Shown piece after piece: positions 1 to 64,000 of a stretch of DNA of 64,000 nt; position 1 is the stretch's first letter; every line of letters begins with the position of its first letter. A program made the position numbers and the translations under genes. Source of the DNA: Burkholderiales bacterium (GTDB lineage: Bacteria > Pseudomonadota > Gammaproteobacteria > Burkholderiales > SG8-41). The stretch spans positions 32,692 to 96,691 of the forward strand of contig JAYTWR010000193.1 of assembly GCA_043743335.1 (NCBI GenBank), in the 5' to 3' direction. The notes beneath the pieces were generated by a model. It was given only the letters and a program-made list of their open reading frames with translations, had not been told where the DNA came from and made no database searches.

Positions 1-370
1 CCGCAAACTCGCCGCGCTGCGCCGCGCGCACAAAATCGTAAAGCATGTCTTGATCTTGCACCCAGATGTCGGCGTCTATCCACAGAATCACATCGGCGTT
101 TTTGACATAGTTCGGCAGAAAGGGCCGTGCGGTCATGGCCTTGAACCACTCCGGAACGCCTTTCCACTGCGTCACATCCACGTCCCAGCCGGGATTGATC
201 AGGGCGTGCCCGGCGTGTTCCAGCTCGGCACGCTGTGCTGCCGTCAATCCGACATCCAGAACGTGTAGATGGAAATTGCCTAAGCGGTCTATACCGGCCA
301 GCGAGCGTATGAGGTGCCCGAGGCTGGCAAAATAGATATCGTTGGCCGCGGTGGCAATGGCGATGCGCAT
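1..370 (-). CDS. glycosyltransferase family 8-like protein, N-terminal part (gene runs off window start)
   Basis: Own translation of the minus strand from the ATG at 370-368: MRIAIATAANDIYFASLGHLIRSL...VILWIDADIWVQDQDML. It has an N-terminal A-x-D-x-Y motif and a DAD (DXD) motif of GT-A/GT8 type. It is absent from the ORF track because no stop lies inside the window. Confidence 0.55.
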   Translation of the reverse strand, partial: MRIAIATAANDIYFASLGHLIRSLAGIDRLGNFHLHVLDVGLTAAQRAELEHAGHALINPGWDVDVTQWKGVPEWFKAMTARPFLPNYVKNADVILWIDADIWVQDQDMLYDFVRAAQRGEFA

Positions 371-444
371 GAGGTGCGGAGCATGATTCGAATGCGAGGC
401 ACTTTAGCATACCCCTGTACGCGCCGTCACCACGGCAGACTATA

Positions 445-2634
445 ATGCGCGTGCGCCGCAACCCGACAAAACCAGCACGCCTAACCTTCATGCCGCGATT
501 GGACGATCAACTGCAAAAAGCATGGGGCGCATTGCAAAGCGGCAACCTCGTCGGCGCCATCGGCGTTCTCGAAACCCTACTCCAGCGTGCGCCAGCCAAT
601 CCGCAAGCGCTGTGCCTGCTGGGCATGGCGCGCGTTGCAGCGGGCGATGCGCTCAACGCAGTAGCGCCACTGGAGCAATCGCTCAAGTCAGATGCGCGCA
701 ATGGCATGGCGCTGGACAGCTTGGGCCTTGCTTTTTTAAGCTTGGATCGTTTTGCCGACGCCGCGCAAGTGTTACAGCGGGCGGCCGAGATACCCGATGC
801 GCCGGCGGTCGTCTTCATGCGACTGGGGCTGGCGCTGCTGCATCTGAACGATGCGGCCGGCGCGGTGCAGCATCTGTCGCGCGCCGTGCGTCTGGACCCC
901 GCGGACCTCAATGGCAAACTGAATCTCGGCAAGGGCTTGTTGCGATTAGGTGATGCCGCAGCGGCGCGCGAGCAATTTTTAGCGGTGTTGCAAGAGGCCC
1001 CTAACGATTTGAATGCGCACGAGGGCGTCGCACAAAGTGGTGTGGCCTTGGGGCGTTTGCAAGAAGCCCTACCGCATCTGCGTTTTGTATCCGCTGCCGA
1101 GCCGCAAAACAGCGTCGCGCTATATGGTTTAGCGTCAGTGCTCTTTGAAACGGGCCAATTGGAAGAGGCTGAAATTCTGGCCGAGCGCCTGCTGACGCAA
1201 CAGCCTGATGTGGCTCACGCCTATACCTTGCTTTGTAACTGCTTGTTTATTAACAATAAATTTGATAAGGCTTTGGCGCTTTTGGAGCAGGGCTACGAGC
1301 GCACTGGCGATGGCGAACTGCTGGGTCTGCTGACCTTTCAGTATCGGCAAATCTGCGATTGGCCCAAATGGCGGGCGTCGTGGGACAAGCTGGCGCCGCT
1401 GGTGGACACCCGCGCGGCGTTAGGCAGTCCGTTTTGGCTGTTGTGTGAGCCGATTACCGCCGCGCAACAACTGCGCTACACGCAAGCATGGGCCAAGGCG
1501 CGCTTTAACGGCATTCTCCCCATGCCGCCCGCAGGTAACACTGCGCCGCGCGAAGGCCGCCGCTTGCGCGTGGGTTATTTGTCATCGGATTTTCAGGAGC
1601 ACGCCGCTGCCTATTTGATTGCAGATGTCATCGAACATCACGACCGCAGCCGTTTTGAAACATTTGCGTATTCGTATGGCCCGCAAGACAACAGCGCCAT
1701 GCGCCAACGCCTGCTGCTGGCGTTTGATCACTTTGTCGACATTGCGTGGGAGACCGACGACGCGGCTGCTGCACGCATCCGTGCTGATCAGATCGACATT
1801 CTGGTGGAACTCAAAGGCTACACCGTGGGCGACCGCATCACTATCATGGCGCGCCGACCCTGCAACATACAGGTGACGTGGCTGGGTTATCCCGGCACCA
1901 CCGGCGCGCCGTTTGTGGATTACCTGATTGCCGACGCCTACATTATTCCGCCGGGCGAAGCGTCAACGTGCTGCGAGCAGGTCGTGCGCATGCCGCACAG
2001 CTACCAGCCGAATGACCGCAAGCGCGTGGTTGCCGAGCCATTAAGCCGTGCCGAGTACGGCCTGCCCGAACGTGGACACCTATTTTGCTGTTTCAACCAA
2101 ACGTACAAGATCACGCCGGATGTATTTGCGGTGTGGATGCGCCTGCTGCAACGCATACCCGAAAGCGTGCTGTGGCTGGTGGATGGGCCTTCGCTGACGA
2201 AGGAAAATCTGTGGCGCGAAGCCCAGTCGTTGGGCGTTGAGCGAAACCGACTCATTTTCGCGACACGCAAGCCCTATGCAGAGCATCTTGCGCGGTACCG
2301 TGTGGCGGATCTTGCGCTCGATACCTTTCCCTACACCTCACACACTACGCTAAGCGATGCCTTGTGGTGTGGTTGCCCGACCGTGGGCTTGCGTGGCGAA
2401 ACGTTTGCCTCGCGGGTTTCGGGTAGCCTGCTCATGGCGGCAGGACTGCCAGATTTGATTACGCATAATCTTGACGATTACGAGCAACTGGCCTGTCAGA
2501 TTGCTGGTAGCGCAGACGTCCTGAAAAACCTGCGCTCAAGGGTGGCGCAAGCCAAGGCAACGGCACCGCAATTTGACTCAGCTTTGTTCGCACGCGACCT
2601 CGAAGCAATTTTCGAAACCCTGATCCGACGATGA
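445..2634 (+). CDS. TPR-repeat protein with C-terminal GT41 (O-GlcNAc transferase/SPINDLY-like) glycosyltransferase domain
   Basis: 729-aa ORF. The N-terminal half has TPR-like A/L-rich 34-aa periodicity. The C-terminal half carries GYLSSDF..EHHDRSRFE, WLGYPGTTGAPFVDYLIAD, FCCFNQTYKITP and LDTFPYTSHTTLSDALWCGCP, typical of bacterial OGT-like enzymes. The start could instead be the ATG at 490. Confidence 0.85.
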   Translation: MRVRRNPTKPARLTFMPRLDDQLQKAWGALQSGNLVGAIGVLETLLQRAPANPQALCLLGMARVAAGDALNAVAPLEQSLKSDARNGMALDSLGLAFLSLDRFADAAQVLQRAAEIPDAPAVVFMRLGLALLHLNDAAGAVQHLSRAVRLDPADLNGKLNLGKGLLRLGDAAAAREQFLAVLQEAPNDLNAHEGVAQSGVALGRLQEALPHLRFVSAAEPQNSVALYGLASVLFETGQLEEAEILAERLLTQQPDVAHAYTLLCNCLFINNKFDKALALLEQGYERTGDGELLGLLTFQYRQICDWPKWRASWDKLAPLVDTRAALGSPFWLLCEPITAAQQLRYTQAWAKARFNGILPMPPAGNTAPREGRRLRVGYLSSDFQEHAAAYLIADVIEHHDRSRFETFAYSYGPQDNSAMRQRLLLAFDHFVDIAWETDDAAAARIRADQIDILVELKGYTVGDRITIMARRPCNIQVTWLGYPGTTGAPFVDYLIADAYIIPPGEASTCCEQVVRMPHSYQPNDRKRVVAEPLSRAEYGLPERGHLFCCFNQTYKITPDVFAVWMRLLQRIPESVLWLVDGPSLTKENLWREAQSLGVERNRLIFATRKPYAEHLARYRVADLALDTFPYTSHTTLSDALWCGCPTVGLRGETFASRVSGSLLMAAGLPDLITHNLDDYEQLACQIAGSADVLKNLRSRVAQAKATAPQFDSALFARDLEAIFETLIRR

Positions 2635-2683
2635 AGCTTGAAAAACGTCTATTTCACCAAAGTTCCGGTTTGGCGCAACGGGA

Positions 2684-2977
2684 CTACCTGATCGAGAATT
2701 CGACGGGCGGTGTGGTTCTAAGCTTGCGCTCCTTGCGTACGACTGCCGCGCGCACGGCGTGCGCGATATCCGCTTGCGTTGCCGGTCGGCGGCGAGTCGC
2801 AAGAAGGCCGTAAGCCTCCTCGGGCGCAAAGCGCTTTCCGGTGTCAACAGGGCGCAGCAGTATCCCTTGTGCTGTGCGCTCGAACGCCACCTCACCGCCG
2901 ATGCAGATTTGCCCTGCCTCGCGTAAGTGGCGTGGAATCACGATTTGCCACTTGTTGGAAACCTTTGACGTGTCCAT
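2684..2977 (-). CDS. AbrB/MazE/SpoVT-family antitoxin-like DNA-binding protein (no intact partner toxin)
   Basis: 97 aa. WQIVIPRHLREAGQICIGGEVAFERTAQGILLRP is a swapped-hairpin AbrB-type domain, and the C-terminal tail resembles VapB-type antitoxins. Confidence 0.7.
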   Translation of the reverse strand: MDTSKVSNKWQIVIPRHLREAGQICIGGEVAFERTAQGILLRPVDTGKRFAPEEAYGLLATRRRPATQADIAHAVRAAVVRKERKLRTTPPVEFSIR

Positions 2978-3080
2978 CAGAGCGCTCCTAATTATTTAAC
3001 AATAATAACGTGCATTGTGCCGCGCTCCCGCCGGGCTTGCAACACGAACGCTGCGCCACGCTTGTTCGTCAATCGGAAAA

Positions 3081-3144
3081 CACCCATAAAAAAACGGGTG
3101 CCGAAGCGCCCGTTAAATCTCAACTTAAAGGTGTAAAGCTAAGT
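3081..3144. repeat. 64-bp direct repeat copy 1 (contains a minus-strand rho-independent terminator downstream of vapC)
   Basis: 62/64 identical to 4693-4756. The hairpin ACGGGTGC-CGAA-GCGCCCGT is followed by a T-run when read on the minus strand. Confidence 0.85.
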
Positions 3145-3179
3145 GTCGAAAAACGCGCAGGGCATTAGCCCGATTTCCA

Positions 3180-3599
3180 TTAAGGCGCGTTCCAAGGATT
3201 AATCAAATCGATGCCAGCGCCCTTATAGTCTCGCACGTTGCGGGTTGCCAGAACAAAACCTCGCCTGATAGTAATAGCGGCAATCGCGCAATCGCCAAAG
3301 TGAATCGGATTACCCGCTGCTTGCGTGCCCGCGAACACACGCCCAAATGCGTGCGCGCTGTCCTGATCGAACGATAGTACACGCCCCTCAAACTGGGCGA
3401 CTAATTCTGTCGTCGCGCCCTGCAACGCCGTGCGGCGTTTCCCCACGGGCAATGTCTCGATGCCCGCCTGTAGCTCGGCCAAGGTAATTGTAGTGAGGTA
3501 GAGCGTTTCCGGTGCCTGCCGATCCAACCAAGCCAACACCGCCGCATCAGGCTTCGATTTGAGGGGTTCGGAGACAAGATGGGTATCCAGAATAATCAT
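3180..3599 (-). CDS. vapC: PIN-domain toxin, VapC/FitB family
   Basis: 139 aa. It starts MIILDTHLVSE (PIN N-terminal acidic motif) and ends LATRNVRDY. It overlaps the upstream antitoxin gene by 4 bp. Confidence 0.85.
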   Translation of the reverse strand: MIILDTHLVSEPLKSKPDAAVLAWLDRQAPETLYLTTITLAELQAGIETLPVGKRRTALQGATTELVAQFEGRVLSFDQDSAHAFGRVFAGTQAAGNPIHFGDCAIAAITIRRGFVLATRNVRDYKGAGIDLINPWNAP

Positions 3600-3832
3600 G
3601 ATTCAATGTTCACCGGCCGAACCGGGCTACGCCTGCGCGTTTTGGGAAATTCAATGCCCCCATATTTACGACCGATTTCCGCTAACGCTGTGCCCATGCC
3701 ACGCTGCGGTCGCACCGCGTTTTGTAGGATCATGCGCATTTCGGCCTCGGTACTGCGCCCACGCTGTTCAGCGCGTTTCTTTAGCGCGCGCAGGGTTTCA
3801 TCGGGCAAATTTCGGATGGTCACGGCTGCCAT
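3596..3832 (-). CDS. vapB: ribbon-helix-helix antitoxin, FitA/VapB (Arc/MetJ-like)
   Basis: 78 aa. MAAVTIRNLPDETLRALKKRAEQRGRSTEAEMRMIL is an RHH motif. The gene is coupled to vapC through an ATGA overlap. Confidence 0.75.
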   Translation of the reverse strand: MAAVTIRNLPDETLRALKKRAEQRGRSTEAEMRMILQNAVRPQRGMGTALAEIGRKYGGIEFPKTRRRSPVRPVNIES

Positions 3833-3838
3833 AATTAA

Positions 3839-3917
3839 CTATCGCTATCACTATCACTATCACTATCGTTTCGTCAAATTGATACCGCTACGATATCATT
3901 TGCAACAAATGATAGCA
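3839..3917 (-). promoter_or_regulatory. putative vapBC operator/promoter region: 5 tandem CTATCR hexamers plus a TATCATTTG-CAA-CAAATGATA palindrome
   Basis: Hexamers lie at 3839-3868, immediately upstream of the vapB ATG. The palindrome lies at 3894-3914 and includes TGATAGCA (3910-3917). A TTGACG -35-like hexamer on the minus strand sits just upstream of the hexamer array. Confidence 0.45.
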
Positions 3918-3965
3918 ACTCGGCGCTGGTTCAGAGCCCTATGACGCAAGGTCAAAGGAACCACT

Positions 3966-4277
3966 TCATCCACGGGTGCGTTTGAAGGCCCGCAGGGTGT
4001 TCGCGGCAAACATCTGGTTGCGGCCTACGATATGGCTGGGAACCAATTTGCCCGATTGAACCTGGCGGCGTAGCGTCGGCATCGACACCTCAAGATATTC
4101 AGCCGCTTCGGCGGCGGAAAAGCGTTCCCGTTGCAAATGACCAAACACCTGCTCGTGCGTGAAATCATCTTCGCGGAACGCTTGGCCCGTCAATAGAGAA
4201 AAAAACCGGGCGCGCTCGGTCTCGGGCATGCGCTTCATCTCGGTAAAGAGATCTTCTGCCTTCAGTGCGTGGCTCAT
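3966..4277 (-). CDS. helix-turn-helix (excisionase/MerR-like) antitoxin of a toxin-first TA pair
   Basis: 103 aa. The C-terminal AAEAAEYLEVSMPTLRRQVQSGKL is an HTH. It overlaps the upstream RelE/ParE-like gene by 4 bp. Confidence 0.6.
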   Translation of the reverse strand: MSHALKAEDLFTEMKRMPETERARFFSLLTGQAFREDDFTHEQVFGHLQRERFSAAEAAEYLEVSMPTLRRQVQSGKLVPSHIVGRNQMFAANTLRAFKRTRG

Positions 4278-4597
4278 TGCACAACTCCTTTGCCGTTTTC
4301 CAGCCGCAGATAATGCTTCAATGCGTCGTAAAAATTCTCGTGCATTCCAACTTTATAGAAATCGATTGCCAAGAATTCCAAGGGCGCATGCTTCGTTGGC
4401 GCTCTATAGGCCAGCAGGTATTCTTGGCGATTGAAGCGGAACTTGTAAACCCGTATGCCGGCCAGATCGCCTACCTTCAGCTCGCCGATATCCGGTGTTT
4501 CGCAAACCGCCTCGACCGCATCCTCAATGGCCAGTTGCAAGGGTTTGTGCGCTTTTTTGACATACTGGACGAACGGGCGCTTAAAATTCGATCGCAT
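4274..4597 (-). CDS. RelE/ParE-superfamily toxin (toxin-upstream, HigB-like arrangement)
   Basis: 107 aa. The KKLQKALEDA-like N-terminus, GELKVGDLAGIRVYKFRFNRQEYLLAYR, is typical of type II RelE/ParE toxins. Confidence 0.7.
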   Translation of the reverse strand: MRSNFKRPFVQYVKKAHKPLQLAIEDAVEAVCETPDIGELKVGDLAGIRVYKFRFNRQEYLLAYRAPTKHAPLEFLAIDFYKVGMHENFYDALKHYLRLENGKGVVQ

Positions 4598-4603
4598 GAT
4601 TCT

Positions 4604-4632
4604 ATATTAGATATTGTTTGATTTTAAGTCAA
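4604..4632 (-). promoter_or_regulatory. sigma70-type promoter TTGACT-N17-TAATAT for the toxin-antitoxin operon, placed for a leaderless transcript
   Basis: On the minus strand the -35 is at 4632-4627 and the -10 at 4609-4604. Only 6 nt separate the -10 from the ATG at 4597, and no SD is present. Confidence 0.5.
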
Positions 4633-4692
4633 ATCATAGCTTAATGAGATGAATAACCGACCAAGTCCTTCCACAAAGCACGAACTTCTTGG

Positions 4693-4756
4693 CACCCATA
4701 AAAAAACGGGCGCCGAAGCGCCCGTTAAATCCCAACTTAAAGGTGTAAAGCTAAGT
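4693..4756. repeat. 64-bp direct repeat copy 2 (3' UTR and terminator of the porin gene)
   Basis: 62/64 identical to 3081-3144. The hairpin ACGGGCGC-CGAA-GCGCCCGT (4706-4725) plus a T-run on the minus strand begins 11 nt after the porin stop. Confidence 0.85.
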
Positions 4757-4767
4757 TACATCCGTGC

Positions 4768-6063
4768 TTAGAACTTGTGAACCATGCCGAAGGCAATTGC
4801 GTTGGAATCCGAACCCGGGTTGACGGTCGTGGTGGAGCCGCCAATTTCGTAGTTCGCGTTATTCTTGTTGTCAAGACGCGAGTAGCCGAGCGTCAACTCC
4901 GTACGCTTGGACAGCATGTGTACGTAACGAATCGACGCTATCGACGCGCCGGTGCCAGAGTAGCCACCCAGAGCAATCGCTGTCGGCAACGGACGCTGAC
5001 CCATCGCCGGGCCGAACGCCACTGCAGTGGCCAAGCCGCCGGTCACATCACCCGCGCGCGAGTACGCTGCGCGCAAGCCGTGCGGCCCGGAGATCGTCCA
5101 GTCAATACCGACATGCCAGGTGTTGACTTTGGTCGATTGCGCCAGAGCCGAGGTGTCAGCCTTTTGCTGGGAATACTGCGCGCCCAGTTTCAGGCTGTTC
5201 GAGAACGTGTACGAACCCGCCAACACCCACGCACTTTCAGAGCTGCCGTTACAGGCGCTCAACGCCGTAACCGGGCCGGCTGCCACTGCGTTCGGGCAAG
5301 CTGCGCCTGCGGCCGTTACGCCGTAGAAGTCTTTATGCTTTTCATACGCCAAGCCCAAGCTCAACGGGCCGTTGTTGTATTGACCGCCAATGGACCACAG
5401 ACGCGCTTTTAACTGGCCGTTGGTCGCACCCGTTTGGTTGTTGCCCACGGTAACAGACGCCATACCCGTGAAACCGCCAAAGTTCGGCGTGTCATAGGAC
5501 AGCAGGTTGTTTTGACGACGACGCCATGCGCCGGGGGTAGTGGCTAGGCCCAGTTGGGCTGCCGTGCCGTTCGGAGCGGAGATACTATAGGTGGATGATT
5601 GGCCATACAAAATGCGGCCCGCACCGTAAACACCGGTGTCGTTGGCACCGACCATGTCATTGGTCACACGCTTGAACGGGGTGCCCCAGTTGCCCATGAA
5701 AATGTTACCGAAACCGCCTTTGACGCCCATGGCGCTGTCGCGATTGCACAAACCTTGTGAGGTAGCACCGGTGCCCGTGTTAGCGCTGCCACGATAGTCC
5801 ATGGTGGTTTCGCACTGGAACCACGCCGACATACCGCCGCCCAGTTTTTCTTCGCCACGGAAGCCCAAGGCTGAACCGGGGTTTTGCCATTGGTCATAGC
5901 GGCTGCGCGGATCAGTTGCTGTGCGATCAGACGGCTTGATCGACGCGTATTCGGCAACCACTGCGCCATACACATTGACGGTTGCGTTTTGTGCGATAGC
6001 TACCGGGGCCATCATTGCGCCCAGTGCGCCGGTTACTGCTGCTGCTAATAGTTTCTTCTGCAT
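4768..6063 (-). CDS. outer-membrane porin (Gram-negative trimeric porin family)
   Basis: 431 aa. Signal peptide MQKKLLAAAVTGALGAMMAPVAIAQ, Gly/Tyr/Asn-rich beta-strand pattern, and the C-terminal motif FGMVHKF ending in Phe. Confidence 0.9.
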   Translation of the reverse strand: MQKKLLAAAVTGALGAMMAPVAIAQNATVNVYGAVVAEYASIKPSDRTATDPRSRYDQWQNPGSALGFRGEEKLGGGMSAWFQCETTMDYRGSANTGTGATSQGLCNRDSAMGVKGGFGNIFMGNWGTPFKRVTNDMVGANDTGVYGAGRILYGQSSTYSISAPNGTAAQLGLATTPGAWRRRQNNLLSYDTPNFGGFTGMASVTVGNNQTGATNGQLKARLWSIGGQYNNGPLSLGLAYEKHKDFYGVTAAGAACPNAVAAGPVTALSACNGSSESAWVLAGSYTFSNSLKLGAQYSQQKADTSALAQSTKVNTWHVGIDWTISGPHGLRAAYSRAGDVTGGLATAVAFGPAMGQRPLPTAIALGGYSGTGASIASIRYVHMLSKRTELTLGYSRLDNKNNANYEIGGSTTTVNPGSDSNAIAFGMVHKF

Positions 6064-6354
6064 GTAAATCTCCTTTTAAATTAAGCTTCCCCCACGCAAC
6101 GCAAGCCACTGATATCGGGTGCAACTGAACGGGAGTGTTTTTACTGACGCACTACTACTTAAAATACGCGCCTATTATCTGTTTACCCTCGCTCTAGCTC
6201 AACAGTACACGGGATAAAACTGACACAGAGTCTGCGCTTGTTGTGTCCATGCAACAGGTGATAAATACGCGTTAACGGGTATATCTAACGCCGTTAAATC
6301 GCTTTGTGCCGCCGTAAAACCGGCGGCTCGCCTTTGCATAAAACCTACAATATC

Positions 6355-6373
6355 ATTTAAAATCAATTACTTA
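6355..6373 (-). repeat. AT-rich box, 15/19
   Basis: Lies 21 nt upstream of the TPR-GT9 gene start. Confidence 0.6.
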
Positions 6374-6393
6374 TCGTTAGTGTTATTTAACCC

Positions 6394-8349
6394 ATGCCCC
6401 TTGCAACCGACCGCCAAATTGAGTCCGCCTTACAAAACCACCAACAGGGTGACTTGACGGGGGCCATGGCCGCTTACCGCCAGATATTGACGCAGGCGCC
6501 CGGCGATACGCTGGCCACGGGGCTGCTGGGCACCGCATTGCTGCAATCGGGCGATGCGCAACAGGCTTTACCCTATCTAGAAGCCGCTGTATCCAAGCAG
6601 CGCAACAACGCCGGGTTTTTGGGCCATCTGGCGCAGGCTTACTTTGAATTGACTATGTATGCCGACGCGGCAGAGCATTTTCGCAAGGCCTTGCGACTTG
6701 CGCCCGCCGAAGCGCAGTTTCAGCTTGGCTTGGCCAATTCGCTGGCGCTGCAAGGGCAGTACGCCGAAGCGCGGCGTTTACTGGAGCGCGTGCTGGCGCG
6801 GCACCCGCAACACGCCATGGCTTGGTTCAATTTAGGCCATGTGCTGCGCGACTTGCACGAACCCGCGCCCGCGATAGCGGCGTATCAAAAAGTGTTGGCC
6901 CTCGCGCCGGATTTTGCCGAGGCACGCAATGCGCTAGGCAATGTGCTGCATACCGCCATGCAGCTTGCCGCTGCCGAGCGCGAATACCGGCTGTGCATTC
7001 GCGATGCGCCGCAGTTTTTGCCCGCGCGGCAAAATTTGGTGTCGGTGCTGATTGATCAAGGTCAATTTGATGCAGCAGAAGCCGCGTGTCGCGACATTCT
7101 GCAACTCGACCCGGCCAACGCCCACGCGCACGGCATGCTGGCGGACACTTTTAACGCCCGCGGACGTTTGGTGGACGCCACACGCCACTATGCCGAAGCG
7201 GCGCGACTCGCGCCGGACGACATCGCCACGCGCATCAGCCTCGCTACCAAGCTGTGCGATACCGGCGACATCACGGGCGGCCTGCGCGAATTTGGCGAGG
7301 TGCTGCAACAACAGCCGATAGCGCAGCCAGCGATGCCGGAACTACATCAGGCTTTATCGACGATGTTTCTCGCGCACGGGTTTTTGGCCGAAGGCTGGGC
7401 GCATTATCGTCAGCGGCCCGCGTTCATCGCGTTTCGCGACAAACTCGCTGGCGTCACACTGACGCAAACCTTGCCTGAAATTTTGGCGGGTTTGCCTATT
7501 AGCGTGTTACGTGAACAGGGGCTGGGCGACGAAATATTTTTCCTGCGCTACGCGCGCTTGCTGACGCAGCGCGGCGCGCGCGTGACGTATCGCTGCAGCG
7601 ATGCCATTGCCAGCTTGATCAAACGCTTGCCTGACGTGGCCGAGGTGATTGCCAGCGACGCCGCAGTGCCCGCCTGCTATGCGGCGATTATGGCTGGGGA
7701 TTTACCCCACGCGCTGGGCAATTTGCCGATAGAACTTGGCGGTGCCGATCCGCTTTGGGGGTTCCCTTGGACACAAGCCCATTATTGCGCGCTGCCGCAG
7801 CCGAGTATTCGGATCGACCCCTTGCCCGACCGCGTGGCGCAAATGCGCGCGCAGCTTGCCGAAATCGGCCCGCCACCCTACATCGGCGTCACATGGCGTG
7901 GCGGCACGCCCCCCAGCGAACAAGGCGCAGGCTCGTGGGTGCTGTTCAAAAACGTGGCCATTGCGCAACTGGGCGCTGCGTTAAAGCCCTGTAAAGGCAC
8001 GTTTATCGCCCTGCAACGCAACCCGGAGCCGGGCGAAATCGCTGCGCTGGAAGCCACACTTGGTGCAAAGGTTCACGATTTTACCCATAAAAACAAAGCG
8101 TTAGAGGATATGCACGCCCTGCTCGCGCTGATCGATGAGTACGTCGGCGTGAGCAACACCAATATGCACCTGCGTGCCGCCGCCGGCAAAACGGCGCGCG
8201 TGCTGGTGCCCGCACCCGCGGAGTGGCGCTGGATGGCGACGGGCGACGCGTCACCGTGGTTTCCCGGCTTTTCGGTGTACCGGCAAAGCCTACACGGCAC
8301 GTGGGACGCAGCGCTGAGCCAACTCCAGCACGATCTGACCGCGCGCTGA
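6394..8349 (+). CDS. TPR-repeat protein with C-terminal GT9 (heptosyltransferase-like) glycosyltransferase domain
   Basis: 651 aa. TPR repeats fill the first ~330 aa. The C-terminal part has GLGDEIFFLRYARLL and VGVSNTNMHLRAAAGKTARVLVP, resembling GT9 signatures. Confidence 0.6.
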   Translation: MPLATDRQIESALQNHQQGDLTGAMAAYRQILTQAPGDTLATGLLGTALLQSGDAQQALPYLEAAVSKQRNNAGFLGHLAQAYFELTMYADAAEHFRKALRLAPAEAQFQLGLANSLALQGQYAEARRLLERVLARHPQHAMAWFNLGHVLRDLHEPAPAIAAYQKVLALAPDFAEARNALGNVLHTAMQLAAAEREYRLCIRDAPQFLPARQNLVSVLIDQGQFDAAEAACRDILQLDPANAHAHGMLADTFNARGRLVDATRHYAEAARLAPDDIATRISLATKLCDTGDITGGLREFGEVLQQQPIAQPAMPELHQALSTMFLAHGFLAEGWAHYRQRPAFIAFRDKLAGVTLTQTLPEILAGLPISVLREQGLGDEIFFLRYARLLTQRGARVTYRCSDAIASLIKRLPDVAEVIASDAAVPACYAAIMAGDLPHALGNLPIELGGADPLWGFPWTQAHYCALPQPSIRIDPLPDRVAQMRAQLAEIGPPPYIGVTWRGGTPPSEQGAGSWVLFKNVAIAQLGAALKPCKGTFIALQRNPEPGEIAALEATLGAKVHDFTHKNKALEDMHALLALIDEYVGVSNTNMHLRAAAGKTARVLVPAPAEWRWMATGDASPWFPGFSVYRQSLHGTWDAALSQLQHDLTAR

Positions 8350-8366
8350 AGCGCTAAAATCTGCGC

Positions 8367-10286
8367 ATGCCTTCGTCACCGCTTTCCGCCGCCTACCACG
8401 AAATCAAACGCCTGCGCAGTTGCGGCGACATCCATGCCGCGCTGGCGATGCTGCAAGCGCAGCGGCCCGCGGCGGATGGCGATACCTTCGAAGCCGTCGT
8501 CACGTTATACATCGCGGGCGATCTCGACAGCGCCGTTAACGTATGCCGCACCCACCCATGGCAGGCACCATGGGCGATCAGCATGAGCCGCGCGTTGATC
8601 GACCTGCTGGCGAACCACAACGCGGCGCAGGCGCTCACGCACGCACGCGTCGCCCTGCGGGATCAAAACGCGGCACCGGATGCGCAGGCGTTTTATCTCT
8701 CATTGTTGCAAGCCAATGGGCTGATCGACGAAGCCTGCGGGTACATGCTGGACCATCTCGCACCGCCGCCGCTGGGCGAGACGTTTCTGCTGACCGTGAT
8801 GGCCGAAATCGCTGCCGCCGCGCAGCAATGGATGCCCGCCTATCAGCTTGGGTGCGCGGTAATGGCTACGGACACCTCGAACTACCGCGCGCTCATCGCG
8901 CTAAGCCTAGCGAACTACCAGTTCAATAATTTTCACGAAGCACTGGGCAACGCGCAGTGTGCCGATCTTATCCATCGCGGCGCGCTGCCGTCCACGCTGC
9001 AACTCATGCGTTGCCACAACCGGCTGGGGGATTACTACAGCGCCGTCGCCGCGTTTGATAGCCTTGACGCCGCGATCACGCCGCCGCCTGAGCTGCACGT
9101 GGCGCTGGGTATGGCATACGCCGGGCTGGAAAATTCGGCGCAGGCCGAGGCCGCCTATTGCGCCGCACTGACGGCAAATCCGCCGCCCATCGAAGCCCTG
9201 CGCGCGCTGCTGAAAATCTATCTCGACTCGGCGGATCACGATGCGCTCGCGGCGTTCGTCACGGCGCACGCGGCACTTATCGATGACGACACCGAGTGCA
9301 TTTTGCGCCAAGGCATGGAGCAGTTACGCCAAGGCAAGCGCGACGAGGCTGCGGCCTTGTTCAGAAAATGCAATGAAATCAATATCTTGCAAAAAGATGC
9401 TTACAGTCTCTTACCGTGGCCAGTGCCTGAACCGCGCGTCCGCCACGATTACGAGCAACTGGATTTACTGCGCCGACGCGGCAAACTCAACCCCGCCGGG
9501 CGGGATGCGCTGCGCGTGCTGCAACCGTTTTACGAGCAATCGGGCAACACGGCGCGCACCTTTGCGCCGCAGGGGGCGTTGGCTGACGCCTTCAAAAAAG
9601 CCTTGTGCGACATTCACTATTATCCGGATCCGGTGTTCAACGAAGTGGCGCTGGGCGCCAACGACTTTGCCACGCTCGAAGCGCAATACGCGGCTGAGAA
9701 TATCGTCGTCATCGACAATTTCCTGTCAGCCGAAGCGCTGGGCGAATTGCGCCGCTACAGCGAAGAAGCAACAGTGTGGAAGGTGTACAACGCGGGCGGC
9801 TACACCGCCGGGCTGATGGTGAAGGGTTTCGCACCGCGCGTGTTGCTGGCGATTGCCGATGAACTGCGACACAAAATGCCGCAGATCATCCAACACTATC
9901 CGCTGTTGCAGGCGTGGGGCTTCAAATACGATCAGCGCTTGCAGGGCATTACCCTGCACGCAGATTTTGCGCGGGTGAACGTAAACTTCTGGATTACGCC
10001 GGACGAGGCCTGCGAAGACCCCACCACCGGCGGCATGGTGGTCTACAACCACCCGGTGCCGAAAAGCTGGACGTTTGAAGATTACAACGTCAATCCACCG
10101 AAGCTAAAAGCCTTTCTGAAGGTGCACGACGCCACGCCACTGCGCGTGCCGTATCGCGCAAACCGCTGCGTGTTGTTCGACTCTAGCCTGATCCATGTGA
10201 CCGATGAACTGCACTTCAAGCCGGGATTTGAAAATCGTCGCGTGAATATCACGCTGCTGTTCGGTCGCGTGCGCGCCACGGAGTAA
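8367..10286 (+). CDS. helical-repeat (TPR-like) protein with C-terminal cupin/2OG-Fe(II)-oxygenase-like domain
   Basis: 639 aa. The C-terminus reads ITLHADFARVNVNFWITPDEA...GGMVVYNH...FDSSLIHVTDE...RRVNITLLFG, which gives a candidate H-x-D...H facial triad in a beta-rich segment. Confidence 0.45.
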   Translation: MPSSPLSAAYHEIKRLRSCGDIHAALAMLQAQRPAADGDTFEAVVTLYIAGDLDSAVNVCRTHPWQAPWAISMSRALIDLLANHNAAQALTHARVALRDQNAAPDAQAFYLSLLQANGLIDEACGYMLDHLAPPPLGETFLLTVMAEIAAAAQQWMPAYQLGCAVMATDTSNYRALIALSLANYQFNNFHEALGNAQCADLIHRGALPSTLQLMRCHNRLGDYYSAVAAFDSLDAAITPPPELHVALGMAYAGLENSAQAEAAYCAALTANPPPIEALRALLKIYLDSADHDALAAFVTAHAALIDDDTECILRQGMEQLRQGKRDEAAALFRKCNEINILQKDAYSLLPWPVPEPRVRHDYEQLDLLRRRGKLNPAGRDALRVLQPFYEQSGNTARTFAPQGALADAFKKALCDIHYYPDPVFNEVALGANDFATLEAQYAAENIVVIDNFLSAEALGELRRYSEEATVWKVYNAGGYTAGLMVKGFAPRVLLAIADELRHKMPQIIQHYPLLQAWGFKYDQRLQGITLHADFARVNVNFWITPDEACEDPTTGGMVVYNHPVPKSWTFEDYNVNPPKLKAFLKVHDATPLRVPYRANRCVLFDSSLIHVTDELHFKPGFENRRVNITLLFGRVRATE

Positions 10287-10300
10287 CAGCGCCTGCCGTT

Positions 10301-10355
10301 TTAAATCCCCAACTTAGATGCCGAAGTTAGATACCGAAGTTAGATCCCTAAGCCG
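10301..10355. repeat. TTAAATCCCCAACTTA core plus 13-bp tandem units (GATGCCGAAGTTA / GATACCGAAGTTA / partial third)
   Basis: Seen directly. The core is near-identical to part of the 64-bp repeat (TTAAATCCCAACTTA). The element fills the convergent junction and encodes the last residues of the aldo/keto reductase. Confidence 0.5.
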
Positions 10356-11335
10356 CCCAATTGCTTTTCAGGATAGCGCGTGCCCGCCGCCGCGTGTAGC
10401 GGAAACGCCGCGTTCAGCCGCGCGATATCATCCGCGCTTAACAGCACATCCATCGCCGTGCAATTCTGCTCCAGATACGCACGCCGCTTGGTGCCGGGAA
10501 TCGGCACCACATGCGGCCCTTGCGCCAGCAGCCAGGCCAGCGCGATCTGCGCCGGGGTGGCTTTTTTAGCCGCCGCTATATCTTCAATCGGCTTAATCAA
10601 GTCTTTGTTTTTATTGATATTTTCTACCCCGAAGCGTGGGTGGTCGCGGCGCCGGTCGCTGGGCAATAAGGCATCCAGTGTTTTCAGGGTGGCCGTGAGA
10701 AAGCCGCGCCCGAGTGGCGCGTAGGCCATGAACGCAATACCTAATTCGCGGCACGCGGGAATGATGGCGTGCTCGACGTCGCGGCTCCACAACGAATATT
10801 CGGTTTCCAGCGCCACTATCGGATGCACCTTGTGCGCGCGGCGTAGGGTTTCCGGCCCGGCTTCGGAAAGCTGCAAATAGCGCACCTTGCCTTGCTCCAC
10901 CAGCCGCTTCATGGCACCCACAGTGTCTTCAATCGGCACGGTGGGGTCTACGCGGTGCAGGCCATAAATGTCGATCACATCCACGCCCAGCATTTTGAGA
11001 CTTTTGTCGCAAGCCTGCGGCACGTAATCGGGGTGGCCGCCGGTGAGCGCGGATTTGGTGCCACCGCCCAAGGCCAGATTGCCGAACTTGGTGGCGATCA
11101 ACACTTTGTCGCGACGGCCTTTGACGGCCTTGCCGACCAAGGCCTCATTCACGCCCGCGCCGTAGGCGTCCGACGTGACCATGAGGTTCACGCCGAGATC
11201 CACCGCCCGGTGGATGGTCGCAATCGATTCTGCGTCGTCCGGCACGCCGTAGCTGATGGACATGCCCATGCAGCCTAGGCCCATGGCGGATACTTGAGGG
11301 CCGTTGTGGCCCAGTTGGATTGTACGCATGGTCAT
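10340..11335 (-). CDS. aldo/keto reductase
   Basis: 331 aa with LGCMGMS, DTSDAYG-like (VTSDAYGAG), LHRVDP and IPGTKR motifs. Confidence 0.9.
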   Translation of the reverse strand: MTMRTIQLGHNGPQVSAMGLGCMGMSISYGVPDDAESIATIHRAVDLGVNLMVTSDAYGAGVNEALVGKAVKGRRDKVLIATKFGNLALGGGTKSALTGGHPDYVPQACDKSLKMLGVDVIDIYGLHRVDPTVPIEDTVGAMKRLVEQGKVRYLQLSEAGPETLRRAHKVHPIVALETEYSLWSRDVEHAIIPACRELGIAFMAYAPLGRGFLTATLKTLDALLPSDRRRDHPRFGVENINKNKDLIKPIEDIAAAKKATPAQIALAWLLAQGPHVVPIPGTKRRAYLEQNCTAMDVLLSADDIARLNAAFPLHAAAGTRYPEKQLGGLGI

Positions 11336-11364
11336 TGTGACTCCTGATGGGGTGCGATGTCGCG

Positions 11365-12600
11365 TTAAAAGATTTCAGCTAGGCACGCGTTCAAGGCGAA
11401 TTCGGTTTGTGGCAGATTAGCGGTGAAACCCAAAGACTCGCTTAGCGTACGGCCTTCGCGCAGCTTGACCGCCTCCGGCGCAACATGCCAGCAGGCGATG
11501 CCCAAAGCGCTCGCCAGTCGCGCGAACTCCGGCTGCTGTTTTGTGCTTAATATCAAACACTTACGTGCATTCCGCGCAAACAGCAGGTTTGCCATGTTAG
11601 CGCCGTACGGCCCGGCGACGACTTCTGCGGATGCCGCAAAGCGCATTTGTTCCGCGAAACTGTGGGCCTCGGGGTCGATGGCCACAAAGCCGTGGCGCTC
11701 GAACAGTTGAACGACCTCAGCCTCGTTCAGCAACGGGCGGTCTTTCGCATTGCGTCGCGCGAGATACAGCCTGCGCGGGCCATCCTGCGCCGTGGCGGGC
11801 AAGTGCGCGCGCAGGTAATTCAAACCCGTCACGCTGTGCGCGTGATGAAAATACGACGTGGTGCAGTAGTACAGCTCGCGACACTCAACACGCACGTGGG
11901 CGCGATGGCGGATCAAGCGGTTTTCGGCAATACCCATCGCGGCGAGCGAGGCCAATTGGTAGGGCGCAGCGTCACCGTGCAACAGGATCGGCAGATTACC
12001 CAAATCGCCCAAGTCACCCGTGTCACCCGTGTCACCATCGGCCGCATACGCCGCCAGCCGCGGCAGGCTGCCGAAAAACCACGCGGCGTAGTTGGTGGTG
12101 GCGGGCAAATAGAGCGCGGCGTCATTCACGCGCGCGGTTTCGCGATGGCGCACGGCGACGATAATTTGGCGCTCCGACGCGACGATGCCCGGAAACTCCG
12201 GCGGTAGGTGATGGCACAACTCGGCGTTGTTGTAGCCGATGTTGTCGTTGAGCAATTGCCCGGCGGCGGTCAATAAAATATTGGGCGCGATGGCGGTGCA
12301 ACGCGCCATCGCCAGCAGCCGCAAGGCCGGCGGTTGCCAAGGTGCCGCCCAAGGCTCGAACTGCGCCAGCCCCGCGAGTAACCGTGCGGTGGATGCCACT
12401 GCGGCATCTTCGAAAACCCGCAGTTGGCGCACGCCTTTGGCGCTCGCGGCAGCCTCAACCGCGAGCACAGGGTGCGCCAAAGCTATTGACGCTAACCCTT
12501 TGATTTGTAAATAATTTTTTGCGGCCTTGAGCGCCGCCGTCACGTTGCCTTCGGCAAGTTTGAGGGCGGCGAACTGCCGAGCCTGATCTGCCTCGGTCAT
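11365..12600 (-). CDS. GT61/DUF563-family glycosyltransferase
   Basis: 411 aa. RLYLARRNAKDRPLLNEAEVVQLFERHGFVAIDPEAHSFAEQMRFAASAEVVAGPYGANMANLLF matches the DUF563 C-terminal pattern. Confidence 0.65.
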   Translation of the reverse strand: MTEADQARQFAALKLAEGNVTAALKAAKNYLQIKGLASIALAHPVLAVEAAASAKGVRQLRVFEDAAVASTARLLAGLAQFEPWAAPWQPPALRLLAMARCTAIAPNILLTAAGQLLNDNIGYNNAELCHHLPPEFPGIVASERQIIVAVRHRETARVNDAALYLPATTNYAAWFFGSLPRLAAYAADGDTGDTGDLGDLGNLPILLHGDAAPYQLASLAAMGIAENRLIRHRAHVRVECRELYYCTTSYFHHAHSVTGLNYLRAHLPATAQDGPRRLYLARRNAKDRPLLNEAEVVQLFERHGFVAIDPEAHSFAEQMRFAASAEVVAGPYGANMANLLFARNARKCLILSTKQQPEFARLASALGIACWHVAPEAVKLREGRTLSESLGFTANLPQTEFALNACLAEIF

Positions 12601-12628
12601 TACCCGCTAGCCTGCGCCCAACGACAAC

Positions 12629-13318
12629 TTACTTGGCGTAGGTCACCGTCAAATCGCCGACGCCTTGCACATGCCCTTCAAGCGTGTCGCCCTTTTGCAC
12701 CGGGCCCACGCCCGACGGCGTGCCGGACATGATGATGTCGCCAGCGCGCAGGGTAATCAATTTCGACAGATACGCAATGGTCTCAGGCACGTTCCAGATC
12801 ATGTCGGCCAAATCACCCGTTTGCTTGACCACGCCATTGACTTTAAGCGTGATCGCGCCTTTGGCCGGGTGGCCCACCATGGCTACGGTTTTGAGCGCGG
12901 TGCATGGCGCAGATTCATCAAACGCCTTGCCCATTTCCCACGGGCGACCCATTTTCTTGGCTTCGCCCTGCACATCGCGGCGCGTCATGTCGAGGCCGAC
13001 GCCGTAGCCGAACACGTGATCCAGCGCTTTTTCCACAGGAATATCCTTGCCGCCCTTGCCGATAGCAACAATCATTTCGATTTCGTGATGCAAATCTTTG
13101 GTGACGGTCGGATAGGCAATTGTCGCGCCGCTCATCACAATCGCGTCTGCTGGCTTCATAAAGAAAAACGGCGGCTCGCGATCCGGGTCATGGCCCATTT
13201 CGCGCGCGTGCTCGGCATAGTTGCGGCCCACGCAGTAGATGCGGCCGACGGGAAACGCCGCATTGCTTTCGGCGACGGGTAATGTGGTGGGGCCGGGGAA
13301 ATCAATGGCGTAACTCAT
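12629..13318 (-). CDS. fumarylacetoacetate hydrolase (FAH) family protein
   Basis: 229 aa with IYCVGRNYAEHAREMG, HHEIEMIVAIGKGG and SGTPSGVGPV. Confidence 0.9.
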   Translation of the reverse strand: MSYAIDFPGPTTLPVAESNAAFPVGRIYCVGRNYAEHAREMGHDPDREPPFFFMKPADAIVMSGATIAYPTVTKDLHHEIEMIVAIGKGGKDIPVEKALDHVFGYGVGLDMTRRDVQGEAKKMGRPWEMGKAFDESAPCTALKTVAMVGHPAKGAITLKVNGVVKQTGDLADMIWNVPETIAYLSKLITLRAGDIIMSGTPSGVGPVQKGDTLEGHVQGVGDLTVTYAK

Positions 13319-13488
13319 GGTGTAATCCTTCGAGAGAGAATTTGCGCGCTTTCACGCGCGGCGATGCGCAACGGACGGGCGATTATCCGGGAAACCGTTC
13401 CTTTGGGTCAAACACCTGCGTGCCGTCACCGCACCGCATCGGGCAAGCCGGTTGAGAATAGCGCCGCACTCCACTATGCTCTCGGCCC

Positions 13489-14211
13489 ATGCCATCGACG
13501 CAAACCTTGAATCAAATCGCTTTTTTCTGGGTGGGGCAGGATGTCACCATCCCGTCGCTGCTGGTGCGCTCGATACGCCACGCGTTCGGCGCGCAATTCA
13601 GCATTCTGCAACTTTCAGACCGCGAGACGCCGCCGGTGGCGGGCGTCACCACGCACAAGAAAATCAAGCTCTCGCCGCACATTATGGTGGCACGGCTGGA
13701 GGCTTTTGCCGCTTCTGCGGTCACCACGCCCACGCTGTTTCTCGACGCCGACATGTTGGTGCTGCGCCCGTTTGACCTGCCGCCGCTGGCCGAAAACGAT
13801 GTCGGCGTCACCCCGCGCGGCGAACGCGACACCATTCGCTTTTCCAAACGCGAATGGGCGGAGTTTCCGGAATTCACCGAGAAGGATTCCGCGCAAATGA
13901 TGCCCTACATCTACTCTTTTGTGTACGTGCGCTCGCCGGTGATTTTTCTGCGACAACTGAATGCCTTGCGCAAAATGCCCAAGCGCTTTCACCGCTGGTA
14001 CGGCGATCAGATGACGCTGAAGAGCGAGCTGGACGCGCCGGGGCGGTTTACGCTACGCAATTTTGATGTCAATGTTTACAACCGTACCGTGCGCTCACGC
14101 GTGGAGTTTGAAGAAGTCCGCGACGCATCCAACGCAGTCTGCATCGCGCACTTCAAAGGGCCGGACAGCAAAGCCGCCATGCACGAATCGCTGGCGATGT
14201 TGGCCGGCTAG
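13489..14211 (+). CDS. putative nucleotide-sugar (GT-A, DXD) glycosyltransferase
   Basis: 240 aa. IAFFWVGQD...LFLDADMLVLRP gives a DXD motif in a GT-A-like context. Assignment is weak. Confidence 0.4.
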   Translation: MPSTQTLNQIAFFWVGQDVTIPSLLVRSIRHAFGAQFSILQLSDRETPPVAGVTTHKKIKLSPHIMVARLEAFAASAVTTPTLFLDADMLVLRPFDLPPLAENDVGVTPRGERDTIRFSKREWAEFPEFTEKDSAQMMPYIYSFVYVRSPVIFLRQLNALRKMPKRFHRWYGDQMTLKSELDAPGRFTLRNFDVNVYNRTVRSRVEFEEVRDASNAVCIAHFKGPDSKAAMHESLAMLAG

Positions 14212-14236
14212 TGCCGCCGCCGCACTAGGGCCGCCC

Positions 14237-14632
14237 ATGACCGAATCCACCAGCCTCTGGGCGTTGTTCGTCAGCAGCTTTCTCGCCGCCACACTGCTGC
14301 CCGGCGGCTCGGAAGTGGTGCTGTTTGGCGTGCTGAAGCTGCATCCCGGTCAGTTGTGGGCGGCGCTGGGCGTTGCGACCTTGGGCAACACGCTGGGTGG
14401 CATGTCGTCTTATGGGATCGGCAGGCTGATTCCGCAAAAGCAGGCCCTAAAAGGGCTGGCAACGGTGCAGCGCTACGGCGCGCCGGTATTGCTGCTGGCT
14501 TGGGTGCCGATCATCGGCGATCCACTGTGCCTGGCCGCTGGCTGGCTGCGGTTAAATCCTTGGTGGTCGGCGCTGTGTATCGCGGTGGGAAAATTCGTGC
14601 GCTATGGGGTGATTGCGGTGCTGGTGGTTTAG
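14237..14632 (+). CDS. YqaA/DedA-like inner-membrane protein
   Basis: The internal ATG at 14237 gives MTESTSLWALFVSSFLAATLLPGGSEVVLFG...ATLGNTLGGMSSYGIGR. The upstream extension in the ORF track overlaps the previous gene. Confidence 0.75.
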   Translation: MTESTSLWALFVSSFLAATLLPGGSEVVLFGVLKLHPGQLWAALGVATLGNTLGGMSSYGIGRLIPQKQALKGLATVQRYGAPVLLLAWVPIIGDPLCLAAGWLRLNPWWSALCIAVGKFVRYGVIAVLVV

Positions 14633-14855
14633 CCTGTCGACTGGGCCCCACGGGCGGCGCGGTACGTGATGTAATGCCAACTATCGATTGCTGTACGTAA
14701 AATAATACCGGTTTTCCGTGAAATAGCCGGGTAAAGTGTGACCTGATTCACAGGCGGTTGGCGGCGGGTACTCGTAATCTTGCGCCCGCTGGTTCGACGC
14801 CACGTGCCCTGTGGTGCAACATCGTCGCGCAACATCGGCACAACAGGAGATACTG

Positions 14856-16475
14856 ATGAGCTTGCCCTCTCTTTCCAACACCGGATCCACTTCAATCAAA
14901 TTGCAATTTAACGACGCCGCTGCATGCGCGCGCTGGGTGGCGGCGCTGCCGATCACCAATGTGCAACTGGTGCATCAAACGCTGTCGGAGCAAATCGCGG
15001 CGCTTGCCATCGTCAATGTGGCGCCGTTGGAGCGGTTGAAAATGATCGAGGCGCTGAAAGAGCCTTTGATGTTCGCGCAAGCGGAACTCGCCAAGCGTTA
15101 CATCGGCAAGCCCTTGCCGCTCGATCAGGCTGACGCCAAGGCATGGGACAGTGTGATGACGCTGTGGCGCGCGGCGGCTGCGGTGTACCGTAGTTGTCTG
15201 GATGCCTTTCGCGCGGGCGATTTGACGCTGGTGCCGCATGCCGCCCTGTTAACGCTGCGTTGCCTGCGCACGATGGCCTGCGGCTTGTTTGAGCACTATC
15301 AGGTGTATCGCGAACCCGATGCCGCCACGTGGCGTGGCTTTCACGAGCTGTTCGCGTTCGCTGAGGACCAAGGCCTGTCGCGCGTGCGCGTGCAGGATGT
15401 TTTCGGCAAGCGCGACGCGGATTCCAGTTGCGCCGAGGCCTATGTGCAGGGGCTCATGGCGAACCTTGCCAATCCGTATGCGCTGTCGGTGCGGCAAATC
15501 GCCTTTGTGCGGCGCTGGCTGGAGAAATGGTCGTCGCTGGTGGAGCTGTCGCGCCAGCCGTTGCCGCCGGGACAGATCCCGCCGCTGGCGGTAGATTTTG
15601 CTAGCGATAGTCCGCCTGGGCTGGCGGCGCAAATAACCCATAGTGATACGGTGCGCTATATCGATATGGAGCCGCTGTCCAAAACGCTGCGCCAAACCAT
15701 CAATATGCTCAAGCAGGGCCAAACGCCGGGACAGATCGGCTTGGGTGACGACGCGCGTCAGCCGGGTTGTGAAAACCTCATCATGCTGCTTTATTTGCAA
15801 TGGTGCCGCGCCGGTACCTTGCGCACTGAAGAGCGCAACACCATTGCAGCCCCTGTAGAAGTCTGTTTTGGCATCGCCGATAGCTTTAACGCGCTGGGCG
15901 GCGACAACCGCAGCAAGAAAGATATCGAATTCAACGCGCGCGACAAATGGGAAATGGACAACTTGGGTTTCTCCATGCGCCTGTCGAATACCGCGAAGCA
16001 GGCGTTGGTGAAAAAATCCGAAGCGTGGCAGGTGCTCAACCAAAGCAACTCGGGCTTTATGTGCATGCTGCGCGATCCCAGCGGTGTCATGCGCATGGTA
16101 CACAATCAGTTGCTGGGCATACGCCGCAGCAGTGAAGCGCCCAAGCTCGGCACGGTGCAATGGATCAGGGTGACGAGCAGCGGCGAAACCCAGTGCGGCG
16201 TACGCCTGTTTGCTGGCGCGGCGCAACCGGCCAAGGTGCGGCCCGCGAACTTCATCCTGCCGACCGGGCAGGAATATGAAGTGGCGTTGATCACGCCAGC
16301 CGTGCCGATGCCCGCCACACCGGCAACGATTGTGCTGCCTGCAGGTTGGTTTCAGAGCGGGCGCTTGCTTGAGCTGGAAGGCAACCCGCAAGATGCCCAG
16401 AAGCGGCTGGTCAAACTGCTGACGCTGATTGAGCGTGGCGCAGACTTCGACCGTTGTGCCGTGGAAACAGTGTAG
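14856..16475 (+). CDS. conserved hypothetical protein with a PilZ-like C-terminal motif
   Basis: An AGGAGA SD lies 5 nt before the ATG at 14856. The C-terminal VLNQSNSGFMCML resembles the (D/N)xSxxG half of the PilZ motif, but no clear RxxxR is present. Confidence 0.55.
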   Translation: MSLPSLSNTGSTSIKLQFNDAAACARWVAALPITNVQLVHQTLSEQIAALAIVNVAPLERLKMIEALKEPLMFAQAELAKRYIGKPLPLDQADAKAWDSVMTLWRAAAAVYRSCLDAFRAGDLTLVPHAALLTLRCLRTMACGLFEHYQVYREPDAATWRGFHELFAFAEDQGLSRVRVQDVFGKRDADSSCAEAYVQGLMANLANPYALSVRQIAFVRRWLEKWSSLVELSRQPLPPGQIPPLAVDFASDSPPGLAAQITHSDTVRYIDMEPLSKTLRQTINMLKQGQTPGQIGLGDDARQPGCENLIMLLYLQWCRAGTLRTEERNTIAAPVEVCFGIADSFNALGGDNRSKKDIEFNARDKWEMDNLGFSMRLSNTAKQALVKKSEAWQVLNQSNSGFMCMLRDPSGVMRMVHNQLLGIRRSSEAPKLGTVQWIRVTSSGETQCGVRLFAGAAQPAKVRPANFILPTGQEYEVALITPAVPMPATPATIVLPAGWFQSGRLLELEGNPQDAQKRLVKLLTLIERGADFDRCAVETV

Positions 16476-16564
16476 GCCAGCAAGACCGTGAGGACGGTTC
16501 CCGGTTATGATGTGCGCCCGCCGCAACTGCGGACTCACGTTATTGCACAGGAACCGTAGCAACC

Positions 16565-16936
16565 ATGGCTGGCATCGACCGTAATACGCCGTCGCCCACC
16601 GAGATCAAGCTGCATCAGGTCTCGCGCGTGCTGGAGCTCACTTTCAGCGACGGCAAAACCTTTGCATTGCCGTGCGAATTTCTGCGCGTGTATTCGCCCT
16701 CCGCCGAAGTGCGCGGCCACGGGCCGGGGCAAGAGACGCTGCAGGTGGGCAAGAAAAATGTTGAGATCAAGGCCGTGGAACCCGTAGGCAACTACGCGGT
16801 GCAGCTGGCGTTCTCCGACGGCCACAACACCGGCATTTATTCGTGGGACATTCTGTACGACTACGGCGTGCGTCAGCACGAGCTGTGGCAAGACTATTTG
16901 CGGCGCATGGAAGCCGCAGGCGCGTCGCGCGATTAA
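16565..16936 (+). CDS. DUF971 (gamma-butyrobetaine hydroxylase-like N-terminal domain) protein
   Basis: 123 aa with LELTFSDGKTFALPCEFLRVYSPSAEV...GNYAVQLAFSDGHNTGIYSWDILY. Confidence 0.8.
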   Translation: MAGIDRNTPSPTEIKLHQVSRVLELTFSDGKTFALPCEFLRVYSPSAEVRGHGPGQETLQVGKKNVEIKAVEPVGNYAVQLAFSDGHNTGIYSWDILYDYGVRQHELWQDYLRRMEAAGASRD

Positions 16937-16957
16937 CCGCCGTTCCAGCCCACGCCC

Positions 16958-17689
16958 ATGAAAACCACTGATTTCGGCTATCAGTCTGTTCCTGAATCCG
17001 AAAAAGCGCGCAAAGTCGAGGGCGTATTCACCTCAGTAGCGCAACGCTACGACGTGATGAACGATCTCATGTCGGCGGGGCTGCACCGGCTGTGGAAACG
17101 CTTCACCCTAGATCAAAGTTTTGTGCGCGCCGGTGAACGTGTGCTGGATGTCGCTGGCGGCACCGCCGATTTGTCGCGCGCGTTCGCCAAGCGTGTCGGT
17201 CCCGCAGGCTCAGTCGTGCTCACGGACATTAACGCGGCCATGCTAGGCATAGGCCGCGACCGCTTGATCGACGACGGCGTGTTCGCGCCCGCCGTGCAGT
17301 GCGACGCGGAAAAGCTGCCGTTCGCCGCAAATTACTTCGATTGCGTGTGCGTCGCCTTTGGGCTACGCAACATGACGCACAAAGACGCTGCGCTGGCTGA
17401 CATGTACCGGGTGCTGCGCCCGGGGGGCCGCTTGCTGGTGCTGGAATTCAGCCGCGTATGGAAGCCGCTGCAAGGTGCCTACGACGCGTACTCGTTTAAC
17501 GTGTTGCCGAAAATGGGCGAACTCATCACCCAAGACGCCGACAGTTACCGCTATCTTGCCGAATCCATCCGCATGCACCCAGACCAAGAAACCTTAAAGC
17601 AGATGATGCTCACCGCCGGCCTAGAGCGCGTGGAATACTTTAATCTGGCCGCTGGCGTGGTGGCGCTGCATCGCGGCTACAAGTTTTGA
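16958..17689 (+). CDS. ubiE: ubiquinone/menaquinone biosynthesis C-methyltransferase UbiE
   Basis: 243 aa with [44 protein letters not shown] and AFGLRNMT. Confidence 0.95.
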
Positions 17690-17693
17690 TTTA

Positions 17694-17712
17694 TAACTAG
17701 TTGATTTTAAAC
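17694..17712 (+). repeat. AT-rich box, 15/19
   Basis: Lies directly after the ubiE stop. Confidence 0.6.
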
Positions 17713-17895
17713 GATTTTTTATACTAATGTCCAAGTACATTTATTGTAATATGTGTGCCGTATTATTCGCACTATAATGGCATCGTGCCATTGAAATGCC
17801 ACTCAAGAGCATCCATCTATGGCTAAGAACTCGTTACGAGTTTTCTTTGTTGTAGCAATTCAGTCACGCTGGTGAAATAACCGAAAGAGGAAAAC

Positions 17896-18819
17896 ATGAA
17901 TAAATTACTCAGCATCATTGCAGTGTTGTTTGGATTCACGATGGTAGTGGTAGATGCCGAAGCCGCGCGCGTCGGCAGTGGCAAGAACGCTGGCCGCCAA
18001 AGCAGCAGCACCAGCTCCAATAACGCCTCATCCGCTCCGGCGCAAAAAACCGCCCCTGCACAAGCCGCACCGACGCCGCCCGCGCCCGCACCCTCAGGCA
18101 TGAGCCGCTTCCTCGGCCCCTTGGCTGGTATCGCCGCTGGTCTGGGCATCGCCGCACTGTTGAGCCACATGGGCTTGGGTGGTGCGATGGCCAGCATGTT
18201 AAGCGGCATCCTGATGATCGGCCTGTTGCTGGTTGCCGGCTTCTTCATCTATCGCATGCTGACGCGCAACAAATCAGCCCCGCAGCAACCGCTGGGCTAC
18301 GCAGGTGCCGGCAACAACAGCGCTGCCCCTGCACCGGCCGCACCCCAAGTGCAACCCGCGCAATTCACCGGCAACGCAGCGCCCGGCTCGCTCGCCGCTA
18401 CTATCGGTGGCGCACCCTCGGTAGCCGCCGACGCACCGGCAGCCAGCCGTTGGCCCGCCGACTTCAACGTCGCTGAGTTTGAGCGTCAAGCCAAACTTAA
18501 TTTCGAGCGCCTGCAAGCCGCGAACGATGCGGGTGACGCCTCGACCCTGCGCGATTTCCTCACCCCGGCGCTCTACACCGAGCTCGAAGCCGAAATGAAA
18601 TCCGCGTGGGGCTCGCAGCAAAAAACCGAAGCCGTCGATCTCAAGGCCGAAGTACTGGATGTCGTGACCGAGAACGAGATGTATGTCGTCAGCGTGCGCT
18701 ACACCGGCCAAATTCGCGAGAACGGCGTGCTGAGCAACCTCAACGAAATCTGGCACCTTGAAAAACCCGTCAGCGGTCGTGACGGCTGGCGTGTTTCGGG
18801 CATACAGCAAGTGTCGTAA
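17896..18819 (+). CDS. Tim44-like domain membrane protein
   Basis: 307 aa. It has an N-terminal signal/TM, a low-complexity Ala/Pro linker, two TM helices, and a C-terminal Tim44-like domain (FNVAEFERQAKLNFERLQAA...WHLEKP). Confidence 0.8.
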   Translation: MNKLLSIIAVLFGFTMVVVDAEAARVGSGKNAGRQSSSTSSNNASSAPAQKTAPAQAAPTPPAPAPSGMSRFLGPLAGIAAGLGIAALLSHMGLGGAMASMLSGILMIGLLLVAGFFIYRMLTRNKSAPQQPLGYAGAGNNSAAPAPAAPQVQPAQFTGNAAPGSLAATIGGAPSVAADAPAASRWPADFNVAEFERQAKLNFERLQAANDAGDASTLRDFLTPALYTELEAEMKSAWGSQQKTEAVDLKAEVLDVVTENEMYVVSVRYTGQIRENGVLSNLNEIWHLEKPVSGRDGWRVSGIQQVS

Positions 18820-18844
18820 TCGTAGTTTTTTCAGCACCACAAAA

Positions 18845-18870
18845 ACGCCCGGCGACCCCGGGCGTTTTTT
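18845..18870 (+). terminator. rho-independent terminator after the Tim44-like gene
   Basis: ACGCCCGG-CGACC-CCGGGCGT forms an 8-bp GC stem, followed by TTTTTT. It ends 14 nt before the next ATG. Confidence 0.75.
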
Positions 18871-18884
18871 AATCCCGGAAACCC

Positions 18885-21158
18885 ATGGCCACTTCCATTC
18901 CTCGGCAACTGGCGCTGGCCGAACAGCATTTCAGAAAAGGAAACCACGACTTCGCCGAACCCTTGCTGCGGGAAATTCTGTCGCGCACGCCGGCCCACAC
19001 CAAAGCGAATGAACTGCTGGGCTACATCACCGGCAATCGCGGGGAGTTGGACGTCTCGTTTGCGCTGCTGAAAACCGCCGTTGCTTCGCCCGAAGCCTCG
19101 GGAGAAGCCAGCTACTACTTGGGCAAACATTTTCTCGACCGGCAGTTATTCAGCGATGCTTGCGTCGCCTTCGAGCAAGCCTTAAGCCGCGCCGGCAATT
19201 TTTTTGAAGGGCTGCACGACCTCGCGGTCGCGATGACCGGAAGCGGCAATGCTGCGGCGGCGCTGGCGTTCTACGACAAGGCGCTGGCGCTGCGCCCCGA
19301 TTTCGCACAAGGCTGGTTCAACAAGGCTGTTGCGCTTGATGCGCTCAACCGGTTTGACGATGCGCTGCACAGTTACAACAAGGCGCTGGCGATTGATCCG
19401 AGCGACGCCACGGCGTGGTACAACCGCGGCGCGACCCTCAATGATCTGGGCCGCTACGATGAGGCCCTCGCCAGTCACGACAAAACCCTGGCGCTCGATC
19501 CCGCTCATGCAAAAGCTTGGTCGAATCGCGGCGTGACGCTGTCGGCGCTCAAGCGCTACAAAGAGGCGCTGGCATGTCACGAAAAAGCATTGTCGTTGCA
19601 GCCCGGCTTTGCAGAAGCTTGGGGCCGGGGCGCAGATGTCTTTAGCGAACTGAAATATCCCGACAAGGCGCTCACCTATTTCGCCAAGGCCTTGGCGTTA
19701 AAGGCCGATATTCCGTATGCGCAGGGCGGCTTGTTGCGCGCGCGCATGGCCCTGTGCCTGTGGACGGCGACACCCGGTGTTGGGCCTGCGACGTTGGCTA
19801 TCGGACAGCACTTCGAACAATTACTAACGGCTATCGATGCGCAGCAACGCGTAGCGACGCCGTTTGTGGCGCTTGCGATGCCGTCAACCTTGGCGCAACA
19901 ACGCCTTTGCGGTGAAATTTACAGCCGGGATCGCAGTCCGGTTGTCGCGCCTTACGGGCGAGCGCAATTCCTAAAAACAGACGGTCGCATCAGGATTGGT
20001 TATTTCTCCTGCGATTTCAGAACACATGCCGTGTCGTTTCTGACTGCGGGCTTGTTTGAGCACCACGACCGGTCGCGCTTTGAAGTTCACGCCTTTGCGC
20101 TCAGTGTGCCCGACGACGATCCCGTAACGGCCAGACTCAGGGCGGCGTTTGAGCATTTTCACAACGTCGAAAACCTGCCCGATCACGAGGTTGTCGAGCA
20201 GGCGCGTCGCCTAAACATCGATATCGCCATAGACCTTACCGGGCACACACAAGGTGCCCGCACCGGCATCTTTGCGCGCCGCGCCGCGCCTGTGCAAGTC
20301 AGTTATCTTGGCTTTCCCGGCACCATGGGCGCACCCTTCATCGATTACCTCGTCGCTGACAGTATTGTGGTTCCCGACGGCAATGCCGATGCGTATACCG
20401 AGAAAGTGGTGTTTCTGCCGGATTGTTTTCAAATCAATGATGCGGCTCGCGCTGTGGCGCCAGCCCCCTGCCGAGCGTCATGCGGCATACCTGATGAGGC
20501 GTTTGTTTTCTGCTCGTTCAATAGCGTCTACAAAATCAATCCGCGCATCTTCGATGTGTGGATGAATATCATGCAGGGCGTGCAACACAGCGTGCTGTGG
20601 TTAGTCGGCGAAACCGATGCGCAACAGAAAAACCTCCGCGCTTGGGCGGCGACGCGCGGCGTTGCCCCGCACCGGCTGATATTTGCCGGCACACTGCCGT
20701 ACGCCGGGCATCTGGCGCGGTATGCCTTGGCCGATCTGGTGTTGGATACACTGCCGTTTAATGGCGGCACCACCACCAGCGATGCCCTGTGGGGCGGCGC
20801 GCCGGTATTAACCTGTACCGGCAATACATTTGCCGGACGCATGGCTGCGAGTTTGCTGCATACGATGGGCCTGCCGGAACTGGTGACGGGGTCGCTCGAT
20901 GACTATCAGACGCAAGCCGTGCATCTCGCGCACCACCCAGCCAAGCTGGAAGCGCTGCGACAACGACTCAGTGCAAATCGCGCTACGTCTCCTTTGTTCA
21001 ACACGCGCTTGGGCACACGGCATATCGAAGCCGCCTACGTTGAAATGCACCAACGCGCTGCTGCCGGTCTGCCGCCAGCCCATTTGCGCATCGCGCACTT
21101 GACTGAAACGGCAGCGGCAGACACCGCGGGAAACCGACCTCGGCATTCAATGGGATAA
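18885..21158 (+). CDS. TPR-repeat protein with C-terminal GT41 (OGT/SPINDLY-like) domain, paralogue of 445-2634
   Basis: 757 aa. It has canonical TPRs (AWYNRGATLNDLGRYDEALASHDKTLALDP and others) and the same C-terminal blocks as 445-2634 (GYFSCDF..EHHDRSRFE, YLGFPGTMGAPFIDYLVAD, FCSFNSVYKINP, LDTLPFNGGTTTSDALWGGAP). Confidence 0.85.
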   Translation: MATSIPRQLALAEQHFRKGNHDFAEPLLREILSRTPAHTKANELLGYITGNRGELDVSFALLKTAVASPEASGEASYYLGKHFLDRQLFSDACVAFEQALSRAGNFFEGLHDLAVAMTGSGNAAAALAFYDKALALRPDFAQGWFNKAVALDALNRFDDALHSYNKALAIDPSDATAWYNRGATLNDLGRYDEALASHDKTLALDPAHAKAWSNRGVTLSALKRYKEALACHEKALSLQPGFAEAWGRGADVFSELKYPDKALTYFAKALALKADIPYAQGGLLRARMALCLWTATPGVGPATLAIGQHFEQLLTAIDAQQRVATPFVALAMPSTLAQQRLCGEIYSRDRSPVVAPYGRAQFLKTDGRIRIGYFSCDFRTHAVSFLTAGLFEHHDRSRFEVHAFALSVPDDDPVTARLRAAFEHFHNVENLPDHEVVEQARRLNIDIAIDLTGHTQGARTGIFARRAAPVQVSYLGFPGTMGAPFIDYLVADSIVVPDGNADAYTEKVVFLPDCFQINDAARAVAPAPCRASCGIPDEAFVFCSFNSVYKINPRIFDVWMNIMQGVQHSVLWLVGETDAQQKNLRAWAATRGVAPHRLIFAGTLPYAGHLARYALADLVLDTLPFNGGTTTSDALWGGAPVLTCTGNTFAGRMAASLLHTMGLPELVTGSLDDYQTQAVHLAHHPAKLEALRQRLSANRATSPLFNTRLGTRHIEAAYVEMHQRAAAGLPPAHLRIAHLTETAAADTAGNRPRHSMG

Positions 21159-21165
21159 TCGCTTT

Positions 21166-21744
21166 ATGCGCTTACCCGTCATTGCCGCCCCCCTCAACCA
21201 CGTGCTCCGCGCCAATTCGTGGGCGCGCGAACGGCTCGCGCCCTTTGCCGGTCGCGTGGTGTGCATCGACAATCCGCCGTTTTCGGTCAACATGGCTGTG
21301 ACGGCGAACGGCGAAATTGCGGAAGCCGCCCCCGCTGCCACGCCCGACGTCACCGTGCATCTCACGCCGGGGCTGACCTTGCGCCTGCTGGCACGCGACC
21401 TGTCGGTATGGCAGGACATCAAAGTTGAGGGCGACGCCGCCTTTGCCGCTGCGATCAATTACGTGGCGCGCAACATCCGCTGGGATGTCGAAGAAGATTT
21501 AAGCCGCGTGGTCGGCGATATCGCCGCGCATCGCATGGTTGAAGCCGGGCGCAAGCTCGATCAGTGGACACGGCAGGGTGCGGACAATCTGGCGCGTTCG
21601 TTCGCTGAATACTGGACCGAAGAGCGACCCTTGATCGCCAGCCGCGCGGACATTGCGCTATTCAATCGCGAAGTGGATGCCTTGCGCGACGATCTCGCGC
21701 GGCTCGAAAAGCGCATTGAGTTACACGAACGACTGCAGGGTTGA
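21166..21744 (+). CDS. ubiJ: ubiquinone biosynthesis accessory factor UbiJ (SCP2 domain)
   Basis: 192 aa with LNHVLRANSWARERLAPFAG...KVEGDAAFAAAINYVARNIRWDVEEDLSRVVGDI. It sits directly upstream of ubiB. Confidence 0.75.
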   Translation: MRLPVIAAPLNHVLRANSWARERLAPFAGRVVCIDNPPFSVNMAVTANGEIAEAAPAATPDVTVHLTPGLTLRLLARDLSVWQDIKVEGDAAFAAAINYVARNIRWDVEEDLSRVVGDIAAHRMVEAGRKLDQWTRQGADNLARSFAEYWTEERPLIASRADIALFNREVDALRDDLARLEKRIELHERLQG

Positions 21745-21803
21745 GTAACCCGGCGGCGGCGTTCATTTCCCCGCGCCCGCTCGCGCACCGCTAAAATCGC
21801 CTT

Positions 21804-23348
21804 ATGCGTTCCCTGTCCCCCGCGCACCTTTTCCGTCTGTTGACGATCATCCGTGTCGCGCTGCGTTTCGGCCTCGATGAGTATCTGCACGGCGACGCGC
21901 GTGTCGGCGGCCTGCACACTGCTTTACGTAAGCTATTGTTTTGGCGGGACTTTTCTGCGCCGCGCGCCGTACGTTTGCGGCTGGCGCTGGAAGCGCTGGG
22001 GCCGATTTTCGTCAAATTCGGGCAGATCCTGTCCACCCGGCGCGATCTGCTGCCGGACGACATCGCCAACGAACTCGCCAAACTGCAAGATCAGGTGCCG
22101 CCGTTTCCGGGCGCTGACGCCATCGCCGTCATCGAGCGAGCGCATCAAAAGCCGATTGCCGACATCTTTCGCGCCTTTGACCGCACGGCGCTGGCCAGTG
22201 CGTCGGTGGCGCAAGTGCATCTGGCGGAGCTAAACGATGGCCGCGAAGCCGCCGTGAAGATTTTGCGGCCCGGCATCGCACAAGTCATTCGCAACGATCT
22301 GGCTTTGCTGAATGCCGGTGCATCGCTGATGGAATGCCTGTGGGCCGACGGCAAACGCTTGCGCCCGCACGAAGTGGTCGCCGAATTCGCCCGCCATCTC
22401 AATGACGAACTCGATCTCATGCGCGAGGCCGCCAACGCCAGCCAATTGCATCGCAATTTCGCCGGCTCACCTTTGCTACGGGTGCCGGAAATTTACTGGG
22501 AACATTGCTCGACCGAAGTGATGGTAATGCAGCGCATGCACGGCGCGCCGGTGTCGCACGTGGCCGAACTGCGCGCGCAGGGCGTGGATATCCCCAAGCT
22601 CGCGCGCGCGGGTGTGGAAATCTTTTTCACCCAAGTATTTCGCGACGGCTTTTTCCACGCCGACATGCATCCCGGCAATATTTTTGTTACGCCAACGGGG
22701 CAATACATCGCGCTCGATTTTGGCATCATGGGCACGCTCACGCCCGTCGACAAAAACTATCTGGCGCAAAATTTTCTCGCCTTTTTTCGCCGCGATTACC
22801 GACGTGTGGCGCAGGTGCATATCGAATCGGGCTGGGCACCCGCCGGCACACGCGTCGATGAATTCGAGACTGCCATACGCGCCGTGTGCGAACCCATTTT
22901 TGACAAGCCGCTGAAAGATATTTCGTTCGGTAAGCTGTTGCTGCGCCTGTTTCAGACGTCGCGGCGCTTCAATATGCAAATCCAGCCGCAACTGGTGATG
23001 CTGCAAAAAACCCTGCTCAATATCGAAGGCTTGGGCCGCGACCTCGATCCCGAACTCGATTTATGGGCCACCGCCAAACCGTTTCTGGAGCGTTGGATGT
23101 CCGAGCAAGTCGGCTGGCGCGCGCTGCTGCGGCAAGTGCAGGAAGAAGCGCCGTTCTGGGCCGCGACGCTGCCGCAACTGCCGCGCTTGATCCACCAGGC
23201 GCTCAGCCAAGACCGCGTGGCGCCGCTGCAGCAAGAAATCACCCAGCTACAGCAAGCCCACCGGCGGCTGCGACAATCGCTGGCGCTAATCGTCACCTTA
23301 TTTGCGCTCAGCACGGCGCTCGTGGCCCTGCTCATCGCGCTGCGTTAG
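21804..23348 (+). CDS. ubiB: ubiquinone biosynthesis regulatory kinase-like protein UbiB
   Basis: 514 aa with [40 protein letters not shown] and C-terminal TM helices. Confidence 0.95.
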
Positions 23349-23380
23349 CCTTATAATTTCAGCCAGATTTTTCTGGCTGC

Positions 23381-24907
23381 TTGCTGAGGCGCACAGTGCT
23401 GATCTGGTTTGTCGTCATTTACCTGTTGATTTCGCTCGCCATCGGCTTGATCGCCGCCACGCGCGTACACAACGCAAAAGACTTCGCGATCGCGGGCCGC
23501 CATTTGCCGCTGCCCATCGTGATGGCCACCGTGTTCGCCACGTGGTTTGGGGCGGAAACGGTGCTCGGTATTTCCGCCACCTTCGTCAAAGAGGGTTTGC
23601 GCGGCGTGGTAGCCGACCCCTTTGGTTCAAGCCTGTGCCTGATTTTTGCCGGCCTGTTTTTCGCCGCCAAACTCTATCGCATGAATCTGCTTACCATTGG
23701 CGATTACTATCGCTTGCGCTATAACCGCACGGTTGAAATTTTATGCACGCTGGCCATCGTCACGTCGTACTTGGGCTGGGTGGCGGCGCAAATCAAGGCG
23801 CTGGGACTGGTGTTTTTTGTGGTCACCGATGGTGCCATCAGCCAGCAAACCGGCATGATCATCGGCGCAGCCATCGTGCTCACCTACACCACGTTCGGCG
23901 GCATGCTGTCGGTGGCGATACTCGATTTTGTGCAAATGACCGTCATCATGGGCGGCATGCTTTACATCGCCTACGTCATCGCCGGCATGACCGGCGGTGT
24001 GGGTGCGGTAGTGGCGCACGCCAACGCGGCGGGCAAACTGGCGTTTTTCCCCGAGGCGTCAGTGACGGCATGGGTGCCGTTCATCGGCGCGTGGATCACC
24101 ATGATGTTGGGCTCGATTCCGCAGCAAGATGTGTTCCAGCGCATCACTTCGGCCAAGGATGAAAAAACCGCCGTGCGCGGCTCGGTGCTGGGCGGCTCGA
24201 TTTATTTTCTGTTCGCGTTCGTGCCGATGTTTCTGGCCTACGCCGCGACGCTGGTAGATCCGAAGATATTCAACGAGTTGCTCACCAGAGATTCGCAACT
24301 GGTGCTGCCCACGCTGATACTTCAACACACGCCGCTGTTCGCGCAGGTGGTGTTTTTCGGCGCACTGCTATCGGCGATCATGAGCTGTTCGAGCGCTACC
24401 TTGCTCGCGCCGTCGGTGGCGTTTTCGGAAAACATTCTGCGCAACATTTTCCCCGGCATGAGCGATCGCGTGTTTTTGCGCACCATGCGCATCGTGCTGG
24501 TGTGCTTTGCGTGCATTGTGCTGGTCTTTGCACTGAATTCCAGTGCGAGCATTTTCAAAATGGTGGAAAACGCCTACAAAATCACGCTGGTGTGTGCGTT
24601 CTTTCCGTTGTGTTTGGGGCTCTACTGGAAGCGCGCCACCACGCAGGGCGCACTCGCAGGCATCCTGTGCGGATTTTTCACTTGGATTTTGCTGGAGTAT
24701 TTCGGTACTCACAACGACGTGTGGCTGCCGCAATTAATCGGCTTTTGCGCCGCCGGGGCCAGCATGGTAGCGGGATCGTTGTTGCCGCAAGTGATCGGCC
24801 GACCCACGCCCTTGCATCCTGAAGCGCACGCGCCGCATCCGCATGCCTCGACACAACACGTGCCCGCCACCGGGCATCACCACACCCACGGCACGCATCG
24901 CCCTTAA
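23381..24907 (+). CDS. sodium:solute symporter (SSF) family transporter with His-rich C-terminal tail
   Basis: 508 aa. DFAIAGRHLPLPIVMATVFATWFGAETVLG and multiple TM helices. Non-ATG start (TTG at 23381 or GTG at 23396). Confidence 0.85.
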   Translation: MLRRTVLIWFVVIYLLISLAIGLIAATRVHNAKDFAIAGRHLPLPIVMATVFATWFGAETVLGISATFVKEGLRGVVADPFGSSLCLIFAGLFFAAKLYRMNLLTIGDYYRLRYNRTVEILCTLAIVTSYLGWVAAQIKALGLVFFVVTDGAISQQTGMIIGAAIVLTYTTFGGMLSVAILDFVQMTVIMGGMLYIAYVIAGMTGGVGAVVAHANAAGKLAFFPEASVTAWVPFIGAWITMMLGSIPQQDVFQRITSAKDEKTAVRGSVLGGSIYFLFAFVPMFLAYAATLVDPKIFNELLTRDSQLVLPTLILQHTPLFAQVVFFGALLSAIMSCSSATLLAPSVAFSENILRNIFPGMSDRVFLRTMRIVLVCFACIVLVFALNSSASIFKMVENAYKITLVCAFFPLCLGLYWKRATTQGALAGILCGFFTWILLEYFGTHNDVWLPQLIGFCAAGASMVAGSLLPQVIGRPTPLHPEAHAPHPHASTQHVPATGHHHTHGTHRP

Positions 24908-24938
24908 ACGCTACCGCGCTTGGCGCAGACAAAATTCC

Positions 24939-24957
24939 CTTTAAAAACAATTAGTTA
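24939..24957 (-). repeat. AT-rich box, 16/19
   Basis: Lies in the convergent junction between the symporter and the DHH gene. Confidence 0.65.
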
Positions 24958-24965
24958 CCATATAT

Positions 24966-26042
24966 TTATGGCCAGGCCGCACGAAACGCGTCGGCAAATT
25001 CTGCCAGCCGCGCCTGCGGCAGCAGGTTTATGCCTGCGGCACCCTTGCGCCCGCCACCGGTTTCAAAGCGCGCGCACAGCTCATCCGCGCCGTTGAGATT
25101 CGCCTGCGGCGCACGCACGCTGACGGTGTAGCCGCCGGCCTTGGCGACCAGCACCGCATGTGCGCGGCGCGCATGTTCCTGCGCGAGGCGGTTGCCGAAC
25201 AAGCCATTCACACGACGGCTCCAGGCCGCGTCCGGCAGCACGTAGAGCGCGGCGCTGTCATTGGAGAATTCAGGTTTTATGTCATCGGCGCGCTCGAAGT
25301 CTTCGCGCAACGCCTGTTTCAACACGTCGAACACCGGCTCGTCGATCATGAATTTGCGCGGGTCGGTGTACGGTGAAATCGTTTCATACAAATCGGCCGG
25401 CGGGTAATGCAAATCATCGGGCGTTTCGCCGTAGGCGTTGTAGTTGAGGCAATCGCCCAGCTCATGCAGGCGCGCGAGTTCGGTGTGATCCAGATCGAGC
25501 GATTGCGCCGCCTTGATTGCCGACGCAACAAGATTGTCGCCAAACGCCGCCACCACGGCCCATATACGGTAGCGCCCCGACAAATGACGATCCACAATCA
25601 GACTGGTGCAAATATCCGCGGCGGTGTCGATGTGTGCGATGAGATTGGCATGCACGGGGATGAAGCCCGCCGCGTGATGATCAAAATACTCGCATTTGAC
25701 GCCGCGCCCCAGCAATTTGCCCAGCGCCGACGCATTGGATTTCAGTGAAATGTCGAGCACGGTGATTTCGTCGCCGGCTTGCGCCTGCAACAATTCGACA
25801 CGCTCCAGCAGTTTGATATCGCGTTTGACGCCGGTGATGCGTTCACTGTGGCGCGGTTGTGCGAGCCGCAACTGGTGCAGAGCGCACAGCCCATCGGCGT
25901 CGCCGTTAAAAATGTCGTAGTATTTGTGCAATGGCTGCTGAGTCGAAATGAATGGATAAGATGCGCAAAGGGACGCACGATGGCGCGCAAAATAACAGCG
26001 CGCCGGCTGACTCGCGTCATGTGTATCTGCTGGCGCTGACAC
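24966..26042 (-). CDS. DHH-family phosphoesterase-like protein (start uncertain, possibly TTG at 25931)
   Basis: Contains FNGDADGLCA (DxD motif) and EYFDHHAAG (DHH motif). The longest ORF overlaps the divergent VanZ-like gene by 91 bp. Confidence 0.65.
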   Translation of the reverse strand: MSAPADTHDASQPARCYFARHRASLCASYPFISTQQPLHKYYDIFNGDADGLCALHQLRLAQPRHSERITGVKRDIKLLERVELLQAQAGDEITVLDISLKSNASALGKLLGRGVKCEYFDHHAAGFIPVHANLIAHIDTAADICTSLIVDRHLSGRYRIWAVVAAFGDNLVASAIKAAQSLDLDHTELARLHELGDCLNYNAYGETPDDLHYPPADLYETISPYTDPRKFMIDEPVFDVLKQALREDFERADDIKPEFSNDSAALYVLPDAAWSRRVNGLFGNRLAQEHARRAHAVLVAKAGGYTVSVRAPQANLNGADELCARFETGGGRKGAAGINLLPQARLAEFADAFRAAWP

Positions 26043-27103
26043 TGGCGATAGCTTACCTGCTCGTTATCGTCTACGCCAGCTTGCAGCCGCTGCGCGGCTG
26101 GCGCTTGCCAGCAGAAGATGTGTACGGCTTTCTGAGTGCGCCGCTGCCGCGTTACATCACCCTTAGCGACGTGCTGATCAACGTGTCGGCGTATATCCCG
26201 CTCGGCTTTATGCTGACGCTGGGCCTGCGCATTGCATTGCCGCCGGTGGCGGCTGTCGTCATGGGCGTCGTGATGGCGGCCGCACTCAGCATCGGCATGG
26301 AAGCCCTACAAATGTTTTTGCCCGCGCGTATCGCATCGAACGTGGACGTAATGGCCAACAGCGTGGGCGCGTTGATCGGCGCATTGGCGGCGCCGCTGTT
26401 TTTGCCCTCGCAACGTATCGGCGCGCGGCTCGGGGTGCTGCGCGACCGCGTGTTCTTGCCCGGCGCGCTGATCGACAGCGGCATCGTGGTGGCGACATTG
26501 TGGATCGTCACGCACCTTAATCCGTTGACGCAGGTGTTCGGCACCGGCCATTTGCGCGCGACCTTCGATTTGCCCGATCCCCTGTTCCACACGCCCAGCC
26601 TGCTGCTGTCGGCCGAAGCCAGCGTGGTGTTTTTTAATCTGTTGGGGGTGGGGCTGCTGCTGTCGACTTTGCTGCATGCCGAATCCCGCCGCGGGCTGGT
26701 GATCGGCGTTGTCATCGCGGCAGCCATCGCCTGCAAAATGCTGATTAACCTGTTTCTCGCCAAACCGCTGGGCGCGTGGGCTTGGATGACGCCAGGCGCG
26801 CTGCTGGGCCTGCTGCTCGGCACCACACTGCTGGCGGGCCTGTTGACCTTTGGCCGCAGGGCGCGGTTGGCACTCGCGCTGCTGTGCCTGTTGATGGCGC
26901 TGGCGGCGATCAATCTTGCGCCGGACAACCCGTATTTCAGCCTGCCGCCGCAACTGACCAGCGGCAAGGCCAGTCACTTTTTGAGTTTTTCCAGCATCTT
27001 GGGGGCGCTGTCGGAGCTGTGGCCGCTAATCGCGCTGGGGTACCTGTGCGTGGCGCTCTGGCACAGCCGCACGCGCCGCCTCTATAATGAGCGCACACCC
27101 TGA
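25952..27103 (+). CDS. VanZ-like family membrane protein
   Basis: 383 aa. It has VIVYASLQPLRGWRLP, multiple TM helices, and INVSAYIPLGF. Confidence 0.65.
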   Translation: MDKMRKGTHDGAQNNSAPADSRHVYLLALTLAIAYLLVIVYASLQPLRGWRLPAEDVYGFLSAPLPRYITLSDVLINVSAYIPLGFMLTLGLRIALPPVAAVVMGVVMAAALSIGMEALQMFLPARIASNVDVMANSVGALIGALAAPLFLPSQRIGARLGVLRDRVFLPGALIDSGIVVATLWIVTHLNPLTQVFGTGHLRATFDLPDPLFHTPSLLLSAEASVVFFNLLGVGLLLSTLLHAESRRGLVIGVVIAAAIACKMLINLFLAKPLGAWAWMTPGALLGLLLGTTLLAGLLTFGRRARLALALLCLLMALAAINLAPDNPYFSLPPQLTSGKASHFLSFSSILGALSELWPLIALGYLCVALWHSRTRRLYNERTP

Positions 27104-27118
27104 GACAAGGACACTCCC

Positions 27119-27427
27119 GTGAGCTACTTCGAACGACACGTTTTCTTTTGCTGTAACCAGCGCACCAACGGCGCGAACTGCTGCAACGACCACGGCGCCA
27201 GCAAAATCCGCGACTACGCCAAAGACAAAGTCAAAGAACTGAAGTTGAACGGCAAAGGCAAGGTGCGCGTCAACATGGCAGGCTGCCTTGATCGCTGCGA
27301 TGAAGGCCCGGTGATGGTGGTCTACCCCGAAGAAGTCTGGTACACCTATGTCGATCAGGAAGATGTCGACGAAATCGTACAAGAGCATTTGCGCCACGGG
27401 CGCGTGGTAGAACGGCTGAAAATCTGA
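27119..27427 (+). CDS. thioredoxin-like [2Fe-2S] ferredoxin
   Basis: 102 aa with HVFFCCNQR...CC...MAGCLDRCDEGPVMVVYPE. GTG start preceded by an AAGGA SD. Confidence 0.85.
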   Translation: MSYFERHVFFCCNQRTNGANCCNDHGASKIRDYAKDKVKELKLNGKGKVRVNMAGCLDRCDEGPVMVVYPEEVWYTYVDQEDVDEIVQEHLRHGRVVERLKI

Positions 27428-27447
27428 TTTTCACACATTCGCACCCC

Positions 27448-27894
27448 ATGACTTCCCCCGATACCCGCAGTTACGCTATACGCGCACAATCCACCGCCAC
27501 CCACGGGCGCGTGATGTGCAGCGTGCGCAATCACCATTTCATTGTAGATGGCCCCGTGCAAAACGGCGCGCCCGGCGAAGCGGTCACACCAGCCGAGTTG
27601 TTCCTCGCCGGCATCGCGGCCTGTGGCGTAGAGCTGGTGCAATCGTTTGCCAAAGCAGAAGCCATGCCGCTGCGCGCCATCGACGTAAACATCGGCGGCA
27701 TGATGGATCGCGCGAAGCCGGTGCGACAGGACGTGTCCGTCTTCAACGCGGTGCATATCCAATTCGCCTTGTCCGGTGTCACGCCTGCGCAAGGCACAGC
27801 GTTGATCGACCGCTTCAAGGGAAGGTGACCGCTCTACGGCAGCGTCGCGGTCGCGACGCCGGATGTGCGGGTTGAAGTCACCGTGACACGGTGA
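27448..27894 (+). CDS. OsmC-family peroxidase-like protein with in-frame TGA at 27826-27828 (candidate selenocysteine, or pseudogene)
   Basis: The first conserved Cys is present (FLAGIAACGVELV). The ORF stops at FKGR-TGA, but the same frame continues PLYGSVAVATPDVRVEVTVTR-TGA, so the TGA occupies the conserved C-P-[LV] cysteine position. Confidence 0.6.
27842..27859 (+). other. SECIS-like hairpin downstream of the in-frame TGA
   Basis: GCGTCGC-GGTC-GCGACGC forms a 7-bp GC stem. The loop contains GGU, begins 21 nt after the TGA, and the stem begins 13 nt after it. Confidence 0.35.
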
Positions 27895-27910
27895 GGCGGC
27901 CTGCACGGTT

Positions 27911-28525
27911 ATGCCTTCGCCTGTCAAAACGACGCTGATCCCCGGCCCCGCCGGCAATATCGAATGCGATATCAGCGAGCCGGCGAATCGCGACGTGCCA
28001 TTACGAGGTATCGCGCTGATCGCGCACCCCAATCCATTGCAGGGCGGTGCCAAGGACAACAAAGTTGTTACCACGCTGGCGCGCACGTTTAACAGCCTTG
28101 GCTACGTGGCTTTGCGGCCCAATTTTCGTGGCGTGGGCGCGACGGATGGCTTGCACGACAAGGGCGTAGGCGAAACCGATGACTTGATCGCGGTGGCGGA
28201 CTACGCCAAAAATACTTATATAAATCAATTAGTGACATTGGTCGGCTTTTCGTTTGGCAGCTTTGTGCAAACACGCGTGGCGAAGCGTATGGCGTGTGAG
28301 CGCCTGGTGCTGGTGGGCCCAGCGGTGAATCGCTTTGCCGCCGAACCCGTGCCGGAGAACACCTTGATCGTTCACGGCGAGCAAGATGACGTGGTACCAC
28401 TCACCGCCGTGATGGATTGGGCGCGCCCGCAAAATCTGCCGGTGGTGGTGTTACCCGGCGGCGATCATTTTTTTCACGGACGCCTGCATCTGTTGTCGGC
28501 TATCGTCACGCGCTGGTGCGCATGA
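27911..28525 (+). CDS. alpha/beta hydrolase
   Basis: 204 aa with IAHPNPLQGG, the nucleophile elbow GFSFGS, HGEQDDVVP and GGDHFFHG. Confidence 0.8.
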   Translation: MPSPVKTTLIPGPAGNIECDISEPANRDVPLRGIALIAHPNPLQGGAKDNKVVTTLARTFNSLGYVALRPNFRGVGATDGLHDKGVGETDDLIAVADYAKNTYINQLVTLVGFSFGSFVQTRVAKRMACERLVLVGPAVNRFAAEPVPENTLIVHGEQDDVVPLTAVMDWARPQNLPVVVLPGGDHFFHGRLHLLSAIVTRWCA

Positions 28526-28529
28526 CGCC

Positions 28530-28779
28530 ATGACCCATCTGGCGGTGCGCGGCCTGCGCAAATCGTACGCAGGGCGCGAAGTGATTGCGGGCATTACCGC
28601 GCTGGCACAAGCCGCCGCGCAACTGCTGCCATTGACCCACGCGGTCGCGCGGTCGCGGCCGTTGTTGCAGGGCAGTTTGCCGGATCAAGCTTGGGCTGCA
28701 TGTGCTGGTGCTTGCGCTGTACGCCGGTGTAAGCTACGCACTCGCGCGGCATTTGCTGCGCCAGCGCCTGCTTAAATAA
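28530..28779 (+). pseudogene. deletion remnant: ABC transporter ATPase N-terminus fused to ABC-2 permease C-terminus, with a frameshift
   Basis: MTHLAVRGLRKSYAGREVIAGIT is an ABC ATPase start and runs straight into LPLTHAVARSRPLLQG, an ABC-2 permease C-terminal motif. The last segment, LGLHVLVLALYAGVSYALARHLLRQRLLK-stop, is in a different frame. Confidence 0.55.
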
Positions 28780-28937
28780 ATTGTAACTGTTCAGCTTCGA
28801 CGTAGGATGCTGGTGAGCCTCGCGAACCGCATCGTTCGCGTGATAGGCGTACGCAACGCAATTGCACGATACAAGCCCCACGACCGATGCGGTTCCTTCG
28901 TCACCGGCATCCTACGGTTAAGCTGAACAGTTACAAT
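28780..28937. mobile_element. 158-bp palindromic REPIN/MITE-like element (two inverted GTAG-type REPs inside perfect 18-bp terminal inverted repeats)
   Basis: The TIR ATTGTAACTGTTCAGCTT (28780-28797) pairs with AAGCTGAACAGTTACAAT (28920-28937). The inner pair is GTAGGATGCTGGTGA..GAACCGCATCG (28802-28834) and CGATGCGGTTC..TCACCGGCATCCTAC (28885-28915). Confidence 0.6.
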
Positions 28938-28942
28938 AAACT

Positions 28943-28961
28943 CAATTAAATCAATATGTTA
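28943..28961 (-). repeat. AT-rich box, 16/19, overlapping the hemJ start codon and abutting the REPIN right end
   Basis: Sequence CAATTAAATCAATATGTTA. Confidence 0.6.
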
Positions 28962-29366
28962 TGGATTAAAGCCCTACACATCGTTTTCGTCACTGCGTGG
29001 TTCGCCGGGCTGTTTTATTGTCCGCGCATTCTAGTGAATCTGGCGATGGAAACCGACGCTGCTGCGACCGCGCGCCTGCTCATCATGGCGCGCAAGCTAT
29101 ATCGCTTCATGACGCTGCTCAGCGTGCCCGCGCTGGGCTTCGGCCTGTGGTTGTGGCTGGGCTACGACATCAGCGGCGGCTGGCTGCACGCGAAGCTGGC
29201 GTTGGTGATTTTGCTCGTCGGATATCACCATGCCTGCGGATCGTTGCTGACTAAATTTGAACAGGGCCGCAATACGCGCTCCCATTTGTGGTTTCGCTGG
29301 TTTAACGAAGTGCCGGTGATTATTTTGCTGCTGGTGGTCATATTGGTTGTGGTCAAGCCATTTTGA
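28956..29366 (+). CDS. hemJ: protoporphyrinogen IX oxidase HemJ
   Basis: 136 aa with MLWIKALHIVFVTAWFAGLFYCPR, HAKLALVILLVGYHHACG and four TM helices. Confidence 0.85.
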   Translation: MLWIKALHIVFVTAWFAGLFYCPRILVNLAMETDAAATARLLIMARKLYRFMTLLSVPALGFGLWLWLGYDISGGWLHAKLALVILLVGYHHACGSLLTKFEQGRNTRSHLWFRWFNEVPVIILLLVVILVVVKPF

Positions 29367-29743
29367 TGCCCGTGCGAAATTTCTGTGCCGGCGCCGGCGT
29401 TGTGCTCGCCTTGATAAGCGCGCTGGCACAGGGCGAGGCCAGCATCATCGTGCAGCAGTCGCCGCTGGCGGGCTTTCAGTATTACGACGGCAAAGCCTTG
29501 TGGGACGACATGAAGCTCGGCGACGCACTCACGTTGGTGCGCGAGCGCGACAACCCGCACGACGCCAACGCGGTGCGCATTGAATGGAACGGCAGCTGCC
29601 TTGGCTATATTCCGCGCCGTGAAAACGCCGACGTAGCGCGACAAATAGATCGCGGTGCGCTGGTGAAGGCGCGCATTGTCAAACTCACACAAGCGCGTAA
29701 TCCGTGGCAGCGCGTCTTGTTTGAAGTGTATGTCGATCTGTGA
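29366..29743 (+). CDS. HIRAN-domain protein with N-terminal signal peptide
   Basis: Contains LAGFQYYDG...GDALTLVRERDNPHDANAVRIEW.G..LGYIPR (HIRAN). The N-terminus MPVRNFCAGAGVVLALISALAQGEAS looks like a signal peptide. The ATG overlaps the hemJ TGA (TGATG). Confidence 0.75.
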   Translation: MPVRNFCAGAGVVLALISALAQGEASIIVQQSPLAGFQYYDGKALWDDMKLGDALTLVRERDNPHDANAVRIEWNGSCLGYIPRRENADVARQIDRGALVKARIVKLTQARNPWQRVLFEVYVDL

Positions 29744-30938
29744 TGGCGCTTTGAGCACGGACGCGCAATTTTTCGCTAGCTGCCCGCGCGGGCTCGAAGC
29801 CGTGCTCGCAGCGGAACTCAACGCGCTGCAGGCGCGCGCCGTCAAAGCGGTAGAGGGCGGCGTACATTTTGCTGGGCCGTTGACTATCGGCTATGCCGCC
29901 AATTTGCACTCGCGTGTGGCGAGCCGCGTGCTGTGGCGCGTGGGTGTGGCACGCTACCGTCACACGAATGCGGATCAGGATATTTACGACGCCACCGGCA
30001 AAATCGATTGGCCCAAGCTATTCGCCGTAGAGCGCACGCTGCGGGTAAACGTTTCCGCGATCAAAGCGCCGGTGAAAAGCCTCGATTTCATTACGCTGCG
30101 TATCAAAGACGCTATCTGCGATGTGTTTCGCGCGCGCGGCGGGCAGCGACCCAGCATCGACACGCATGCGCCCGACGTGCGTGTGCATGCGTTTCTTACT
30201 GCCGCAGATCTCACGCTGTATCTCGATCTGTCGGGCGAGCCGCTGTTCAAACGCGGTTACCGGCAAGAGGCCGGCGAAGCGCCGCTGCGGGAGAATCTCG
30301 CTGCTGGCATGCTGGCGCTGTCGGGCTGGACGCCGGATCAGCCGCTGCTCGACCCGCTGTGCGGCAGCGGCACCATTTTGTGCGAAGCCGCGCAAATCGC
30401 CACGCAGCGTGCCCCTGGCATTGGTCGCGCGTTTGGTTTTGAGAAGCTATTGAATTACGACGCAGCAGCGTGGACAGCGCTGCGGGAGACCGCTTACGCT
30501 GCTGAAAATAACACAATAAAATCAATTATTTACGGCTCCGACTTGCGCGGCGACGCGCTGGAGCTGGCACGCGCCAATCTGGACGAACTCGACCTCACCG
30601 CGCAAGTCACACTGAAACAAGCCAACGTGTTTGAAATGCCCGCGCCCGCTCCGGCCGGCGTCATCGTTACCAACCCGCCGTACGGCGTGCGGCTGGAAGA
30701 CCGCGATCAACTCGCAGCGTTTTATCCCAAACTCGGCGACGCGCTGAAAAAGCGCTACAGCGGCTGGACGGCGTATATTTTGTCGTCGGACATGCAATTG
30801 GCGAAAGGCATCGGACTGGCTGCTTCTAAGCGCACGCCGCTGTTTAACGGCGCACTGGAATGCCGGCTGTTCGAATACAAAATGGTGGCGGGTTTCATGC
30901 GGCGAGTGAAGCCGGGGGCAACGCCCGACGCCCATTAA
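29730..30938 (+). CDS. THUMP-domain class I SAM-dependent RNA methyltransferase (RlmL/RlmK-like)
   Basis: Starts FFASCPRGLEAVLAAEL and carries LDPLCGSGTILCEAA and the VTNPPYG catalytic motif. Start taken at the in-frame ATG at 29730, overlapping the HIRAN gene end by 14 nt. Confidence 0.8.
   Translation: MSICDGALSTDAQFFASCPRGLEAVLAAELNALQARAVKAVEGGVHFAGPLTIGYAANLHSRVASRVLWRVGVARYRHTNADQDIYDATGKIDWPKLFAVERTLRVNVSAIKAPVKSLDFITLRIKDAICDVFRARGGQRPSIDTHAPDVRVHAFLTAADLTLYLDLSGEPLFKRGYRQEAGEAPLRENLAAGMLALSGWTPDQPLLDPLCGSGTILCEAAQIATQRAPGIGRAFGFEKLLNYDAAAWTALRETAYAAENNTIKSIIYGSDLRGDALELARANLDELDLTAQVTLKQANVFEMPAPAPAGVIVTNPPYGVRLEDRDQLAAFYPKLGDALKKRYSGWTAYILSSDMQLAKGIGLAASKRTPLFNGALECRLFEYKMVAGFMRRVKPGATPDAH
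30514..30532 (-). repeat. AT-rich box, 18/19, inside the RNA methyltransferase coding sequence
   Basis: CAATAAAATCAATTATTTA encodes NTIKSIIY. Confidence 0.75.
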
Positions 30939-30943
30939 AATAT

Positions 30944-30970
30944 AAAAAGCCGGATTCGCACCGGCTTTTT
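30944..30970. terminator. bidirectional rho-independent terminator between convergent methyltransferase and pilU
   Basis: AAAAAGCCGG-ATTCGCA-CCGGCTTTTT has an A-run and a T-run flanking a 6-bp stem. Confidence 0.7.
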
Positions 30971-30997
30971 AACGTCATCCGCAAAGATCGGCGGATG

Positions 30998-32134
30998 TCA
31001 GGTCAGCGACAAATGCTCAATGCCGGTCATGACGTCTTTGCCCTTGGCTTCTTTGCCTTGCAGCTTGATCGACAACCGCAATTCATTGAGTGAATCGGCG
31101 TTGCGCAGTGCGTCTTCATAGCTGACCAAGCCCGCTTCATACAATTCGAACAAGTGCTGGTCGAAGGTTTGCATGCCAATCTCGCGCGATTTTTTCATGA
31201 TCTCTTTAATCTCGTGCACGTCGCCCTTGAAAATGAGATCAGACACCAGCGGCGAGTTGAGCATGATTTCCACCGCCGCCGCACGCCCTTTGCCGTCGCG
31301 CTTGGGCAGCAATCGCTGCGACACAATGGCGCGAATATTGAGTGACAAATCCATCAGCAATTGGTGTTTGCGCTCTTCGGGGAAGAAGTTGATGATGCGA
31401 TCCAGCGCCTGATTGGCGCTGTTGGCGTGTAGCGTTGCCATGCACAAGTGGCCGGTCTCGGCGAAGGCGATGGCGTAATCCATGGTTTCACGGTCGCGAA
31501 TTTCGCCGATCAAAATCACATCCGGTGCCTGACGTAGGGTGTTGCGCAGCGCGGCGTGCCACGTCTCGGTATCCACGCCCACTTCACGCTGCGTGATGAC
31601 GCAGTTTTTGTGCTCGTGCACAAATTCAATCGGGTCTTCGATGGTAATGATGTGGCCGTAGCTGTTTTCGTTGCGATGGCCCACCATCGCCGCCAGCGAG
31701 GTGGATTTACCCGAGCCGGTACCGCCCACCATCATCACCAAGCCGCGCTTGGCCATCACCACGTCTTTCAACACCGGCGGGAGGCCCAATTCGTCAAAGT
31801 TGGGGATTTTCGCAACAATGGTACGCAGCACCATGCCCACGCGGCCCTGCTGAACAAACGCGCTGACGCGAAAACGCCCGATGTTGCCGGGGCTGATGGC
31901 GAAGTTACATTCCTTGGTGGATTCGAATTCCGCCGACTGCTTGTCGTTCATCATGGCTGCGACGAGATCAGCCGTATGCTGCGGCGTGAGCGACTGATTT
32001 GCCACCGGCGTCATTTTGCCGTCGAGCTTGATCGCGGGCGGAAAGCCCGCCGTGATAAACAGGTCAGAAGCCTTCTTCGAAACCATTGCACGCAACAGGT
32101 CGTGCATGAATTTGACGCCGGTGTCTCTATCCAT
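30998..32134 (-). CDS. pilU: type IV pilus ATPase PilU
   Basis: 378 aa with ASDLFITAG, the Walker A GGTGSGKST, and PilT-family Asp and His boxes. It lies immediately downstream of pilT. Confidence 0.9.
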   Translation of the reverse strand: MDRDTGVKFMHDLLRAMVSKKASDLFITAGFPPAIKLDGKMTPVANQSLTPQHTADLVAAMMNDKQSAEFESTKECNFAISPGNIGRFRVSAFVQQGRVGMVLRTIVAKIPNFDELGLPPVLKDVVMAKRGLVMMVGGTGSGKSTSLAAMVGHRNENSYGHIITIEDPIEFVHEHKNCVITQREVGVDTETWHAALRNTLRQAPDVILIGEIRDRETMDYAIAFAETGHLCMATLHANSANQALDRIINFFPEERKHQLLMDLSLNIRAIVSQRLLPKRDGKGRAAAVEIMLNSPLVSDLIFKGDVHEIKEIMKKSREIGMQTFDQHLFELYEAGLVSYEDALRNADSLNELRLSIKLQGKEAKGKDVMTGIEHLSLT

Positions 32135-32161
32135 GGTAGTGCTCCCGCTGCTGAAACCGCG

Positions 32162-33202
32162 TTAGTTGAAGTTATCTTTGTTGGCCGCTTTATTGCGGGC
32201 TTCTTCCTTGCTGACGATGTTGCGCTTGACCAAATCTTGCAAGTTCTGATCGAGCGTCTGCATGCCGAGCGCAGCACCAGTTTGGATGGCCGAGTACATC
32301 TGCGCGATTTTAGATTCACGAATTAGATTGCGGATGGCCGGGGTGCCAACCATGATTTCGTGCGCGGCCACACGGCCTGTGCCGTCTTTGGTCTTTAGCA
32401 AACTCTGTGAAATCACCGCCCGCAGCGACTCCGACAACATGGCACGCATCATTTCTTTTTCTTCGCCCGGGAACACGTCGATAATCCGATCAATGGTTTT
32501 GGCGGCCGAGCTGGTATGCAGCGTACCGAACACCAAGTGGCCGGTTTCTGCAGCGCTCATCGCGAGACGAATGGTTTCAAGATCGCGCAGCTCGCCCACC
32601 AGAATAATGTCCGGGTCTTCCCGCAGCGCGGAACGCAGCGCGTTGTTAAACGACAACGTATGCGGGCCGACTTCGCGCTGGTTAATCAGGCATTTCTTGG
32701 ATTCGTGCACGAACTCGATGGGGTCTTCCACCGTGAGGATATGACCGTACTCGTTCTCATTAATGTGATTCACAATCGCCGCCAGCGTGGTCGACTTGCC
32801 GGAGCCCGTGGGGCCGGTGACCAGCACTACGCCGCGCGGCTGATTGGCGATTTCGATGAACACCTTGGGCGCTTTCAGGTCTTCCAGCGACAAAATTTTC
32901 GAGGGAATGGTCCGAAACACGCCGCCCGCGCCGCGATTTTGCACAAAGGCATTGACACGAAAGCGCGCGAGATTCGGGATCTCAAAAGAAAAATCGCACT
33001 CGAGATTTTCTTCGTAAAACTTGCGTTGGCCGTCGTTCATGATGTCATAAATCATGGCGTGCACGTCTTTGTGCTCCAGCGGCGGCAAGTTGATGCGGCG
33101 CACGTCGCCGTGCACCCGTATCATCGGCGGCAGGCCCGACGACAAGTGCAGATCCGACGCTTTATTCTTCACCACAAAGGCCAACAGTTCAGCGATGTCC
33201 AT
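32162..33202 (-). CDS. pilT: type IV pilus twitching-motility retraction ATPase PilT
   Basis: 346 aa with ASDLHLSSGLPPMIRVHGD, GPTGSGKSTTLAA, the AHEIMVGTPAIRNLIRE motif, and GMQTLDQ. Confidence 0.95.
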   Translation of the reverse strand: MDIAELLAFVVKNKASDLHLSSGLPPMIRVHGDVRRINLPPLEHKDVHAMIYDIMNDGQRKFYEENLECDFSFEIPNLARFRVNAFVQNRGAGGVFRTIPSKILSLEDLKAPKVFIEIANQPRGVVLVTGPTGSGKSTTLAAIVNHINENEYGHILTVEDPIEFVHESKKCLINQREVGPHTLSFNNALRSALREDPDIILVGELRDLETIRLAMSAAETGHLVFGTLHTSSAAKTIDRIIDVFPGEEKEMMRAMLSESLRAVISQSLLKTKDGTGRVAAHEIMVGTPAIRNLIRESKIAQMYSAIQTGAALGMQTLDQNLQDLVKRNIVSKEEARNKAANKDNFN

Positions 33203-33292
33203 TATAATTTCCCGGCTTAGCCTAGATTTGAAGTTTGCCCCATAACATCTTGATTCTACGCCACTTTACGGGCAACTCTGCATAGTCAAATT

Positions 33293-33976
33293 ATGTCCAC
33301 AATCGACATCAACTTGCAAGCGGTGAGCGCGCGTGTCAGGCGTGCGGTGCAGGCGGCGGGGCGAAGCGCAAGCGCCGTGACACTGCTCGCGGTCAGCAAA
33401 ACATTTTCGGCGGACGCGGTACGCGAGTGCGCCGCCGCCGGTCAGCGTGCGTTCGGCGAGAATTATTTGCAAGAGGCGCTGGACAAGATTGAAGTCTTGC
33501 ACGCGCTTGATCTGGTATGGCATTTCATTGGCCCCATTCAAAGCAACAAGACGCGCCCCATCGCGGAAAATTTTGCCTGGGTGCACAGCGTCGAGCGCGA
33601 ACGCGTGGCGCTGCGGCTAAATGACGCACGCCCCGCGCACCTGCCACCGCTGAATGTCTGCCTTCAGGTGAATATCAGCGGAGAAGCCAGCAAGTCTGGC
33701 GTGGCGCCCGGTGACGCAGCCGCGCTGGCGCACGCCATAGCCGCTTTGCCACGCCTCAAACTGCGCGGCTTGATGGCGATACCCGAGCCTACGCCGGATG
33801 TCGCCTTGCGCCGTCGGCGCTTTGCCTTGTTGCGCGACATTCAGGCGCAACTGATGGCGGCGGGCCACGCGCTCGATACCCTGTCGATGGGCATGTCAGA
33901 CGATCTCGAAGACGCCATCGCCGAAGGCGCCACACTGGTGCGCGTCGGCACCGCCATCTTCGGCAAACGCACCTGA
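33293..33976 (+). CDS. yggS: PLP-binding homeostasis protein YggS
   Basis: 227 aa with LLAVSKT, FGENYLQEA, WHFIGPIQSNKTR and SMGMSDDLEDAI. Confidence 0.9.
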   Translation: MSTIDINLQAVSARVRRAVQAAGRSASAVTLLAVSKTFSADAVRECAAAGQRAFGENYLQEALDKIEVLHALDLVWHFIGPIQSNKTRPIAENFAWVHSVERERVALRLNDARPAHLPPLNVCLQVNISGEASKSGVAPGDAAALAHAIAALPRLKLRGLMAIPEPTPDVALRRRRFALLRDIQAQLMAAGHALDTLSMGMSDDLEDAIAEGATLVRVGTAIFGKRT

Positions 33977-34032
33977 GGTGTTACCCTCACCACTTAACGC
34001 TAAACGCTTAACGCTTAACGCGAAACAGAAAA

Positions 34033-34845
34033 ATGAACATCACCTTCATCGGCGGCGGCAATATGGCCACCGCCATCATCGGCGGCTTGATCCAGCGCGG
34101 CTGGGATCGCACGTCACTGCGTGCGGTTGAAATCCTGCCCGCCGCACGCGAGAAGCTGGAACAATCGTTAAACATCAAAACCTTCGCCAGCATCACTGCC
34201 GAAGCAATGCAAGCCGATTGCGTAGTGCTCGCCATCAAGCCACAGCAGATGCGTGAGGCCGCCACCGCGCTCGCGCCGCTGGTGAGCAAAGCGCTGGTAA
34301 TCACCATCGCCGCTGGCATACGCGGCAGTGATTTGTCACGCTGGCTCAACGGTCACACGCGCATTGTGCGCGTCATGCCCAACACCCCGGCGCTGGTGCT
34401 GGCAGGTATCTCGGGCCTGTATGCGTTGCCCGGCGTTTCTGCTGAAGACCGCGCCGGCGCCGAGCGCATTTTGGGCGCGGTGGGCGAAACGGTGTGGGTG
34501 GCGCGCGAAGACGATATCGACGCCGTGACGGCGGTGTCCGGCAGCGGTCCGGCCTATGTGTTTTACTTTATTGAAGCGCTGGATCAGGCCGCGCGCGATC
34601 TCGGCATGAGTGCCGAAACCGCGCGGCGACTCGCCATCGCCACCTTCACCGGTGCATCCAAACTCGCCGCCGAAAGCCGTGAAGACGCCGCCGTATTACG
34701 CGCGCGCGTCACGTCCAAAGGCGGCACGACCGAACGCGCGCTGGCGTCTATGGAAGCCGATGCGATCAAGGCCGCGATCGGCCGCGCGGTGAAAGCGGCC
34801 GCCGATCGTTCACGCGAGTTGGGCGATGAACTGGGCAAAGACTGA
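34033..34845 (+). CDS. proC: pyrroline-5-carboxylate reductase
   Basis: 270 aa with FIGGGNMATAIIGGL, RVMPNTPA, SGSGPAYVFYFIEAL and VTSKGGTTERAL. Confidence 0.95.
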   Translation: MNITFIGGGNMATAIIGGLIQRGWDRTSLRAVEILPAAREKLEQSLNIKTFASITAEAMQADCVVLAIKPQQMREAATALAPLVSKALVITIAAGIRGSDLSRWLNGHTRIVRVMPNTPALVLAGISGLYALPGVSAEDRAGAERILGAVGETVWVAREDDIDAVTAVSGSGPAYVFYFIEALDQAARDLGMSAETARRLAIATFTGASKLAAESREDAAVLRARVTSKGGTTERALASMEADAIKAAIGRAVKAAADRSRELGDELGKD

Positions 34846-34860
34846 CTGCGGGATTAAACA

Positions 34861-34879
34861 TAACTAATTGATTTTATTG
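34861..34879 (+). repeat. AT-rich box TAACTAATTGATTTTATTG (reference copy; reverse complement matches the IHF consensus)
   Basis: Lies in the proC-yggT spacer. Identical 19-mer at 42362-42380. Confidence 0.8.
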
Positions 34880-34889
34880 ATATTTTTAT

Positions 34890-35447
34890 ATGTTGCTTGA
34901 AGCGGTAGCGTTCGTCATTCGCGCGCTGGCTGAATTTTTCGCCGGCGTGTTGCTGTTGCGTTTTTGGATGCAGGTGAGCCGCGTTGCCGGTCGTAATCTG
35001 CTGTCTGAATTCGTGCAGCCGTTGACCAACTTCGCGGTATTGCCCGCACGCCGCATCATCCCCGGTTTGTGGGGCTGGGATCTGGCGACACTGGTGCTGG
35101 CTTGGCTCACGTTGATACTCGAAATCGTGTTGCTGCTGCTGTTACGTGGTGGCACGCTGGCACCGGGCATGGTGCTGATGATGGCGCTGCTGCTGTTGCT
35201 GCGGCTGGCAGTGTATTTCGCTATCGGCGCGATTTTTGTGCAGGCGATTCTGTCGTGGGTGAATCCCGCCAGCCCGTTGGCACCTGTGGTGTCGGCCCTG
35301 ACGCGCCCGCTACTGCGCCCGATACAGCGCATCGTGCCGCCCATCGGCATGGTTGATTTGTCACCACTGGTGGCACTGCTGATTCTGCAACTGATCTTGA
35401 TGGTGCCGCTGGCGTGGCTGGGCAGCCTGCTCAACGCCGGGTTCTGA
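34890..35447 (+). CDS. YggT-family membrane protein
   Basis: 185 aa with duplicated YggT-like TM modules (LLLRFWMQ..., LSWVNPASPLAP...). It follows proC, as is typical. Confidence 0.8.
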   Translation: MLLEAVAFVIRALAEFFAGVLLLRFWMQVSRVAGRNLLSEFVQPLTNFAVLPARRIIPGLWGWDLATLVLAWLTLILEIVLLLLLRGGTLAPGMVLMMALLLLLRLAVYFAIGAIFVQAILSWVNPASPLAPVVSALTRPLLRPIQRIVPPIGMVDLSPLVALLILQLILMVPLAWLGSLLNAGF

Positions 35448-35506
35448 TTCAGCTTCGCTGGATTTTGTTCGGCTCAACCCTAGAAACGGCGGTTTCTAAG
35501 TTCCCG

Positions 35507-36997
35507 TTAAGTATCACGCTTGGTTGGCTTTCCGGGCACCGACTCGCTCTCCTCCGCACCCTTTCGCCTGAGCACGTACGCACGCACCAACAGCGTCACG
35601 GCAATCCACAGCCCCAGCAGCGCGAGTGGCGCCACCACCGCCAGCGGCCACAGCACAGCTACTGTCACCAACACCAGTACGACGAGCGCGACCATGGCCA
35701 TGATGCCCGCCTCAGCGGGGCCGAGCACTCGGTGGTTGGTCATGGCTGCGCCGACGGTATTGCTGATGCGCAAGGCGCCTGCCGCCGCACGTGAAGCGCT
35801 GCCACGAAAACGCCCGCGCGCGCCGGAGCGACCGCGCGTGGCGTGCAACACGGCGGGCCGCACACGATTGCGCGCGGACAACACAATTTCCGTGGCATTG
35901 CACAGGTCTTCTTCGTAAGCGGTTTCCATTCGTGCGGCAAAACCAGCGTCTTCAATGGCGACATCCAGTTCGTAGTTGCCGAGCCAGCTTGCGATGTTCA
36001 AATTGGTGGATCCCACCCGCGCCCAGCGCCCGTCGGCCACTGCGGTTTTGGCATGCAGCATGGGGCCATTCCACTCAAACACGCGGATGCCCGCTTCCAG
36101 CAGTGTGCGATATCCCGCACGCGACAAGGTGGAGACCGCCAGCAGATTACTCACGCCAGGCACCAGCAGGCGCACGTCCACGCCATCCAGCGCAGCCGCG
36201 CGCAGCGCCTGCACATAAGGTGCCATGCCGACGTAGTACGCATCGGTCAGCCACAGCGTGCGCGTGGCCATGGCCGCAATCAACTGATCCAGCCGATACA
36301 GACTGGCATAGTTGGGTAAATTGGCCATCACGCGCAGCGTCACGTCGCCGGTGTGCGGCATGGATGCGGGGTCAGCAAAGGCGGCCTCCGGCAACGGCGC
36401 GCCAGTCGCCGCCCACACTTGCGCAAACGCACGCTCGACATCGGCCACCGCCGGCCCGGTGATGGCAATGCCGGTATCGCGCCACGGCGCGACGCCCTTC
36501 GCTGCGTCGCCTTCCCAACGCGAACTCACGCACAGGCCCGATACAAAACCGACTTGGCCGTCCACACTCATCATTTTGCGATGGTCGCGCTGCATCCAGC
36601 CAAACGGGCTACCCAGCGACGGTGGGTTAAAGGTACGCACTTGGCCACCGGCTTCCACCAGCGGTGCCAGCACGGTGTGTGAACCTTGCCCGCAGCCGCC
36701 GACCCAATCGTAAATCACGCGCACGACCACACCGGCTCGTGCGCGCTCCGCCAGCGCAGCCGCAAAACGCTGCCCCACGACATCGTTCGCAATAATGTAG
36801 TTTTCGAAAAAAATCGTGCGTTGCGCACAAGCGATGGCCTCCAACCATGCTGGGTAATTTTCACTAGCGTCTTTCAGTAAACGCACCTGATTACCCGGCA
36901 CCAGCGGTGCCCCCGCCGTACGCGACAACGCCTGCCCGGCCAGCCGGCGCACCGGGCCTTGGGAACGCGGATCAAAGCGGCGAAAATCGTCTGCCAC
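35507..36997 (-). CDS. phospholipase D-family protein (cardiolipin synthase ClsB-like) with C-terminal TM segment
   Basis: Two HKD motifs: DHRKMMSVDG and LHAKTAVADGRWARVGSTNLN. A C-terminal hydrophobic stretch reads MAMVALVVLVLVTVAVLWPLAVV. Confidence 0.8.
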   Translation of the reverse strand: MADDFRRFDPRSQGPVRRLAGQALSRTAGAPLVPGNQVRLLKDASENYPAWLEAIACAQRTIFFENYIIANDVVGQRFAAALAERARAGVVVRVIYDWVGGCGQGSHTVLAPLVEAGGQVRTFNPPSLGSPFGWMQRDHRKMMSVDGQVGFVSGLCVSSRWEGDAAKGVAPWRDTGIAITGPAVADVERAFAQVWAATGAPLPEAAFADPASMPHTGDVTLRVMANLPNYASLYRLDQLIAAMATRTLWLTDAYYVGMAPYVQALRAAALDGVDVRLLVPGVSNLLAVSTLSRAGYRTLLEAGIRVFEWNGPMLHAKTAVADGRWARVGSTNLNIASWLGNYELDVAIEDAGFAARMETAYEEDLCNATEIVLSARNRVRPAVLHATRGRSGARGRFRGSASRAAAGALRISNTVGAAMTNHRVLGPAEAGIMAMVALVVLVLVTVAVLWPLAVVAPLALLGLWIAVTLLVRAYVLRRKGAEESESVPGKPTKRDT

Positions 36998-37041
36998 GGC
37001 TGCAGCCTCCGGCTGTAAACTTGGAAAAGCATTTAGCCACT

Positions 37042-37086
37042 GAGAACATAAAGAACACAGAGAACACAGAGAACACAGAGAACACC
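37042..37086. repeat. 9-bp tandem repeat x5 (GAGAACACA-type), left arm of an imperfect inverted repeat
   Basis: The units are GAGAACATA, AAGAACACA, GAGAACACA, GAGAACACA and GAGAACACC. The inverted partner CGGTGTCCTCTGTGTCTTC lies at 37159-37177. Confidence 0.7.
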
Positions 37087-37209
37087 GTGGGAATTCAGGC
37101 CGTTACCGTGCTTCACCAGTATCACGCAGCCGCATCAGCCAAAGGTAGGGTCTTTCCTCGGTGTCCTCTGTGTCTTCGGTGGCAATGGCCTTTTGGGGGT
37201 AGCGCGCTG

Positions 37210-38667
37210 TTACATCAGCACGATGTCGAACTGTTCCTGGTTGTAAAGACTTTCCACCTGCAGCGAGACCGGCTTGCCGATGTCGTCCGACAGTATTGCG
37301 AGGCTCTGCGACTCCTCGTCAAGAAACATGTCGATCACCTGTTGCGAAGCGAGAATGCGAAATTCGCGCGCGTTGAACTGCCGCGCCTCGCGCATCAGCT
37401 CGCGCAGGATTTGGTAGCAGACGGTCTGCGCGGTTTTAAGTTCGCCGCGTCCCTCGCACACCGGACACGGCTGGCACAACACATGCGCCAGCGATTCCCG
37501 CGTGCGCTTGCGCGTCATTTCCACCAGCCCCAGTTGCGTGAAACCGTTAATGGTCATGCGCGTGCGGTCGCGCGCCAGCGCCTTGCGGAACTCGTTGAGC
37601 ACGGCGTTGCGGTGCTCTTCGGTATCCATATCAATGAAGTCGATAATGATAATGCCGCCCAAGTTGCGCAGCCGCAACTGGCGCGCGATCACCTGCGCCG
37701 CTTCGAGATTGGTTTTGAAAATGGTGTCGTCGAAACTGCGCACGCCGACAAAGCCGCCGGTGTTGACATCCACCGTGGTCAGTGCTTCGGTCTGATCGAT
37801 AATCAAATAGCCGCCTGATTTCAAATCTACGCGGCGCGCCAGCGCTTTTTCGATTTCGCTTTCCACGCCATACAAATCAAACAGCGGTCGTTCACCCTGA
37901 TAACAATTGATGCGATCCGCACTGGTGGGCGTGTAGTCGCGCGCGAATTGCAGCATGGTGGTGTGTATCTCCGGCGTGTCGACCACGATGCGCGTGGTTT
38001 CATCGCCGACAAAATCGCGCAACACGCGCAAGCCCAGATGCAAATCCTGATACAGCACGGTCAAGGCTGGCGCGCTCTGCGCTTTTTCCTGTATGCCGCT
38101 CCAGATTTTGCGCAAATACGCCAAGTCCGACGCTAGCTCGCCCTCGGTTGCCGTCTCCGCCATGGTGCGAATGATGTAACCGCCTTTGTCGCTTTCGGGC
38201 AGCAGCTTTTGCAGCTTTTCACGCAGGTGCGTGCGGTTTTCTTCATCCTCAATACGCTGCGAGATGCCGATGTACGCGTCGTCCTGCGGCAAGTACACGA
38301 GAAAGCGCCCGGCGATGCTGATCTGCGTCGACAACCGCGCACCCTTGGTGCCGAGCGGGTCTTTCACCACCTGCACCACTAGGGTTTGGCCTTCACGCAA
38401 CAGGCTTTCAATCGGCGGCCCACCGCCGCCATTGTGGCGGTTGCCCCAAATGTCCGCCACGTGCAAAAACGCCGCGCGTTCGCCGGCGATATCCACGAAC
38501 GCCGACTGCATGCCCGGCAACACGCGCACCACCTTGCCCATGTACACGTTGCCCACCAGCCCGCGCGCCGAGGTGCGCTCCACATGTAACTCGTGCATCA
38601 CGCCGTTTTCGATGACCGCAACGCGGGTTTCCTGCGGGGTGACGTTGATGAGGATTTCTTCGCTCAT
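37210..38667 (-). CDS. rng: ribonuclease G
   Basis: 485 aa. It has an S1 domain (GNVYMGKVVRVLPGMQSAFVDIG) and the RNase E/G catalytic core (IIIDFIDM). Confidence 0.9.
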   Translation of the reverse strand: MSEEILINVTPQETRVAVIENGVMHELHVERTSARGLVGNVYMGKVVRVLPGMQSAFVDIAGERAAFLHVADIWGNRHNGGGGPPIESLLREGQTLVVQVVKDPLGTKGARLSTQISIAGRFLVYLPQDDAYIGISQRIEDEENRTHLREKLQKLLPESDKGGYIIRTMAETATEGELASDLAYLRKIWSGIQEKAQSAPALTVLYQDLHLGLRVLRDFVGDETTRIVVDTPEIHTTMLQFARDYTPTSADRINCYQGERPLFDLYGVESEIEKALARRVDLKSGGYLIIDQTEALTTVDVNTGGFVGVRSFDDTIFKTNLEAAQVIARQLRLRNLGGIIIIDFIDMDTEEHRNAVLNEFRKALARDRTRMTINGFTQLGLVEMTRKRTRESLAHVLCQPCPVCEGRGELKTAQTVCYQILRELMREARQFNAREFRILASQQVIDMFLDEESQSLAILSDDIGKPVSLQVESLYNQEQFDIVLM

Positions 38668-38672
38668 GTTTT

Positions 38673-39293
38673 TTAATACTCGATGCCGAACAGCGCGAGC
38701 AATTCCGCCGTTTCAAACAACGGCAAACCCATGATGCCGGAGTAGCTGCCGTCGATGCGGGCAATGAACGCTGCCGCACGGCCTTGCACGGCGTAGGCAC
38801 CAGCCTTGTCCAAGGATTCGCCGCTGGCAATATAACGGCGGATTTGCGCAACGTCCAGTTCGCGCAGGCACACTGTGGATACGCTGACACGTGTTTCGAG
38901 CCGTTCGCCGTAAGCCATGGCGACAGCGGTGATCACGCTATGGCTACGGCCTGACAGTGATTTGAGGATGCGTTCGGCGTCGACGGCGTGTTGCGGTTTG
39001 CCGATAATCGCGTCGTCGAGCGCGATGGTGGTGTCAGCCGCCAGCACGGGTTTGATCAGCCCTGTCGCTCGGCGCGACATCACTTCCAGCCCCTTGCGCG
39101 CCTTGGCGGTCGCCACACGCAATGCGTAGTCGCGCGCGGGTTCGTCGCGGCGCGCGGATTCATCGACATCAACCCCGCGCGGCACCGCTTCGCGCAACAG
39201 CAGCAGTTCATGGCCCACGCCGATTTGCCGTAGCAATTCACGGCGACGCGGGCTACGGGATGCGAGGAACAGGTTTTTGTCGGTGACGGGCAT
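38673..39293 (-). CDS. maf: Maf-family nucleoside triphosphate pyrophosphatase
   Basis: The internal ATG at 39293 gives MPVTDKNLFLASRSPRRRELLRQIGV..., followed by GAYAVQG. The ORF-track extension was rejected. Confidence 0.9.
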   Translation of the reverse strand: MPVTDKNLFLASRSPRRRELLRQIGVGHELLLLREAVPRGVDVDESARRDEPARDYALRVATAKARKGLEVMSRRATGLIKPVLAADTTIALDDAIIGKPQHAVDAERILKSLSGRSHSVITAVAMAYGERLETRVSVSTVCLRELDVAQIRRYIASGESLDKAGAYAVQGRAAAFIARIDGSYSGIMGLPLFETAELLALFGIEY

Positions 39294-39328
39294 GGTGTTG
39301 CCTCTATTTCGAATGCGCGAAGACTGTC

Positions 39329-39808
39329 TTACACACGATGATACGGATGATTGTTCAATATCGAAACCGCGCGATATAACTGCTCCGCGAGTAGCACACG
39401 CACGAGGCCATGCGGCAGGGTCAGCGGCGACAGCGACCACAGCCAGTCTGCGCCGGATTTCAGCCGCGCCGCCGTGCCATCGGCACCACCGATCACAAAC
39501 GCCACATCGCGCCCGTCGCCGCGCCAGCGATCGAGCCGCTGCGCGAGTTGTTGCGTGGAAACAGCTTTACCGGTTTCATCGAGCACCACGCTGAGCGCGC
39601 CCTTGGGCAGCGCGGCTTCGATGCGTTGGGCTTCTTTTTCCAGTACGCGGGCGGCGGCGCTGCTGCCCGGTTCGTCGCGCCGCGCCTCGGGCTTGAGTTC
39701 AATGAGATTGAGCGGCATATCACGCGGCATCCGTTTGGCGTACTGGTTAAAGCCGCTATCGAGCCAATCCGGCAGGCGATGCCCTACGGCGACGACACTG
39801 AGCTTCAA
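39329..39808 (-). CDS. rlmH: 23S rRNA (pseudouridine1915-N3)-methyltransferase RlmH
   Basis: A TTG start at 39808 with a GAGGAA SD gives [26 protein letters not shown]..., ending [14 protein letters not shown]. Confidence 0.9.
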
Positions 39809-39821
39809 CGCGCGAGGTTCC

Positions 39822-40313
39822 TCAAGACTTGGCAGGCTTCGCGCGCTTGACCTTGGCGCGAGGCGCAGCGGGCTTGGAACGCTTGGGTGGCTTGGCACGC
39901 TTGGAAAGCCGAGTTTTTTTGACCGTTTTCGCTTTGGCTGGCTTGTCTTTGGCAACCTTCTCGACTTTGGGTTCTTTCGCGGCCTTGGGCGGTGGCGCCC
40001 ACAGTTCTTCGAGATTGTAGTAAGCACGAATCGCTGGCTGCATGATGTGCACTACCGTGTCGCCGATATCCACCAGCACCCATTCGCCGGTTTGCTCGCC
40101 TTCGACACCGTAAATTTTGCCGCCGGTGGCTTTCACCTGCTGCTGCACACGATCGGCCAGCGCGCGGCACTGGCGATTGGATTCACCGGTGGCGACGATC
40201 ACCTTGTCGAAGTAGGCCGTCATTTTTTTCACGTCGAAGACTTGGATGTCGCGCGCCTTTACGTCTTCCAGCGCATCAACCGCCGCGCGCGTTATTTTAT
40301 CCAGTCGCATCAT
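39822..40313 (-). CDS. rsfS: ribosomal silencing factor RsfS with Lys/Pro/Ala-rich C-terminal extension
   Basis: The N-terminal ~110 aa are RsfS-like ([15 protein letters not shown]...[24 protein letters not shown]). About 55 basic low-complexity residues follow. Confidence 0.85.
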
Positions 40314-41008
40314 GATATTTTCTCTCTTAAAAACAAGTAGTTATGATCTATATACTCCAGTACTGCATCGGTAGTGAAGTAGCGCGCACTGCGCTTTGCT
40401 GCGGTGGCCGCGATGGCCGCGCGAATGGCGGTGGCGGAAATATCCAGCGCGGTAATCGGCACGACGGCTATGCGCCCCGCAGGTGACTGGTGCAACGCCG
40501 TGGCTGCGGCTGCGGCTGCGGCTGTGCCAACATCAGCGTCCAAGCGGCGCAGCGCGAATTCTTGTGTGAGCGCGGCATCGCTGAGCTGCGTCAACAGCGC
40601 GCCCGGCCGGTGCGCTACAGCCAGATGCGCGAGGCCGAAAATCTCTTGCCAGCGATGCCAGCGGTGAAAACCGAGAAACGCATCTGCGCCCATGATCAAC
40701 ACCAGCGGCTGCGCTGCGCCGAGCTCGGCGCGCAACGCGGTAAGCGTGTCGAAGCTGTACGACAAACCGTCGCGGCGTGTCTCGCGGTCATCCACGTTAA
40801 ACAGCGGATTGCCCGCCGTGGCGAGCCGCACCATCGCAAGCCGGTGCGCGGCGCTGGTTTCCGGCGTGGCGCGATGCGGCGGCGTACCGCCGGGGATGAA
40901 GCGCACTTCGCTTAAAGCCAGCGACTCCGCGACTTCCTGCGCCAGCCGCAAGTGCCCGTAGTGTACCGGATCGAAAGTACCGCCGAGAATGCCGATGGCG
41001 CCTTGCAA
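40310..41008 (-). CDS. nadD: nicotinate-nucleotide adenylyltransferase
   Basis: Contains GILGGTFDPVHYGHLRLA and ISATAIR. Start is uncertain; a TTG at 41008, 1 nt after the aceF stop, is preferred over the ATG at 41062, which would overlap aceF by 53 nt. Confidence 0.8.
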   Translation of the reverse strand: MQGAIGILGGTFDPVHYGHLRLAQEVAESLALSEVRFIPGGTPPHRATPETSAAHRLAMVRLATAGNPLFNVDDRETRRDGLSYSFDTLTALRAELGAAQPLVLIMGADAFLGFHRWHRWQEIFGLAHLAVAHRPGALLTQLSDAALTQEFALRRLDADVGTAAAAAAATALHQSPAGRIAVVPITALDISATAIRAAIAATAAKRSARYFTTDAVLEYIDHNYLFLREKIS

Positions 41009-41009
41009 A

Positions 41010-42344
41010 TCAGAGCACCAAGCGCCGTATGTCCGCCAGCGTTTGCGAGAGGAACGACACAAATCGCGCGCCTTGGGCGCCGTCGATCACGCGGTGATCG
41101 TACGACAGCGACAGCGGCAACATCAGCCGCGGCTGAAATGCCTTGCCGTCCCACACGGGTTTCATCACCGCTTTACCCACGCCGAGGATCGCCACTTCGG
41201 GCGCGTTGATAATCGGCGTGAACATCGTGCCGCCCAAACCGCCAAGACTGGAAATCGAAAAGCAGCCGCCCTGCACATCCGCCGGGGCGATTTTGCCGCT
41301 GCGCATGCGGTCGCTGACGGTGCCAAGCTCTTGCGCAATTTCCAACAACCCTTTTTTATCCACATCGCGCAGCACTGGCACCACCAAGCCGTTGGGCGTA
41401 TCCACTGCCACACCGATGTGGAAATAATTTTTGAGAATCAGGCTTTCACTATCAGCCGACAACGATGAGTTGAACTCGGGAAACTGCTTCAACGCCACCA
41501 CCGAAGCTTTCATCAAAAAGCCCAGCAGGGTGAACTTGATACCTTTCTTTTGCGCCTCAGCCGATTGCGATTTACGGAAGGCTTCGAGATCGGTGATATC
41601 CGCTTCGTCGTGCTGCGTGACGTGCGGAATACTCACCCAGTTGCGATGCAAAAAACTACCCGAGAGTTTGCGGATGCGCGACAGCGGTTTGCTTTCAATC
41701 GCGCCGAATTTCGCAAAATCCACCTGCGGCATCGGCGGCAGATTCAGGCCCAAGCCACTGCCGGAAGCCCCGGTAGCCTCGCCGCGCGGCTTCGCCAGTT
41801 CACCCTTAACAAACGACTGCACGTCTTCGCGCAAAATGCGGCTCTTGGGGCCGCTACCGGTGACACGCGCGAGAGCAACGCCGAGTTCACGCGCAAACTG
41901 CCGCACCGACGGACTGGCGTGTGCCGTACCGCTGCTGATGGCGGCGGGTACCGACGTGGGTACCGATGCGGGTGCCTGTGTGGGCAGTGCGGCCGATTGC
42001 GCCGGCTTTGCTGCCACAGGCGCGGGTGCTGCAGCGGCAGGCACCGCCACTTTTGCCACCGGTGCGGCAGCCGTCGTCGTCGTTGCCGTCGTTACCGTCG
42101 TTACAATAGGCTCCAGCGTCAATACCAACGTGCCCTTGGAAACCTTGTCGCCGGTTTTCACCATAATGGCTTTGACCACGCCGCCAGCGGGCGAGGGCAC
42201 ATCCATGGTCGCCTTGTCGGACTCCAGCGTCATTAGCGAATCTTCGGCCTTGACGGTATCGCCAGGCTTGACGAACACCTCGATCACCGGAATATTTTTA
42301 TAGTCGCCGATGTCCGGGACGGTTACTTCAATCGCATTGGCCAT
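41010..42344 (-). CDS. aceF: dihydrolipoamide acetyltransferase (pyruvate dehydrogenase E2)
   Basis: 444 aa. It has a single lipoyl domain (TLESDKATMDVPS), an Ala/Pro/Thr linker, a PSBD (SPSVRQFARELGV), and a catalytic domain (LSLSYDHRVIDGA). Confidence 0.95.
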   Translation of the reverse strand: MANAIEVTVPDIGDYKNIPVIEVFVKPGDTVKAEDSLMTLESDKATMDVPSPAGGVVKAIMVKTGDKVSKGTLVLTLEPIVTTVTTATTTTAAAPVAKVAVPAAAAPAPVAAKPAQSAALPTQAPASVPTSVPAAISSGTAHASPSVRQFARELGVALARVTGSGPKSRILREDVQSFVKGELAKPRGEATGASGSGLGLNLPPMPQVDFAKFGAIESKPLSRIRKLSGSFLHRNWVSIPHVTQHDEADITDLEAFRKSQSAEAQKKGIKFTLLGFLMKASVVALKQFPEFNSSLSADSESLILKNYFHIGVAVDTPNGLVVPVLRDVDKKGLLEIAQELGTVSDRMRSGKIAPADVQGGCFSISSLGGLGGTMFTPIINAPEVAILGVGKAVMKPVWDGKAFQPRLMLPLSLSYDHRVIDGAQGARFVSFLSQTLADIRRLVL

Positions 42345-42361
42345 AGTGTGCGCTTAGTTAT

Positions 42362-42380
42362 AACTAATTGATTTTATTGG
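42362..42380 (+). repeat. AT-rich box, 19/19
   Basis: Lies in the aceE-aceF spacer. Confidence 0.8.
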
Positions 42381-42390
42381 GTTTTATTTT

Positions 42391-45087
42391 CTATACGGAC
42401 GTGGGAATGGGTTTTTCAGGATCAATGCCGTAGCGTTGAATGGCTTCCGTCACCTTGGCGCGCGCGATCAATTCCTGATCGGCCAGCGCGTTGAGCGCCG
42501 CCACCGCGACATAATTGCGATCTACTTCAAAGTGCCGCCGCAGCGCACGTCGCGTATCTGAGCGACCAAAGCCATCGGTGCCGAGCACGGCGTAGTGCGG
42601 CGTGGGCAGAAACGCGCGAATCTGATCGGCGTACGCCTTCATGTAATCGGTGGCGGCGATGACCGGCCCGTTGCGATCCTTGAGGCATTGTGCGACGTAC
42701 GATTCGCGCGGCGTGGCTTCGGGATGCAGCGTGTTCCAGCGCTGCGCTTCTAGCCCGTCGCGGCGCAGTTGGTTAAAGCTGGTAACGCTCCAGATATCGG
42801 CGGCGATGCCAAAATCTTTTTCCAACATTTCTGCGCCCGCAATCACCTCGCGCAAAATCGTACCGCTGCCGAGCAACTGCACCCGGAGTTGATCTTTCCG
42901 ACCTTTGCCCGACGCAGCCCCCTCGCGCAGCAAATACATGCCGCGCAGTATGCCCTTCTCCACACCATCGGGCATGGCCGGATGGGTGTAATTTTCGTTC
43001 ATCACGGTAATGTAATAGAACACGTCTTCCTGTTCCTGACACATGCGCCGCAGGCCGTCCTGAATAATCACCGCCAGCTCGTAGGCGTAGGTCGGGTCAT
43101 ACGTCAGGCAGTTGGGAATGGTGGAGGCCATGATGTGACTGTGGCCGTCTTCGTGTTGCAGACCTTCGCCGTTCAGCGTGGTGCGCCCGGCGGTGCCGCC
43201 GAGCAAAAAGCCACGCGCGCGCATGTCGCCGGCCGCCCACGCCAAGTCGCCGATGCGCTGAAAGCCGAACATCGAATAAAAAATATAAAACGGAATCATC
43301 ATCCGCTGGTGCGTGCTGTACGAGGTCGCCGCAGCGATCCACGATGACATCGCGCCTGGCTCGTTGATGCCTTCCTGCAAAATCTGTCCGGTTTTATCTT
43401 CTTTGTAGAACATCAACTGATCGGCGTCTTGCGGCGTGTAAAGCTGGCCCACACTCGAATAAATCCCGAGCTGGCGGAACATGCCTTCCATGCCGAAGGT
43501 GCGCGACTCGTCCGGCACGATCGGCACCACAAATTGACCAAATTTTTTGTCGCGCACCAGCGTGTTGAGTATGCGCACGAACGCCATGGTGGTAGACACC
43601 TCACGGTCATCTGTGCCCTTGAGTTGCGCATCGAATGCCGACAGCGGCGGCGCTTCCAGCGGCTCTGCTTTCCTGCGGCGTGACGGCAACGAGCCGCCCA
43701 TCGCCGCAATGCGGCTGCGCATGTATTGCATTTCCGGCGCGCCTTCCGGCGGACGATAGAACGGCACTTTTTCCAGTTGATCGTCGGGAATCGGCACGCT
43801 GAAGCGATCGCGAAACGCCTTGATCGAGGCGGTGCCCATTTTCTTTTGCTGGTGGGTGATGTTTTGCCCTTCGCCCGCCTCGCCCATGCCGTAACCCTTG
43901 ATGGTTTTGGCGAGGATCACCGTGGGTTGGCCGACATGCTTGGTCGCCGCCGCGTAGGCCGCATACATTTTGTGCGGATCGTGGCCGCCGCGATTGAGGC
44001 GCCAAATTTCTTCGTCAGACATATTCGCCACCATCGCTGCGAGTTCCGGGTATTTGCCGAAGAAATGTTTGCGCACATAAGCGCCGTTTTGCGACTTCAT
44101 GGTCTGGTATTCGCCGTCGACGCACTCTTCCATGCGCTTTAATAGGATGCCGGATTTGTCCTTCATCAGCAGCGGGTCCCAGTTTGAACCCCACACTACT
44201 TTGATGACGTTCCAGCCTGCCCCGCGAAAATCGCCTTCGAGTTCCTGAATAATTTTGCCGTTGCCGCGCACCGGGCCGTCGAGCCGTTGCAAATTGCAGT
44301 TGATGACAAAAATCAGGTTGTCGAGTTTTTCGCGGCCCGCCAGCGAAATCGCACCCAGCGATTCCGGTTCGTCCATTTCGCCGTCGCCCATGAACGCCCA
44401 CACTTTGCGCCCCTGCGCCGGGATGATGCTGCGGTCGCGCAGGTAGCGCATGAAGCGCGCCTGATATATTGCCATCAGCGGCCCCAGTCCCATCGACACC
44501 GTGGGGAACTGCCAGAAATCCGGCATCAGCCACGGATGCGGGTACGACGACAAACCTTTGCCATCCACTTCTTGCCGGAAGCTTTCCAGTTGCGCTTCCG
44601 TAATGCGGCCTTCAAGAAAGGCGCGCGCATACACGCCGGGCGCGGAATGGCCTTGAAAGAAAATCAAGTCGCCGAGATAGTTTTCGTTGGCGGCGCGGAA
44701 AAAATGATTGAACCCCACGTCGTAGAGCGTCGCCGCCGAGGCAAAACTGGCAATGTGCCCGCCCAATTCGCCGGAATCTTTGTTGGCGCGCACCACGGTG
44801 GCCATCGCGTTCCAGCGCACCAGCGAGCGTATGCGATGCTCCATTTCAGGGTCGCCCGGCGAGCGCTCTTCGCGGTCGGCGGGGATGGTATTGATATACG
44901 CCGTGTTGGCGTTGTACGGAATGTACGCGCCTGTCGTCCGAGCGCGCGCCACCAGTTGCTCCAGCAAAAACTGCGCGCGCACCGGGCCTTCATGTGCGAT
45001 CACGGCATCCAGTGCATCCAGCCACTCGCGGGTTTCCTGCGGATCGGCGTCGGGCGCGGCGTTTAGTGATGGGGTGGGGGCGGTCAT
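42391..45087 (-). CDS. aceE: pyruvate dehydrogenase E1 component (homodimeric type)
   Basis: 898 aa with DPQETREWLDAL, GGHIASFASAATLY and the ThDP motif GDGEMDEPES. Confidence 0.95.
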   Translation of the reverse strand: MTAPTPSLNAAPDADPQETREWLDALDAVIAHEGPVRAQFLLEQLVARARTTGAYIPYNANTAYINTIPADREERSPGDPEMEHRIRSLVRWNAMATVVRANKDSGELGGHIASFASAATLYDVGFNHFFRAANENYLGDLIFFQGHSAPGVYARAFLEGRITEAQLESFRQEVDGKGLSSYPHPWLMPDFWQFPTVSMGLGPLMAIYQARFMRYLRDRSIIPAQGRKVWAFMGDGEMDEPESLGAISLAGREKLDNLIFVINCNLQRLDGPVRGNGKIIQELEGDFRGAGWNVIKVVWGSNWDPLLMKDKSGILLKRMEECVDGEYQTMKSQNGAYVRKHFFGKYPELAAMVANMSDEEIWRLNRGGHDPHKMYAAYAAATKHVGQPTVILAKTIKGYGMGEAGEGQNITHQQKKMGTASIKAFRDRFSVPIPDDQLEKVPFYRPPEGAPEMQYMRSRIAAMGGSLPSRRRKAEPLEAPPLSAFDAQLKGTDDREVSTTMAFVRILNTLVRDKKFGQFVVPIVPDESRTFGMEGMFRQLGIYSSVGQLYTPQDADQLMFYKEDKTGQILQEGINEPGAMSSWIAAATSYSTHQRMMIPFYIFYSMFGFQRIGDLAWAAGDMRARGFLLGGTAGRTTLNGEGLQHEDGHSHIMASTIPNCLTYDPTYAYELAVIIQDGLRRMCQEQEDVFYYITVMNENYTHPAMPDGVEKGILRGMYLLREGAASGKGRKDQLRVQLLGSGTILREVIAGAEMLEKDFGIAADIWSVTSFNQLRRDGLEAQRWNTLHPEATPRESYVAQCLKDRNGPVIAATDYMKAYADQIRAFLPTPHYAVLGTDGFGRSDTRRALRRHFEVDRNYVAVAALNALADQELIARAKVTEAIQRYGIDPEKPIPTSV

Positions 45088-45237
45088 GTCGATACGATTA
45101 CCTTTGTAAGGCCGGGTTGGAACTGGCTAGAAGCGGGCCAAGGGCGCGCAAGCCTTGGTGATGCCCTACCCGAGAGCGCCTGAATTATAGCATTCGCGCT
45201 TGTCGTTTCCCTGCGAGAGAAATACGAGATTCTATTG

Positions 45238-45256
45238 TAACTATATGATTTTATTT
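45238..45256 (+). repeat. AT-rich box, 16/19
   Basis: Lies just downstream of the rlpA stop (45260) in the aceE upstream region. Confidence 0.65.
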
Positions 45257-45259
45257 AGT

Positions 45260-46180
45260 TTATTTTATGAGCACCAAAGGCTTCACGCCCAGCGTCTGGC
45301 TGATTTTTTCAGCCGTCAGCCGCGCATCGGCTGGGCTGGCGTACGGCCCGGCGAGCACGCGAAAAAGGTTGTCGCGCTGAACCACCTGCACTTGCGGTGA
45401 CAGCCAATCCACATCGCCACGCAGGCGCGCCGCATAGGCGTCGGCGTTTTCGCGTGAACCAAATGCCGCTAATTGCAAGTGTACGCCGCCGGCTTCAACC
45501 GACAGCGGAATCGGCGGCGGCGCAGCGGGCGCAGCCGATGCCGCGACGGGTGCCGACGAAGGCGGCACACCCGCTATGCCCGAAGTGCCGGGCATGATGA
45601 GTTCGACATCCACCTGCGCGCTCCCGCCTGCGACAAACCCCAGTTTGTAAGCGGCGGTATACGACAAATCGATCAAGCGGCTATCGATAAACGGGCCGCG
45701 GTCGTTCACCCGCACCACCACGGATTTGCCGTTGGCGACGCTGGTCACGCGCACGTAGCTCGGCAGCGGCAGTGTAGGATGCGCCGCGCTCATGCCGTAC
45801 ATGTCGTAGGTTTCGCCGGTGGAGGTGAGTTTGCCGTGATAGCGGCGGCCATACCACGACGCCACGCCGCGCGCGCGATACGGCGCCACAGCAGTCATCG
45901 GCACATAATTGCGGCCCATCACGGTATACGGGCGCAGGGCACCGCGATGTAGCGGCTCCACGCGCGGCACGGCGTCGGGGATGCTGTCGACGTTCGCTGG
46001 CGGGTTAGCGCCGGGACCGTCGTCCAGATAATAACCGCCACTTTTTGACGTAGGCGCAGACGCAGACGGGGGCGCAGAAGCCACCGGTGGCGGCGACGCT
46101 CGCCGGCCACCAAACAAGCCGCAACCGGCGAGCAGCGCAAGTGCTGCGACACCCAGCGCCATCTGCAGCGCGCGCCTCAT
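45260..46180 (-). CDS. rlpA: septal ring lytic transglycosylase RlpA (DPBB plus SPOR domains), lipoprotein
   Basis: The start at 46180 gives MRRALQMALGVAALALLAGCG (lipobox) with an ATGA overlap onto the rodA stop. GVASWYGRRYHGKLTSTGETYDM is the DPBB domain, and the C-terminus is a SPOR domain. Confidence 0.85.
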   Translation of the reverse strand: MRRALQMALGVAALALLAGCGLFGGRRASPPPVASAPPSASAPTSKSGGYYLDDGPGANPPANVDSIPDAVPRVEPLHRGALRPYTVMGRNYVPMTAVAPYRARGVASWYGRRYHGKLTSTGETYDMYGMSAAHPTLPLPSYVRVTSVANGKSVVVRVNDRGPFIDSRLIDLSYTAAYKLGFVAGGSAQVDVELIMPGTSGIAGVPPSSAPVAASAAPAAPPPIPLSVEAGGVHLQLAAFGSRENADAYAARLRGDVDWLSPQVQVVQRDNLFRVLAGPYASPADARLTAEKISQTLGVKPLVLIK

Positions 46181-47283
46181 GTGTGCACCAGCTTGCGATG
46201 CGTTTGTATGCTCATCAGTATCCCCAAACCCAGACACAGCGACACCAGCGACGTGCCGCCATAGCTGATCAGCGGCAACGGCACGCCTACCACGGGCAGG
46301 ATGCCGCTCACCATGCCCATGTTGACAAAAGCGTAGGTAAAAAACGTCAGCGTGATCGCGCCCGCCAAGAGGCGCGTGAACAGGGTGGGCGCGTTGGCGG
46401 CAATGATCGCGCCGCGCAAGATAACTATCAAAAACAGCCCCAGCAACAGCACATTGCCCAGCAGGCCGAACTCCTCGGAAAACACCGCGAATATAAAATC
46501 GGTGGTGCGCTCGGGGATGAAATCCAGATGCGTCTGCGTGCCACCCATCCACCCTTTGCCAGTCCATCCGCCGGAACCGACTGCGATGGTGGATTGTATG
46601 GTGTGATAGCCGCTACCCAGCGGGTCTTCCATCGGATCAATCAGGGTGCGTATGCGTTGCTGCTGGTAGTCATGCATCATCGACCAAGCGACAGGCGCAG
46701 CGGCGGCACTTGCTATGGCCAACCCGGCGATGATTTTCCAGGATAGTCCGGCCAGAAACAGCACGTAGCCGCCGCTGGCGAGTATTAATATCGCGGTGCC
46801 CAAATCCGGCTGCCGCGCGATCAAGGCTACCGGCACCAATAACATTGCCGCAGCGATGACAAAATTGCTGGTACGCAGCGTGCCTTCATAGTGGTGGAAG
46901 TACCACGCCAGCATCAAGGGTGCTGCGATTTTCATCAGCTCCGATGGTTGAATGCGGGTGATGCCAATATTCAGCCAGCGCCGCGCGCCGTTGACGATAT
47001 CGCCCTTGACCGCTACGCCCAGCAACAGAATCAGGCCGATGACAAACAGCGGCAGCGCCAGCCGCATCAGAAAATGCGGCGGGATGTTGGCGACAATCCA
47101 CATCACCGTCAGCGCCACCAGCATATTAATCATTTGCCCGGAAACGCGCGGCCAGCCCGCGTTGGATGCGCTGTATAAAACGGTAAGGCCCACACCCATC
47201 AGCAACAACACCGCACCCAACAGCGGCCCGTCAATATGGTCTGTCAGTAACCGCGAGAAGCGCCGCAGATAGTACGCGATCAT
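46177..47283 (-). CDS. rodA: peptidoglycan glycosyltransferase RodA (SEDS)
   Basis: 368 aa of the SEDS family, with IQPSELMK, TDFIFAV and PLPLISYGGTS. Confidence 0.95.
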   Translation of the reverse strand: MIAYYLRRFSRLLTDHIDGPLLGAVLLLMGVGLTVLYSASNAGWPRVSGQMINMLVALTVMWIVANIPPHFLMRLALPLFVIGLILLLGVAVKGDIVNGARRWLNIGITRIQPSELMKIAAPLMLAWYFHHYEGTLRTSNFVIAAAMLLVPVALIARQPDLGTAILILASGGYVLFLAGLSWKIIAGLAIASAAAAPVAWSMMHDYQQQRIRTLIDPMEDPLGSGYHTIQSTIAVGSGGWTGKGWMGGTQTHLDFIPERTTDFIFAVFSEEFGLLGNVLLLGLFLIVILRGAIIAANAPTLFTRLLAGAITLTFFTYAFVNMGMVSGILPVVGVPLPLISYGGTSLVSLCLGLGILMSIQTHRKLVHT

Positions 47284-49184
47284 CGCGTGGCCTCTGCTTT
47301 GGCGGCATCGCTGGCGGCTTCAGGCGTTTCTTTGCCGAGCAAATAATAATCCAGCACCTGCCGCGCAATGGGCGCAGCGGCCTTGGCACCAAAGCCGGCG
47401 TTTTCGACAATTAACGCCACCGCGATGCGCGGCTTGTCGGCGGGCGCATAAGCGATAAACAGCGCGTGATCGCGAAAACGTTCCTGCACTCGGCTCTCCA
47501 CATATTTGTCACCCTGCTTGATGGCGATCACCTGCGCGGTGCCGGTTTTGCCGCCGCTGGTGTACTCGGCACCTGCAAATACCGACGCGCTGGTGCCCTC
47601 TTTGTTCACCCCCACCAGCGCTTTTTTGATCACCGCCACGTGCTCCGGGTTCCACGCCAGCGTGCGCAGCGGCTGCGGCTCCACAGGTGTGCGCGCCTTG
47701 CTGCGAACATCTTCAATAAAATCAACGACATGCGGTTTGAACATCACGCCTTCGTTGGCCAGCGTCGAAATCGCTGACGCCAATTGCAACGGCGTATACG
47801 CGTTGTAACCTTGGCCGATGGCAATGCTCACGGTTTCACCGGCAAACCATTCGCGGTTAAAGCGCTTCTTTTTCCACTCCTTCGACGGCAAGGTGCCGGT
47901 GGATTCTCCGGTCAAATCAATGCCGCTGCGTGAACCAAAACCCAACTGCGACATAAACTTTGAGATGGCATCGATGCCCAGATCATTGGCCAGCACGTAG
48001 TAATAGGTGTCGCACGACACGACAATGGATTTATACATATCCACCCAGCCGTGACCGTTCACCGCATCGTCGCGAAACTGGTGGTTGCCCATCCAGAAAT
48101 AACCGGGATCGGAGATGCCGCTTTGCGGTGTGCGCTTGCCGTACGTCAACGCCGCCAACGCCATGAACGGTTTAAAGGTAGAGCCCGGCGGATACGTGCC
48201 GTTGAGTGCGCGATTTAACATCGGGCGGTCGGGCGAGTTACGCAACTCGGCCCAGCTTTGCGGATCAATGCCGTCGACAAACAAATTAGGATCAAAACTG
48301 GGTTTGCTCACGAAGGCCAGCACGCCGCCAGTTTGCGGGTCCATTGCCACCAGCGCACCGCGCCGGTTACCGAAGGCTTTGAACGCCAGCGCCTGCAAGC
48401 CCGCATCCAGCTTCAACACCAGATTAGAACCCGACGTGGGCGGCGTGCGTGACAGCAAGCGAACGGCGCGCCCAGCGGAATCGATTTCCACCTGCTCCAC
48501 GCCCGTGGTGCCATGCAGCGCGCGCTCGTAGCTTTGTTCCAAGCCCATTTTGCCGATGTAATCGGTGCCACGATAATTGGCAAGATCGCCCGTTTCTTCG
48601 AGCCGGTCGAGTTCTTTTTGATTAATACGCCCGATGTAGCCGATCACGTGCGAAAACAATTCCCCCTGCGGATACTGGCGAAACAGCCGCGCCTTGATTT
48701 CCACGCCCGGAAAACGATAACGATGCGCCGCAAAGCGCGCGATTTCCTCGTCTGACAGGCGCGAGCGTATGGGCAGGCTCTCAAAGCTTTTGCTCTCTTC
48801 GAGCAACTGGCGGAAACGCCGCCGGTCACGCGGCGATATGTCGACGATCTCGCCAAGACTGTCGACGGTGTTATCGACGTTGCCGGCTTTGCTGGGGGTG
48901 ATTTCCAGCGTGTGCGCCGTGTAGTTGTACGCGAGCTGCACGCCGTTGCGATCACTGATGACGCCACGACCCGGTGTGGCCGGTACGACCGAGATGCGAT
49001 TGGCCTCCGCCAACGTGTGATAGTGATCGTGCCGCACCACCTGCAAATACGCAAAGCGAACCAGCAGCAACACAAACATCACCACCACAAACACGGTCAA
49101 TATAACAAGCCTTACCTTGAACTGCTGTTCTTCCCGCTGCGCATCGCGAAACTCGACGCCCTTACTGAAAATCAGTCTAGCCAT
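47280..49184 (-). CDS. mrdA: penicillin-binding protein 2 (elongasome transpeptidase)
   Basis: 634 aa with the STFKP active site, SCD (SxN-type) and KTGTAQ motifs. Confidence 0.95.
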   Translation of the reverse strand: MARLIFSKGVEFRDAQREEQQFKVRLVILTVFVVVMFVLLLVRFAYLQVVRHDHYHTLAEANRISVVPATPGRGVISDRNGVQLAYNYTAHTLEITPSKAGNVDNTVDSLGEIVDISPRDRRRFRQLLEESKSFESLPIRSRLSDEEIARFAAHRYRFPGVEIKARLFRQYPQGELFSHVIGYIGRINQKELDRLEETGDLANYRGTDYIGKMGLEQSYERALHGTTGVEQVEIDSAGRAVRLLSRTPPTSGSNLVLKLDAGLQALAFKAFGNRRGALVAMDPQTGGVLAFVSKPSFDPNLFVDGIDPQSWAELRNSPDRPMLNRALNGTYPPGSTFKPFMALAALTYGKRTPQSGISDPGYFWMGNHQFRDDAVNGHGWVDMYKSIVVSCDTYYYVLANDLGIDAISKFMSQLGFGSRSGIDLTGESTGTLPSKEWKKKRFNREWFAGETVSIAIGQGYNAYTPLQLASAISTLANEGVMFKPHVVDFIEDVRSKARTPVEPQPLRTLAWNPEHVAVIKKALVGVNKEGTSASVFAGAEYTSGGKTGTAQVIAIKQGDKYVESRVQERFRDHALFIAYAPADKPRIAVALIVENAGFGAKAAAPIARQVLDYYLLGKETPEAASDAAKAEATR

Positions 49185-49701
49185 GATCCGGATCAGCGCG
49201 CGGCCGTTGCGGCAACTTCAACAGATACGACAACGCAGGCCATAGCAGCCCACCGATGATGCTGCCGAAAAAATACCAGTAGCCGGGAAAATCACTGCCG
49301 GCCGCCAGCCGTATCAACAACACGATCATATCGTTCAGCAACAGCAGCGGTGCCGCGTGCAACGCCTGCGGCGTGATGGAAAAGCGTTGCACACGCCGGT
49401 GCAACGCAATGCCCGCGTACGCCAGTATGGTGTACGACAAGGCATGCTGGCCGAACAGGCTGCCGTCGGCGACGTCCATCAAAAGGCCCAACAGCCACGC
49501 GATAGTGAAGCCGACTTTGCGCGGCTGATCGATACACCAATACAGCAACACCAGCGCGACAAAATCCGGGCGCACCCACAAGCCCCAGCCTGCCCACGGC
49601 AGCAAATTGATGAGCAGTGCCACCACCAGCGTGAACACAATAAAACCGGTTTGGGCGGGCTTGAGAATTTCCTGCGGCGAGCCGGGGTAAAAATTAATCA
49701 T
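49177..49701 (-). CDS. mreD: rod shape-determining protein MreD
   Basis: The internal ATG at 49701, 8 nt after the mreC stop, gives a polytopic membrane protein. It sits between mreC and mrdA. Confidence 0.85.
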   Translation of the reverse strand: MINFYPGSPQEILKPAQTGFIVFTLVVALLINLLPWAGWGLWVRPDFVALVLLYWCIDQPRKVGFTIAWLLGLLMDVADGSLFGQHALSYTILAYAGIALHRRVQRFSITPQALHAAPLLLLNDMIVLLIRLAAGSDFPGYWYFFGSIIGGLLWPALSYLLKLPQRPRADPDHG

Positions 49702-49708
49702 GATGCGC

Positions 49709-50611
49709 TCATCCGCCCTTTTTGCCCTTGCGCCCGCGCAGTGCGACTTCACTGTCTTCCACCGGACGCGGCGGCAAGGCTTCCGACCCTTGCACCACGA
49801 ACACGCGCGTGTTGTTACTCACACCGCCGAGCGGCCGGCAGGTCACTTTGGAAAACGTTGCTGCGGGATTGGGCTCAATCGCCACCACCTCCGCCACCGG
49901 CAACCCCGGCGCGTAAATACCGTCGATGCCGGATGTCACCAGTTGATCGCCCTTTTGCACGTCGGCGTTCAGCGGTACGAATTGCAGCTCCATCACACCG
50001 CCAACACCGGTGCCCGCCAGCACCGAGCGCAGCCCGCTACGCACATTGAGCACCGGTATCAAGTGGCCTTTGTCGGTAATCAATGTCACTTCGGCCAACA
50101 TGGGATAGGCCCGCGTCACTTGGCCCACCACGCCGGATGCGTCAATCACCGGCTGGCCATTGCGCACCTCGTGCTGCGTGCCTTTGTCGATGACGATACG
50201 CTGGGTGAACGGATCGCGCGCGGCGTAGAGCACCTCAGCCAGCGTCGAGCTTCCCGCATTGCGCTCACGGGCGTCGAGCAGTTTGCGCAAGTGGGCATTC
50301 TCGGCTTCGAGCGCTTTGGTTTTTTGCGTTAGCGTTGCGCCGGCGAGATTTTCCTGCACAAGGCGAACGTTTTCGTCGCGCAACGCGGCGCGCGAACTGA
50401 AAAATTCACCGATATGCCGCAGCAAACTGGCGGGCGCGGCAGCCAGGCGTTGCAGCGGATAAATCGCCACGGCAGCGACTTGCCGTATGGCGTCCAGGTG
50501 TTTGTAACGCCCGTCGGCGATTAACAGCGCCAGTGACAACGCAGAAAAAATCAGCAGGCGGGTTAGCGGGCTGGCGCCGGTTTTGAAGAACGGCGGCGGC
50601 GTGTGTTCCAT
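49709..50611 (-). CDS. mreC: rod shape-determining protein MreC
   Basis: 300 aa with an N-terminal TM, a coiled coil (LEAENAHLRKLL), and beta domains (GVVGQVT...GIDGIYAPGLPVA). Confidence 0.9.
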   Translation of the reverse strand: MEHTPPPFFKTGASPLTRLLIFSALSLALLIADGRYKHLDAIRQVAAVAIYPLQRLAAAPASLLRHIGEFFSSRAALRDENVRLVQENLAGATLTQKTKALEAENAHLRKLLDARERNAGSSTLAEVLYAARDPFTQRIVIDKGTQHEVRNGQPVIDASGVVGQVTRAYPMLAEVTLITDKGHLIPVLNVRSGLRSVLAGTGVGGVMELQFVPLNADVQKGDQLVTSGIDGIYAPGLPVAEVVAIEPNPAATFSKVTCRPLGGVSNNTRVFVVQGSEALPPRPVEDSEVALRGRKGKKGG

Positions 50612-50675
50612 CGCTCGGCCACAGGGCGGCGGTTACGCGCGGGCGCAGATGCCGTAACACCCCGACTCAATCGCA

Positions 50676-51803
<1,128 letters not shown>

Positions 51804-51866
51804 TTATGATACTCTTGCCGTCAGCCTTTTTGAAGAATCTTTTTGCAGAATTCCCAATAACCTACT

Positions 51867-52154
51867 ATGGCATTGACACTGGACGACGTGAAGCGCGTGG
51901 CGCATCTCGCGCGCATCGCCATCACCGATAACGAAGCCGCGGCGACGCACGCGCAGCTCACCGGCATCTTTGGGTTGATTGCCCAGATGGCGGCGGTGGA
52001 CGTTAGCGCGATTGCGCCGATGTCCCACGCGCAGGATGTGGCGCAGCGCCTGCGCGAAGACGCCGTCAGTGAAGGCGATCTTCGCGAGCGCTTTCAGGCC
52101 GTCGCGCCGCAGGTAGAAGCGGGCCTTTATCTCGTGCCGAAGGTAATCGAGTAG
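51867..52154 (+). CDS. gatC: Asp/Glu-tRNA amidotransferase subunit C
   Basis: 95 aa with [25 protein letters not shown]. Confidence 0.95.
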
Positions 52155-52231
52155 GCTCGCGCTGTGCGCTCGGCTTACCGGAAAACCTCTAACCCGCCTT
52201 CTTTCGCACGCAACTTCGCCAGTAACACGCC

Positions 52232-53698
52232 ATGCAACCCGATCCGCACCAAGCAACGCTGCGTCAACTGTCTGATGGCTTGGCCGCCGGAAAGTTCTCC
52301 AGCGCTGAGATAACACAAGAATTTCTCAATAAAATCAATAAGTTAAACACAACGCTGAATTGCTTTATCAGCGTTGATAGCGACAAAAGCCTGTCTCAAG
52401 CGCGCGCTGCCGACGCGCTGCGCGCCGCCGGTAAAGCGCAACCGCTGACGGGCGCGCCCCTCGCCCAGAAAGATATATTCTGCGCACAGGGCTGGCTCAC
52501 CACTTGCGGCTCGAAAATGTTGTCGAATTTCGTGTCGCCCTACGACGCGCATGTCATTGAGCGTTTTAACGCGGCAGGCGCGGTGAATCTGGGCAAAACC
52601 AATATGGACGAGTTCGCCATGGGCTCGTCCAACGAAACCTCGTTTTATGGCCCGGTGCGTAATCCGTGGGATCAAACGCGCGTGCCCGGCGGCAGTTCCG
52701 GCGGGTCGGCGGCGGCGGTTGCGGCTCGGCTGGCTCCGGCGGCCACCGGTACCGACACCGGCGGCTCTATCCGCCAGCCAGCGGCACTCACCGGCATTTG
52801 CGGGCTGAAACCGACTTATGGCGTGGTGTCACGCTACGGCATGATCGCTTTTGCCTCCAGCCTCGACCAAGGCGGGCCGATGGCACGTACTGCGGATGAT
52901 TTGGGCCTGATGCTTAACGTGATGGCGGGTTTTGACGCGCGCGATTCCACCAGCCTGCAACGTGACGCTGAGGATTACACACGCGATCTGGCCCAGCCAT
53001 TAAAGGGCAAACGCATCGGCTTGCCCAAAGAGTTTTTTGCCGCAGGGGCCGCCGCCGATGTGATCAAAGCCGTGGAAGCGGCCATCGCGGAATACCGCAA
53101 ACTCGGCTGCGAAATCGTCGATGTAAGCCTGCCGAATATGGGGCTGTCGGTGCCGGTGTATTACGTGCTGGCACCCGCCGAGGCGTCCAGCAATCTGTCG
53201 CGTTTTGACGGCGTACGCTACGGCCACCGCGCCAAAGACTACACTGACCTCACCGAAATGTATGAAAAAAGCCGCGCCGAGGGCTTTGGCGCGGAGGTCA
53301 AACGACGCATTCTGATCGGCGCTTACGTGCTGTCGCACGGCTACTACGACGCCTATTACATCCGCGCGCAAAAACTGCGACGGCTGATTGCACAGGATTT
53401 CACCGAGGCCTTCAAGCACTGCGACGTCATCATGGGGCCGACCAGCCCTTCCACGGCGTTTAGAATCGGCGAGAAATCCGGCGATCCGGTGCAAATGTAT
53501 TTGTCAGATATTTACACCATCGCCGTCAATTTGGCCGGACTGCCGGGCATGTCGATACCCTGCGGCTTTGATAGCGGCGGGTTGCCTGTGGGCCTGCAAA
53601 TCATCGGCAATTATTTTTCCGAAGCGCACATGCTAAACGTAGCGCATCAGTATCAGTTGGCTACCGCTTGGCACCTGTGGGCACCCAGCGGTATTTAA
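52232..53698 (+). CDS. gatA: Asp/Glu-tRNA amidotransferase subunit A
   Basis: 488 aa carrying the amidase signature [13 protein letters not shown]...[12 protein letters not shown]. Confidence 0.95.
52327..52345 (-). repeat. AT-rich box, 18/19, inside gatA coding sequence
   Basis: CAATAAAATCAATAAGTTA encodes LNKINKLN. Confidence 0.75.
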
Positions 53699-53719
53699 AC
53701 CTTTACACGATCACGGGAG

Positions 53720-53811
53720 GTGAACGAGTAAGCGGATGAACAAGTAAACGAGTAGACCCTGACCAACAGTGGGGTTACTCGTTTACTTGTTCACCCGTTC
53801 ACCCGCTCACG
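53720..53811. repeat. palindromic element in the gatA-gatB spacer (perfect 18-bp stem, arms made of short GTGAAC-type repeats)
   Basis: TGAACAAGTAAACGAGTA (53737-53754) pairs with TACTCGTTTACTTGTTCA (53777-53794) around a 22-nt loop. The outer arms are partly complementary. Confidence 0.65.
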
Positions 53812-53819
53812 AATTTAAA

Positions 53820-55265
53820 ATGAATTGGGAAGTCGTCATCGGTCTCGAAACCCACGCGCAACTGTCGACGGTGTCGAAAATATTTTCCGGCGCGTCCACG
53901 GCTTTTGGCGCGGCGCCCAACACGCAGGCCTGTGCGGTAGATATCGCGCTGCCCGGCGTGTTGCCAGTGCTGAACCACGGGGCAGTCGAGCGCGCCATAC
54001 GCTTTGGTCTTGCCGTGGGGGCCAAGATCAATCCACGCTCGGTGTTCGCGCGCAAAAATTATTTTTATCCAGATTTGCCCAAGGGCTACCAAATCAGCCA
54101 ATACGAGCTGCCGATCGTCGAAGGTGGCAGCATCAGCTATCTAGTTGATAATAAAGAGAAAATTGTTCAACTCACGCGCGCGCACTTGGAAGAAGACGCC
54201 GGCAAATCGCTGCACGAAGCATTTAGCGACGCGACGGGCATTGATCTGAATCGTGCCGGCACGCCGCTGCTGGAAATTGTCACCGAGCCCGAGATGCGCT
54301 CGGCGGCCGAGGCCGTGGCCTACGCCAGGACGCTGCACGCGCTGGTGCGCTGGATCGGCATTTGCGACGGCAACATGCAGGAAGGCTCGTTCCGTTGCGA
54401 TGCCAACGTGTCCGTAAGGCGCGCGGGCGAAGCGCTCGGCACGCGCTGCGAAATCAAGAACCTGAATTCGTTCCGCTTTCTCGAACAGGCGATCAATTAC
54501 GAAGTGCGACGCCAGATCGACATCATCGAAGACGGCGGCAAGATCAAGCAGGAAACGCGTCTGTTTGATCCCGACAAAAACGAAACCCGCTCCATGCGCT
54601 CGAAAGAGGACGCGCACGACTACCGCTATTTTCCGGATCCGGATTTGTTACCGCTGGCCGTCAGCAACGCGACGATAGAAGCCATACGCGCCACGCTGCC
54701 AGAATTGCCGCAAGCCAAGCAAGCGCGCTTCGCTGCGACGTATGGGGTGACGGCTTACGATGCTGCGCTGCTCACTGGCAGCCGCGAGCTGGCCGATTAT
54801 TTTGAGGCCGCCGTGCAAAACGCCGACGCAAAAACCGCCAAACTGTGCGCCAACTGGGTCACCGGGCAACTCAACGCCCGCCTCAACGAGGAAAGCGGGG
54901 AGATCGCGAGCAGCAAAATCAGCAGCGCACAATTGCGCCGTTTGGTGGATCGCATTGCCGACGGCAGCGTTTCCGGCAACACCGCCAAGGGCATTTTCGA
55001 CGCCATTTGGGCGGGCGATGCCAGTGGTCCGGATGCCGCAGATATCCTTATAAAAAACAAAGGGTTACAGCAAATATCCGACATCGGCGCGATCGAGAAA
55101 ATCGTCGACGACGTACTCACCGCCAACGCGCAGCAAGTCGCCGACTACAAGGCCGGCAAGGAAAAAGCATTCAATTCGCTGGTCGGCCAAGCCATGAAGG
55201 CAACCAAGGGCAAGGCCAATCCACAGCAGGTGAACGAGATTTTGAAGCGCAAGCTGGCGCTATAA
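53820..55265 (+). CDS. gatB: Asp/Glu-tRNA amidotransferase subunit B
   Basis: The ATG at 53820 gives [15 protein letters not shown]..., followed by HLEEDAGK. The ORF-track extension into the palindrome was rejected. Confidence 0.95.
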
Positions 55266-55292
55266 TGCCAGCCGAATTCAACTCGTGTTGCG

Positions 55293-56033
55293 CTATTTCT
55301 TGGCGGGCGCAGGCGTTGCTGCGGGTGCCGCTGGTGCTGCAGAAACAGCGGGCGCGGGGGCCGGGGGCGGCGGCAACGGTGTTTCCGGTCCCATGGGCAT
55401 ACCACGCAATGCGGCGTAGCGTTTGCGATACCCGGCGTAGGCGGCAATGGTGTCGGCCTTGGCCTTTTCATTGGTGGCAATGTCACTTGAAATACGCTTG
55501 TACTCGCGTTCGGCGCGCGCGAGGTCTTCCTTGGTGGAAGGCGGCACCGGTTTTTTGTCTTTTTCCAGATCCGCCACGCGTTTCTTGGCATCTTCGAGGC
55601 GCTCGCTGGCCCCCTTGATAGCGCCATTTTGCTGGACAATAAAATTGTCCAGTGCCTGCAGTTCGCGGTTGCGCTTCAAATCAATTTCTTTTTCGCTGGT
55701 GAAGGTATTGAGCAGCGCGGTGTCTTGACGCTTTTGCTCGGTCAAGCGCTTCGTTTCTTCCGCCTTGGCCTGCGTCTGCTCTTTTTCAGCGGCTTGGCGT
55801 TTGGCGATTTCGTCCGCTGACTCGGCGGTTTTGCGCACATTACCCTGCTTGTCGAGCTCTTTGGTGGCACTGCCCGCAAACTCAGCCGGCACTTTGTCGC
55901 CGCAACCCACCACCTTGCCCGAGGCATCTTTCCAGCAAACGATTTTGCCTTGCGCATGCGTCGCAGGCACATTGAGCGCAAGCACTAACGTGCCAACCAG
56001 TGCAATGGAAATGCCGGGAAAGACTCGGGTCAT
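55293..56033 (-). CDS. exported coiled-coil protein (DUF4124-like N-terminus)
   Basis: 246 aa. It has a signal peptide, VCWKDASGKVVGCGDKVP, a long Lys/Glu/Ala coiled coil, and a Pro/Ala-rich tail. Confidence 0.5.
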   Translation of the reverse strand: MTRVFPGISIALVGTLVLALNVPATHAQGKIVCWKDASGKVVGCGDKVPAEFAGSATKELDKQGNVRKTAESADEIAKRQAAEKEQTQAKAEETKRLTEQKRQDTALLNTFTSEKEIDLKRNRELQALDNFIVQQNGAIKGASERLEDAKKRVADLEKDKKPVPPSTKEDLARAEREYKRISSDIATNEKAKADTIAAYAGYRKRYAALRGMPMGPETPLPPPPAPAPAVSAAPAAPAATPAPAKK

Positions 56034-56320
56034 GATTTATCCTTTTGATACACGTCGTTACAGCGTTTCACGCCGGCATTGCCACAAGGGCGTTCGCGTG
56101 GGAGCATGGCGGTTGCCACAAACCAAGGCCGCATTATAGCGGTGCGGCGTAAGCCCCAACAATGATCATTCCACCACCAACGCCGGGCAACTGACTGACT
56201 ACCCTGCAATAGCGCGCCAGAGCCCCCTCGGTTGACAATCCACGCACAGCGACTAGCCATGGTTTGCCACGCCGCCGTTTTGGTGTCGCGGTGCCCCTGA
56301 CAAAACCGGTACGCACGCCC

Positions 56321-57097
56321 ATGTTACGCATCGTCTCCCTCAATTTGAACGGTATCCGCTCGGCCGAACGCAAAGGCTTTTTGCCATGGCTCGCCACACA
56401 CCAGCCCGACATGCTGTGCGTGCAGGAGATCAAGGCACAGGCGGAAGACATGACATCTGAAATGCTCGCCCCGGCGGGTTACCACGGGCATTTTCATTAC
56501 GCGCAGAAAAAGGGCTACAGCGGCGTCGGGCTGTATAGCCGGGTAAAGCCGAAGCAAGTTGTCATCGGCATGGGCGTGCGCGAATTCGACGACGAGGGCC
56601 GTTACGTCGAAGCTGATTTCGGCAAGCTGACGGTGGTCTCCGTGTATCTGCCGTCAGGCTCCAGCGGTGAAGATCGCCAGCAGGCGAAGTTTCGCTTCAT
56701 GGAAAAATTCTATCCGCGCCTGAAAAAGCTCAAAGCCAGCGGACGCGAAGTGGTGGTATGCGGCGACTGGAACATCGCCCACAAAGAAATCGATCTGAAG
56801 AATTGGCGCGGCAACAAAAAGAATTCCGGCTTTTTGCCCGAAGAGCGCGAATGGCTCACCCAAGTATTTGATGCGTTGCAGTGGGTGGATGTATTTCGCC
56901 GCATCGACGACCGGCCCGATCAATACACTTGGTGGTCGAATCGCGGACAGGCGTATGCGAAGAACGTCGGCTGGCGCATTGACTATCACATTGCCACGCC
57001 CGGCATAGCGGCCACGGCAATTAACGCGGCGATCTACAAGGATGAAAAATTCTCGGATCACGCGCCACTCACCATCGATTACGACTTCAAGCTTTAA
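56321..57097 (+). CDS. xth: exodeoxyribonuclease III
   Basis: The ATG at 56321 gives MLRIVSLNLNGIRSA..., followed by LCVQEIK, GDWNIAH and SDHAPL. Confidence 0.9.
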   Translation: MLRIVSLNLNGIRSAERKGFLPWLATHQPDMLCVQEIKAQAEDMTSEMLAPAGYHGHFHYAQKKGYSGVGLYSRVKPKQVVIGMGVREFDDEGRYVEADFGKLTVVSVYLPSGSSGEDRQQAKFRFMEKFYPRLKKLKASGREVVVCGDWNIAHKEIDLKNWRGNKKNSGFLPEEREWLTQVFDALQWVDVFRRIDDRPDQYTWWSNRGQAYAKNVGWRIDYHIATPGIAATAINAAIYKDEKFSDHAPLTIDYDFKL

Positions 57098-58359
57098 TGT
57101 CAGATAGCGACGCAAAACCCTCATGGCGTGAGATGTTTGTCGCCATGTTAAGCCGCCGCATGCTGGTAGCGCTGCTGATGGGGTTTGCCTGCGGGTTGCC
57201 ACTGCTGTTGACTGGCTCCGTGTTGCAGGCTTGGTTGAAGGATGGCGGGGTTAGCCTGACCGACATCGGCTTTTTCGCACTGGTGGGTTTGCCGTATACG
57301 CTCAAGTTTTTGTGGGCGCCCTTGTTCGATCGTTATGTGCCGCCATTGTTGGGGCGCCGACGCGGTTGGTTGGTGATGGCGCAACTGGTGCTGGCGGCGG
57401 CGCTCGCTGCGTTAAGTCTCGCGCAGCCCACGCCCGGCCATTTGTGGTGGATCTCTGTAGCAGCGCTGCTGGTGTCCTTCTTTTCGGCCTCGCAAGACAT
57501 TGTCGTGGACGCCTATCGCCGCGAGAGCCTGTCGGATAATGAACTGGGCTTAGGGTCGGCGCTTTACGTCAACGGCTATCGCGTGGGCATGCTACTCGCC
57601 AGTGGTGGCGGGCTGATTATTGCCGATCACACCTCTTTTGCCTTGATGTATCAGTTGATGGCGGCTTGCATGGTGTTGTGCGTGGGCGTGACCCTATGGG
57701 CGGTCGAACCGCCGCTACCCGAAGGCGCACCCACGTCGTTGCACGAAGCGGTGGTGTTGCCGTTTCGCGATTACTTTGCGCGCGAGGGCGCGTGGTTGGC
57801 GCTGGCGTTTATTCTGTTTTACAAACTCGGCGACATCATGGCGAGCAGCATTACCACGCCGTTTTATCTCGAATTGGGATACTCCAAAACCGAGATCGGC
57901 GCGGTGGTGAAACTGTTTGGCTTTTGGGCCACCATCGTCGGCGGCACGCTGGGCGGCATGATCATTATGCGCATCGGCATGACGCGCGCGCTGTGGGCGT
58001 TTGGCGTGTTGCAAATGGTATCGACACTGGGCTTTCTGGCGCTGGCCTATATCGGTCATAACAATGCGGCATTGGCGGCGGTGATTGCCATCGAAAACCT
58101 TGCGGGTGGCTTGGGCACTGCCGCGTTTGTGGGCTTTATGGGCGCGTTAACCGACAAGCGCTTTACCGCCACACAATACGCCTTGCTGTCGAGCTTGATG
58201 GGCGTGCCGAGGGTGTTTATCGCCGCACCTGCGGGCTGGTTGGCAACTACGCTCGGCTGGCCGGTATTTTTTGCCCTCTGCACACTACTGGCCATACCCG
58301 GCTTGCTGCTGATCCGCAGCGTGGCACGCCTGCACCAAACTCAGCCCGCGCCGAAATGA
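57097..58359 (+). CDS. ampG: muropeptide permease AmpG (MFS)
   Basis: 420 aa with GFACGLPLLLTGSVLQAWL, YTLKFLWAPLFDRY and 12+ TM helices. Confidence 0.85.
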   Translation: MSDSDAKPSWREMFVAMLSRRMLVALLMGFACGLPLLLTGSVLQAWLKDGGVSLTDIGFFALVGLPYTLKFLWAPLFDRYVPPLLGRRRGWLVMAQLVLAAALAALSLAQPTPGHLWWISVAALLVSFFSASQDIVVDAYRRESLSDNELGLGSALYVNGYRVGMLLASGGGLIIADHTSFALMYQLMAACMVLCVGVTLWAVEPPLPEGAPTSLHEAVVLPFRDYFAREGAWLALAFILFYKLGDIMASSITTPFYLELGYSKTEIGAVVKLFGFWATIVGGTLGGMIIMRIGMTRALWAFGVLQMVSTLGFLALAYIGHNNAALAAVIAIENLAGGLGTAAFVGFMGALTDKRFTATQYALLSSLMGVPRVFIAAPAGWLATTLGWPVFFALCTLLAIPGLLLIRSVARLHQTQPAPK

Positions 58360-58937
58360 TAAATCGCCAAAGCCCCTAGTAAATTAGGTAATAAATTCAA
58401 CGACTTACCGTCTGTCAGCACTTTGCGCTCAAGGATACGGATGTGGCGTTCGGCGCAAAACTGCTCGAAGTCGTCGAGTGTGCACAGGTGGATGTTCGGT
58501 GTGTCAAACCATTGGTGCGGCAGATTCTCTGAAATCGGCATGCGCCCAGACAACACGTGCAGGCGGTTGCGCCAGTAGCCGAAATTCGGGAACGTCAGAA
58601 TGCCCTCGCGGCCCACGCGCAGCATTTCGCGAATAATGCGCTCGCCGTTGCGCATGGCTTGCAGCGTCTGCGACAGAATCACGTAATCGAATGACTGATC
58701 GTCAAACTCGCGCAAGCCTCGTTCTAGGTTGCGCTGAATCACGTTGACGCCGTTTTTCACGCACGCCAACACATTGGCGTCGTCGATCTCTACACCGTAA
58801 CCGGTAATGTTGCGCTCGCGCGTAAGATAGTTGAACAGCGCTCCGTCGCCGCAGCCCAAATCCAGCACGCGCGCGCCGGGCTTGACCCATTGTGCGATGG
58901 CGGCAAAATCAGCGCGGTCAATGCTGATACCGTTCAT
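58341..58937 (-). CDS. metW: methionine biosynthesis protein MetW
   Basis: 198 aa with [11 protein letters not shown] and ILSQTLQAM. It overlaps metX by 4 bp. Confidence 0.9.
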
Positions 58938-60097
58938 GGCGCGCCCCCGGTGGCAATGCGCTCAAAGTACGCCGCCACCAGCTTGTGATAGCGCTCATCA
59001 TCTAGCAAAAACGCATCATGGCCGTGCGGCGCATCGATTTCAGCATACGTCACATCACGCTTGTTCTTGAGCAAGGCATGCACGATCTCGCGCGAGCGCT
59101 CGGGCGAAAAGCGCCAGTCCGTGGTAAACGACACCACTAAAAACCCGGCAGTTGCCGGTGCCAACGCTTTGGCTAAATCGCCGCCATACTCAAACGCCGG
59201 ATCAAAATAATCTAACGCCTTGGTGATGCGTAAATAAGTGTTGGCGTCGAAGTAACCGGAGAATTTGTCCGCTTGGTAACGCAGATAAGACTCGATCTCG
59301 AATTCCGTATCGAAGCTGTAATTCACGCGCCCGTGCTTCAAGGTGCGGCCGAACTTGTTCGCCATTTCGTCGTCGGACAAATACGTAATGTGCCCCACCA
59401 TGCGCGCCACGCGCAGGCCCCGGCGCGGCGTGGCGTTGTGCGCGTAATAATCACCGCCGTGAAAATCCGGATCAGTGAGTATGGCTTGCCGAGCTACCTC
59501 ATTAAACGCAATGTTCTGCGCCGACAGATTGGGCGCGCAGGCAATCACCAGCGCGTGTCGTGTGCGCTGCGGATAGGCGATGCTCCATTGCAGGCACTGC
59601 ATGGCGCCCAAACTGCCGCCCATCACGGCGGCGAATTGCGCGATGCCCAAATAATCCGCCAGCCGCGCCTGTGCGTTCACCCAATCGTCCACCGTTACCA
59701 GCGGAAAATCTGCGCCCCACGGTTGGCCCGTTTGCGCATTGATCGACAGCGGCCCGGTAGAGCCGTGACAGCCGCCCAGGTTATTCACGCCCACCACAAA
59801 AAACCGGTTCGTATCCAGCGGCTTGCCGGGGCCGATCATGTTGTCCCACCAACCGACATTGTTCGGCTCGTGGGCGTAGACACCCGCAACATGGTGCGAG
59901 GCATTAAGCGCGTGGCACACCAGCACCGCATTCGAGCGCGCGGCGTTCAAAGTGCCATAGGTCTCAAACGCGAGTTCGTAATCGGCGATCGCACGCCCGC
60001 ACTTGAGCGGCAATGGCTCGCGGAACGCAGCCCGTTGCGGCGTGACCACGCCCACGCTGGCGGTAGTAGGGCTGGCTATATTTTTTACAGCATCCAT
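58934..60097 (-). CDS. metX: homoserine O-acyltransferase MetX
   Basis: Contains [13 protein letters not shown], the nucleophile elbow GGSLGAMQ, and [11 protein letters not shown]. The ATG at 60097 is preferred over the GTG at 60127. Confidence 0.9.
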
Positions 60098-60098
60098 G

Positions 60099-60131
60099 AA
60101 AAAACCCGGCGAGCTTGCGCAATTCACCGGG
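60099..60131 (-). terminator. terminator-like hairpin abutting the metX start codon (possible attenuator or expression platform)
   Basis: On the minus strand: CCCGGTG-AATTGCGCAAGCT-CGCCGGG followed by TTTTTT, then C and the ATG. Confidence 0.4.
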
Positions 60132-60164
60132 TTTGAGTCACGTGGCCTTAACCAAGCACCACCA

Positions 60165-60218
60165 TCTCTTTAGCCGGATTTATTGCGCGCCCGCAATCTG
60201 ACTTCAAATCGGCGCGTC
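60165..60218 (-). promoter_or_regulatory. pseudoknot-capable hairpin in the metX leader (possible SAM-responsive element, unverified)
   Basis: On the minus strand a CGCGCC/GGCGCG stem has a 19-nt loop starting GAUUU. The 3' tail AAUAAAUCCGGCUAAAGAG can pair (AAAUC) with that loop. Confidence 0.3.
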
Positions 60219-60268
60219 AAAACAAGGACTTACATTACCTCGCCACACGTAAATTGTCAATTTCTATG

Positions 60269-60715
60269 CTAGGCCGGCTGCTCCCACGGTCGCCCGCGTG
60301 GCCTAGCTTCGCGCCGCTCTCCGATAATTTTTTCGATTTTGGCGAGGACGCGGCTGTTGCCCAACGGCTGGCTTTGATTTAACGCCAACCGGATGTCGTC
60401 AATCGCCGCTCAATCCAGCGCAGGACGAAACACGTCGCGATGGGCTGTCTGCCGCTCGCGCTCGCCACGCCCTAGCGCAAGATACAGTGGGTGTGGTGCG
60501 AGCAGCGCATCAGCGTGCGCCTTGACGATGTGTAGCGGCTATCCACAGGGTGCCGGTGCGCTTGTAGGTGCGATTGATGTATGCGCATAGCGCGGCGGCG
60601 GGTGGATTTGTTCGAAGCGGTTGAGCGCGGTTCGTGGCGAACAATGCACGGTCAACTGGCCGGTTGACTCATTGCGTCGCGCCAGCATACATTGGTGGCA
60701 GGTCGAAAATGGTGT
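60269..60715 (-). pseudogene. decayed REP-associated tyrosine transposase (RAYT, IS200/IS605-like) gene
   Basis: Minus-strand fragments lie in different frames: YINRTYKRTGTLW, SRYTSS, and ADALLAPHPLYLALGRGERERQTAHRDVFRPALD-TGA-AAIDDIRLALNQSQPLGNSRVLAKIEKIIGERREARPRGRP. There are frameshifts, an internal deletion and an in-frame stop. Confidence 0.55.
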
Positions 60716-60871
60716 TTAAAATTCCTATTCTCCACGTCAGTGGGCACAGCGATCAAGCGTGAGCTATCAACACCCGCTTCATTCACCGTTTGCTCCAGCG
60801 GCTCAGCGCTGCGGCCTTTCCGATGCCGGTGCCACCGCCGTGATGACGGCAACGTTGTTGTGCGTGCTCAT
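60716..60871 (-). pseudogene. N-terminal fragment of a short-chain dehydrogenase/reductase, frameshifted
   Basis: An AGGAGA SD precedes the ATG at 60871. MSTHNNVAVIT is followed, after a 1-nt shift, by GGGTGIGKAAAL (Rossmann TGxxxGIG). A later piece, LIAVPTDV, appears before the fragment is truncated at the RAYT remnant. Confidence 0.5.
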
Positions 60872-60946
60872 GGGTATTTCTCCTGTGCGGTTTCTATGGT
60901 TATGCCGCAGCGAATTGCCATTGCCCGCACCCGTGTTTGTCTGACG

Positions 60947-61708
60947 CTAACGGCTCATCAGTTCGGCCAGCCGTTCCAAATCGCGCGCTTCCACATCCGA
61001 AATGGCGGCGTAACGCAGCCCGCCGCTGGCCCAGGTGGTGAGCCCGTAACCGCGTGCGACGCTGGTGCTGGGTAGCGAAGGCTCATGGCTTTCATGGCTT
61101 TGCGCGCGCCACACAAAGACATTAACCACGTGGTTGCGTATGCGATAGACGATGGCAGCAGCTTGGCGGTCGCCGATGTGATCCAGCCGTGCACCAGCGA
61201 GTTTGAAACCTTCTGTCGCAAAATCACGTACGACAGGGGCGAAATCCACCTTGCCCTGAAACCACGGCTTGACGACATGTTGATCGGATGCAATGACATC
61301 CAACAACCGCCCATTGCCGGTGAGCGAGGCGACATGGCTGGCGGCGATTTGCTCACGCAACGGATCTTCAGTCGCAGGCTGTGCCAGCCACAGCCCGGTG
61401 ATCAAGCCCAGCAGTGCTGTCGCGCAGGCGAGCGCGCCTGCGGCGAACCAACCGGGTTGTCGCCGTGGCGTCACGGTGGGTTGAGCGCCGCCACCATCAA
61501 ATGCTTCGATTTGCTGGCGCAATGATGTCGGCGCGTGGTGATACGGTGCGTGCGCACGCAGTGTCGCGCGCAGGCTGTCGCGTTCAGCTTGTGCTGCGCG
61601 GCAGGCGGCGCACCCAGCGAGGTGTTGCGTAATCTCCATGCTGGTTTGCGCATCGAGCTCGTTGTCGATATAGGCGTCGAGTTTGGGCTGGACGTGATTG
61701 CAGTTCAT
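60947..61708 (-). CDS. anti-sigma factor (zf-HC2, single TM)
   Basis: MNCNHVQPKLDAYIDNELDAQTSMEITQHLAGCAACR carries the H-x3-C-x2-C motif. It has a central TM and an ATGA overlap with the sigma-factor stop. Confidence 0.8.
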   Translation of the reverse strand: MNCNHVQPKLDAYIDNELDAQTSMEITQHLAGCAACRAAQAERDSLRATLRAHAPYHHAPTSLRQQIEAFDGGGAQPTVTPRRQPGWFAAGALACATALLGLITGLWLAQPATEDPLREQIAASHVASLTGNGRLLDVIASDQHVVKPWFQGKVDFAPVVRDFATEGFKLAGARLDHIGDRQAAAIVYRIRNHVVNVFVWRAQSHESHEPSLPSTSVARGYGLTTWASGGLRYAAISDVEARDLERLAELMSR

Positions 61709-62259
61709 GACCATTTCCTGAGTCGTGAGGCGGTTATGCGCTGTTGCAACAGATCGCGCCCGCGCGCCAGACGCGACATCACCGTGCCGATGGGCACTGC
61801 GACGATGGCGCTGATTTCTTTGTAGGACATATCTTCCAATTCGCGTAGCACAATGACCTCGCGGTATTCAGCGGGCAGTGTTGCAATTTGTCGGCGTACC
61901 CAACGCGCTTCGTCGTTTTGCAAGGCCATCGTTTCCGGCGACGCACTTGACGCACTGCCACCCACACCACCATGACTATCTTCTTCATAGGCGTCTTCTA
62001 TGGCGCGCGTCTTGTTACCGCGCAGCCAATCGAAAGCGCAGTGGCGTACGATGGTCATGAACCAGGCTTTGGGGCTTTCGTCTCGCGCGTCACCAAACGC
62101 CCGATAGGCGCGCACGCAGGCCTCCTGCACGGCTTCTTCTGCACCGAAGTCGTCACGCGTCAACCAGCGTGCGAGGTTGTACGCTGCATCCAGATGCGCA
62201 AGCACTGCCTCCTTGAAACGCGCTAGCCGTGCAGCCTCTTGCATGAGTTTTTGTGCCAT
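61705..62259 (-). CDS. ECF-type RNA polymerase sigma factor
   Basis: 184 aa with region 2 (WFMTIVRHCAFDWLR) and the region 4 HTH (YKEISAIVAVPIGTVMSRLARGR). Confidence 0.9.
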   Translation of the reverse strand: MAQKLMQEAARLARFKEAVLAHLDAAYNLARWLTRDDFGAEEAVQEACVRAYRAFGDARDESPKAWFMTIVRHCAFDWLRGNKTRAIEDAYEEDSHGGVGGSASSASPETMALQNDEARWVRRQIATLPAEYREVIVLRELEDMSYKEISAIVAVPIGTVMSRLARGRDLLQQRITASRLRKWS

Positions 62260-62280
62260 TTGACCGGGGTAATCATCTGA

Positions 62281-62307
62281 AGACTTAATCTCGCGCAGAT
62301 TTATTCC
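62281..62307 (-). promoter_or_regulatory. candidate ECF-type promoter GGAATAA-N15-AGTCT for the sigma/anti-sigma operon
   Basis: The minus strand reads GGAATAAATCTGCGCGAGATTAAGTCT. It ends 21 nt upstream of the sigma-gene ATG. Confidence 0.5.
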
Positions 62308-62318
62308 ACGACATTTCT

Positions 62319-62346
62319 GGAATAAGTCGCAGACGCACAGAGTCTA
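62319..62346 (+). promoter_or_regulatory. candidate ECF-type promoter GGAATAA-N15-AGTCT for the metallophosphoesterase-cupredoxin operon
   Basis: The plus strand reads GGAATAAGTCGCAGACGCACAGAGTCTA. It has the same architecture as the divergent partner 11 nt away. Confidence 0.5.
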
Positions 62347-62412
62347 TATCAATGAGAACCATGATGGCTATGGCTGCTATTAAAATTATTCAATTAAATC
62401 AAGGAGATAGCA

Positions 62413-63309
62413 ATGACAGGCTCTATCAATCGGCGAGACTTTCTGGCGTTATCAGGTGTAGGCGGTTTGGTAATGGCATCGGGTTTACCGGGCTGTGCCA
62501 GCATGGCAGGCAGTGGTGATTTCAGTTTTGTGCAAGTCACCGATGTGCATTGGGGTTATGCCAACCCCAAGGTGAATCCGGAATCGGTGAAGACGTTGCC
62601 ACGGGCCATTGCCGCCATCAATGCGATGGAGCAAAAGCCCGACTTTGTGGTGTTCACCGGCGACCTCACGCAAACCACCGATGACCCCAAGGTGCGGCGC
62701 CAGCGTCTGAGTGAAGTCAAAGGCATGATCGGCGACCTCACCAGCCGTGGTCATCAGGTGCGCACCTTCGCCGGCGAGCACGATGCGTCTCTTGATCGCG
62801 GCGAAGCGTATCTTGAAATCTTCGGCGGGCAGTTGAACTACACCTTTGATCACAAGGGCATCCACTTTATCGTGCTGGACAACTGCTCTGATCCTGCGCC
62901 GTTGTTGGGTGCCAAGCAGATCGACTGGCTGAAGGCTGATCTGGCGCAACAAAAGACCGATGCGCCTATCGTGGTGCTCACACACCGTCCCTTGTTCGCG
63001 ATGTATCCGCAGTGGGACTGGGCCACACGGGATGGTGATCAGGCCATCAACGCCTTGATGCCGTACAAGAACGTGACGGTGTTCTACGGTCACGTGCATC
63101 ATGAACATCATTTCAAGACGGGCCATATCGAGCACCACGCCGCGATGTCCACCATGTTCCCGCTGGCGCCGGTGGGCACCATGCCGCAGAAGACCCAATT
63201 GCCGTGGGATGCGGCCGCGCCGTACAAGGGCTTGGGCTTCCGCAGCATACGCGCCACCGCTAGCGGTAGCGCCGCACAGCCGCGCGAAATTCCGTTTGCG
63301 CGAGCGTAG
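62413..63309 (+). CDS. Tat-exported metallophosphoesterase
   Basis: 298 aa. The twin-arginine signal is SINRRDFLALSG. MPE motifs are present: TDVHWG, TGDLT, GEHD, LTHRP and GHVHHEH. Confidence 0.8.
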   Translation: MTGSINRRDFLALSGVGGLVMASGLPGCASMAGSGDFSFVQVTDVHWGYANPKVNPESVKTLPRAIAAINAMEQKPDFVVFTGDLTQTTDDPKVRRQRLSEVKGMIGDLTSRGHQVRTFAGEHDASLDRGEAYLEIFGGQLNYTFDHKGIHFIVLDNCSDPAPLLGAKQIDWLKADLAQQKTDAPIVVLTHRPLFAMYPQWDWATRDGDQAINALMPYKNVTVFYGHVHHEHHFKTGHIEHHAAMSTMFPLAPVGTMPQKTQLPWDAAAPYKGLGFRSIRATASGSAAQPREIPFARA

Positions 63310-63312
63310 GCA

Positions 63313-63684
63313 ATGACCCCGTTATTGGTACGCCTTGCCGTGCTGGCTGTGGTAGCTGCCTGTGGCGGCTATTGGACTGCGTCAGATACCGTTTTAGCGC
63401 AAGCGCCAGCAACGCGCATTGCGGTGGACGTGCGCAAGTTTGAGTTTGCCCCAGCCGAGATACGCGTAAAAAGGGGCCAGTCCGTCACTTTTGTTTTGTC
63501 CACCACGGATTTTGTGCACGGCTTCGCCATCCCTGACTTTAACGCGCGCGTCGATGTGATTCCCGGCAAGCCCACCGAACTCACCCTCACGCCAGGGAAG
63601 AGCGGCAAGTTTCACGTGCTTTGCGACAACTTCTGTGGCGAGGGGCACGACAAGATGAACGCGTGGCTTGTTGTGAGCGACTAG
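63313..63684 (+). CDS. CuA-type cupredoxin-domain lipoprotein (COX2-like copper site)
   Basis: 123 aa with the lipobox VAAC. The copper-ligand pattern is H (VHGF) ...35 aa... C-DNF-C-GEG-H-DK-M, which equals H-Xn-C-X3-C-X3-H-X2-M. Confidence 0.75.
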   Translation: MTPLLVRLAVLAVVAACGGYWTASDTVLAQAPATRIAVDVRKFEFAPAEIRVKRGQSVTFVLSTTDFVHGFAIPDFNARVDVIPGKPTELTLTPGKSGKFHVLCDNFCGEGHDKMNAWLVVSD

Positions 63685-63761
63685 GCGCTTCGAAACCTAC
63701 CTTGCGCTGACAGACCGCACTACGCCCATTGTTGCGGCGGGCCGCAAGAGCAATAGCTCGC

Positions 63762-63843
63762 GTAGGGCGCAATCGTTATTGCGCTGCATGATAGACGCGC
63801 ATACCGCCTTCGGTGCAATGCGCCGCGCTTATTGCCCCCCTAC
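63762..63843. repeat. inverted pair of GTAG-type REP sequences (second REP family)
   Basis: GTAGGGCGCAATCGTTATTGCGC lies at 63762 and GCGCTTATTGCCCCCCTAC ends at 63843. Each contains its own palindrome. Confidence 0.5.
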
Positions 63844-63847
63844 GGCC

Positions 63848-64000
63848 CTACCGTACGTCGACCGCCACCGCCTCAATCCCAAACGCCCCCGCCGCCAACA
63901 ACATATGCCGGTCATTGGTATAAACACGCCGTAGCCCGTGTTCCCTCGCACAAACCAGATGCAGTGCATCGGCCGAGCGGATGGTTATGGTTTTGCTCAG
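63848..64000 (-). CDS. vapC: PIN-domain toxin VapC, C-terminal part (gene runs off window end)
   Basis: Own translation of the minus strand: LSKTITIRSADALHLVCAREHGLRRVYTNDRHMLLAAGAFGIEAVAVDVR-stop. Confidence 0.7.
   Translation of the reverse strand: MSKTITIRSADALHLVCAREHGLRRVYTNDRHMLLAAGAFGIEAVAVDVR

Follow-up and report, generated by a model that had tools for sequence, protein, structure and literature searches.

Several glycosyltransferase genes, some of them fused to TPR arrays, lie close to a gene for a TPR-fused predicted oxygenase on a contig of a Burkholderiales bacterium, which raises the question of what these enzymes modify and whether they act together. The original prediction read them as a constellation of protein-modifying enzymes, and in the 64,000-nt stretch of DNA analysed here (the window) all seven of the open reading frames it listed are present at the positions it gave (Table 1).

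An approximately 22-kb part of the contig (C193) holds every copy of these enzyme families in the 5.16-Mb genome, each family being represented once and GT41 twice in a genome-wide search, and this concentration exceeds chance. Within an uncultured Burkholderiales family this chromosomal neighbourhood is conserved, and it contains all of the soluble repeat-tethered modifiers of the present genome. The enzyme genes do not make up a single operon; they are divided among at least five transcription units, with housekeeping genes in between. The unrelated genes that separate them are porin, toxin-antitoxin, reductase, hydrolase and ubiquinone genes. TPR arrays are carried by four enzymes of the cluster and, judging from the sequences, no enzyme in it has a signal peptide or a membrane segment. 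As predicted, a scan of the larger ORFs, reaching from 19 kb upstream as far as the end of the window, found no Wzx/Wzy, sugar-nucleotide, flagellin or adhesin genes, and no lipid-carrier, flippase or polymerase genes were found around the cluster. A check for LPS or capsule pathways yielded no assignment for the cluster enzymes, and the three canonical PF01075 (GT9 heptosyltransferase) genes of the genome are all on other contigs.

Table 1. Features of the locus, with positions counted from the first nucleotide of the window.
Feature	Position	Strand	Support
GT8-like gene, 5' part (N-terminal 123 aa of 286)	1..370	-	PF01501 below cut-off
TPR-GT41a, predicted OGT-type soluble glycosyltransferase, 729 aa	445..2634	+	PF13844 E 5e-93
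Porin_4 outer-membrane porin, context and candidate target	4768..6063	-	PF13609 E 4.5e-42
TPRX, nine TPRs (residues 1-330) and 320-aa two-Rossmann (GT-B-like) domain	6394..8349	+	AF2 pLDDT 92.6
TPRY, helical-repeat superhelix (residues 1-350) and C-terminal double-stranded beta-helix (predicted)	8367..10286	+	AF2 pLDDT 89
GT61 (DUF563) glycosyltransferase, 411 aa, no TPR	11365..12600	-	PF04577 E 5.5e-24
p240, conserved 240-aa protein	13489..14211	+	D86-A-D88, WYGDQ 170-174
TPR-GT41b, paralogue of GT41a	18885..21158	+	PF13844 E 1e-85

Predicted enzymes of the cluster

Both genes called TPR-GT41 proved to be so, scoring 312.6 bits (GT41a) and 288.5 bits (GT41b) against a PF13844 gathering cut-off of 25; they are the sole GT41 genes of the genome and share 41% identity in the catalytic half. 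The catalytic half of GT41a aligns end to end with residues 136-562 of XcOGT (2jlb_A, E 2.9e-83), and inspection of the GT41a residues found identity at the positions aligned with H218 and Y387-K388, which we take, partly from the published work on XcOGT, to be the equivalents of hOGT H498, Y841 and K842. By these matches the two are genuine GT41 enzymes of the OGT type and are predicted to transfer sugars to Ser/Thr (or Asn) residues in proteins. GT41b has a Tim44-like gene on one side and ubiJ on the other, and looks inserted into the ubi cluster; in related loci the same spot is occupied in L004 and L006 and empty in L022, L025, L026, L028 and L031.

Membership of the GT61 (DUF563) family, also predicted, is firm by profile match (PF04577, 85.4 bits, gathering cut-off 27); EOGT, POMGNT2 and plant xylosyl/arabinosyltransferases are of this family. 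This gene is the sole copy in the genome, its match to POMGNT2 structures is faint by sequence (E 0.15), and in L002 its position is taken by a PF13640 oxygenase gene. The GT8 label was not established, as PF01501 scored the fragment in the window at 23.7 bits and the full gene at 21.2, below the cut-off of 24.3. The remainder of this gene lies to the left of the window (L001:18202-19062), and directly downstream, outside the window, comes another weakly GT8-like gene of 246 aa (19.8 bits); the orthologues of the two in L005 score 20.2 and 23.6 bits against the same cut-off. For p240, which had been named a DXD glycosyltransferase, the D-A-D motif is indeed conserved (D86 invariant and D88 at least 90% conserved in 30 sequences), but the glycosyltransferase label was not established: no Pfam match (30 members), no NCBIfam or PDB profile match, and no match to a glycosyltransferase family or GT-A structure was obtained, and none of its 272 homologues carries a Pfam domain. 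It is possibly a small, unclassified GT-A enzyme.

TPRX had been described as a TPR-GT9-like gene, and its nine TPRs are certain and its GT9-like motifs present (GLGD at 376-379, VSNTNMH at 586-592), but GT9 membership was not established, the HMM membership tests having failed. PF01075 found nothing when the C-terminal domain was searched by itself (E <= 10), a six-frame genome search did not detect TPRX even at E <= 1, and the C-terminal 320 aa had no Pfam, NCBIfam or PDB profile matches. Aligned to GT9 with hhalign the probability was 20.7%, collinear over 287 columns with both hallmark motifs paired; in the GT9 'DSG' motif TPRX has a residue other than Asp, and a 29%-identical paralogue in L004 reaches 21.1 bits against the PF01075 cut-off of 22. 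The GT-B fold calls for a pair of Rossmann-like halves and a C-terminal helix that crosses back, and the AF2 model has beta-alpha-beta halves at 368-442 and 496-605 and a helix at 638-650. The top PDB matches were SPINDLY/OGT, over 750-840 columns and both domains (E 9e-17), with TPR-only entries barely worse. As modelled, TPRX is a TPR-fused GT-B-like enzyme whose family, with more than 2520 homologues, is hugely expanded in this lineage.

TPRY is separated from TPRX by 17 nt, which agrees with the predicted adjacency and corrects the 18 bp given for it. The call of a cupin/2OG oxygenase is supported by the AF2 model, the fold search and the invariant residues. The model has eight DSBH strands at 513-632 and a ligand set of H531-x-D533, H610 and R624/R625 (codons at 9957, 9963, 10194 and 10236), to which DSSP assigns positions following strand II, within strand VII and at the beginning of strand VIII. 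These residues are invariant in 45 close (A1) and 19 diverse (A3) sequences, down to 39% identity, and their conservation spans Betaproteobacteria, Nitrospirota and Alphaproteobacteria. Searching the viral fold library BFVD with Foldseek returned 2OG dioxygenases, P4H and PhyH (target TM 0.45-0.73) at modest E-values of 1e-4 to 1e-3, and apart from TPR proteins the fold matches were to 2OG dioxygenases only. Sequence and profile searches with the C-terminal domain gave no Pfam or PDB matches; PF13640, which does match one other gene of the genome, gave an hhalign probability of 11%. The suggested likeness to Asp/Asn beta-hydroxylases holds for the architecture, a TPR-like superhelix of about 350 residues being fused to the oxygenase domain in nearly all members, but AspH itself ranked 38 in the PDB fold search with poor superposition (TM 0.22-0.29) and PF05118 (AspH) did not match. 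With both the fold and the ligand set in the model, TPRY is predicted to be a TPR-fused Fe(II)/2OG oxygenase, and it founds a new, large 2OG-oxygenase family for which there is no Pfam model.

Linkage in relatives

Nearly all genomes of the bacterial family have GT41 and TPR-GT-B genes (GT41 in 108 of 121, the TPRX domain in 104), and TPRX-domain paralogues number up to 21, dispersed over many contigs. TPRY was found in 39 and GT61 in 30 of the 121 genomes, and their overlap is at chance level (p 0.37). A TPRX orthologue is present in 30 of the 39 genomes with TPRY and in 32 of the 82 others (OR 5.2, p 1e-4, uncorrected for phylogeny). In at least six genera GT41, porin and TPRX are syntenic, sharing a contig at distances of 3-6 kb; the porin sits between GT41a and TPRX in every related locus with the trio, and has the same position in L002, L004, L009, L010, L011, L013, L019, L023, L024, L030 and L040. 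Housekeeping genes are also syntenic among the close relatives.

TPRY repeatedly abuts glycosyltransferase genes of four families, in Alphaproteobacteria as well, and these juxtapositions are independent. It follows TPRX at about 17 loci, and in L005 it is immediately followed by the two GT8-like orthologues, with gaps of 12 and 4 nt. The start of p240 overlaps or abuts the end of TPRY in L004, L006 and L007, GT41 precedes TPRY in L040 and also in the alphaproteobacterial L072, where the two are 4 nt apart, and L075 has two TPRY genes surrounded by four GT41 genes. Overall, only 20 of the 52 close loci examined and 2 of the 28 distant ones have a glycosyltransferase of the families in the cluster within 3 kb of TPRY, and at other loci the neighbours are TctC/acyl-CoA genes or CHASE2-cyclase/FecR/C39 genes.

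Co-conservation was borne out in part, as synteny of the enzyme set in close relatives, but individual members are present or absent independently. Rather than as one pathway, the constellation is best seen as two or three linked pairs in a conserved neighbourhood.

Protein modification and its alternatives

The reading we prefer, tentatively and at a probability of about 45%, is that the cluster decorates proteins inside the cell by cytoplasmic hydroxylation and glycosylation, with TPRY paired with a neighbouring glycosyltransferase. The TPR arrays would dock protein substrates in the cytoplasm, and the GT41 and GT-B enzymes would transfer sugars to these from common nucleotide sugars, so that nearby sugar-synthesis genes would be unneeded. 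TPRY would hydroxylate an amino-acid side chain in a substrate protein and may act on the same protein as the adjacent glycosyltransferase (here TPRX, 17 nt upstream), either making a hydroxyl for later glycosylation or placing a second mark. The protein acceptors of the original prediction are in part supported, the enzymes being soluble, lacking signal peptides and including four with TPR arrays as in OGT, SPINDLY and AspH. Candidate substrates are the porin whose gene separates GT41a from TPRX, a type IV pilin whose gene lies elsewhere, and cytoplasmic proteins. Flagellin was excluded because the genome has none; no linked pilin gene was found, and the genome has no O-GlcNAcase or GH84.

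It is also quite possible that many independent TPR-fused enzymes with different targets have simply been inherited together in one old, stable region and share no pathway. The high frequency of GT41 and TPRX domains and the scatter of the TPRX paralogues are consistent with this, as are the equal synteny of the housekeeping neighbours MgtE, AKR, FAH and ubiE-ubiB, the independent variation of TPRY and GT61, and the resemblance of GT41b to an insertion in the ubi cluster. Such inheritance accounts less well for TPRY adjoining four glycosyltransferase families in varied arrangements, with overlapping or 4-nt junctions and in another bacterial class too, or for all single-copy members lying in 22 kb of the genome.

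Lipids or glycans of the envelope as acceptors (LPS core, glycolipid or periplasmic glucan precursors), with the TPRs merely assembling complexes, appear improbable, as the characterised GT41 enzymes (XcOGT/OGT/SPY/HMW1C) all modify proteins, lipid-carrier, flippase, polymerase and sugar-nucleotide genes are absent locally, and TPRX escapes PF01075 while the canonical genes of that family are on other contigs. What points towards them are the GT9-like motifs of TPRX and the PF01075 score of its paralogue, the nearby porin gene and cell-envelope genes farther off, and the fact that GT8 relatives include LPS core transferases. If TPRY acted as an oxygenase on small molecules or nucleic acids, or were a sensor domain without catalytic activity, its adjacency to glycosyltransferases would be meaningless. 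Its unlikeness to the characterised protein hydroxylase families PF13640 and PF05118 and the metabolic or signalling context of many loci would fit, but the chances of this seem slim given the intact, invariant metal and 2OG ligand set and a superhelix in nearly all members, as in AspH and collagen P4H/P3H.

Comparison with known systems

The predicted TPR-plus-GT-B-like design of TPRX resembles that of FlmG, the flagellin glycosyltransferase of Caulobacter (PMC7591256). FlmG and the protein heptosyltransferases of the GT9-like BAHT family (Aah/TibC on AIDA-I/TibA) are soluble GT-B enzymes by which proteins are glycosylated before export, and the GLGD and xSNTNMH motifs of TPRX are GT9-like and collinear in the GT9 alignment. 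Unlike these systems, TPRX fails PF01075, the genome has no flagellin, and no autotransporter gene is nearby. The GT41 pair resembles bacterial OGT-type enzymes such as XcOGT of Xanthomonas campestris (PDB 2jlb/2vsn; PMC2556091) and the Ogt of Synechococcus elongatus, which is required for pilin glycosylation (bioRxiv 10.1101/2021.07.06.449578 / PMC9306852), in having N-terminal TPRs and a GT41 GT-B catalytic domain and in being soluble and cytoplasmic; it differs in consisting of two paralogues, one apparently inserted in the ubiquinone gene cluster, and in having neither a linked pilin gene nor a GH84 partner.

As in AspH, the collagen prolyl 4-hydroxylase alpha subunit and the prolyl 3-hydroxylases, the helical repeats of TPRY are followed by a predicted DSBH in which HxD...H is joined by a basic residue as 2OG ligand, whereas TPRY is bacterial and cytoplasmic and by sequence falls outside PF05118 and PF13640. 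In the Skp1 pathway of Dictyostelium and Toxoplasma, PhyA acts before Gnt1 and further glycosyltransferases build on the hydroxyproline, and the glycosylation of hydroxylysine in collagen is a further example of hydroxylation joined to glycosylation. The arrangement proposed for TPRY and its neighbouring glycosyltransferase, a cytoplasmic 2OG hydroxylase with soluble glycosyltransferases, would follow the same logic, and the likeness is one of logic only.

Gene order and genomic setting

The window covers C193:32692-96691 of a MAG-type genome (5.16 Mb, 97% complete). Lakes, soils and glacier streams are the sources of the relatives that share these genes, all of them MAGs of uncultured Burkholderiales or "Betaproteobacteria". 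Some public MAG records with this Burkholderiales-type locus carry the evidently wrong species labels 'Bordetella parapertussis', 'Streptomyces' or 'Streptomycetaceae' (L013, L017, L019, L020, L023, L033; L015, L035, L038).

Gene order across the region, from left to right
Feature	Position	Strand	Remark
ECF sigma factor, then MgtE			leftmost in the gene order
Two weak GT8-like genes	second reaches 370	-
TPR-GT41a	445-2634
AbrB-type antitoxin, PIN toxin and HTH gene	2684-4756		small toxin-antitoxin island
Porin	4768-6063	-
TPRX (TPRs and GT-B-like domain)	6394-8349	+	17 nt gap to TPRY
TPRY (helical repeats and predicted 2OG oxygenase domain)	8367-10286	+	follows TPRX
Aldo-keto reductase (AKR)		-	between TPRY and GT61
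GT61	11365-12600	-
FAH-family hydrolase		-	between GT61 and p240
p240 (240-aa protein)	13489-14211
554-aa protein	14811-16475	+	FimW-like via L004 homologue
DUF971 (GBBH-like_N) gene, ubiE, Tim44-like gene			in that order, between 554-aa gene and GT41b
TPR-GT41b	18885-21158		then ubiJ, ubiB
Rest of window	40 kb		housekeeping: pyruvate dehydrogenase, PBP2, RNase G, GatAB, others

The enzyme genes, interspersed with unrelated ones, occupy both strands and at least five transcription units, and therefore do not form one operon. Each enzyme family is single-copy in the genome, except GT41 with two copies, and all copies lie within 31.4-53.8 kb of contig C193. GC content is even throughout the window (0.56-0.61) and so bears no mark of a foreign island, leaving horizontal acquisition of the region as a block unsupported. 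The AKR and FAH genes were considered as sugar-pathway partners, which is likewise unsupported: both are housekeeping genes of a generic YdjG/YcgM-like type, and relatives share them at 70-94% identity. The toxin-antitoxin island is an insertion between GT41a and the porin gene; in loci L002 and L004 GT41a is followed directly by the porin.

Assignment of the enzymes

GT41a and GT41b are unambiguous members of GT41 (312 and 288 bits). For GT41a, the alignment of the catalytic half runs end-to-end both with the OGT of Xanthomonas campestris (XcOGT, PDB 2jlb; E 2.9e-83) and, at E 4e-80, with human OGT, and the positions of XcOGT His218 and Tyr387-Lys388 are retained; in the XcOGT structure the Tyr-Lys pair is beside the anomeric carbon, and the mutagenesis targets in human OGT were H498, Y841 and K842 (PMC2556091). 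Only this genome, L004 and L006 have GT41b with the Tim44-like gene on one side and ubiJ on the other. In five other relatives (L022, L025, L026, L028 and L031) Tim44 adjoins ubiJ with no GT41 between them, which gives GT41b the look of a gene inserted into the ubiE-ubiB cluster.

The GT61 label is also clear (85 bits). In L002 the AKR-FAH slot, the place of GT61 in the window, is filled by a 326-aa PF13640 (P4H-type) 2OG oxygenase gene (13034-14014, minus strand), and PF13640 genes are present on TPRX/TPRY contigs of three genus genomes (G001:C157, G004:C490 and G006:C713). A divergent 551-aa TPRX paralogue is convergent with GT61 in three loci (L004:5932-7587, L006:4117-5811 and L007:3170-4828); the GT61 gene of the window is without such a partner. 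Both adjacent GT8-like genes, and their orthologues, score under the Pfam cut-off, so that this label is a lead only. The p240 family is conserved (272 matches); it shares a D-A-D motif in which one Asp is invariant, as well as a WYGDQ motif, and was matched by neither a family model nor a structure; "DXD glycosyltransferase" is therefore a guess.

TPRX had been taken for a GT9 gene. Its C-terminal 320 residues have no Pfam, NCBIfam or PDB match, whether searched as single sequence or profile, and in a search of the genome PF01075 does not detect TPRX even at E<=1, while it does detect three canonical heptosyltransferase genes, all on other contigs. The confident AF2 model (pLDDT 92.6) starts with nine TPRs, followed by a pair of beta-alpha-beta halves and a helix that closes the domain. 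Both predicted models, that of TPRX and that of TPRY, were searched at full length, and the full-length PDB sequence, profile and fold searches were dominated by TPR matches. The best PDB fold matches of TPRX are SPINDLY and OGT over both domains (E 9e-17), a value to which the catalytic half contributes little, as TPR-only entries score nearly as high. Profile-profile comparison with the GT9 set gave 21% probability. Under a permissive setting the alignment is collinear over 287 columns, pairing GLGD with the N-terminal GD motif of GT9 and VSNTNMHLRAA with its NDSGxMHxAAA motif, and the 551-aa L004 paralogue, 29% identical in its catalytic part, reaches 21.1 bits with PF01075 against a cut-off of 22. 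Membership of GT9 is rejected for want of a PF01075 match and the resemblance alone retained; judged from motifs and model, we call TPRX a putative "TPR plus GT-B-like, GT9-resembling" enzyme.

TPRX-type catalytic domains reach 16-21 copies per genome in G198, G164 and G236, often in tandem arrays (e.g. G164:C17, G243:C1). Nine related loci have a 165-aa Cys-rich ORF (CxxCxxCC...C...C, no Pfam match) between TPRX and TPRY (L002:9450-9947, L009, L012, L013, L016, L022, L024 and L026, with L017 partial), which the genome of the window does not carry.

The prediction of a cupin or 2OG oxygenase for TPRY holds, on the basis of its DSBH model, its dioxygenase matches in a viral fold library and its invariant HxD, H and RR residues. 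The AF2 model (pLDDT 89) consists of a helical-repeat superhelix of ~350 residues, a helical linker and an eight-stranded sandwich. The non-TPR matches in the viral library are 2OG/Fe(II) dioxygenases, P4H-like and phytanoyl-CoA-dioxygenase-like, with target TM 0.45-0.73. H531-x-D533 follows strand II in a loop, H610 is part of strand VII, and strand VIII begins with R624/R625; none of these residues varies among 45 close and 19 diverse sequences. In the predicted model this layout matches the canonical geometry of the metal and 2OG ligands. The comparison with AspH stands for architecture only: TPR matches fill the list of PDB folds, and AspH appears at rank 38 with poor superposition.

The C-terminal 245 residues of TPRY are 60-89% identical among 745 word-indexed homologues, and an exhaustive profile search retrieves 2,599 clusters at 50% identity. 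The domain occurs in 321 GTDB species representatives, mostly of the same Burkholderiales family; some Nitrospirota and Alphaproteobacteria have it as well, with identities of 35-50%. It has no match to Pfam families, PDB sequences or the PF13640 profile, and the last result leads us to reject P4H-type (PF13640) membership. No bridge to a known family was found among the best 150 of the 2,599 clusters, and by these sequence searches the TPRY-type DSBH family is one that has no Pfam model. A longer relative of ~750 aa is found in Actimicrobium and similar genomes within a conserved gene set (L055, L066, L069, L076, L079 and L080) comprising a CHASE2-adenylate/guanylate cyclase, a 1,100-aa FecR-TPR-TonB-receptor-like protein, a Crp-type regulator, a C39-peptidase-like protein and a MetA-type outer-membrane protein.

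Distribution and gene pairing

Among 121 genomes of the same GTDB family, GT41 is present in 108, the TPRX domain in 104 (as many as 21 paralogues per genome), TPRY in 39 and GT61 in 30. TPRY is carried by 15 of 21 genomes within the genus and by just 4 of 151 at order level. A TPRX orthologue is present in 30 of the 39 TPRY genomes versus 32 of the 82 others (OR 5.2, p 1e-4), and TPRY and GT61 show no co-occurrence across the 121 family genomes (p 0.37), phylogeny being ignored in both tests.

In at least six genera GT41a and TPRX, with TPRY where present, share a contig at distances of 3-10 kb, and the porin gene separates GT41a from TPRX in every locus read at the DNA level. The main rival explanation, a serious possibility, is that this co-location reflects no more than synteny inherited by enzymes that act independently. 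Synteny alone is no proof of a functional link, as the housekeeping neighbours show it to the same degree. The re-arrangements of TPRY are more telling and speak against this rival, as TPRY recurs beside glycosyltransferase genes in several settings. It follows TPRX in the window and about 17 loci; in L005, the closest relative, GT8a and GT8b come next, with gaps of 12 and 4 nt; it overlaps or abuts p240 in L004, L006 and L007; it comes after a GT41 gene in L040 and, in the alphaproteobacterial MAG L072, 4 nt behind a bona fide TPR-GT41 gene; and in L075 a tandem TPRY pair lies amid four GT41 genes. Weighing the other way, a gene of any of these GT families comes within 3 kb of TPRY in no more than 20 of the 52 close and 2 of the 28 distant loci, and the remaining TPRY loci have TctC/acyl-CoA or CHASE2-cyclase/FecR/C39-peptidase surroundings.

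The original prediction of a seven-gene constellation is thus kept for the two GT41 genes, GT61 and the oxygenase, while three of its seven labels (GT9, GT8 and DXD glycosyltransferase) are not established; instead of one pathway, the region is a conserved neighbourhood with two or three linked pairs. The best available reading, to which we give a probability of about 0.45, is that these are soluble TPR-guided enzymes which would act on proteins.

Candidate substrates and significance

Flagellin is ruled out as the substrate. The genome, 97% complete, has no flagellin gene, and within the genus flagellin is present in 8 of 21 genomes and unrelated to TPRY presence, making the FlmG/Maf model inapplicable. 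No GH84 O-GlcNAcase was found in the 21 genus genomes, so any modification would not be part of an OGT/OGA cycle, which is rejected. The Porin_4 protein encoded between GT41a and TPRX is an ordinary Sec-exported porin and a candidate substrate by position only.

Ten type IV pilin-type genes are present in the genome, none of them on C193. The 554-aa protein has no match in the Pfam copy used, and its 70%-identical L004 homologue has the newer families PF27104 FimW_N and PF27125 FimW_C, of a c-di-GMP-binding type IV pilus regulator; in many relatives the gene keeps its syntenic place ahead of the DUF971 gene and ubiE. The location of this FimW-like gene, 600 bp downstream from p240, is at best a weak pointer to pilin. 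In the literature searched, the only experimentally supported substrate of a bacterial TPR-GT41 is a Synechococcus pilin (bioRxiv 10.1101/2021.07.06.449578; PMC9306852).

The most valuable results are the unmodelled TPR-2OG oxygenase family with its recurrent GT-gene pairing and the lineage-wide TPR-GT-B expansion. Structures of bacterial OGT-type enzymes have been known since 2008 and, to our knowledge, almost no substrates have been assigned to them; those described here belong to a lineage-wide toolkit which also takes in the unclassified oxygenase. Should the oxygenase and neighbouring glycosyltransferases share one protein target, the outcome would be a bacterial post-translational modification of a new kind, and TPRX-TPRY (6394-10286) a compact two-gene pair, directly expressible and assayable. 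Even if they do not, two large model-less families are gained, the DSBH domain and the GT-B-like domain.

A more specific scheme, which we think unlikely, is that TPRY and its relatives form a new family of protein hydroxylases of the bacterial cytoplasm, which would work in tandem with soluble GT41, TPR-GT-B and small GT-A enzymes, building hydroxylation-dependent O-glycans on a bacterial protein, possibly porin or pilin before export. If this were true, TPRY and the glycosyltransferases would be the prokaryotic counterpart of the hydroxy-amino-acid glycosylation of Skp1 and collagen.

Follow-up and report, generated by a model that had tools for sequence, protein, structure and literature searches.

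Canonical IHF sites, such as H' and H2 of lambda attP and I1 of cos, are non-palindromic, extend over about 30 bp and join the core WATCAANNNNTTR to an A-tract lying 10–14 nt to its 5' side; in chromosomes, such sites are degenerate. In Escherichia coli, RIB or RIP elements are BIME-1 units that carry an IHF site in their L linker (Boccard & Prentki 1993, as cited in PMC3333891), and the sigma-70 promoters assisted by IHF include lambda pL (Giladi et al. 1998, as listed in PMC1784095) and ilvPG. Here we describe a family of boxes in a window of 64,000 nucleotides from an uncultured betaproteobacterium of the Burkholderiales (the whole stretch of DNA analysed) and in related loci. The kind of signal is very probably one that is already known, amplified here into a lineage-specific family.

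An earlier note on this window had described an AT-rich 19-mer recurring in both orientations, and the recurrence is real. Seven copies with at most three mismatches were found, with 0.00 expected from dinucleotide shuffles, and 11 with at most four mismatches (0.06 expected); allowing five gave 18, with 0.5 expected under a Markov-1 model. The excess held when the background was trained only on AT-rich segments of the window itself, with eight matches of at least 30 bits compared with 0 in 300 simulations, a test that is partly circular in that the matrix was made from those same eight copies.

The identities counted earlier were exact throughout: 19/19 at 34861 and 42361 (the latter placed one nucleotide too far, at 42362), 18/19 at 30514 and 52327, 16/19 at 24939, 28943 and 45238, 15/19 at 17694 and 6355, 14/19 at 28217 and 40325, 13/19 at 54138 and 11/19 at 1236. 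The match at 1236 and a 'partial core' near 4617 are at chance level, however, and the status of 54138 as a copy is doubtful. Another supposed partial core, near 62390, is a real copy (15/19 at 62391, minus strand), and weaker copies absent from that account lie at 8085, 9371, 10598, 47714 and 58389 (each 14/19). The boxes, with their identity to the 19-mer and matrix score, and a putative promoter element are listed below in window coordinates.

34861..34889, plus strand: box (19/19, 49 bits) filling the proC/yggT spacer, its 3' end abutting the yggT ATG at 34890
42361..42389, plus strand: box (19/19, 49 bits) filling the 46-bp aceE/aceF spacer
45238..45266, plus strand: box (16/19, 44 bits) between the rlpA stop and the aceE promoter, overlapping the last 7 nt of rlpA
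45181..45189, minus strand: putative extended -10 element of the aceE promoter (TGCTATAAT), with TATAAT at 45184-45189
30504..30532, minus strand: box (18/19, 44 bits) wholly within rlmL (29676-30938, plus strand)
52317..52345, minus strand: box (18/19, 44.5 bits) within gatA (52232-53698, plus strand)
28933..28961, minus strand: box (16/19, 43 bits) at the beginning of hemJ, with the TTA overlapping the ATG (GTTATGG)
24929..24957, minus strand: box (16/19, 43 bits) 21 nt 3' of the stop of a sodium:solute symporter gene (23381-24907, plus strand)
17694..17722, plus strand: box (15/19, 41 bits) 4 nt past the ubiE stop and 173 nt ahead of the next gene
6345..6373, minus strand: box (15/19, 28 bits) in the porin/TPR divergent region, 20 nt upstream of the TPR gene ATG
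40315..40343, minus strand: weaker box (14/19, 19 bits) in the last nadD codons, 1 nt ahead of the rsfS start
62381..62409, minus strand: weaker box (15/19, 25 bits) between ECF sigma factor and metallophosphoesterase genes, 3 nt upstream of the metallophosphoesterase ATG and containing AAGGAG
28207..28235, minus strand: weaker box (14/19, 27 bits) inside an alpha/beta-hydrolase gene (27911-28525)

The conserved block is about 29 nt long and runs some 10 nt past the 3' end of the 19-mer (..ATTG-A-w-w-W-W-TTTT), so that the box is an AT-rich, non-palindromic unit of 29–30 bp. In an alignment of 48 copies, about 20 positions are nearly invariant, with conservation at T1-A2-A3, T8T9G10, T12-T15 and a T-run at 23–27. 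On the opposite strand, the T-run reads as an A-tract 10–14 nt 5' of the W in WATCAA, and the reverse complement of the box thus runs from an A-tract through one helical turn to AATCAA-N4-TTA. Each box carries the whole IHF recognition layout on one face (on the A-rich strand: A-tract, about one helical turn, (A/T)A(T/A)CAA-N4-TTA), and the A-tract offset is the same in lambda H' (AAAAAAGCATTGCTTATCAATTTGTTG). Matches to the core consensus WATCAANNNNTTR number 12 in the window (1.4 expected), seven of which are boxes listed above, and 15 in related loci (1.9 expected).

With a matrix built from the window's boxes alone, we scanned the whole 48.5 kb of lambda on both strands. The best match (74-102) fills the gap between R3 (53-68) and R2 (105-120) of cosB, which is the I1 IHF site (PMC4856287). 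The third (27675-27703) is H2, the TATCAATATATTA site in the P arm of attP. The second falls upstream of pL and the fourth at pR', both of them reported IHF sites. Box positions 1–16 agree at every non-N position with CAATTTATTGATTTTA, a consensus IHF site that has been built into synthetic promoters (PMC7314903). The 19-mer pattern also occurs at classical IHF positions in other organisms. In Pseudomonas, it occupies the interval from enhancer-protein palindromes to sigma-54 promoters, one of them being TGGCAC-N5-TTGCT ahead of gcvH; elsewhere, it stands directly against the CCA end of tRNA genes, beside integrase genes. In viral contigs, iterons flank it beside an integrase with an arm-binding domain, or it lies just upstream of a small-terminase gene. 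Layout, lambda recovery, published consensus and these positions all support the earlier reading of the reverse complement as an IHF site.

Of the 12 boxes scoring 24 bits or more, 8 fall in non-coding DNA, which makes up 12.5% of the window, a density about 16-fold higher than in coding DNA. The earlier claim that most copies sit exactly at gene junctions holds only in part: those at 30514 (rlmL), 52327 (gatA), 28217 (the hydrolase gene) and 54138 (gatB) are within genes, and two of the nine best are wholly intragenic. The junction label 'TPR-GT9' is borne out for TPR but not for GT9, because Pfam returned TPR repeats alone in the protein encoded at 6394-8349. The genes aceE and aceF are both on the minus strand, and their mRNA carries the A-rich reverse complement of the box at 42361. 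The window also contains pilT and pilU, genes for type IV pilus retraction. Intragenic boxes fall in protein segments of low conservation and draw on rare codons. The gatA box encodes FLNKINKLN with AT-rich codons, and the gatA genes of L118 and L119 have a weaker orthologous box (29–34 bits). The rlmL box encodes ..NNTIKSIIY directly ahead of the GSD motif, with no insertion relative to E. coli RlmL; it is at the same codons in L121–L124, whereas homologues outside the clade have a GC-rich RVRKPERLPVF segment instead. The rlmL coding sequence has been reshaped to accommodate the box, which speaks for selection on it.

Boxes were found at orthologous positions in seven related loci (L117–L119 and L121–L124), in genomes with 75–93% protein identity, and were kept while the flanking intergenic DNA diverged. 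This conservation, a check named in the earlier note, supports its view of the copies as a selected protein-binding signal. The proC/yggT box has orthologues in L117, L119, L123 and L124, but none in L120, whose proC and yggT genes overlap; the aceE/aceF box is present in L117, L118 and L119 and likewise absent in L120. Orthologues of the hemJ box lie 0–8 nt upstream of the ATG in L121, L122 and L124, and the weak nadD/rsfS site has stronger counterparts (20–32 bits) in L117, L118 and L119. The signal, which had been called genome-wide, could be followed across about 205 kb of related DNA, with 48 boxes in 205 kb (1 per 4.3 kb, or overall about 1 per 4–5 kb); in E. coli there are around 1,040 IHF-bound regions in 4.6 Mb (PMC3333857). 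In 122.5 kb of Burkholderiales loci outside the clade, there was no match of at least 15 bits and no perfect core match; the amplification in the clade is more than 30-fold. Genome-specific variants occur at positions 4, 7 and 11. At position 11, 9 of 10 window copies have A and 11 of 13 copies of L117–L119 have T, and identity at variable positions was 0.60 within genomes versus 0.49 between them (permutation P < 0.0005). These concerted differences fall where IHF is not known to read bases, or reads them weakly, and suggest either a drive process or a reader, specific to the lineage, with which the boxes have co-evolved. Neither the window nor the related loci searched contained ihfA/ihfB or hup genes, a point against naming IHF as the reader.

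The rlpA/aceE box, which also has an orthologue in each of L117–L119, shows conserved spacing, a further sign of selection. From its TTA end to the aceE -10 hexamer, the distance is exactly 48 bp in all four genomes, and the -10 element is kept as TGnTATAAT in L117–L119, with no good -35 element at this promoter. We infer that 45181..45189 acts as an aceE promoter element; if transcription starts about 7 nt past the -10, the box spans approximately -61 to -89.

Inferring from sequence and context, we consider it likely that the boxes are high-affinity sites for IHF (IhfA/IhfB) or a very close IHF-family protein, in which case the IHF-type signal of this lineage is unusually uniform, abundant and position-conserved. 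IHF bound to a box would force the DNA through a U-turn. Such a bend at the aceE promoter would probably deliver upstream DNA or a bound factor to RNA polymerase, in the manner of lambda pL or ilvPG, whereas boxes in tight spacers, at gene 3' ends and within genes would more likely be nucleoid anchors or supercoiling-domain barriers. Being AU-rich, a transcribed box may also prevent structure from forming around the starts of downstream cistrons that have no Shine–Dalgarno sequence.

Other Burkholderiales surely possess IHF. Given that 122.5 kb of their loci held no box, 'ordinary IHF sites' fails to explain the amplification and near-identity of the boxes. It is conceivable, though unlikely, that the reader is instead a different lineage-specific DNA-binding protein (a nucleoid-associated protein or global regulator) and that the likeness to IHF is partial or coincidental. 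Confinement to one betaproteobacterial group would fit such a protein, as would the per-genome variants and the roughly 20 conserved positions, far above the information in a typical IHF site. Against it, the IHF match spans the full layout (A-tract offset, core and TTR element), the box matrix returns known lambda IHF sites as its best matches, the same sequence occupies attP-like, cosB-like and sigma-54 positions in unrelated hosts, and a 29-bp non-palindromic site suits a DNA-wrapping heterodimer better than a typical regulator. In our own comparison, the box centre TCAATAAAAT is alike at 8 of 10 positions to the H-NS nucleation motif TCGATAAATT (PMC6907758); however, the neighbours of the boxes are housekeeping genes, whereas an H-NS-type silencer would have its sites at AT-rich foreign islands.

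An uptake or 'self' sequence of the Neisseria DUS or Haemophilus USS type, homogenized by biased uptake and recombination, would account for the two orientations, the intragenic copies in tolerant segments with rare codons, the lineage variants evolving in concert and the USS-like block of about 30 bp with AT-rich flanks, and the presence of pilT and pilU would agree with it. We nevertheless regard it as quite improbable: DUS and USS occur about once per kb and have a much weaker non-coding bias than the boxes, no inverted box pairs forming terminators were found, the exact 48-bp promoter spacing points to a local architectural role, and identity with an IHF site would need coincidence. Both an uptake signal and an element target site, options raised in the earlier note, suit the data less well than IHF. 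Of the nine boxes in non-coding DNA or at gene edges, six end no more than 20 nt from the downstream start codon, yggT, hemJ and aceF have no obvious Shine–Dalgarno sequence ahead of them, and the box is AU-rich in transcripts of either orientation, all of which would suit an AU-rich leader that replaces the Shine–Dalgarno sequence (S1-dependent initiation) or an intercistronic RNase E site. Such an RNA element is very improbable, because conservation is base by base although the sense strand is A-rich in about 11 copies and T-rich in four, copies lie past stops far from any start (17694 and 24929) or deep in rlmL and gatA, and an Rfam search gave no match at any box; an RNA role would be at most a secondary benefit of where boxes are tolerated. 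A dispersed, near-identical, mainly intergenic family could also be what is left of a small mobile or repetitive element (MITE-, REP- or BIME-like) after its spread through the genome; in keeping with this, the proC/yggT box spacer is a clean extra segment relative to the gene overlap in L120, and a longer repeat of a Bathymodiolus symbiont includes the 19-mer. Such an origin is nonetheless highly improbable: in the 48-copy alignment and flank search, similarity ended at the box edges, with no terminal inverted repeats, flanking palindromes or target duplications, the rlmL copy is not an insertion, and orthologous placement in genomes with such divergent proteins indicates that the boxes are old and maintained in place.

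Compared with known systems, the boxes resemble the DUS dialects of Neisseriaceae and the USS of Pasteurellaceae as a lineage-specific, over-represented motif with 'dialects', in either orientation and with intragenic copies accommodated in tolerant protein segments; they differ in being 4–5 times less dense, in their far stronger non-coding bias, in forming no inverted pairs and in having the sequence of an IHF site. They resemble IHF-assisted promoters in that the aceE box lies upstream at a strictly conserved distance, and sites at sigma-54 promoters in that, in Pseudomonas, the same sequence lies between enhancer sites and promoter. Unlike at these promoters, most boxes are not upstream of a recognizable promoter, and no sigma-54 promoter was found in clade DNA or adjoining any box. 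With RIB/RIP, they share conserved IHF sites dispersed outside genes, often at transcription-unit 3' ends or in intergenic regions, and a presumed architectural or domain-barrier role. The RIB/RIP site is flanked by inverted REP palindromes, whereas the boxes have no conserved or local flanking palindromes, some are intragenic and one is at a fixed promoter distance. Closest of all are the canonical IHF sites, which share the core, the A-tract offset, the extent of about 30 bp and the lack of a palindrome. Whereas chromosomal sites of that kind are degenerate, the boxes have about 20 near-invariant positions, genome-specific preferences at the 'N' positions and an excess to which the sister-lineage loci show nothing comparable.

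In the 64-kb window, the 19-mer TAACTAATTGATTTTATTG has seven matches with at most three mismatches, against 0.00 in dinucleotide shuffles, 11 with at most four (0.06 expected) and 18 with at most five (0.5 expected). The full mismatch profile of the window reproduced all the identity counts of the earlier note; it also moved the start of the second perfect copy from 42362 to 42361, and it put at chance level two sequences that had been counted with the family, the 11/19 'copy' at 1236 and a partial core near 4617. The G+C content of the window is 59%, and the excess persists against a background trained solely on its AT-rich segments, a test that is partly circular because the matrix was made from the same copies. 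Alignment of the copies revealed that conservation runs on 3' of the 19-mer for about 10 nt, and the resulting block of about 29 nt is what we call the box (copies are cited by the start of either the 19-mer or the block, so that 24939 and 24929 are the same copy; position 1 is the T of TAA on the T-rich strand). Across 48 copies in about 205 kb of clade DNA, or roughly one box per 4.3 kb, information content exceeds background between about positions -6 and +29 and is near zero beyond, and around 20 positions are nearly invariant. An exact 11-mer, GCGGTAGCGTT, occurs twice in the window (24907-24917 on the minus strand and 34902-34912 on the plus strand), each time 22-23 nt 3' of a box, once in the intergenic DNA after a symporter gene and once in the first yggT codons. 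Two exact copies at matching offsets are unlikely to be due to chance; one-mismatch copies of the 11-mer show no excess in the window.

Genes were assigned from Pfam domains and synteny with related contigs. The AceE of the window is at most 93% identical to any recorded protein, and its closest named relatives are metagenome-assembled Burkholderiales. The suggestion that copies sit at gene junctions held for seven of the nine strongest boxes, which are non-coding or reach a few bases into a gene end, and failed for the near-perfect copies at 30514 and 52327, which lie inside genes.

Locations of the nine strongest boxes in the window
After ubiE
After the symporter gene
At the hemJ start codon
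Filling the spacer between proC and yggT
Filling the spacer between aceE and aceF
Between rlpA and the aceE promoter
Upstream of a TPR gene
30514, near-perfect, fully within rlmL
52327, near-perfect, fully within gatA

Non-coding DNA makes up only about 12.5% of the window and holds eight of the 12 boxes that score at least 24 bits against the box matrix; the boxes are therefore strongly, though not exclusively, intergenic, with a 16-fold non-coding bias. Some follow stop codons (17694 and 24929) and others precede starts or are intragenic, as judged from codons rather than transcription units, and, of the nine boxes that are non-coding or lie at a gene edge, six end no more than 20 nt from a start codon. 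The starts of yggT and hemJ, and in relatives of aceF, come 0-8 nt after a box and have no recognisable Shine-Dalgarno sequence (window 34861-34892 and 28933-28961; 12709-12739 in the AceE-related contig L117). These three genes may rely for translation on the AU-rich transcript of the box or on coupling to the gene before them. Close to the aceF start, on its upstream side, box 42361 makes a perfect 14-bp palindrome with its 5' flank (TTAGTTA-TAACTAA, 42354-42367), seen in no other copy. No Rfam family was found at any box and no tRNA gene in the window. Elsewhere in the window we noted a SAM-II riboswitch (60149-60225, minus strand; Rfam SAM_alpha, scoring 37.3 bits where the threshold is 36) upstream of paired metX and metW genes (58934-60127 and 58341-58937), a PIN-domain toxin gene (3180-3599), and three large TPR-repeat proteins (445-2634, 6394-8349 and 18885-21158), two of which carry a C-terminal GT41 (O-GlcNAc-transferase-like) domain.

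The proposal that the reverse complement is an IHF site fits what we found, as its core, its A-tract, its lambda counterparts and a published consensus all point the same way. The A-rich-strand consensus of the 48 copies, drawn from about 205 kb of clade DNA, reads AAAA-WW-ww-T-CAATAAA-(A/T)... and ends in A(A/T)CAA-WTAS-TTA. It contains the 13-bp IHF core WATCAANNNNTTR, in which the T is replaced by A in about one-third of copies. The core is exact in boxes 6355, 17694, 28943, 30514, 34861, 42361 and 52327 and has one mismatch in boxes 24939 and 45238; it is matched 12 times in the window (1.4 expected) and 15 times in the related loci (1.9 expected), an over-representation of 8-9 times. Box positions 23-27 are W/T-rich, with T in 27-42 of the 48 copies, and on the core strand they form an A-tract 10-14 nt 5' of the W, the same geometry as in lambda H', where an A6 tract lies 9-14 nt 5' of the W. 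The box is non-palindromic, with no dyad symmetry found in the copies, and its size fits the IHF footprint of about 30-35 bp.

A matrix made only from window boxes was scanned over the whole lambda genome. The best match (74-102) exactly fills the gap between R3 and R2 of cosB, and IHF site I1 of lambda cos lies between R3 and R2 (PMC4856287). The third match is the TATCAATATATTA site in the P arm of attP (H2). Matches two and four fall upstream of pL and at pR', promoters at which IHF sites have been reported. Furthermore, the consensus IHF site of synthetic-promoter work, CAATTTATTGATTTTA (PMC7314903), equals box positions 1-16 at every specified position. A tblastn search with Escherichia coli IhfA, IhfB and HupA returned nothing in the window or the related loci searched, which together are only a small part of a genome. 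IHF is general in Proteobacteria. In every respect that could be tested at the level of sequence, the boxes look like IHF sites, and we think it probable that they are read by IHF or by a close member of its family.

Sites of this kind recur in other bacteria and viruses. We scanned public genomes with the degenerate 19-mer; the counts that follow are from the matches listed, among which the source genome does not figure. At least four Pseudomonas loci have the 19-mer placed between the palindromes of an enhancer protein and a sigma-54 promoter. In at least 19 of the 116 matches listed, the box shares 1-2 nt with the CCA at the 3' end of a tRNA gene (the tRNA CCA running into ATAAAATCAATnAnTTA; for example, L003 6199-6217, L019 1808-1826 and L059 2061-2079), far more than chance allows. 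These tRNA-end boxes, among the matches listed, span Acidobacteria and alpha-, beta-, gamma- and deltaproteobacteria and many tRNA isotypes. The TAA of the box is also the end of a tyrosine integrase gene at L059 and two further loci, L104 and L001, so that these look like the att junctions of elements that have integrated, in which an IHF site keeps a fixed distance from the core. A Bathymodiolus methanotrophic gill symbiont and a related gammaproteobacterium carry the 19-mer inside a longer multi-copy repeat, ACTCGATGTTCAAGTTTTT-box-ATAATTTTACTGACAAAGAAAGCATCAACATCATTGTAAATCAATCACTT (L013 2751-2769 and 6615-6633; L055 48-66 and 1792-1810; L066), which may be the end of a mobile element.

Viral contigs carry the box in more than 100 unrelated contexts, 59 of which contain the exact 20-mer TAAGTCATTGATTTTATTGG; across 106 unique viral contexts, position 4 is G in 86% and position 6 is C in 59%. 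About one-third of the viral contexts have family-specific repeats common to both flanks. Two such repeat-flanked boxes adjoin integrase genes (viral contigs L171, box 5965-5983, and L186), and the one integrase scanned with Pfam has an arm-binding domain. On a further viral contig, L164, the box (3117-3135) lies just upstream of the small-terminase gene, the same arrangement as in lambda cosB. Taken together, these contexts suggest that phage att and cos-like regions share a near-universal optimal IHF site, the TAAGTCATTGATTTTATTGG-type box.

Among relatives of the source organism, box positions are conserved. Related contigs L117-L119, whose AceE is 88-92% identical, have boxes at four of the places occupied in the window: between rlpA and aceE, between aceE and aceF, at the 3' end of nadD by the rsfS start, and between proC and yggT (the last in L117 and L119), and the intergenic DNA around the boxes has diverged. 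Both the hemJ-start box and the box inside rlmL are retained in contigs L121-L124, whose RlmL is 75-82% identical. At the rlmL box, clade proteins have an AT-coded ENNTIKSIIY-GSD and variants of it, whereas distant homologues have a GC-rich RVRKPERLPVF-GSD. Compared with E. coli RlmL, the segment contains no insertion, and this AT-coded stretch without an insertion indicates that the DNA motif has shaped the protein. Measured from the TTA end of the aceE box, the TATAAT of an extended -10 element is exactly 48 bp away in each of the four genomes (the window and L117-L119), and the intervening 48 bp are largely different among them. A constant distance across divergent sequence argues for a distance-dependent or phase-dependent role of the box at this putative promoter.

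The family is also restricted in its distribution. In 122.5 kb of loci from distant Burkholderiales (RlmL at most 62% identical), we found no match of even 15 bits and no perfect core, whereas several other betaproteobacterial assemblies hold three to five boxes per 8 kb, which indicates that the family has been amplified in particular lineages. Contig L120 (AceE 84% identical) has boxes elsewhere and none at the aceE, aceF or yggT sites. Moreover, copies vary in concert within genomes. Position 11 is A in nine of ten window copies and in all nine copies from clade loci L124 and L110, and T in 11 of 13 from L117-L119; it differs between the window and relatives at three orthologous sites. At variable positions, copies from one genome have an identity of 0.60 and copies from different genomes one of 0.49 (permutation p<0.0005). 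These variants suggest either sites that track a reader of drifting preference or a homogenising drive process.

Neither the amplification nor the concerted variants are explained by ordinary IHF sites. A different, lineage-specific DNA-binding protein would explain both, but it would have to mimic the entire IHF layout. An uptake signal of the DUS/USS kind would account for the variants and the intragenic copies, and lineage-specific dialects evolving in concert are what such a signal should show; it nonetheless fits poorly. DUS/USS sequences occur about once per kb with many copies within genes, whereas the boxes, at one per 4.3 kb, are too sparse and show their 16-fold bias towards non-coding DNA, form no inverted pairs and keep a fixed spacing to the aceE promoter. 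More speculative is a lineage-specific chromosomal 'punctuation', in which near-perfect sites, amplified more than 30-fold relative to sister lineages, are kept in place firmly enough to reshape proteins and drift with a co-evolving reader, as either a domain-boundary or nucleoid-folding code of a specialised IHF or a DUS-like self-recognition signal of IHF-type sequence; we regard this as unlikely.

Other identities fare worse. An element acting purely as RNA is contradicted by boxes in both orientations and by several copies wrongly located for such a role. A mobile mini-element is likewise contradicted: the boxes are without inverted repeats or hairpins, similarity ends sharply at their edges, copies are kept at orthologous positions and the rlmL copy is not an insertion. 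Around nine boxes, we found no consistent flanking palindromes or terminal inverted repeats within 60 nt on either side, and the 48-copy alignment shows no flank conservation outside the box; membership of BIME/RIB or MITE families was rejected because such palindromes and repeats are missing. RIB/RIP (BIME-1) elements, by contrast, place an IHF site between two inverted REP palindromic units. The box was rejected as a sigma-70 promoter because TTGATT in the consensus is followed by T/A-rich hexamers only at about 13 bp, not 16-18 bp, and boxes also occur after stops far from the next start and within genes. Sigma-54 promoters beside boxes in clade DNA amounted to chance matches within genes. 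Compared with the box, the consensus sequences for Fur, Fis, CtrA, Ter, dif, parS and the DnaA box do not fit.

With IHF as the preferred reader, the most likely mechanism is that an IHF heterodimer would occupy each box and bend the DNA sharply. At aceE, the box would lie at roughly -61 to -89, upstream of what would be an extended -10 promoter without a -35 element, and a bend there could bring DNA from further upstream, or a bound factor, up to RNA polymerase. Such delivery to RNA polymerase has reportedly been described for lambda pL by Giladi et al. in 1998 (listed in PMC1784095). Boxes elsewhere would more plausibly serve as architectural anchors or keep supercoiling domains apart as barriers; comparable roles have been considered for the BIMEs of E. 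coli, of which the BIME-1 class carries an IHF site (PMC3333891; PMC6907758). Given the boxes near starts and the several genes without a Shine-Dalgarno sequence, the AU-rich box transcript may also aid translation initiation, though only as a side benefit, because boxes occur in both orientations.

In the open-access papers searched, the synthetic IHF consensus site was the only description of the box sequence, and no such family was described. We propose that the boxes form a stand-alone, lineage-specific and highly uniform family of IHF-type sites. No new kind of molecular system emerges from the finding: signals of this kind are well known, and what is unusual and testable here is the uniformity, the lineage restriction, the retained intragenic copies and the concerted variants. 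The 48-bp spacing at aceE is a concrete, testable promoter architecture, and the box can serve as a landmark when annotating metagenome-assembled genomes. If IHF reads the boxes, the roles of chromosomal IHF sites could be tested away from promoters, in the gaps between cistrons, at the ends of genes and within them, as could the way in which a nucleoid protein's specificity and its hundreds of sites change jointly. The clade would also offer a natural system in which uniformity and conserved position make IHF sites predictable by sequence alone, a task that is difficult in E. coli owing to the degeneracy of its sites. The roughly 1040 IHF-bound regions of E. coli (PMC3333857) have a density similar to that of the boxes, whereas the approximately 20 nearly invariant positions are a feature of the boxes.

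Follow-up and report, generated by a model that had tools for sequence, protein, structure and literature searches.

A putative selenocysteine at the C-terminal conserved cysteine position of an OsmC/Ohr-like protein family from soil and freshwater bacteria

Introduction

In a stretch of 64,000 nucleotides from a Burkholderiales bacterium (GCA_043743335.1, JAYTWR010000193.1:32692-96691; hereafter the window), an open reading frame for an OsmC-family protein stops at a TGA, and the same frame continues on its other side. This raises the question of whether the TGA terminates the protein or is decoded as selenocysteine (Sec). A preliminary description of the locus had proposed a candidate selenoprotein, in which the TGA takes the place of the second conserved Cys of OsmC proteins and is followed by a hairpin resembling a bacterial SECIS element. 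New bacterial selenoprotein subfamilies turn up regularly, and one precedent comes from the same superfamily. An OsmC-like selenoprotein is known from Sargasso Sea marine metagenomes (Zhang, Fomenko and Gladyshev 2005; PMC1088965), and both the GOS study and the 2026 catalogue list it with the motif UxxT. There, Sec is located at the N-terminal Cys position (AGIGF-U-LLTQ) and the C-terminal Cys is kept (KQGCFAE) (PMC1088965 supplementary sequences). A 2026 review counts 119 prokaryotic selenoprotein (sub)families and treats a different Sec position as a separate subfamily. Here, we report that the candidate selenoprotein reading is supported by the conservation of the TGA, the coding character of the extension, the existence of Cys homologues, and the covariation of the SECIS hairpin. 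Judged from these sequence comparisons, the internal UGA very probably encodes Sec.

Results

The OsmC-Like Reading Frame Continues Beyond an In-Frame TGA

The predicted gene product ends after 126 aa with the residues LIDRFKGR, directly in front of the in-frame TGA, just as the preliminary description had it. Past this codon, the frame reads PLYGSVAVATPDVRVEVTVTR up to a second TGA, which yields a protein of 148 aa in total (Table 1). The Pfam OsmC domain (PF02566) matches the extended protein with E = 3.5e-9 and 37.4 bits (gathering cutoff 27.5), and the match covers residues 42-138, i.e., it runs across the TGA. Translation and domain match thus confirm that the extension restores an OsmC protein of normal length, as had been proposed. 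The first conserved Cys, expected within GIAACGVELV, is present as Cys59. The next gene had been described as lying close behind the extended stop, and the downstream ORF indeed begins at 27911. A survey of the whole 64-kb window for other TGA-interrupted genes gave no convincing case.

Table 1. Features of the OsmC/Ohr-like locus in the window, with the evidence on which each assignment is based.
Feature	Position	Strand	Remarks and basis
Predicted OsmC/Ohr-like selenoprotein CDS	27448..27894	+	148 codons including Sec127, plus true stop; translation, Pfam, tblastn, closest relative (L085)
Cys59 (TGT), N-terminal conserved Cys	27622..27624	+	invariant in alignments A1 and A3; aligns to the AAC Cys of Ohr structures
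Predicted Sec127, in-frame UGA, next nucleotide always C	27826..27828	+	TGA in 82/82 sequences; Cys at this column in homologues
21 codons after Sec (PLYGSVAVATPDVRVEVTVTR), last strand(s) of the OsmC fold, host of the SECIS	27829..27891	+	pN/pS; Sec forms versus Cys forms
Bacterial-type SECIS hairpin within the CDS	27838..27860	+	RNAalifold consensus, covariation, free energy
True terminator TGA	27892..27894	+	translation; similarity to L085 collapses right after it

The In-Frame TGA Is Conserved and Aligns With Cys in Homologues

A protein search yielded 2369 relatives, of which the closest 120 clusters (64-100% identity) were inspected. Of these clusters, 118 are 125-127 aa long and end where the TGA lies, and one more has 125 aa yet covers only 81% of the query. 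The only clear full-length Cys form among the 120 is a cluster of 147 aa that carries Cys at the TGA column and reads RFKRR-C-PLFGSVAVATPDVRVDVVVA at its end. In public records, members of the family are named “hypothetical protein” or “uncharacterized OsmC-like protein” and are given as 126 aa.

At the nucleotide level, a genome scan with one genome per GTDB species was carried out, and the best 80 of 249 relatives, with 58-80% protein identity, were kept. The tblastn alignments in these 80 loci span residues 1 to about 145. Judged from the record titles, the loci carry at least six phylum-level labels, comprising Betaproteobacteria/Burkholderiales, Acidobacteriota, Candidatus Binatia, Chloroflexia, Thermoleophilia/Gaiellaceae, and Verrucomicrobiota (Opitutales), and the habitats of the carriers are soil, groundwater, and freshwater (Betaproteobacteria and Acidobacteriota). 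The internal codon is TGA in 82 of 82 sequences (the 80 loci, the window, and an identical contig, L001, from the Logan assembly of run SRR23617269) and is never TAA or TAG, whereas the true terminators of the 80 loci are a mixture of TGA (43), TAG (21), and TAA (16). Thus, the internal TGA is specifically maintained. The closest relative, L085, comes from a separate ENA assembly and shows 90% amino acid identity; here, the TGA and 50 nt are identical to the window and the stop is at the same position, but similarity collapses immediately past the true stop. All 80 loci keep the TGA, the extension, and the hairpin. The two kinds of observation that the preliminary description had named as speaking against its proposal, close relatives with TGC or TGT and no conserved hairpin, and frameshifts accumulating after the TGA, were not seen among them.

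Cys-containing homologues read R-C-P-L-[YF]-G at the aligned column. Cys was found at the TGA column in P0046, where the codon is TGT (locus L084), and in P0129, P0131, P0193, P0216, P0239, P0247, and P0260, distant members of 143-158 aa that read R/N-C-P-L-[YF]-G. Other distant members, with 35-43% identity, stop exactly at the sequence [FY]K.R (e.g., P0149, P0158, P0172, P0201, and P0213). This alignment bears out the earlier placement of the TGA, in the context R-TGA-P-L-Y, exactly at the second conserved Cys.

Selection on the Extension

Across the loci, the extension encodes the peptide PL[YF]G[ST]VAVATP[DE]V, followed by the real stop, and it is 21 codons long in 59 of the 80 loci. Selection was assessed as pN/pS from pooled Nei-Gojobori-type proportions of differences without multiple-hit correction. 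The ratio is 0.014 for the four codons directly after the TGA (PLYG), 0.255 for codons +1 to +17 past the TGA, and 0.52 upstream of the TGA, compared to 0.96 in the same frame beyond the true stop, which served as a control. Since the PLYG stretch is written with four different codons each for Pro, Leu, and Gly and with both Tyr codons, its low pN/pS reflects selection on the protein. An alignment check for selection on the codons after the TGA had been suggested in the preliminary description, and the difference between 0.255 within the extension and 0.96 past the stop indicates that purifying selection acts on the extension protein in the frame after the UGA. In addition, the segment SVAVATP/TVAVATP is invariant in the Sec forms, whereas the Cys forms vary at this place (TLSAAVP, TLAFATG, SIAASAG, and others). 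Such a contrast between Sec forms and Cys forms is what an additional constraint, acting at the RNA level, would be expected to leave behind.

A SECIS-Like Hairpin Follows the TGA

The hairpin had been described as a 7-bp GC stem starting 13 nt after the TGA with a GGUC loop, and these coordinates were reproduced. The stem consists of positions 27842-27848 (GCGUCGC) and 27853-27859 (GCGACGC) and encloses the loop GGUC at 27849-27852, so that the spacing from the TGA is 13 nt to the stem and 20 nt to the loop. In the form shared by the family, lower pairs between 27838-27839 and 27859-27860 are followed by a 5' bulge and an upper stem of 27843-27848 with 27853-27858, to which the window hairpin adds the pair 27842/27859. 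The loop nucleotides GU at 27850-27851 are invariant across the loci. As a single sequence, the window hairpin folds with a free energy of -13.1 kcal/mol (z = -1.45), and 17 of 200 shuffled sequences fold equally well; for the 61-nt context around it z is -0.14. Because such folding is unremarkable in DNA with 59% GC, which is the GC content of the window, the significance of the hairpin rests on the comparison of loci.

For this comparison, an RNA alignment of 80 sequences (78 distinct) was used, which includes 6 nt ahead of the TGA and 51 nt behind it. The RNAalifold consensus consists of a 6-bp upper stem, a 4-nt loop, a 3-nt 5' bulge, and two lower G-C pairs. Over this 8-pair hairpin, 94.1% of the pairs are standard pairs, compared to 83.9 +/- 0.8% in column shuffles, and the covariation score is 0.280 versus 0.101; neither value was reached in any of 500 shuffles. 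When the 3' partners were slid by 1-3 columns, covariation dropped to 0.07 or less. Three pairs change on both sides, namely pair 24-39 (CG 42, GC 34, AU 4), pair 27-36 (CG 78, UA 2), and pair 30-33 (GC 40, AU 38). The compensatory changes lie mostly in synonymous third positions: the Ala codons GCG and GCA move together with the Val codons GTC and GTT (GCG/GTC in 40 and GCA/GTT in 38 distinct sequences, the two types never being mixed), and the Thr codons ACG/ACC/ACT track the Ser/Thr codons AGC/ACG/ACA. Codons within the stem are nearly frozen (GTC in 78/80, GCG in 78/80), whereas a Val residue bordering the stem is encoded by any of the four synonymous codons. In the one Cys-form locus examined, the codon is TGT, pair 24-39 is a C.C mismatch, and the hairpin has -8.5 kcal/mol compared to the -13.1 kcal/mol of the window.

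The published model of bacterial SECIS elements specifies a loop of 3-9 nt with a G within the first two loop positions, an upper stem of 4-16 bp, a distance of 16-37 nt between UGA and loop, and an MFE of -7.5 kcal/mol or lower (PMC13188914). All of these ranges include the hairpin described here, with its 4-nt loop (GGUC or AGUU), its stem of 6-7 bp, its spacing of 20 nt, and its -13.1 kcal/mol; among the folded hairpin variants, the MFE ranges from -10.4 to -13.1 kcal/mol. The first and fourth loop nucleotides show perfect covariation, being either G-C or A-U. Pairing between them would leave nothing but the GU unpaired, and the bSECIS consensus pattern does allow a pairing of the outer loop nucleotides N1 and N2 (PMC13188914). 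In the SECIS of Escherichia coli fdhF, the loop contains G23/U24 (PMC8659212). The hairpin of the window family resembles this type and the bSECIS consensus in being a stem-loop directly past the UGA within the ORF, with a small apical loop that carries the essential GU, a 5' bulge, and a spacing in the accepted range. It differs from fdhF in that its GU is located at nucleotides 25-26 counted from the U of the UGA, and in that no conserved lower helix reaches the UGA. The agreement with the published ranges, the covariation at three pairs, and the invariant GU substantiate the likeness to bacterial SECIS elements that had been noted before. A search with Rfam at gathering thresholds gave no SECIS-type family at the hairpin. 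The sole Rfam match in the window is a SAM_alpha riboswitch, which is located elsewhere.

Relationship to Known OsmC and Ohr Families

A search of the family profile against the PDB retrieved OsmC 9wo1 (5.9e-11), the uncharacterised OsmC-like 2pn2, and Ohr 9jx6 (1.9e-9), 6mjn, 3eer, and 1n2f. In the alignments, Cys59 is matched with the Cys of the Ohr sequence AAC and residue 127 with that of the Ohr motif V-C-P-Y, the positions of the peroxidatic and the resolving Cys, respectively. The preliminary description had cautioned that Sec would then sit at an unusual, resolving position. This caveat stands, as the predicted Sec is at the C-terminal Cys column and the N-terminal position is occupied by Cys59; Sec at the resolving-Cys position of Ohr/OsmC proteins is atypical. 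Residues R21, D34, L53, C59, G110, L119, C/U127, and P128 are invariant in Sec and Cys forms, and E50 is conserved to at least 90%. Of a putative Arg-Glu-Cys triad in the family, Cys59 is in register with Ohr, whereas in HMMER alignments to Ohr 3eer_A the other two residues, Arg21 and Glu50, are shifted by 1-3 residues against the GR and NPE motifs, which hold the catalytic Arg and Glu of Ohr.

The OsmC fold is also supported by structure prediction. An AlphaFold model of a Cys homologue (pLDDT 75.7) has the order of secondary structure elements of OsmC-like proteins, and its best Foldseek matches are the OsmC-like 3cje and Ohr 6d9n/6mjn, with TM scores of 0.5-0.6 for the monomer model. OsmC/Ohr proteins fold as domain-swapped dimers, and modelling such a fold as a monomer would explain the modest TM score. 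The C-terminal 20 residues of the model have a pLDDT of 54-57 and are covered by the query row only, which is too weak for a Cys59-Sec127 distance.

With Ohr/OsmC thiol peroxidases, the window family thus shares the fold and the two Cys positions (AAC and CP[LVY]), and its invariant Arg and near-invariant Glu lie near the GR and NPE motifs of Ohr. In contrast to Ohr, Sec would replace the resolving Cys, and the motifs RNHHF and DGPVQNGxPGE are specific to the window family and absent from Ohr. Assignment to Ohr proper (TIGR03561) was rejected with 23.5 bits against a cutoff of 88.85. Membership in NCBIfam NF041052, “OsmC-related (seleno)protein”, was likewise rejected, as the window protein scores 33.2 bits, compared to a cutoff of 95 and to 157.4 bits for the Sargasso reference, and the Sec is at the other Cys. 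With this marine UxxT family, it has in common the PF02566 fold, a single UGA-encoded Sec, a downstream SECIS in the coding region, and a Cys/Sec pair made from the two conserved Cys. The two residues are, however, placed the other way round: the window protein has an N-terminal Cys59 (AACGVE) and its predicted Sec in R-U-P-L-Y near the C-terminus. The two families also differ in origin, one coming from marine metagenomes and the other from Betaproteobacteria and Acidobacteriota of soil, groundwater, and freshwater. A local BLASTP alignment between window and marine protein has about 20% identity (E = 0.004). Because of the low local identity, the NF041052 score below the cutoff, and the Sec at the other Cys, we regard the window family as a distinct clade of the OsmC superfamily. 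Its UGA would mark a second, unrelated Sec position within this superfamily, with a canonical bacterial SECIS. Among the 119 (sub)families of the 2026 catalogue, the UxxT OsmC-like protein is the only OsmC entry and the C-terminal-Sec form is absent. Likewise, the freely accessible literature on Ohr/OsmC proteins and selenocysteine yielded only the N-terminal-Sec family.

Sec Machinery and Gene Neighborhood

Within the 64-kb window, ARAGORN found no tRNA gene, and tblastn with E. coli queries found no SelA, SelB, or SelD homologue. In three relatives with Burkholderiales-type genomes, sel genes are physically linked to the OsmC-like gene, lying within about 8 kb of it. The most complete arrangement was found in L029, where the OsmC-like gene at 10001 is accompanied at a distance of 2-7 kb by selA (11934-13454; Pfam SelA, 519 bits), selB (13292-15472; SelB beta-barrel and winged-helix domains), a thioredoxin-reductase-like gene, and tRNA-Sec (16824-16920). 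L027 carries selB and tRNA-Sec, and L038 carries selA and selB beside the OsmC-like gene. The tRNA-SeC genes of L027 and L029 were classified as canonical by ARAGORN. No selD was found in any of the flanks of relatives examined. The sel genes in these relatives show that carriers of the OsmC-like gene can decode Sec, and the linkage in the three genomes may represent a single shared ancestral arrangement. For the organism of the window, which has no sel genes in that stretch, it is solely the intact UGA and the SECIS that suggest Sec decoding.

The genes flanking the locus in the window encode a 2Fe-2S thioredoxin-like ferredoxin, a VanZ-like protein, and an alpha/beta hydrolase. In no other locus examined does any of these three accompany the OsmC-like gene. 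Clustering of the ORFs within 4 kb revealed no partner in more than 12 of 81 loci. The most frequent one is of the TctC type, which we judge to be simply common in Betaproteobacteria, and no ohrR-like or other conserved partner gene was found in these neighborhoods. Thus, the gene context gives no hint of the reductant or the substrate.

Discussion

One explanation for the interrupted frame would be a pseudogene or a recent nonsense mutation, by which TGC or TGT turned into TGA and only the 126-aa fragment is made. This would agree with gene callers and public records, which give a 126-aa product, and with a window that lacks Sec machinery. However, the same TGA occurs in 80 loci of several phyla at 58-80% identity, with an extension that is under selection and free of frameshifts, and a protein shortened at this place would lose the C-P motif, which is invariant, together with the final beta-strand(s) of the fold. 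An error in assembly or sequencing as the source of the TGA conflicts with the identical sequence in the Logan assembly of SRR23617269 and with the same codon in 80 other assemblies and in the closest ENA relative. We therefore take both explanations to be ruled out by the comparative evidence; the first keeps hardly any probability and the second a vanishing one.

Other explanations accept a conserved UGA but not its decoding as Sec. The codon might be recoded to another residue, namely Cys inserted by a tRNA-Sec-like tRNA, Trp inserted by near-cognate readthrough, or the residue of a reassigned UGA. SECIS/SelB-dependent Cys insertion by a Cys-charged tRNA-Sec-like tRNA has been reported for some bacteria; the Cys homologues imply that Cys is chemically acceptable at residue 127, and the codon stands in a UGA-C context, which is a weak terminator context. 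The genetic code, though, is not reassigned, since UGA is the commonest true stop (43/80 terminators of this gene) and also ends many genes of the window. Moreover, plain readthrough would not need a conserved SelB-type hairpin, and SelA, which makes Sec-tRNA, is encoded beside the gene in L029 and L038 while tRNA-SeC was detected in L027 and L029. We consider such recoding very unlikely. Slightly less likely still is that the hairpin has nothing to do with UGA decoding and instead serves regulation, acts like a terminator, or simply results from the codons that SVAVATP requires. Both the hairpin and the genome around it are rich in GC, the folding energy of the hairpin alone is not significant, and the peptide encoded there is conserved. 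Against this stand the synonymous third positions, which co-vary in a way that keeps the pairs (GCG/GTC versus GCA/GTT; ACG/ACC/ACT with AGC/ACG/ACA), and the variability of the peptide in the Cys forms. In addition, there is no T-run downstream, and spacing and loop fit the SECIS model.

Decoding of the UGA as Sec is therefore the reading that we prefer, and we are confident that the family is a genuine selenoprotein family. We are somewhat less confident that the full-length Sec protein is made in this very organism, because the window contains no sel genes. Very probably, the family constitutes a subfamily of selenoproteins that is widespread in soil and freshwater, shortened in public annotation, and not listed in the 2026 catalogue. 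Whether it is, more specifically, a family of Ohr/OsmC-type peroxidases with Sec as the resolving residue (Cys59-Sec127 selenenylsulfide), which is the dominant form of the clade among the 120 closest clusters, extends over at least six phylum-level labels, is misannotated as 126 aa, and is absent from the 2026 catalogue, we regard as an evenly balanced matter.

For Sec insertion, one may envisage that the hairpin recruits SelB-GTP with Sec-tRNA(Sec) when a ribosome arrives at the UGA, and that Sec127 is thereby inserted. The product would be a 148-aa protein of the OsmC/Ohr fold that keeps C59 and carries U127 at the conserved C-P-L-Y position. It might act as a thiol/selenol-dependent reductase for hydroperoxides or in another redox reaction, cycling between the Cys59-SH/Sec127-Se(-) state and the selenenylsulfide. 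The most likely order of events would be that Cys59 attacks the hydroperoxide, that Sec127 quickly resolves the resulting sulfenic acid, and that a dithiol reductant reduces the S-Se bond. Here, the selenolate would hasten the resolution of Cys59 and ease re-reduction by the physiological reductant. It could also be that the roles are swapped and that Sec127 is the peroxidatic residue.

If the UGA is decoded as Sec, the family's database entries that are shortened at the Sec codon number from hundreds to thousands, and they would be put right by a family model that includes a Sec rule. The known selenoproteome of Betaproteobacteria and Acidobacteriota from soil and groundwater would grow as well. 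With Sec at the resolving and Cys at the peroxidatic position, the family would offer a natural experiment on the role of selenium in thiol-peroxidase cycles, where possible gains are quicker resolution, protection from over-oxidation, and easier reduction of the selenenylsulfide; the Cys-form homologues would be the natural controls. Finally, the compact and very uniform SECIS with its loop-closing covariation provides a clean comparative set for SelB recognition outside Enterobacteria.

Covariation in the SECIS Tetraloop

In the alignment of the SECIS region (alignment A2; 80 sequences, 78 of them distinct, from 6 nt before the TGA to 51 nt after it), the first and fourth positions of the SECIS tetraloop (window positions 27849-27852; alignment columns 30-33) covary perfectly. 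G..C occurs in 40 distinct sequences and A..U in 38, while mixed types do not occur in these columns at all, and each of the two loop states is present in both Betaproteobacteria and Acidobacteriota. Pairing of loop positions 1 and 4 would leave just the invariant GU unpaired. A loop consisting of GU alone would be sterically odd in a free hairpin and may correspond to the conformation bound by SelB.

Two of the homologous loci lie on short contigs with deviating taxonomic labels. The gene copy on DASPXQ010000224.1 (L056; 2.5 kb, labelled “Thermoplasmata archaeon”) is near-identical to an Acidobacteriota copy (L054), and that on CAZQJF010000545.1 (L061; 3.0 kb, labelled “Streptomycetaceae”) is near-identical to Burkholderiales-type copies. 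Both are probably binning errors rather than genuine archaeal and actinomycete carriers.

Neighboring Genes and Other Features

In one locus only, L029, a gene for a thioredoxin-reductase-like pyridine nucleotide-disulfide oxidoreductase (15690-16604, + strand; Pyr_redox_2, 304 aa) is located between selB and the tRNA-Sec gene. The OsmC-like selenoprotein gene lies ~5 kb upstream of it, and the oxidoreductase might qualify as a candidate reductase or as a partner in selenium metabolism.

Features of the window outside the OsmC-like selenoprotein gene
Feature	Position	Strand	Remark
192-aa protein gene	21166-21744		
358-aa protein gene	24966-26042	-	divergent from VanZ-like gene
VanZ-like ORF	25952-27103	+	
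2Fe-2S thioredoxin-like ferredoxin gene	27119-27427	+	
metW	58341-58937	-	Pfam MetW, 239 bits
alpha/beta-hydrolase-fold gene	58934-60127	-	
SAM_alpha riboswitch match (RF00521)	60149-60225	-	37.3 bits (gathering score 36)

The VanZ-like ORF stops with TGA, and its frame enters the ferredoxin gene five codons further on; most likely these are separate neighboring genes that share a frame by chance. Since the divergent 5′ ends of the VanZ-like gene and the 358-aa gene overlap by ~90 nt in the mechanical ORF list, at least one of the two start codons is probably wrong. Neither the 358-aa nor the 192-aa protein matched a Pfam family at E <= 1e-5, and ARAGORN detected no tRNA gene across the entire window (1-64000).

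The SAM_alpha match, which barely exceeds its gathering score, is located directly upstream of the alpha/beta-hydrolase-fold gene, which is probably metX (homoserine O-acetyltransferase) and is followed by metW. This is an ordinary methionine-biosynthesis leader arrangement, and relatives of the host genome are labelled Betaproteobacteria.
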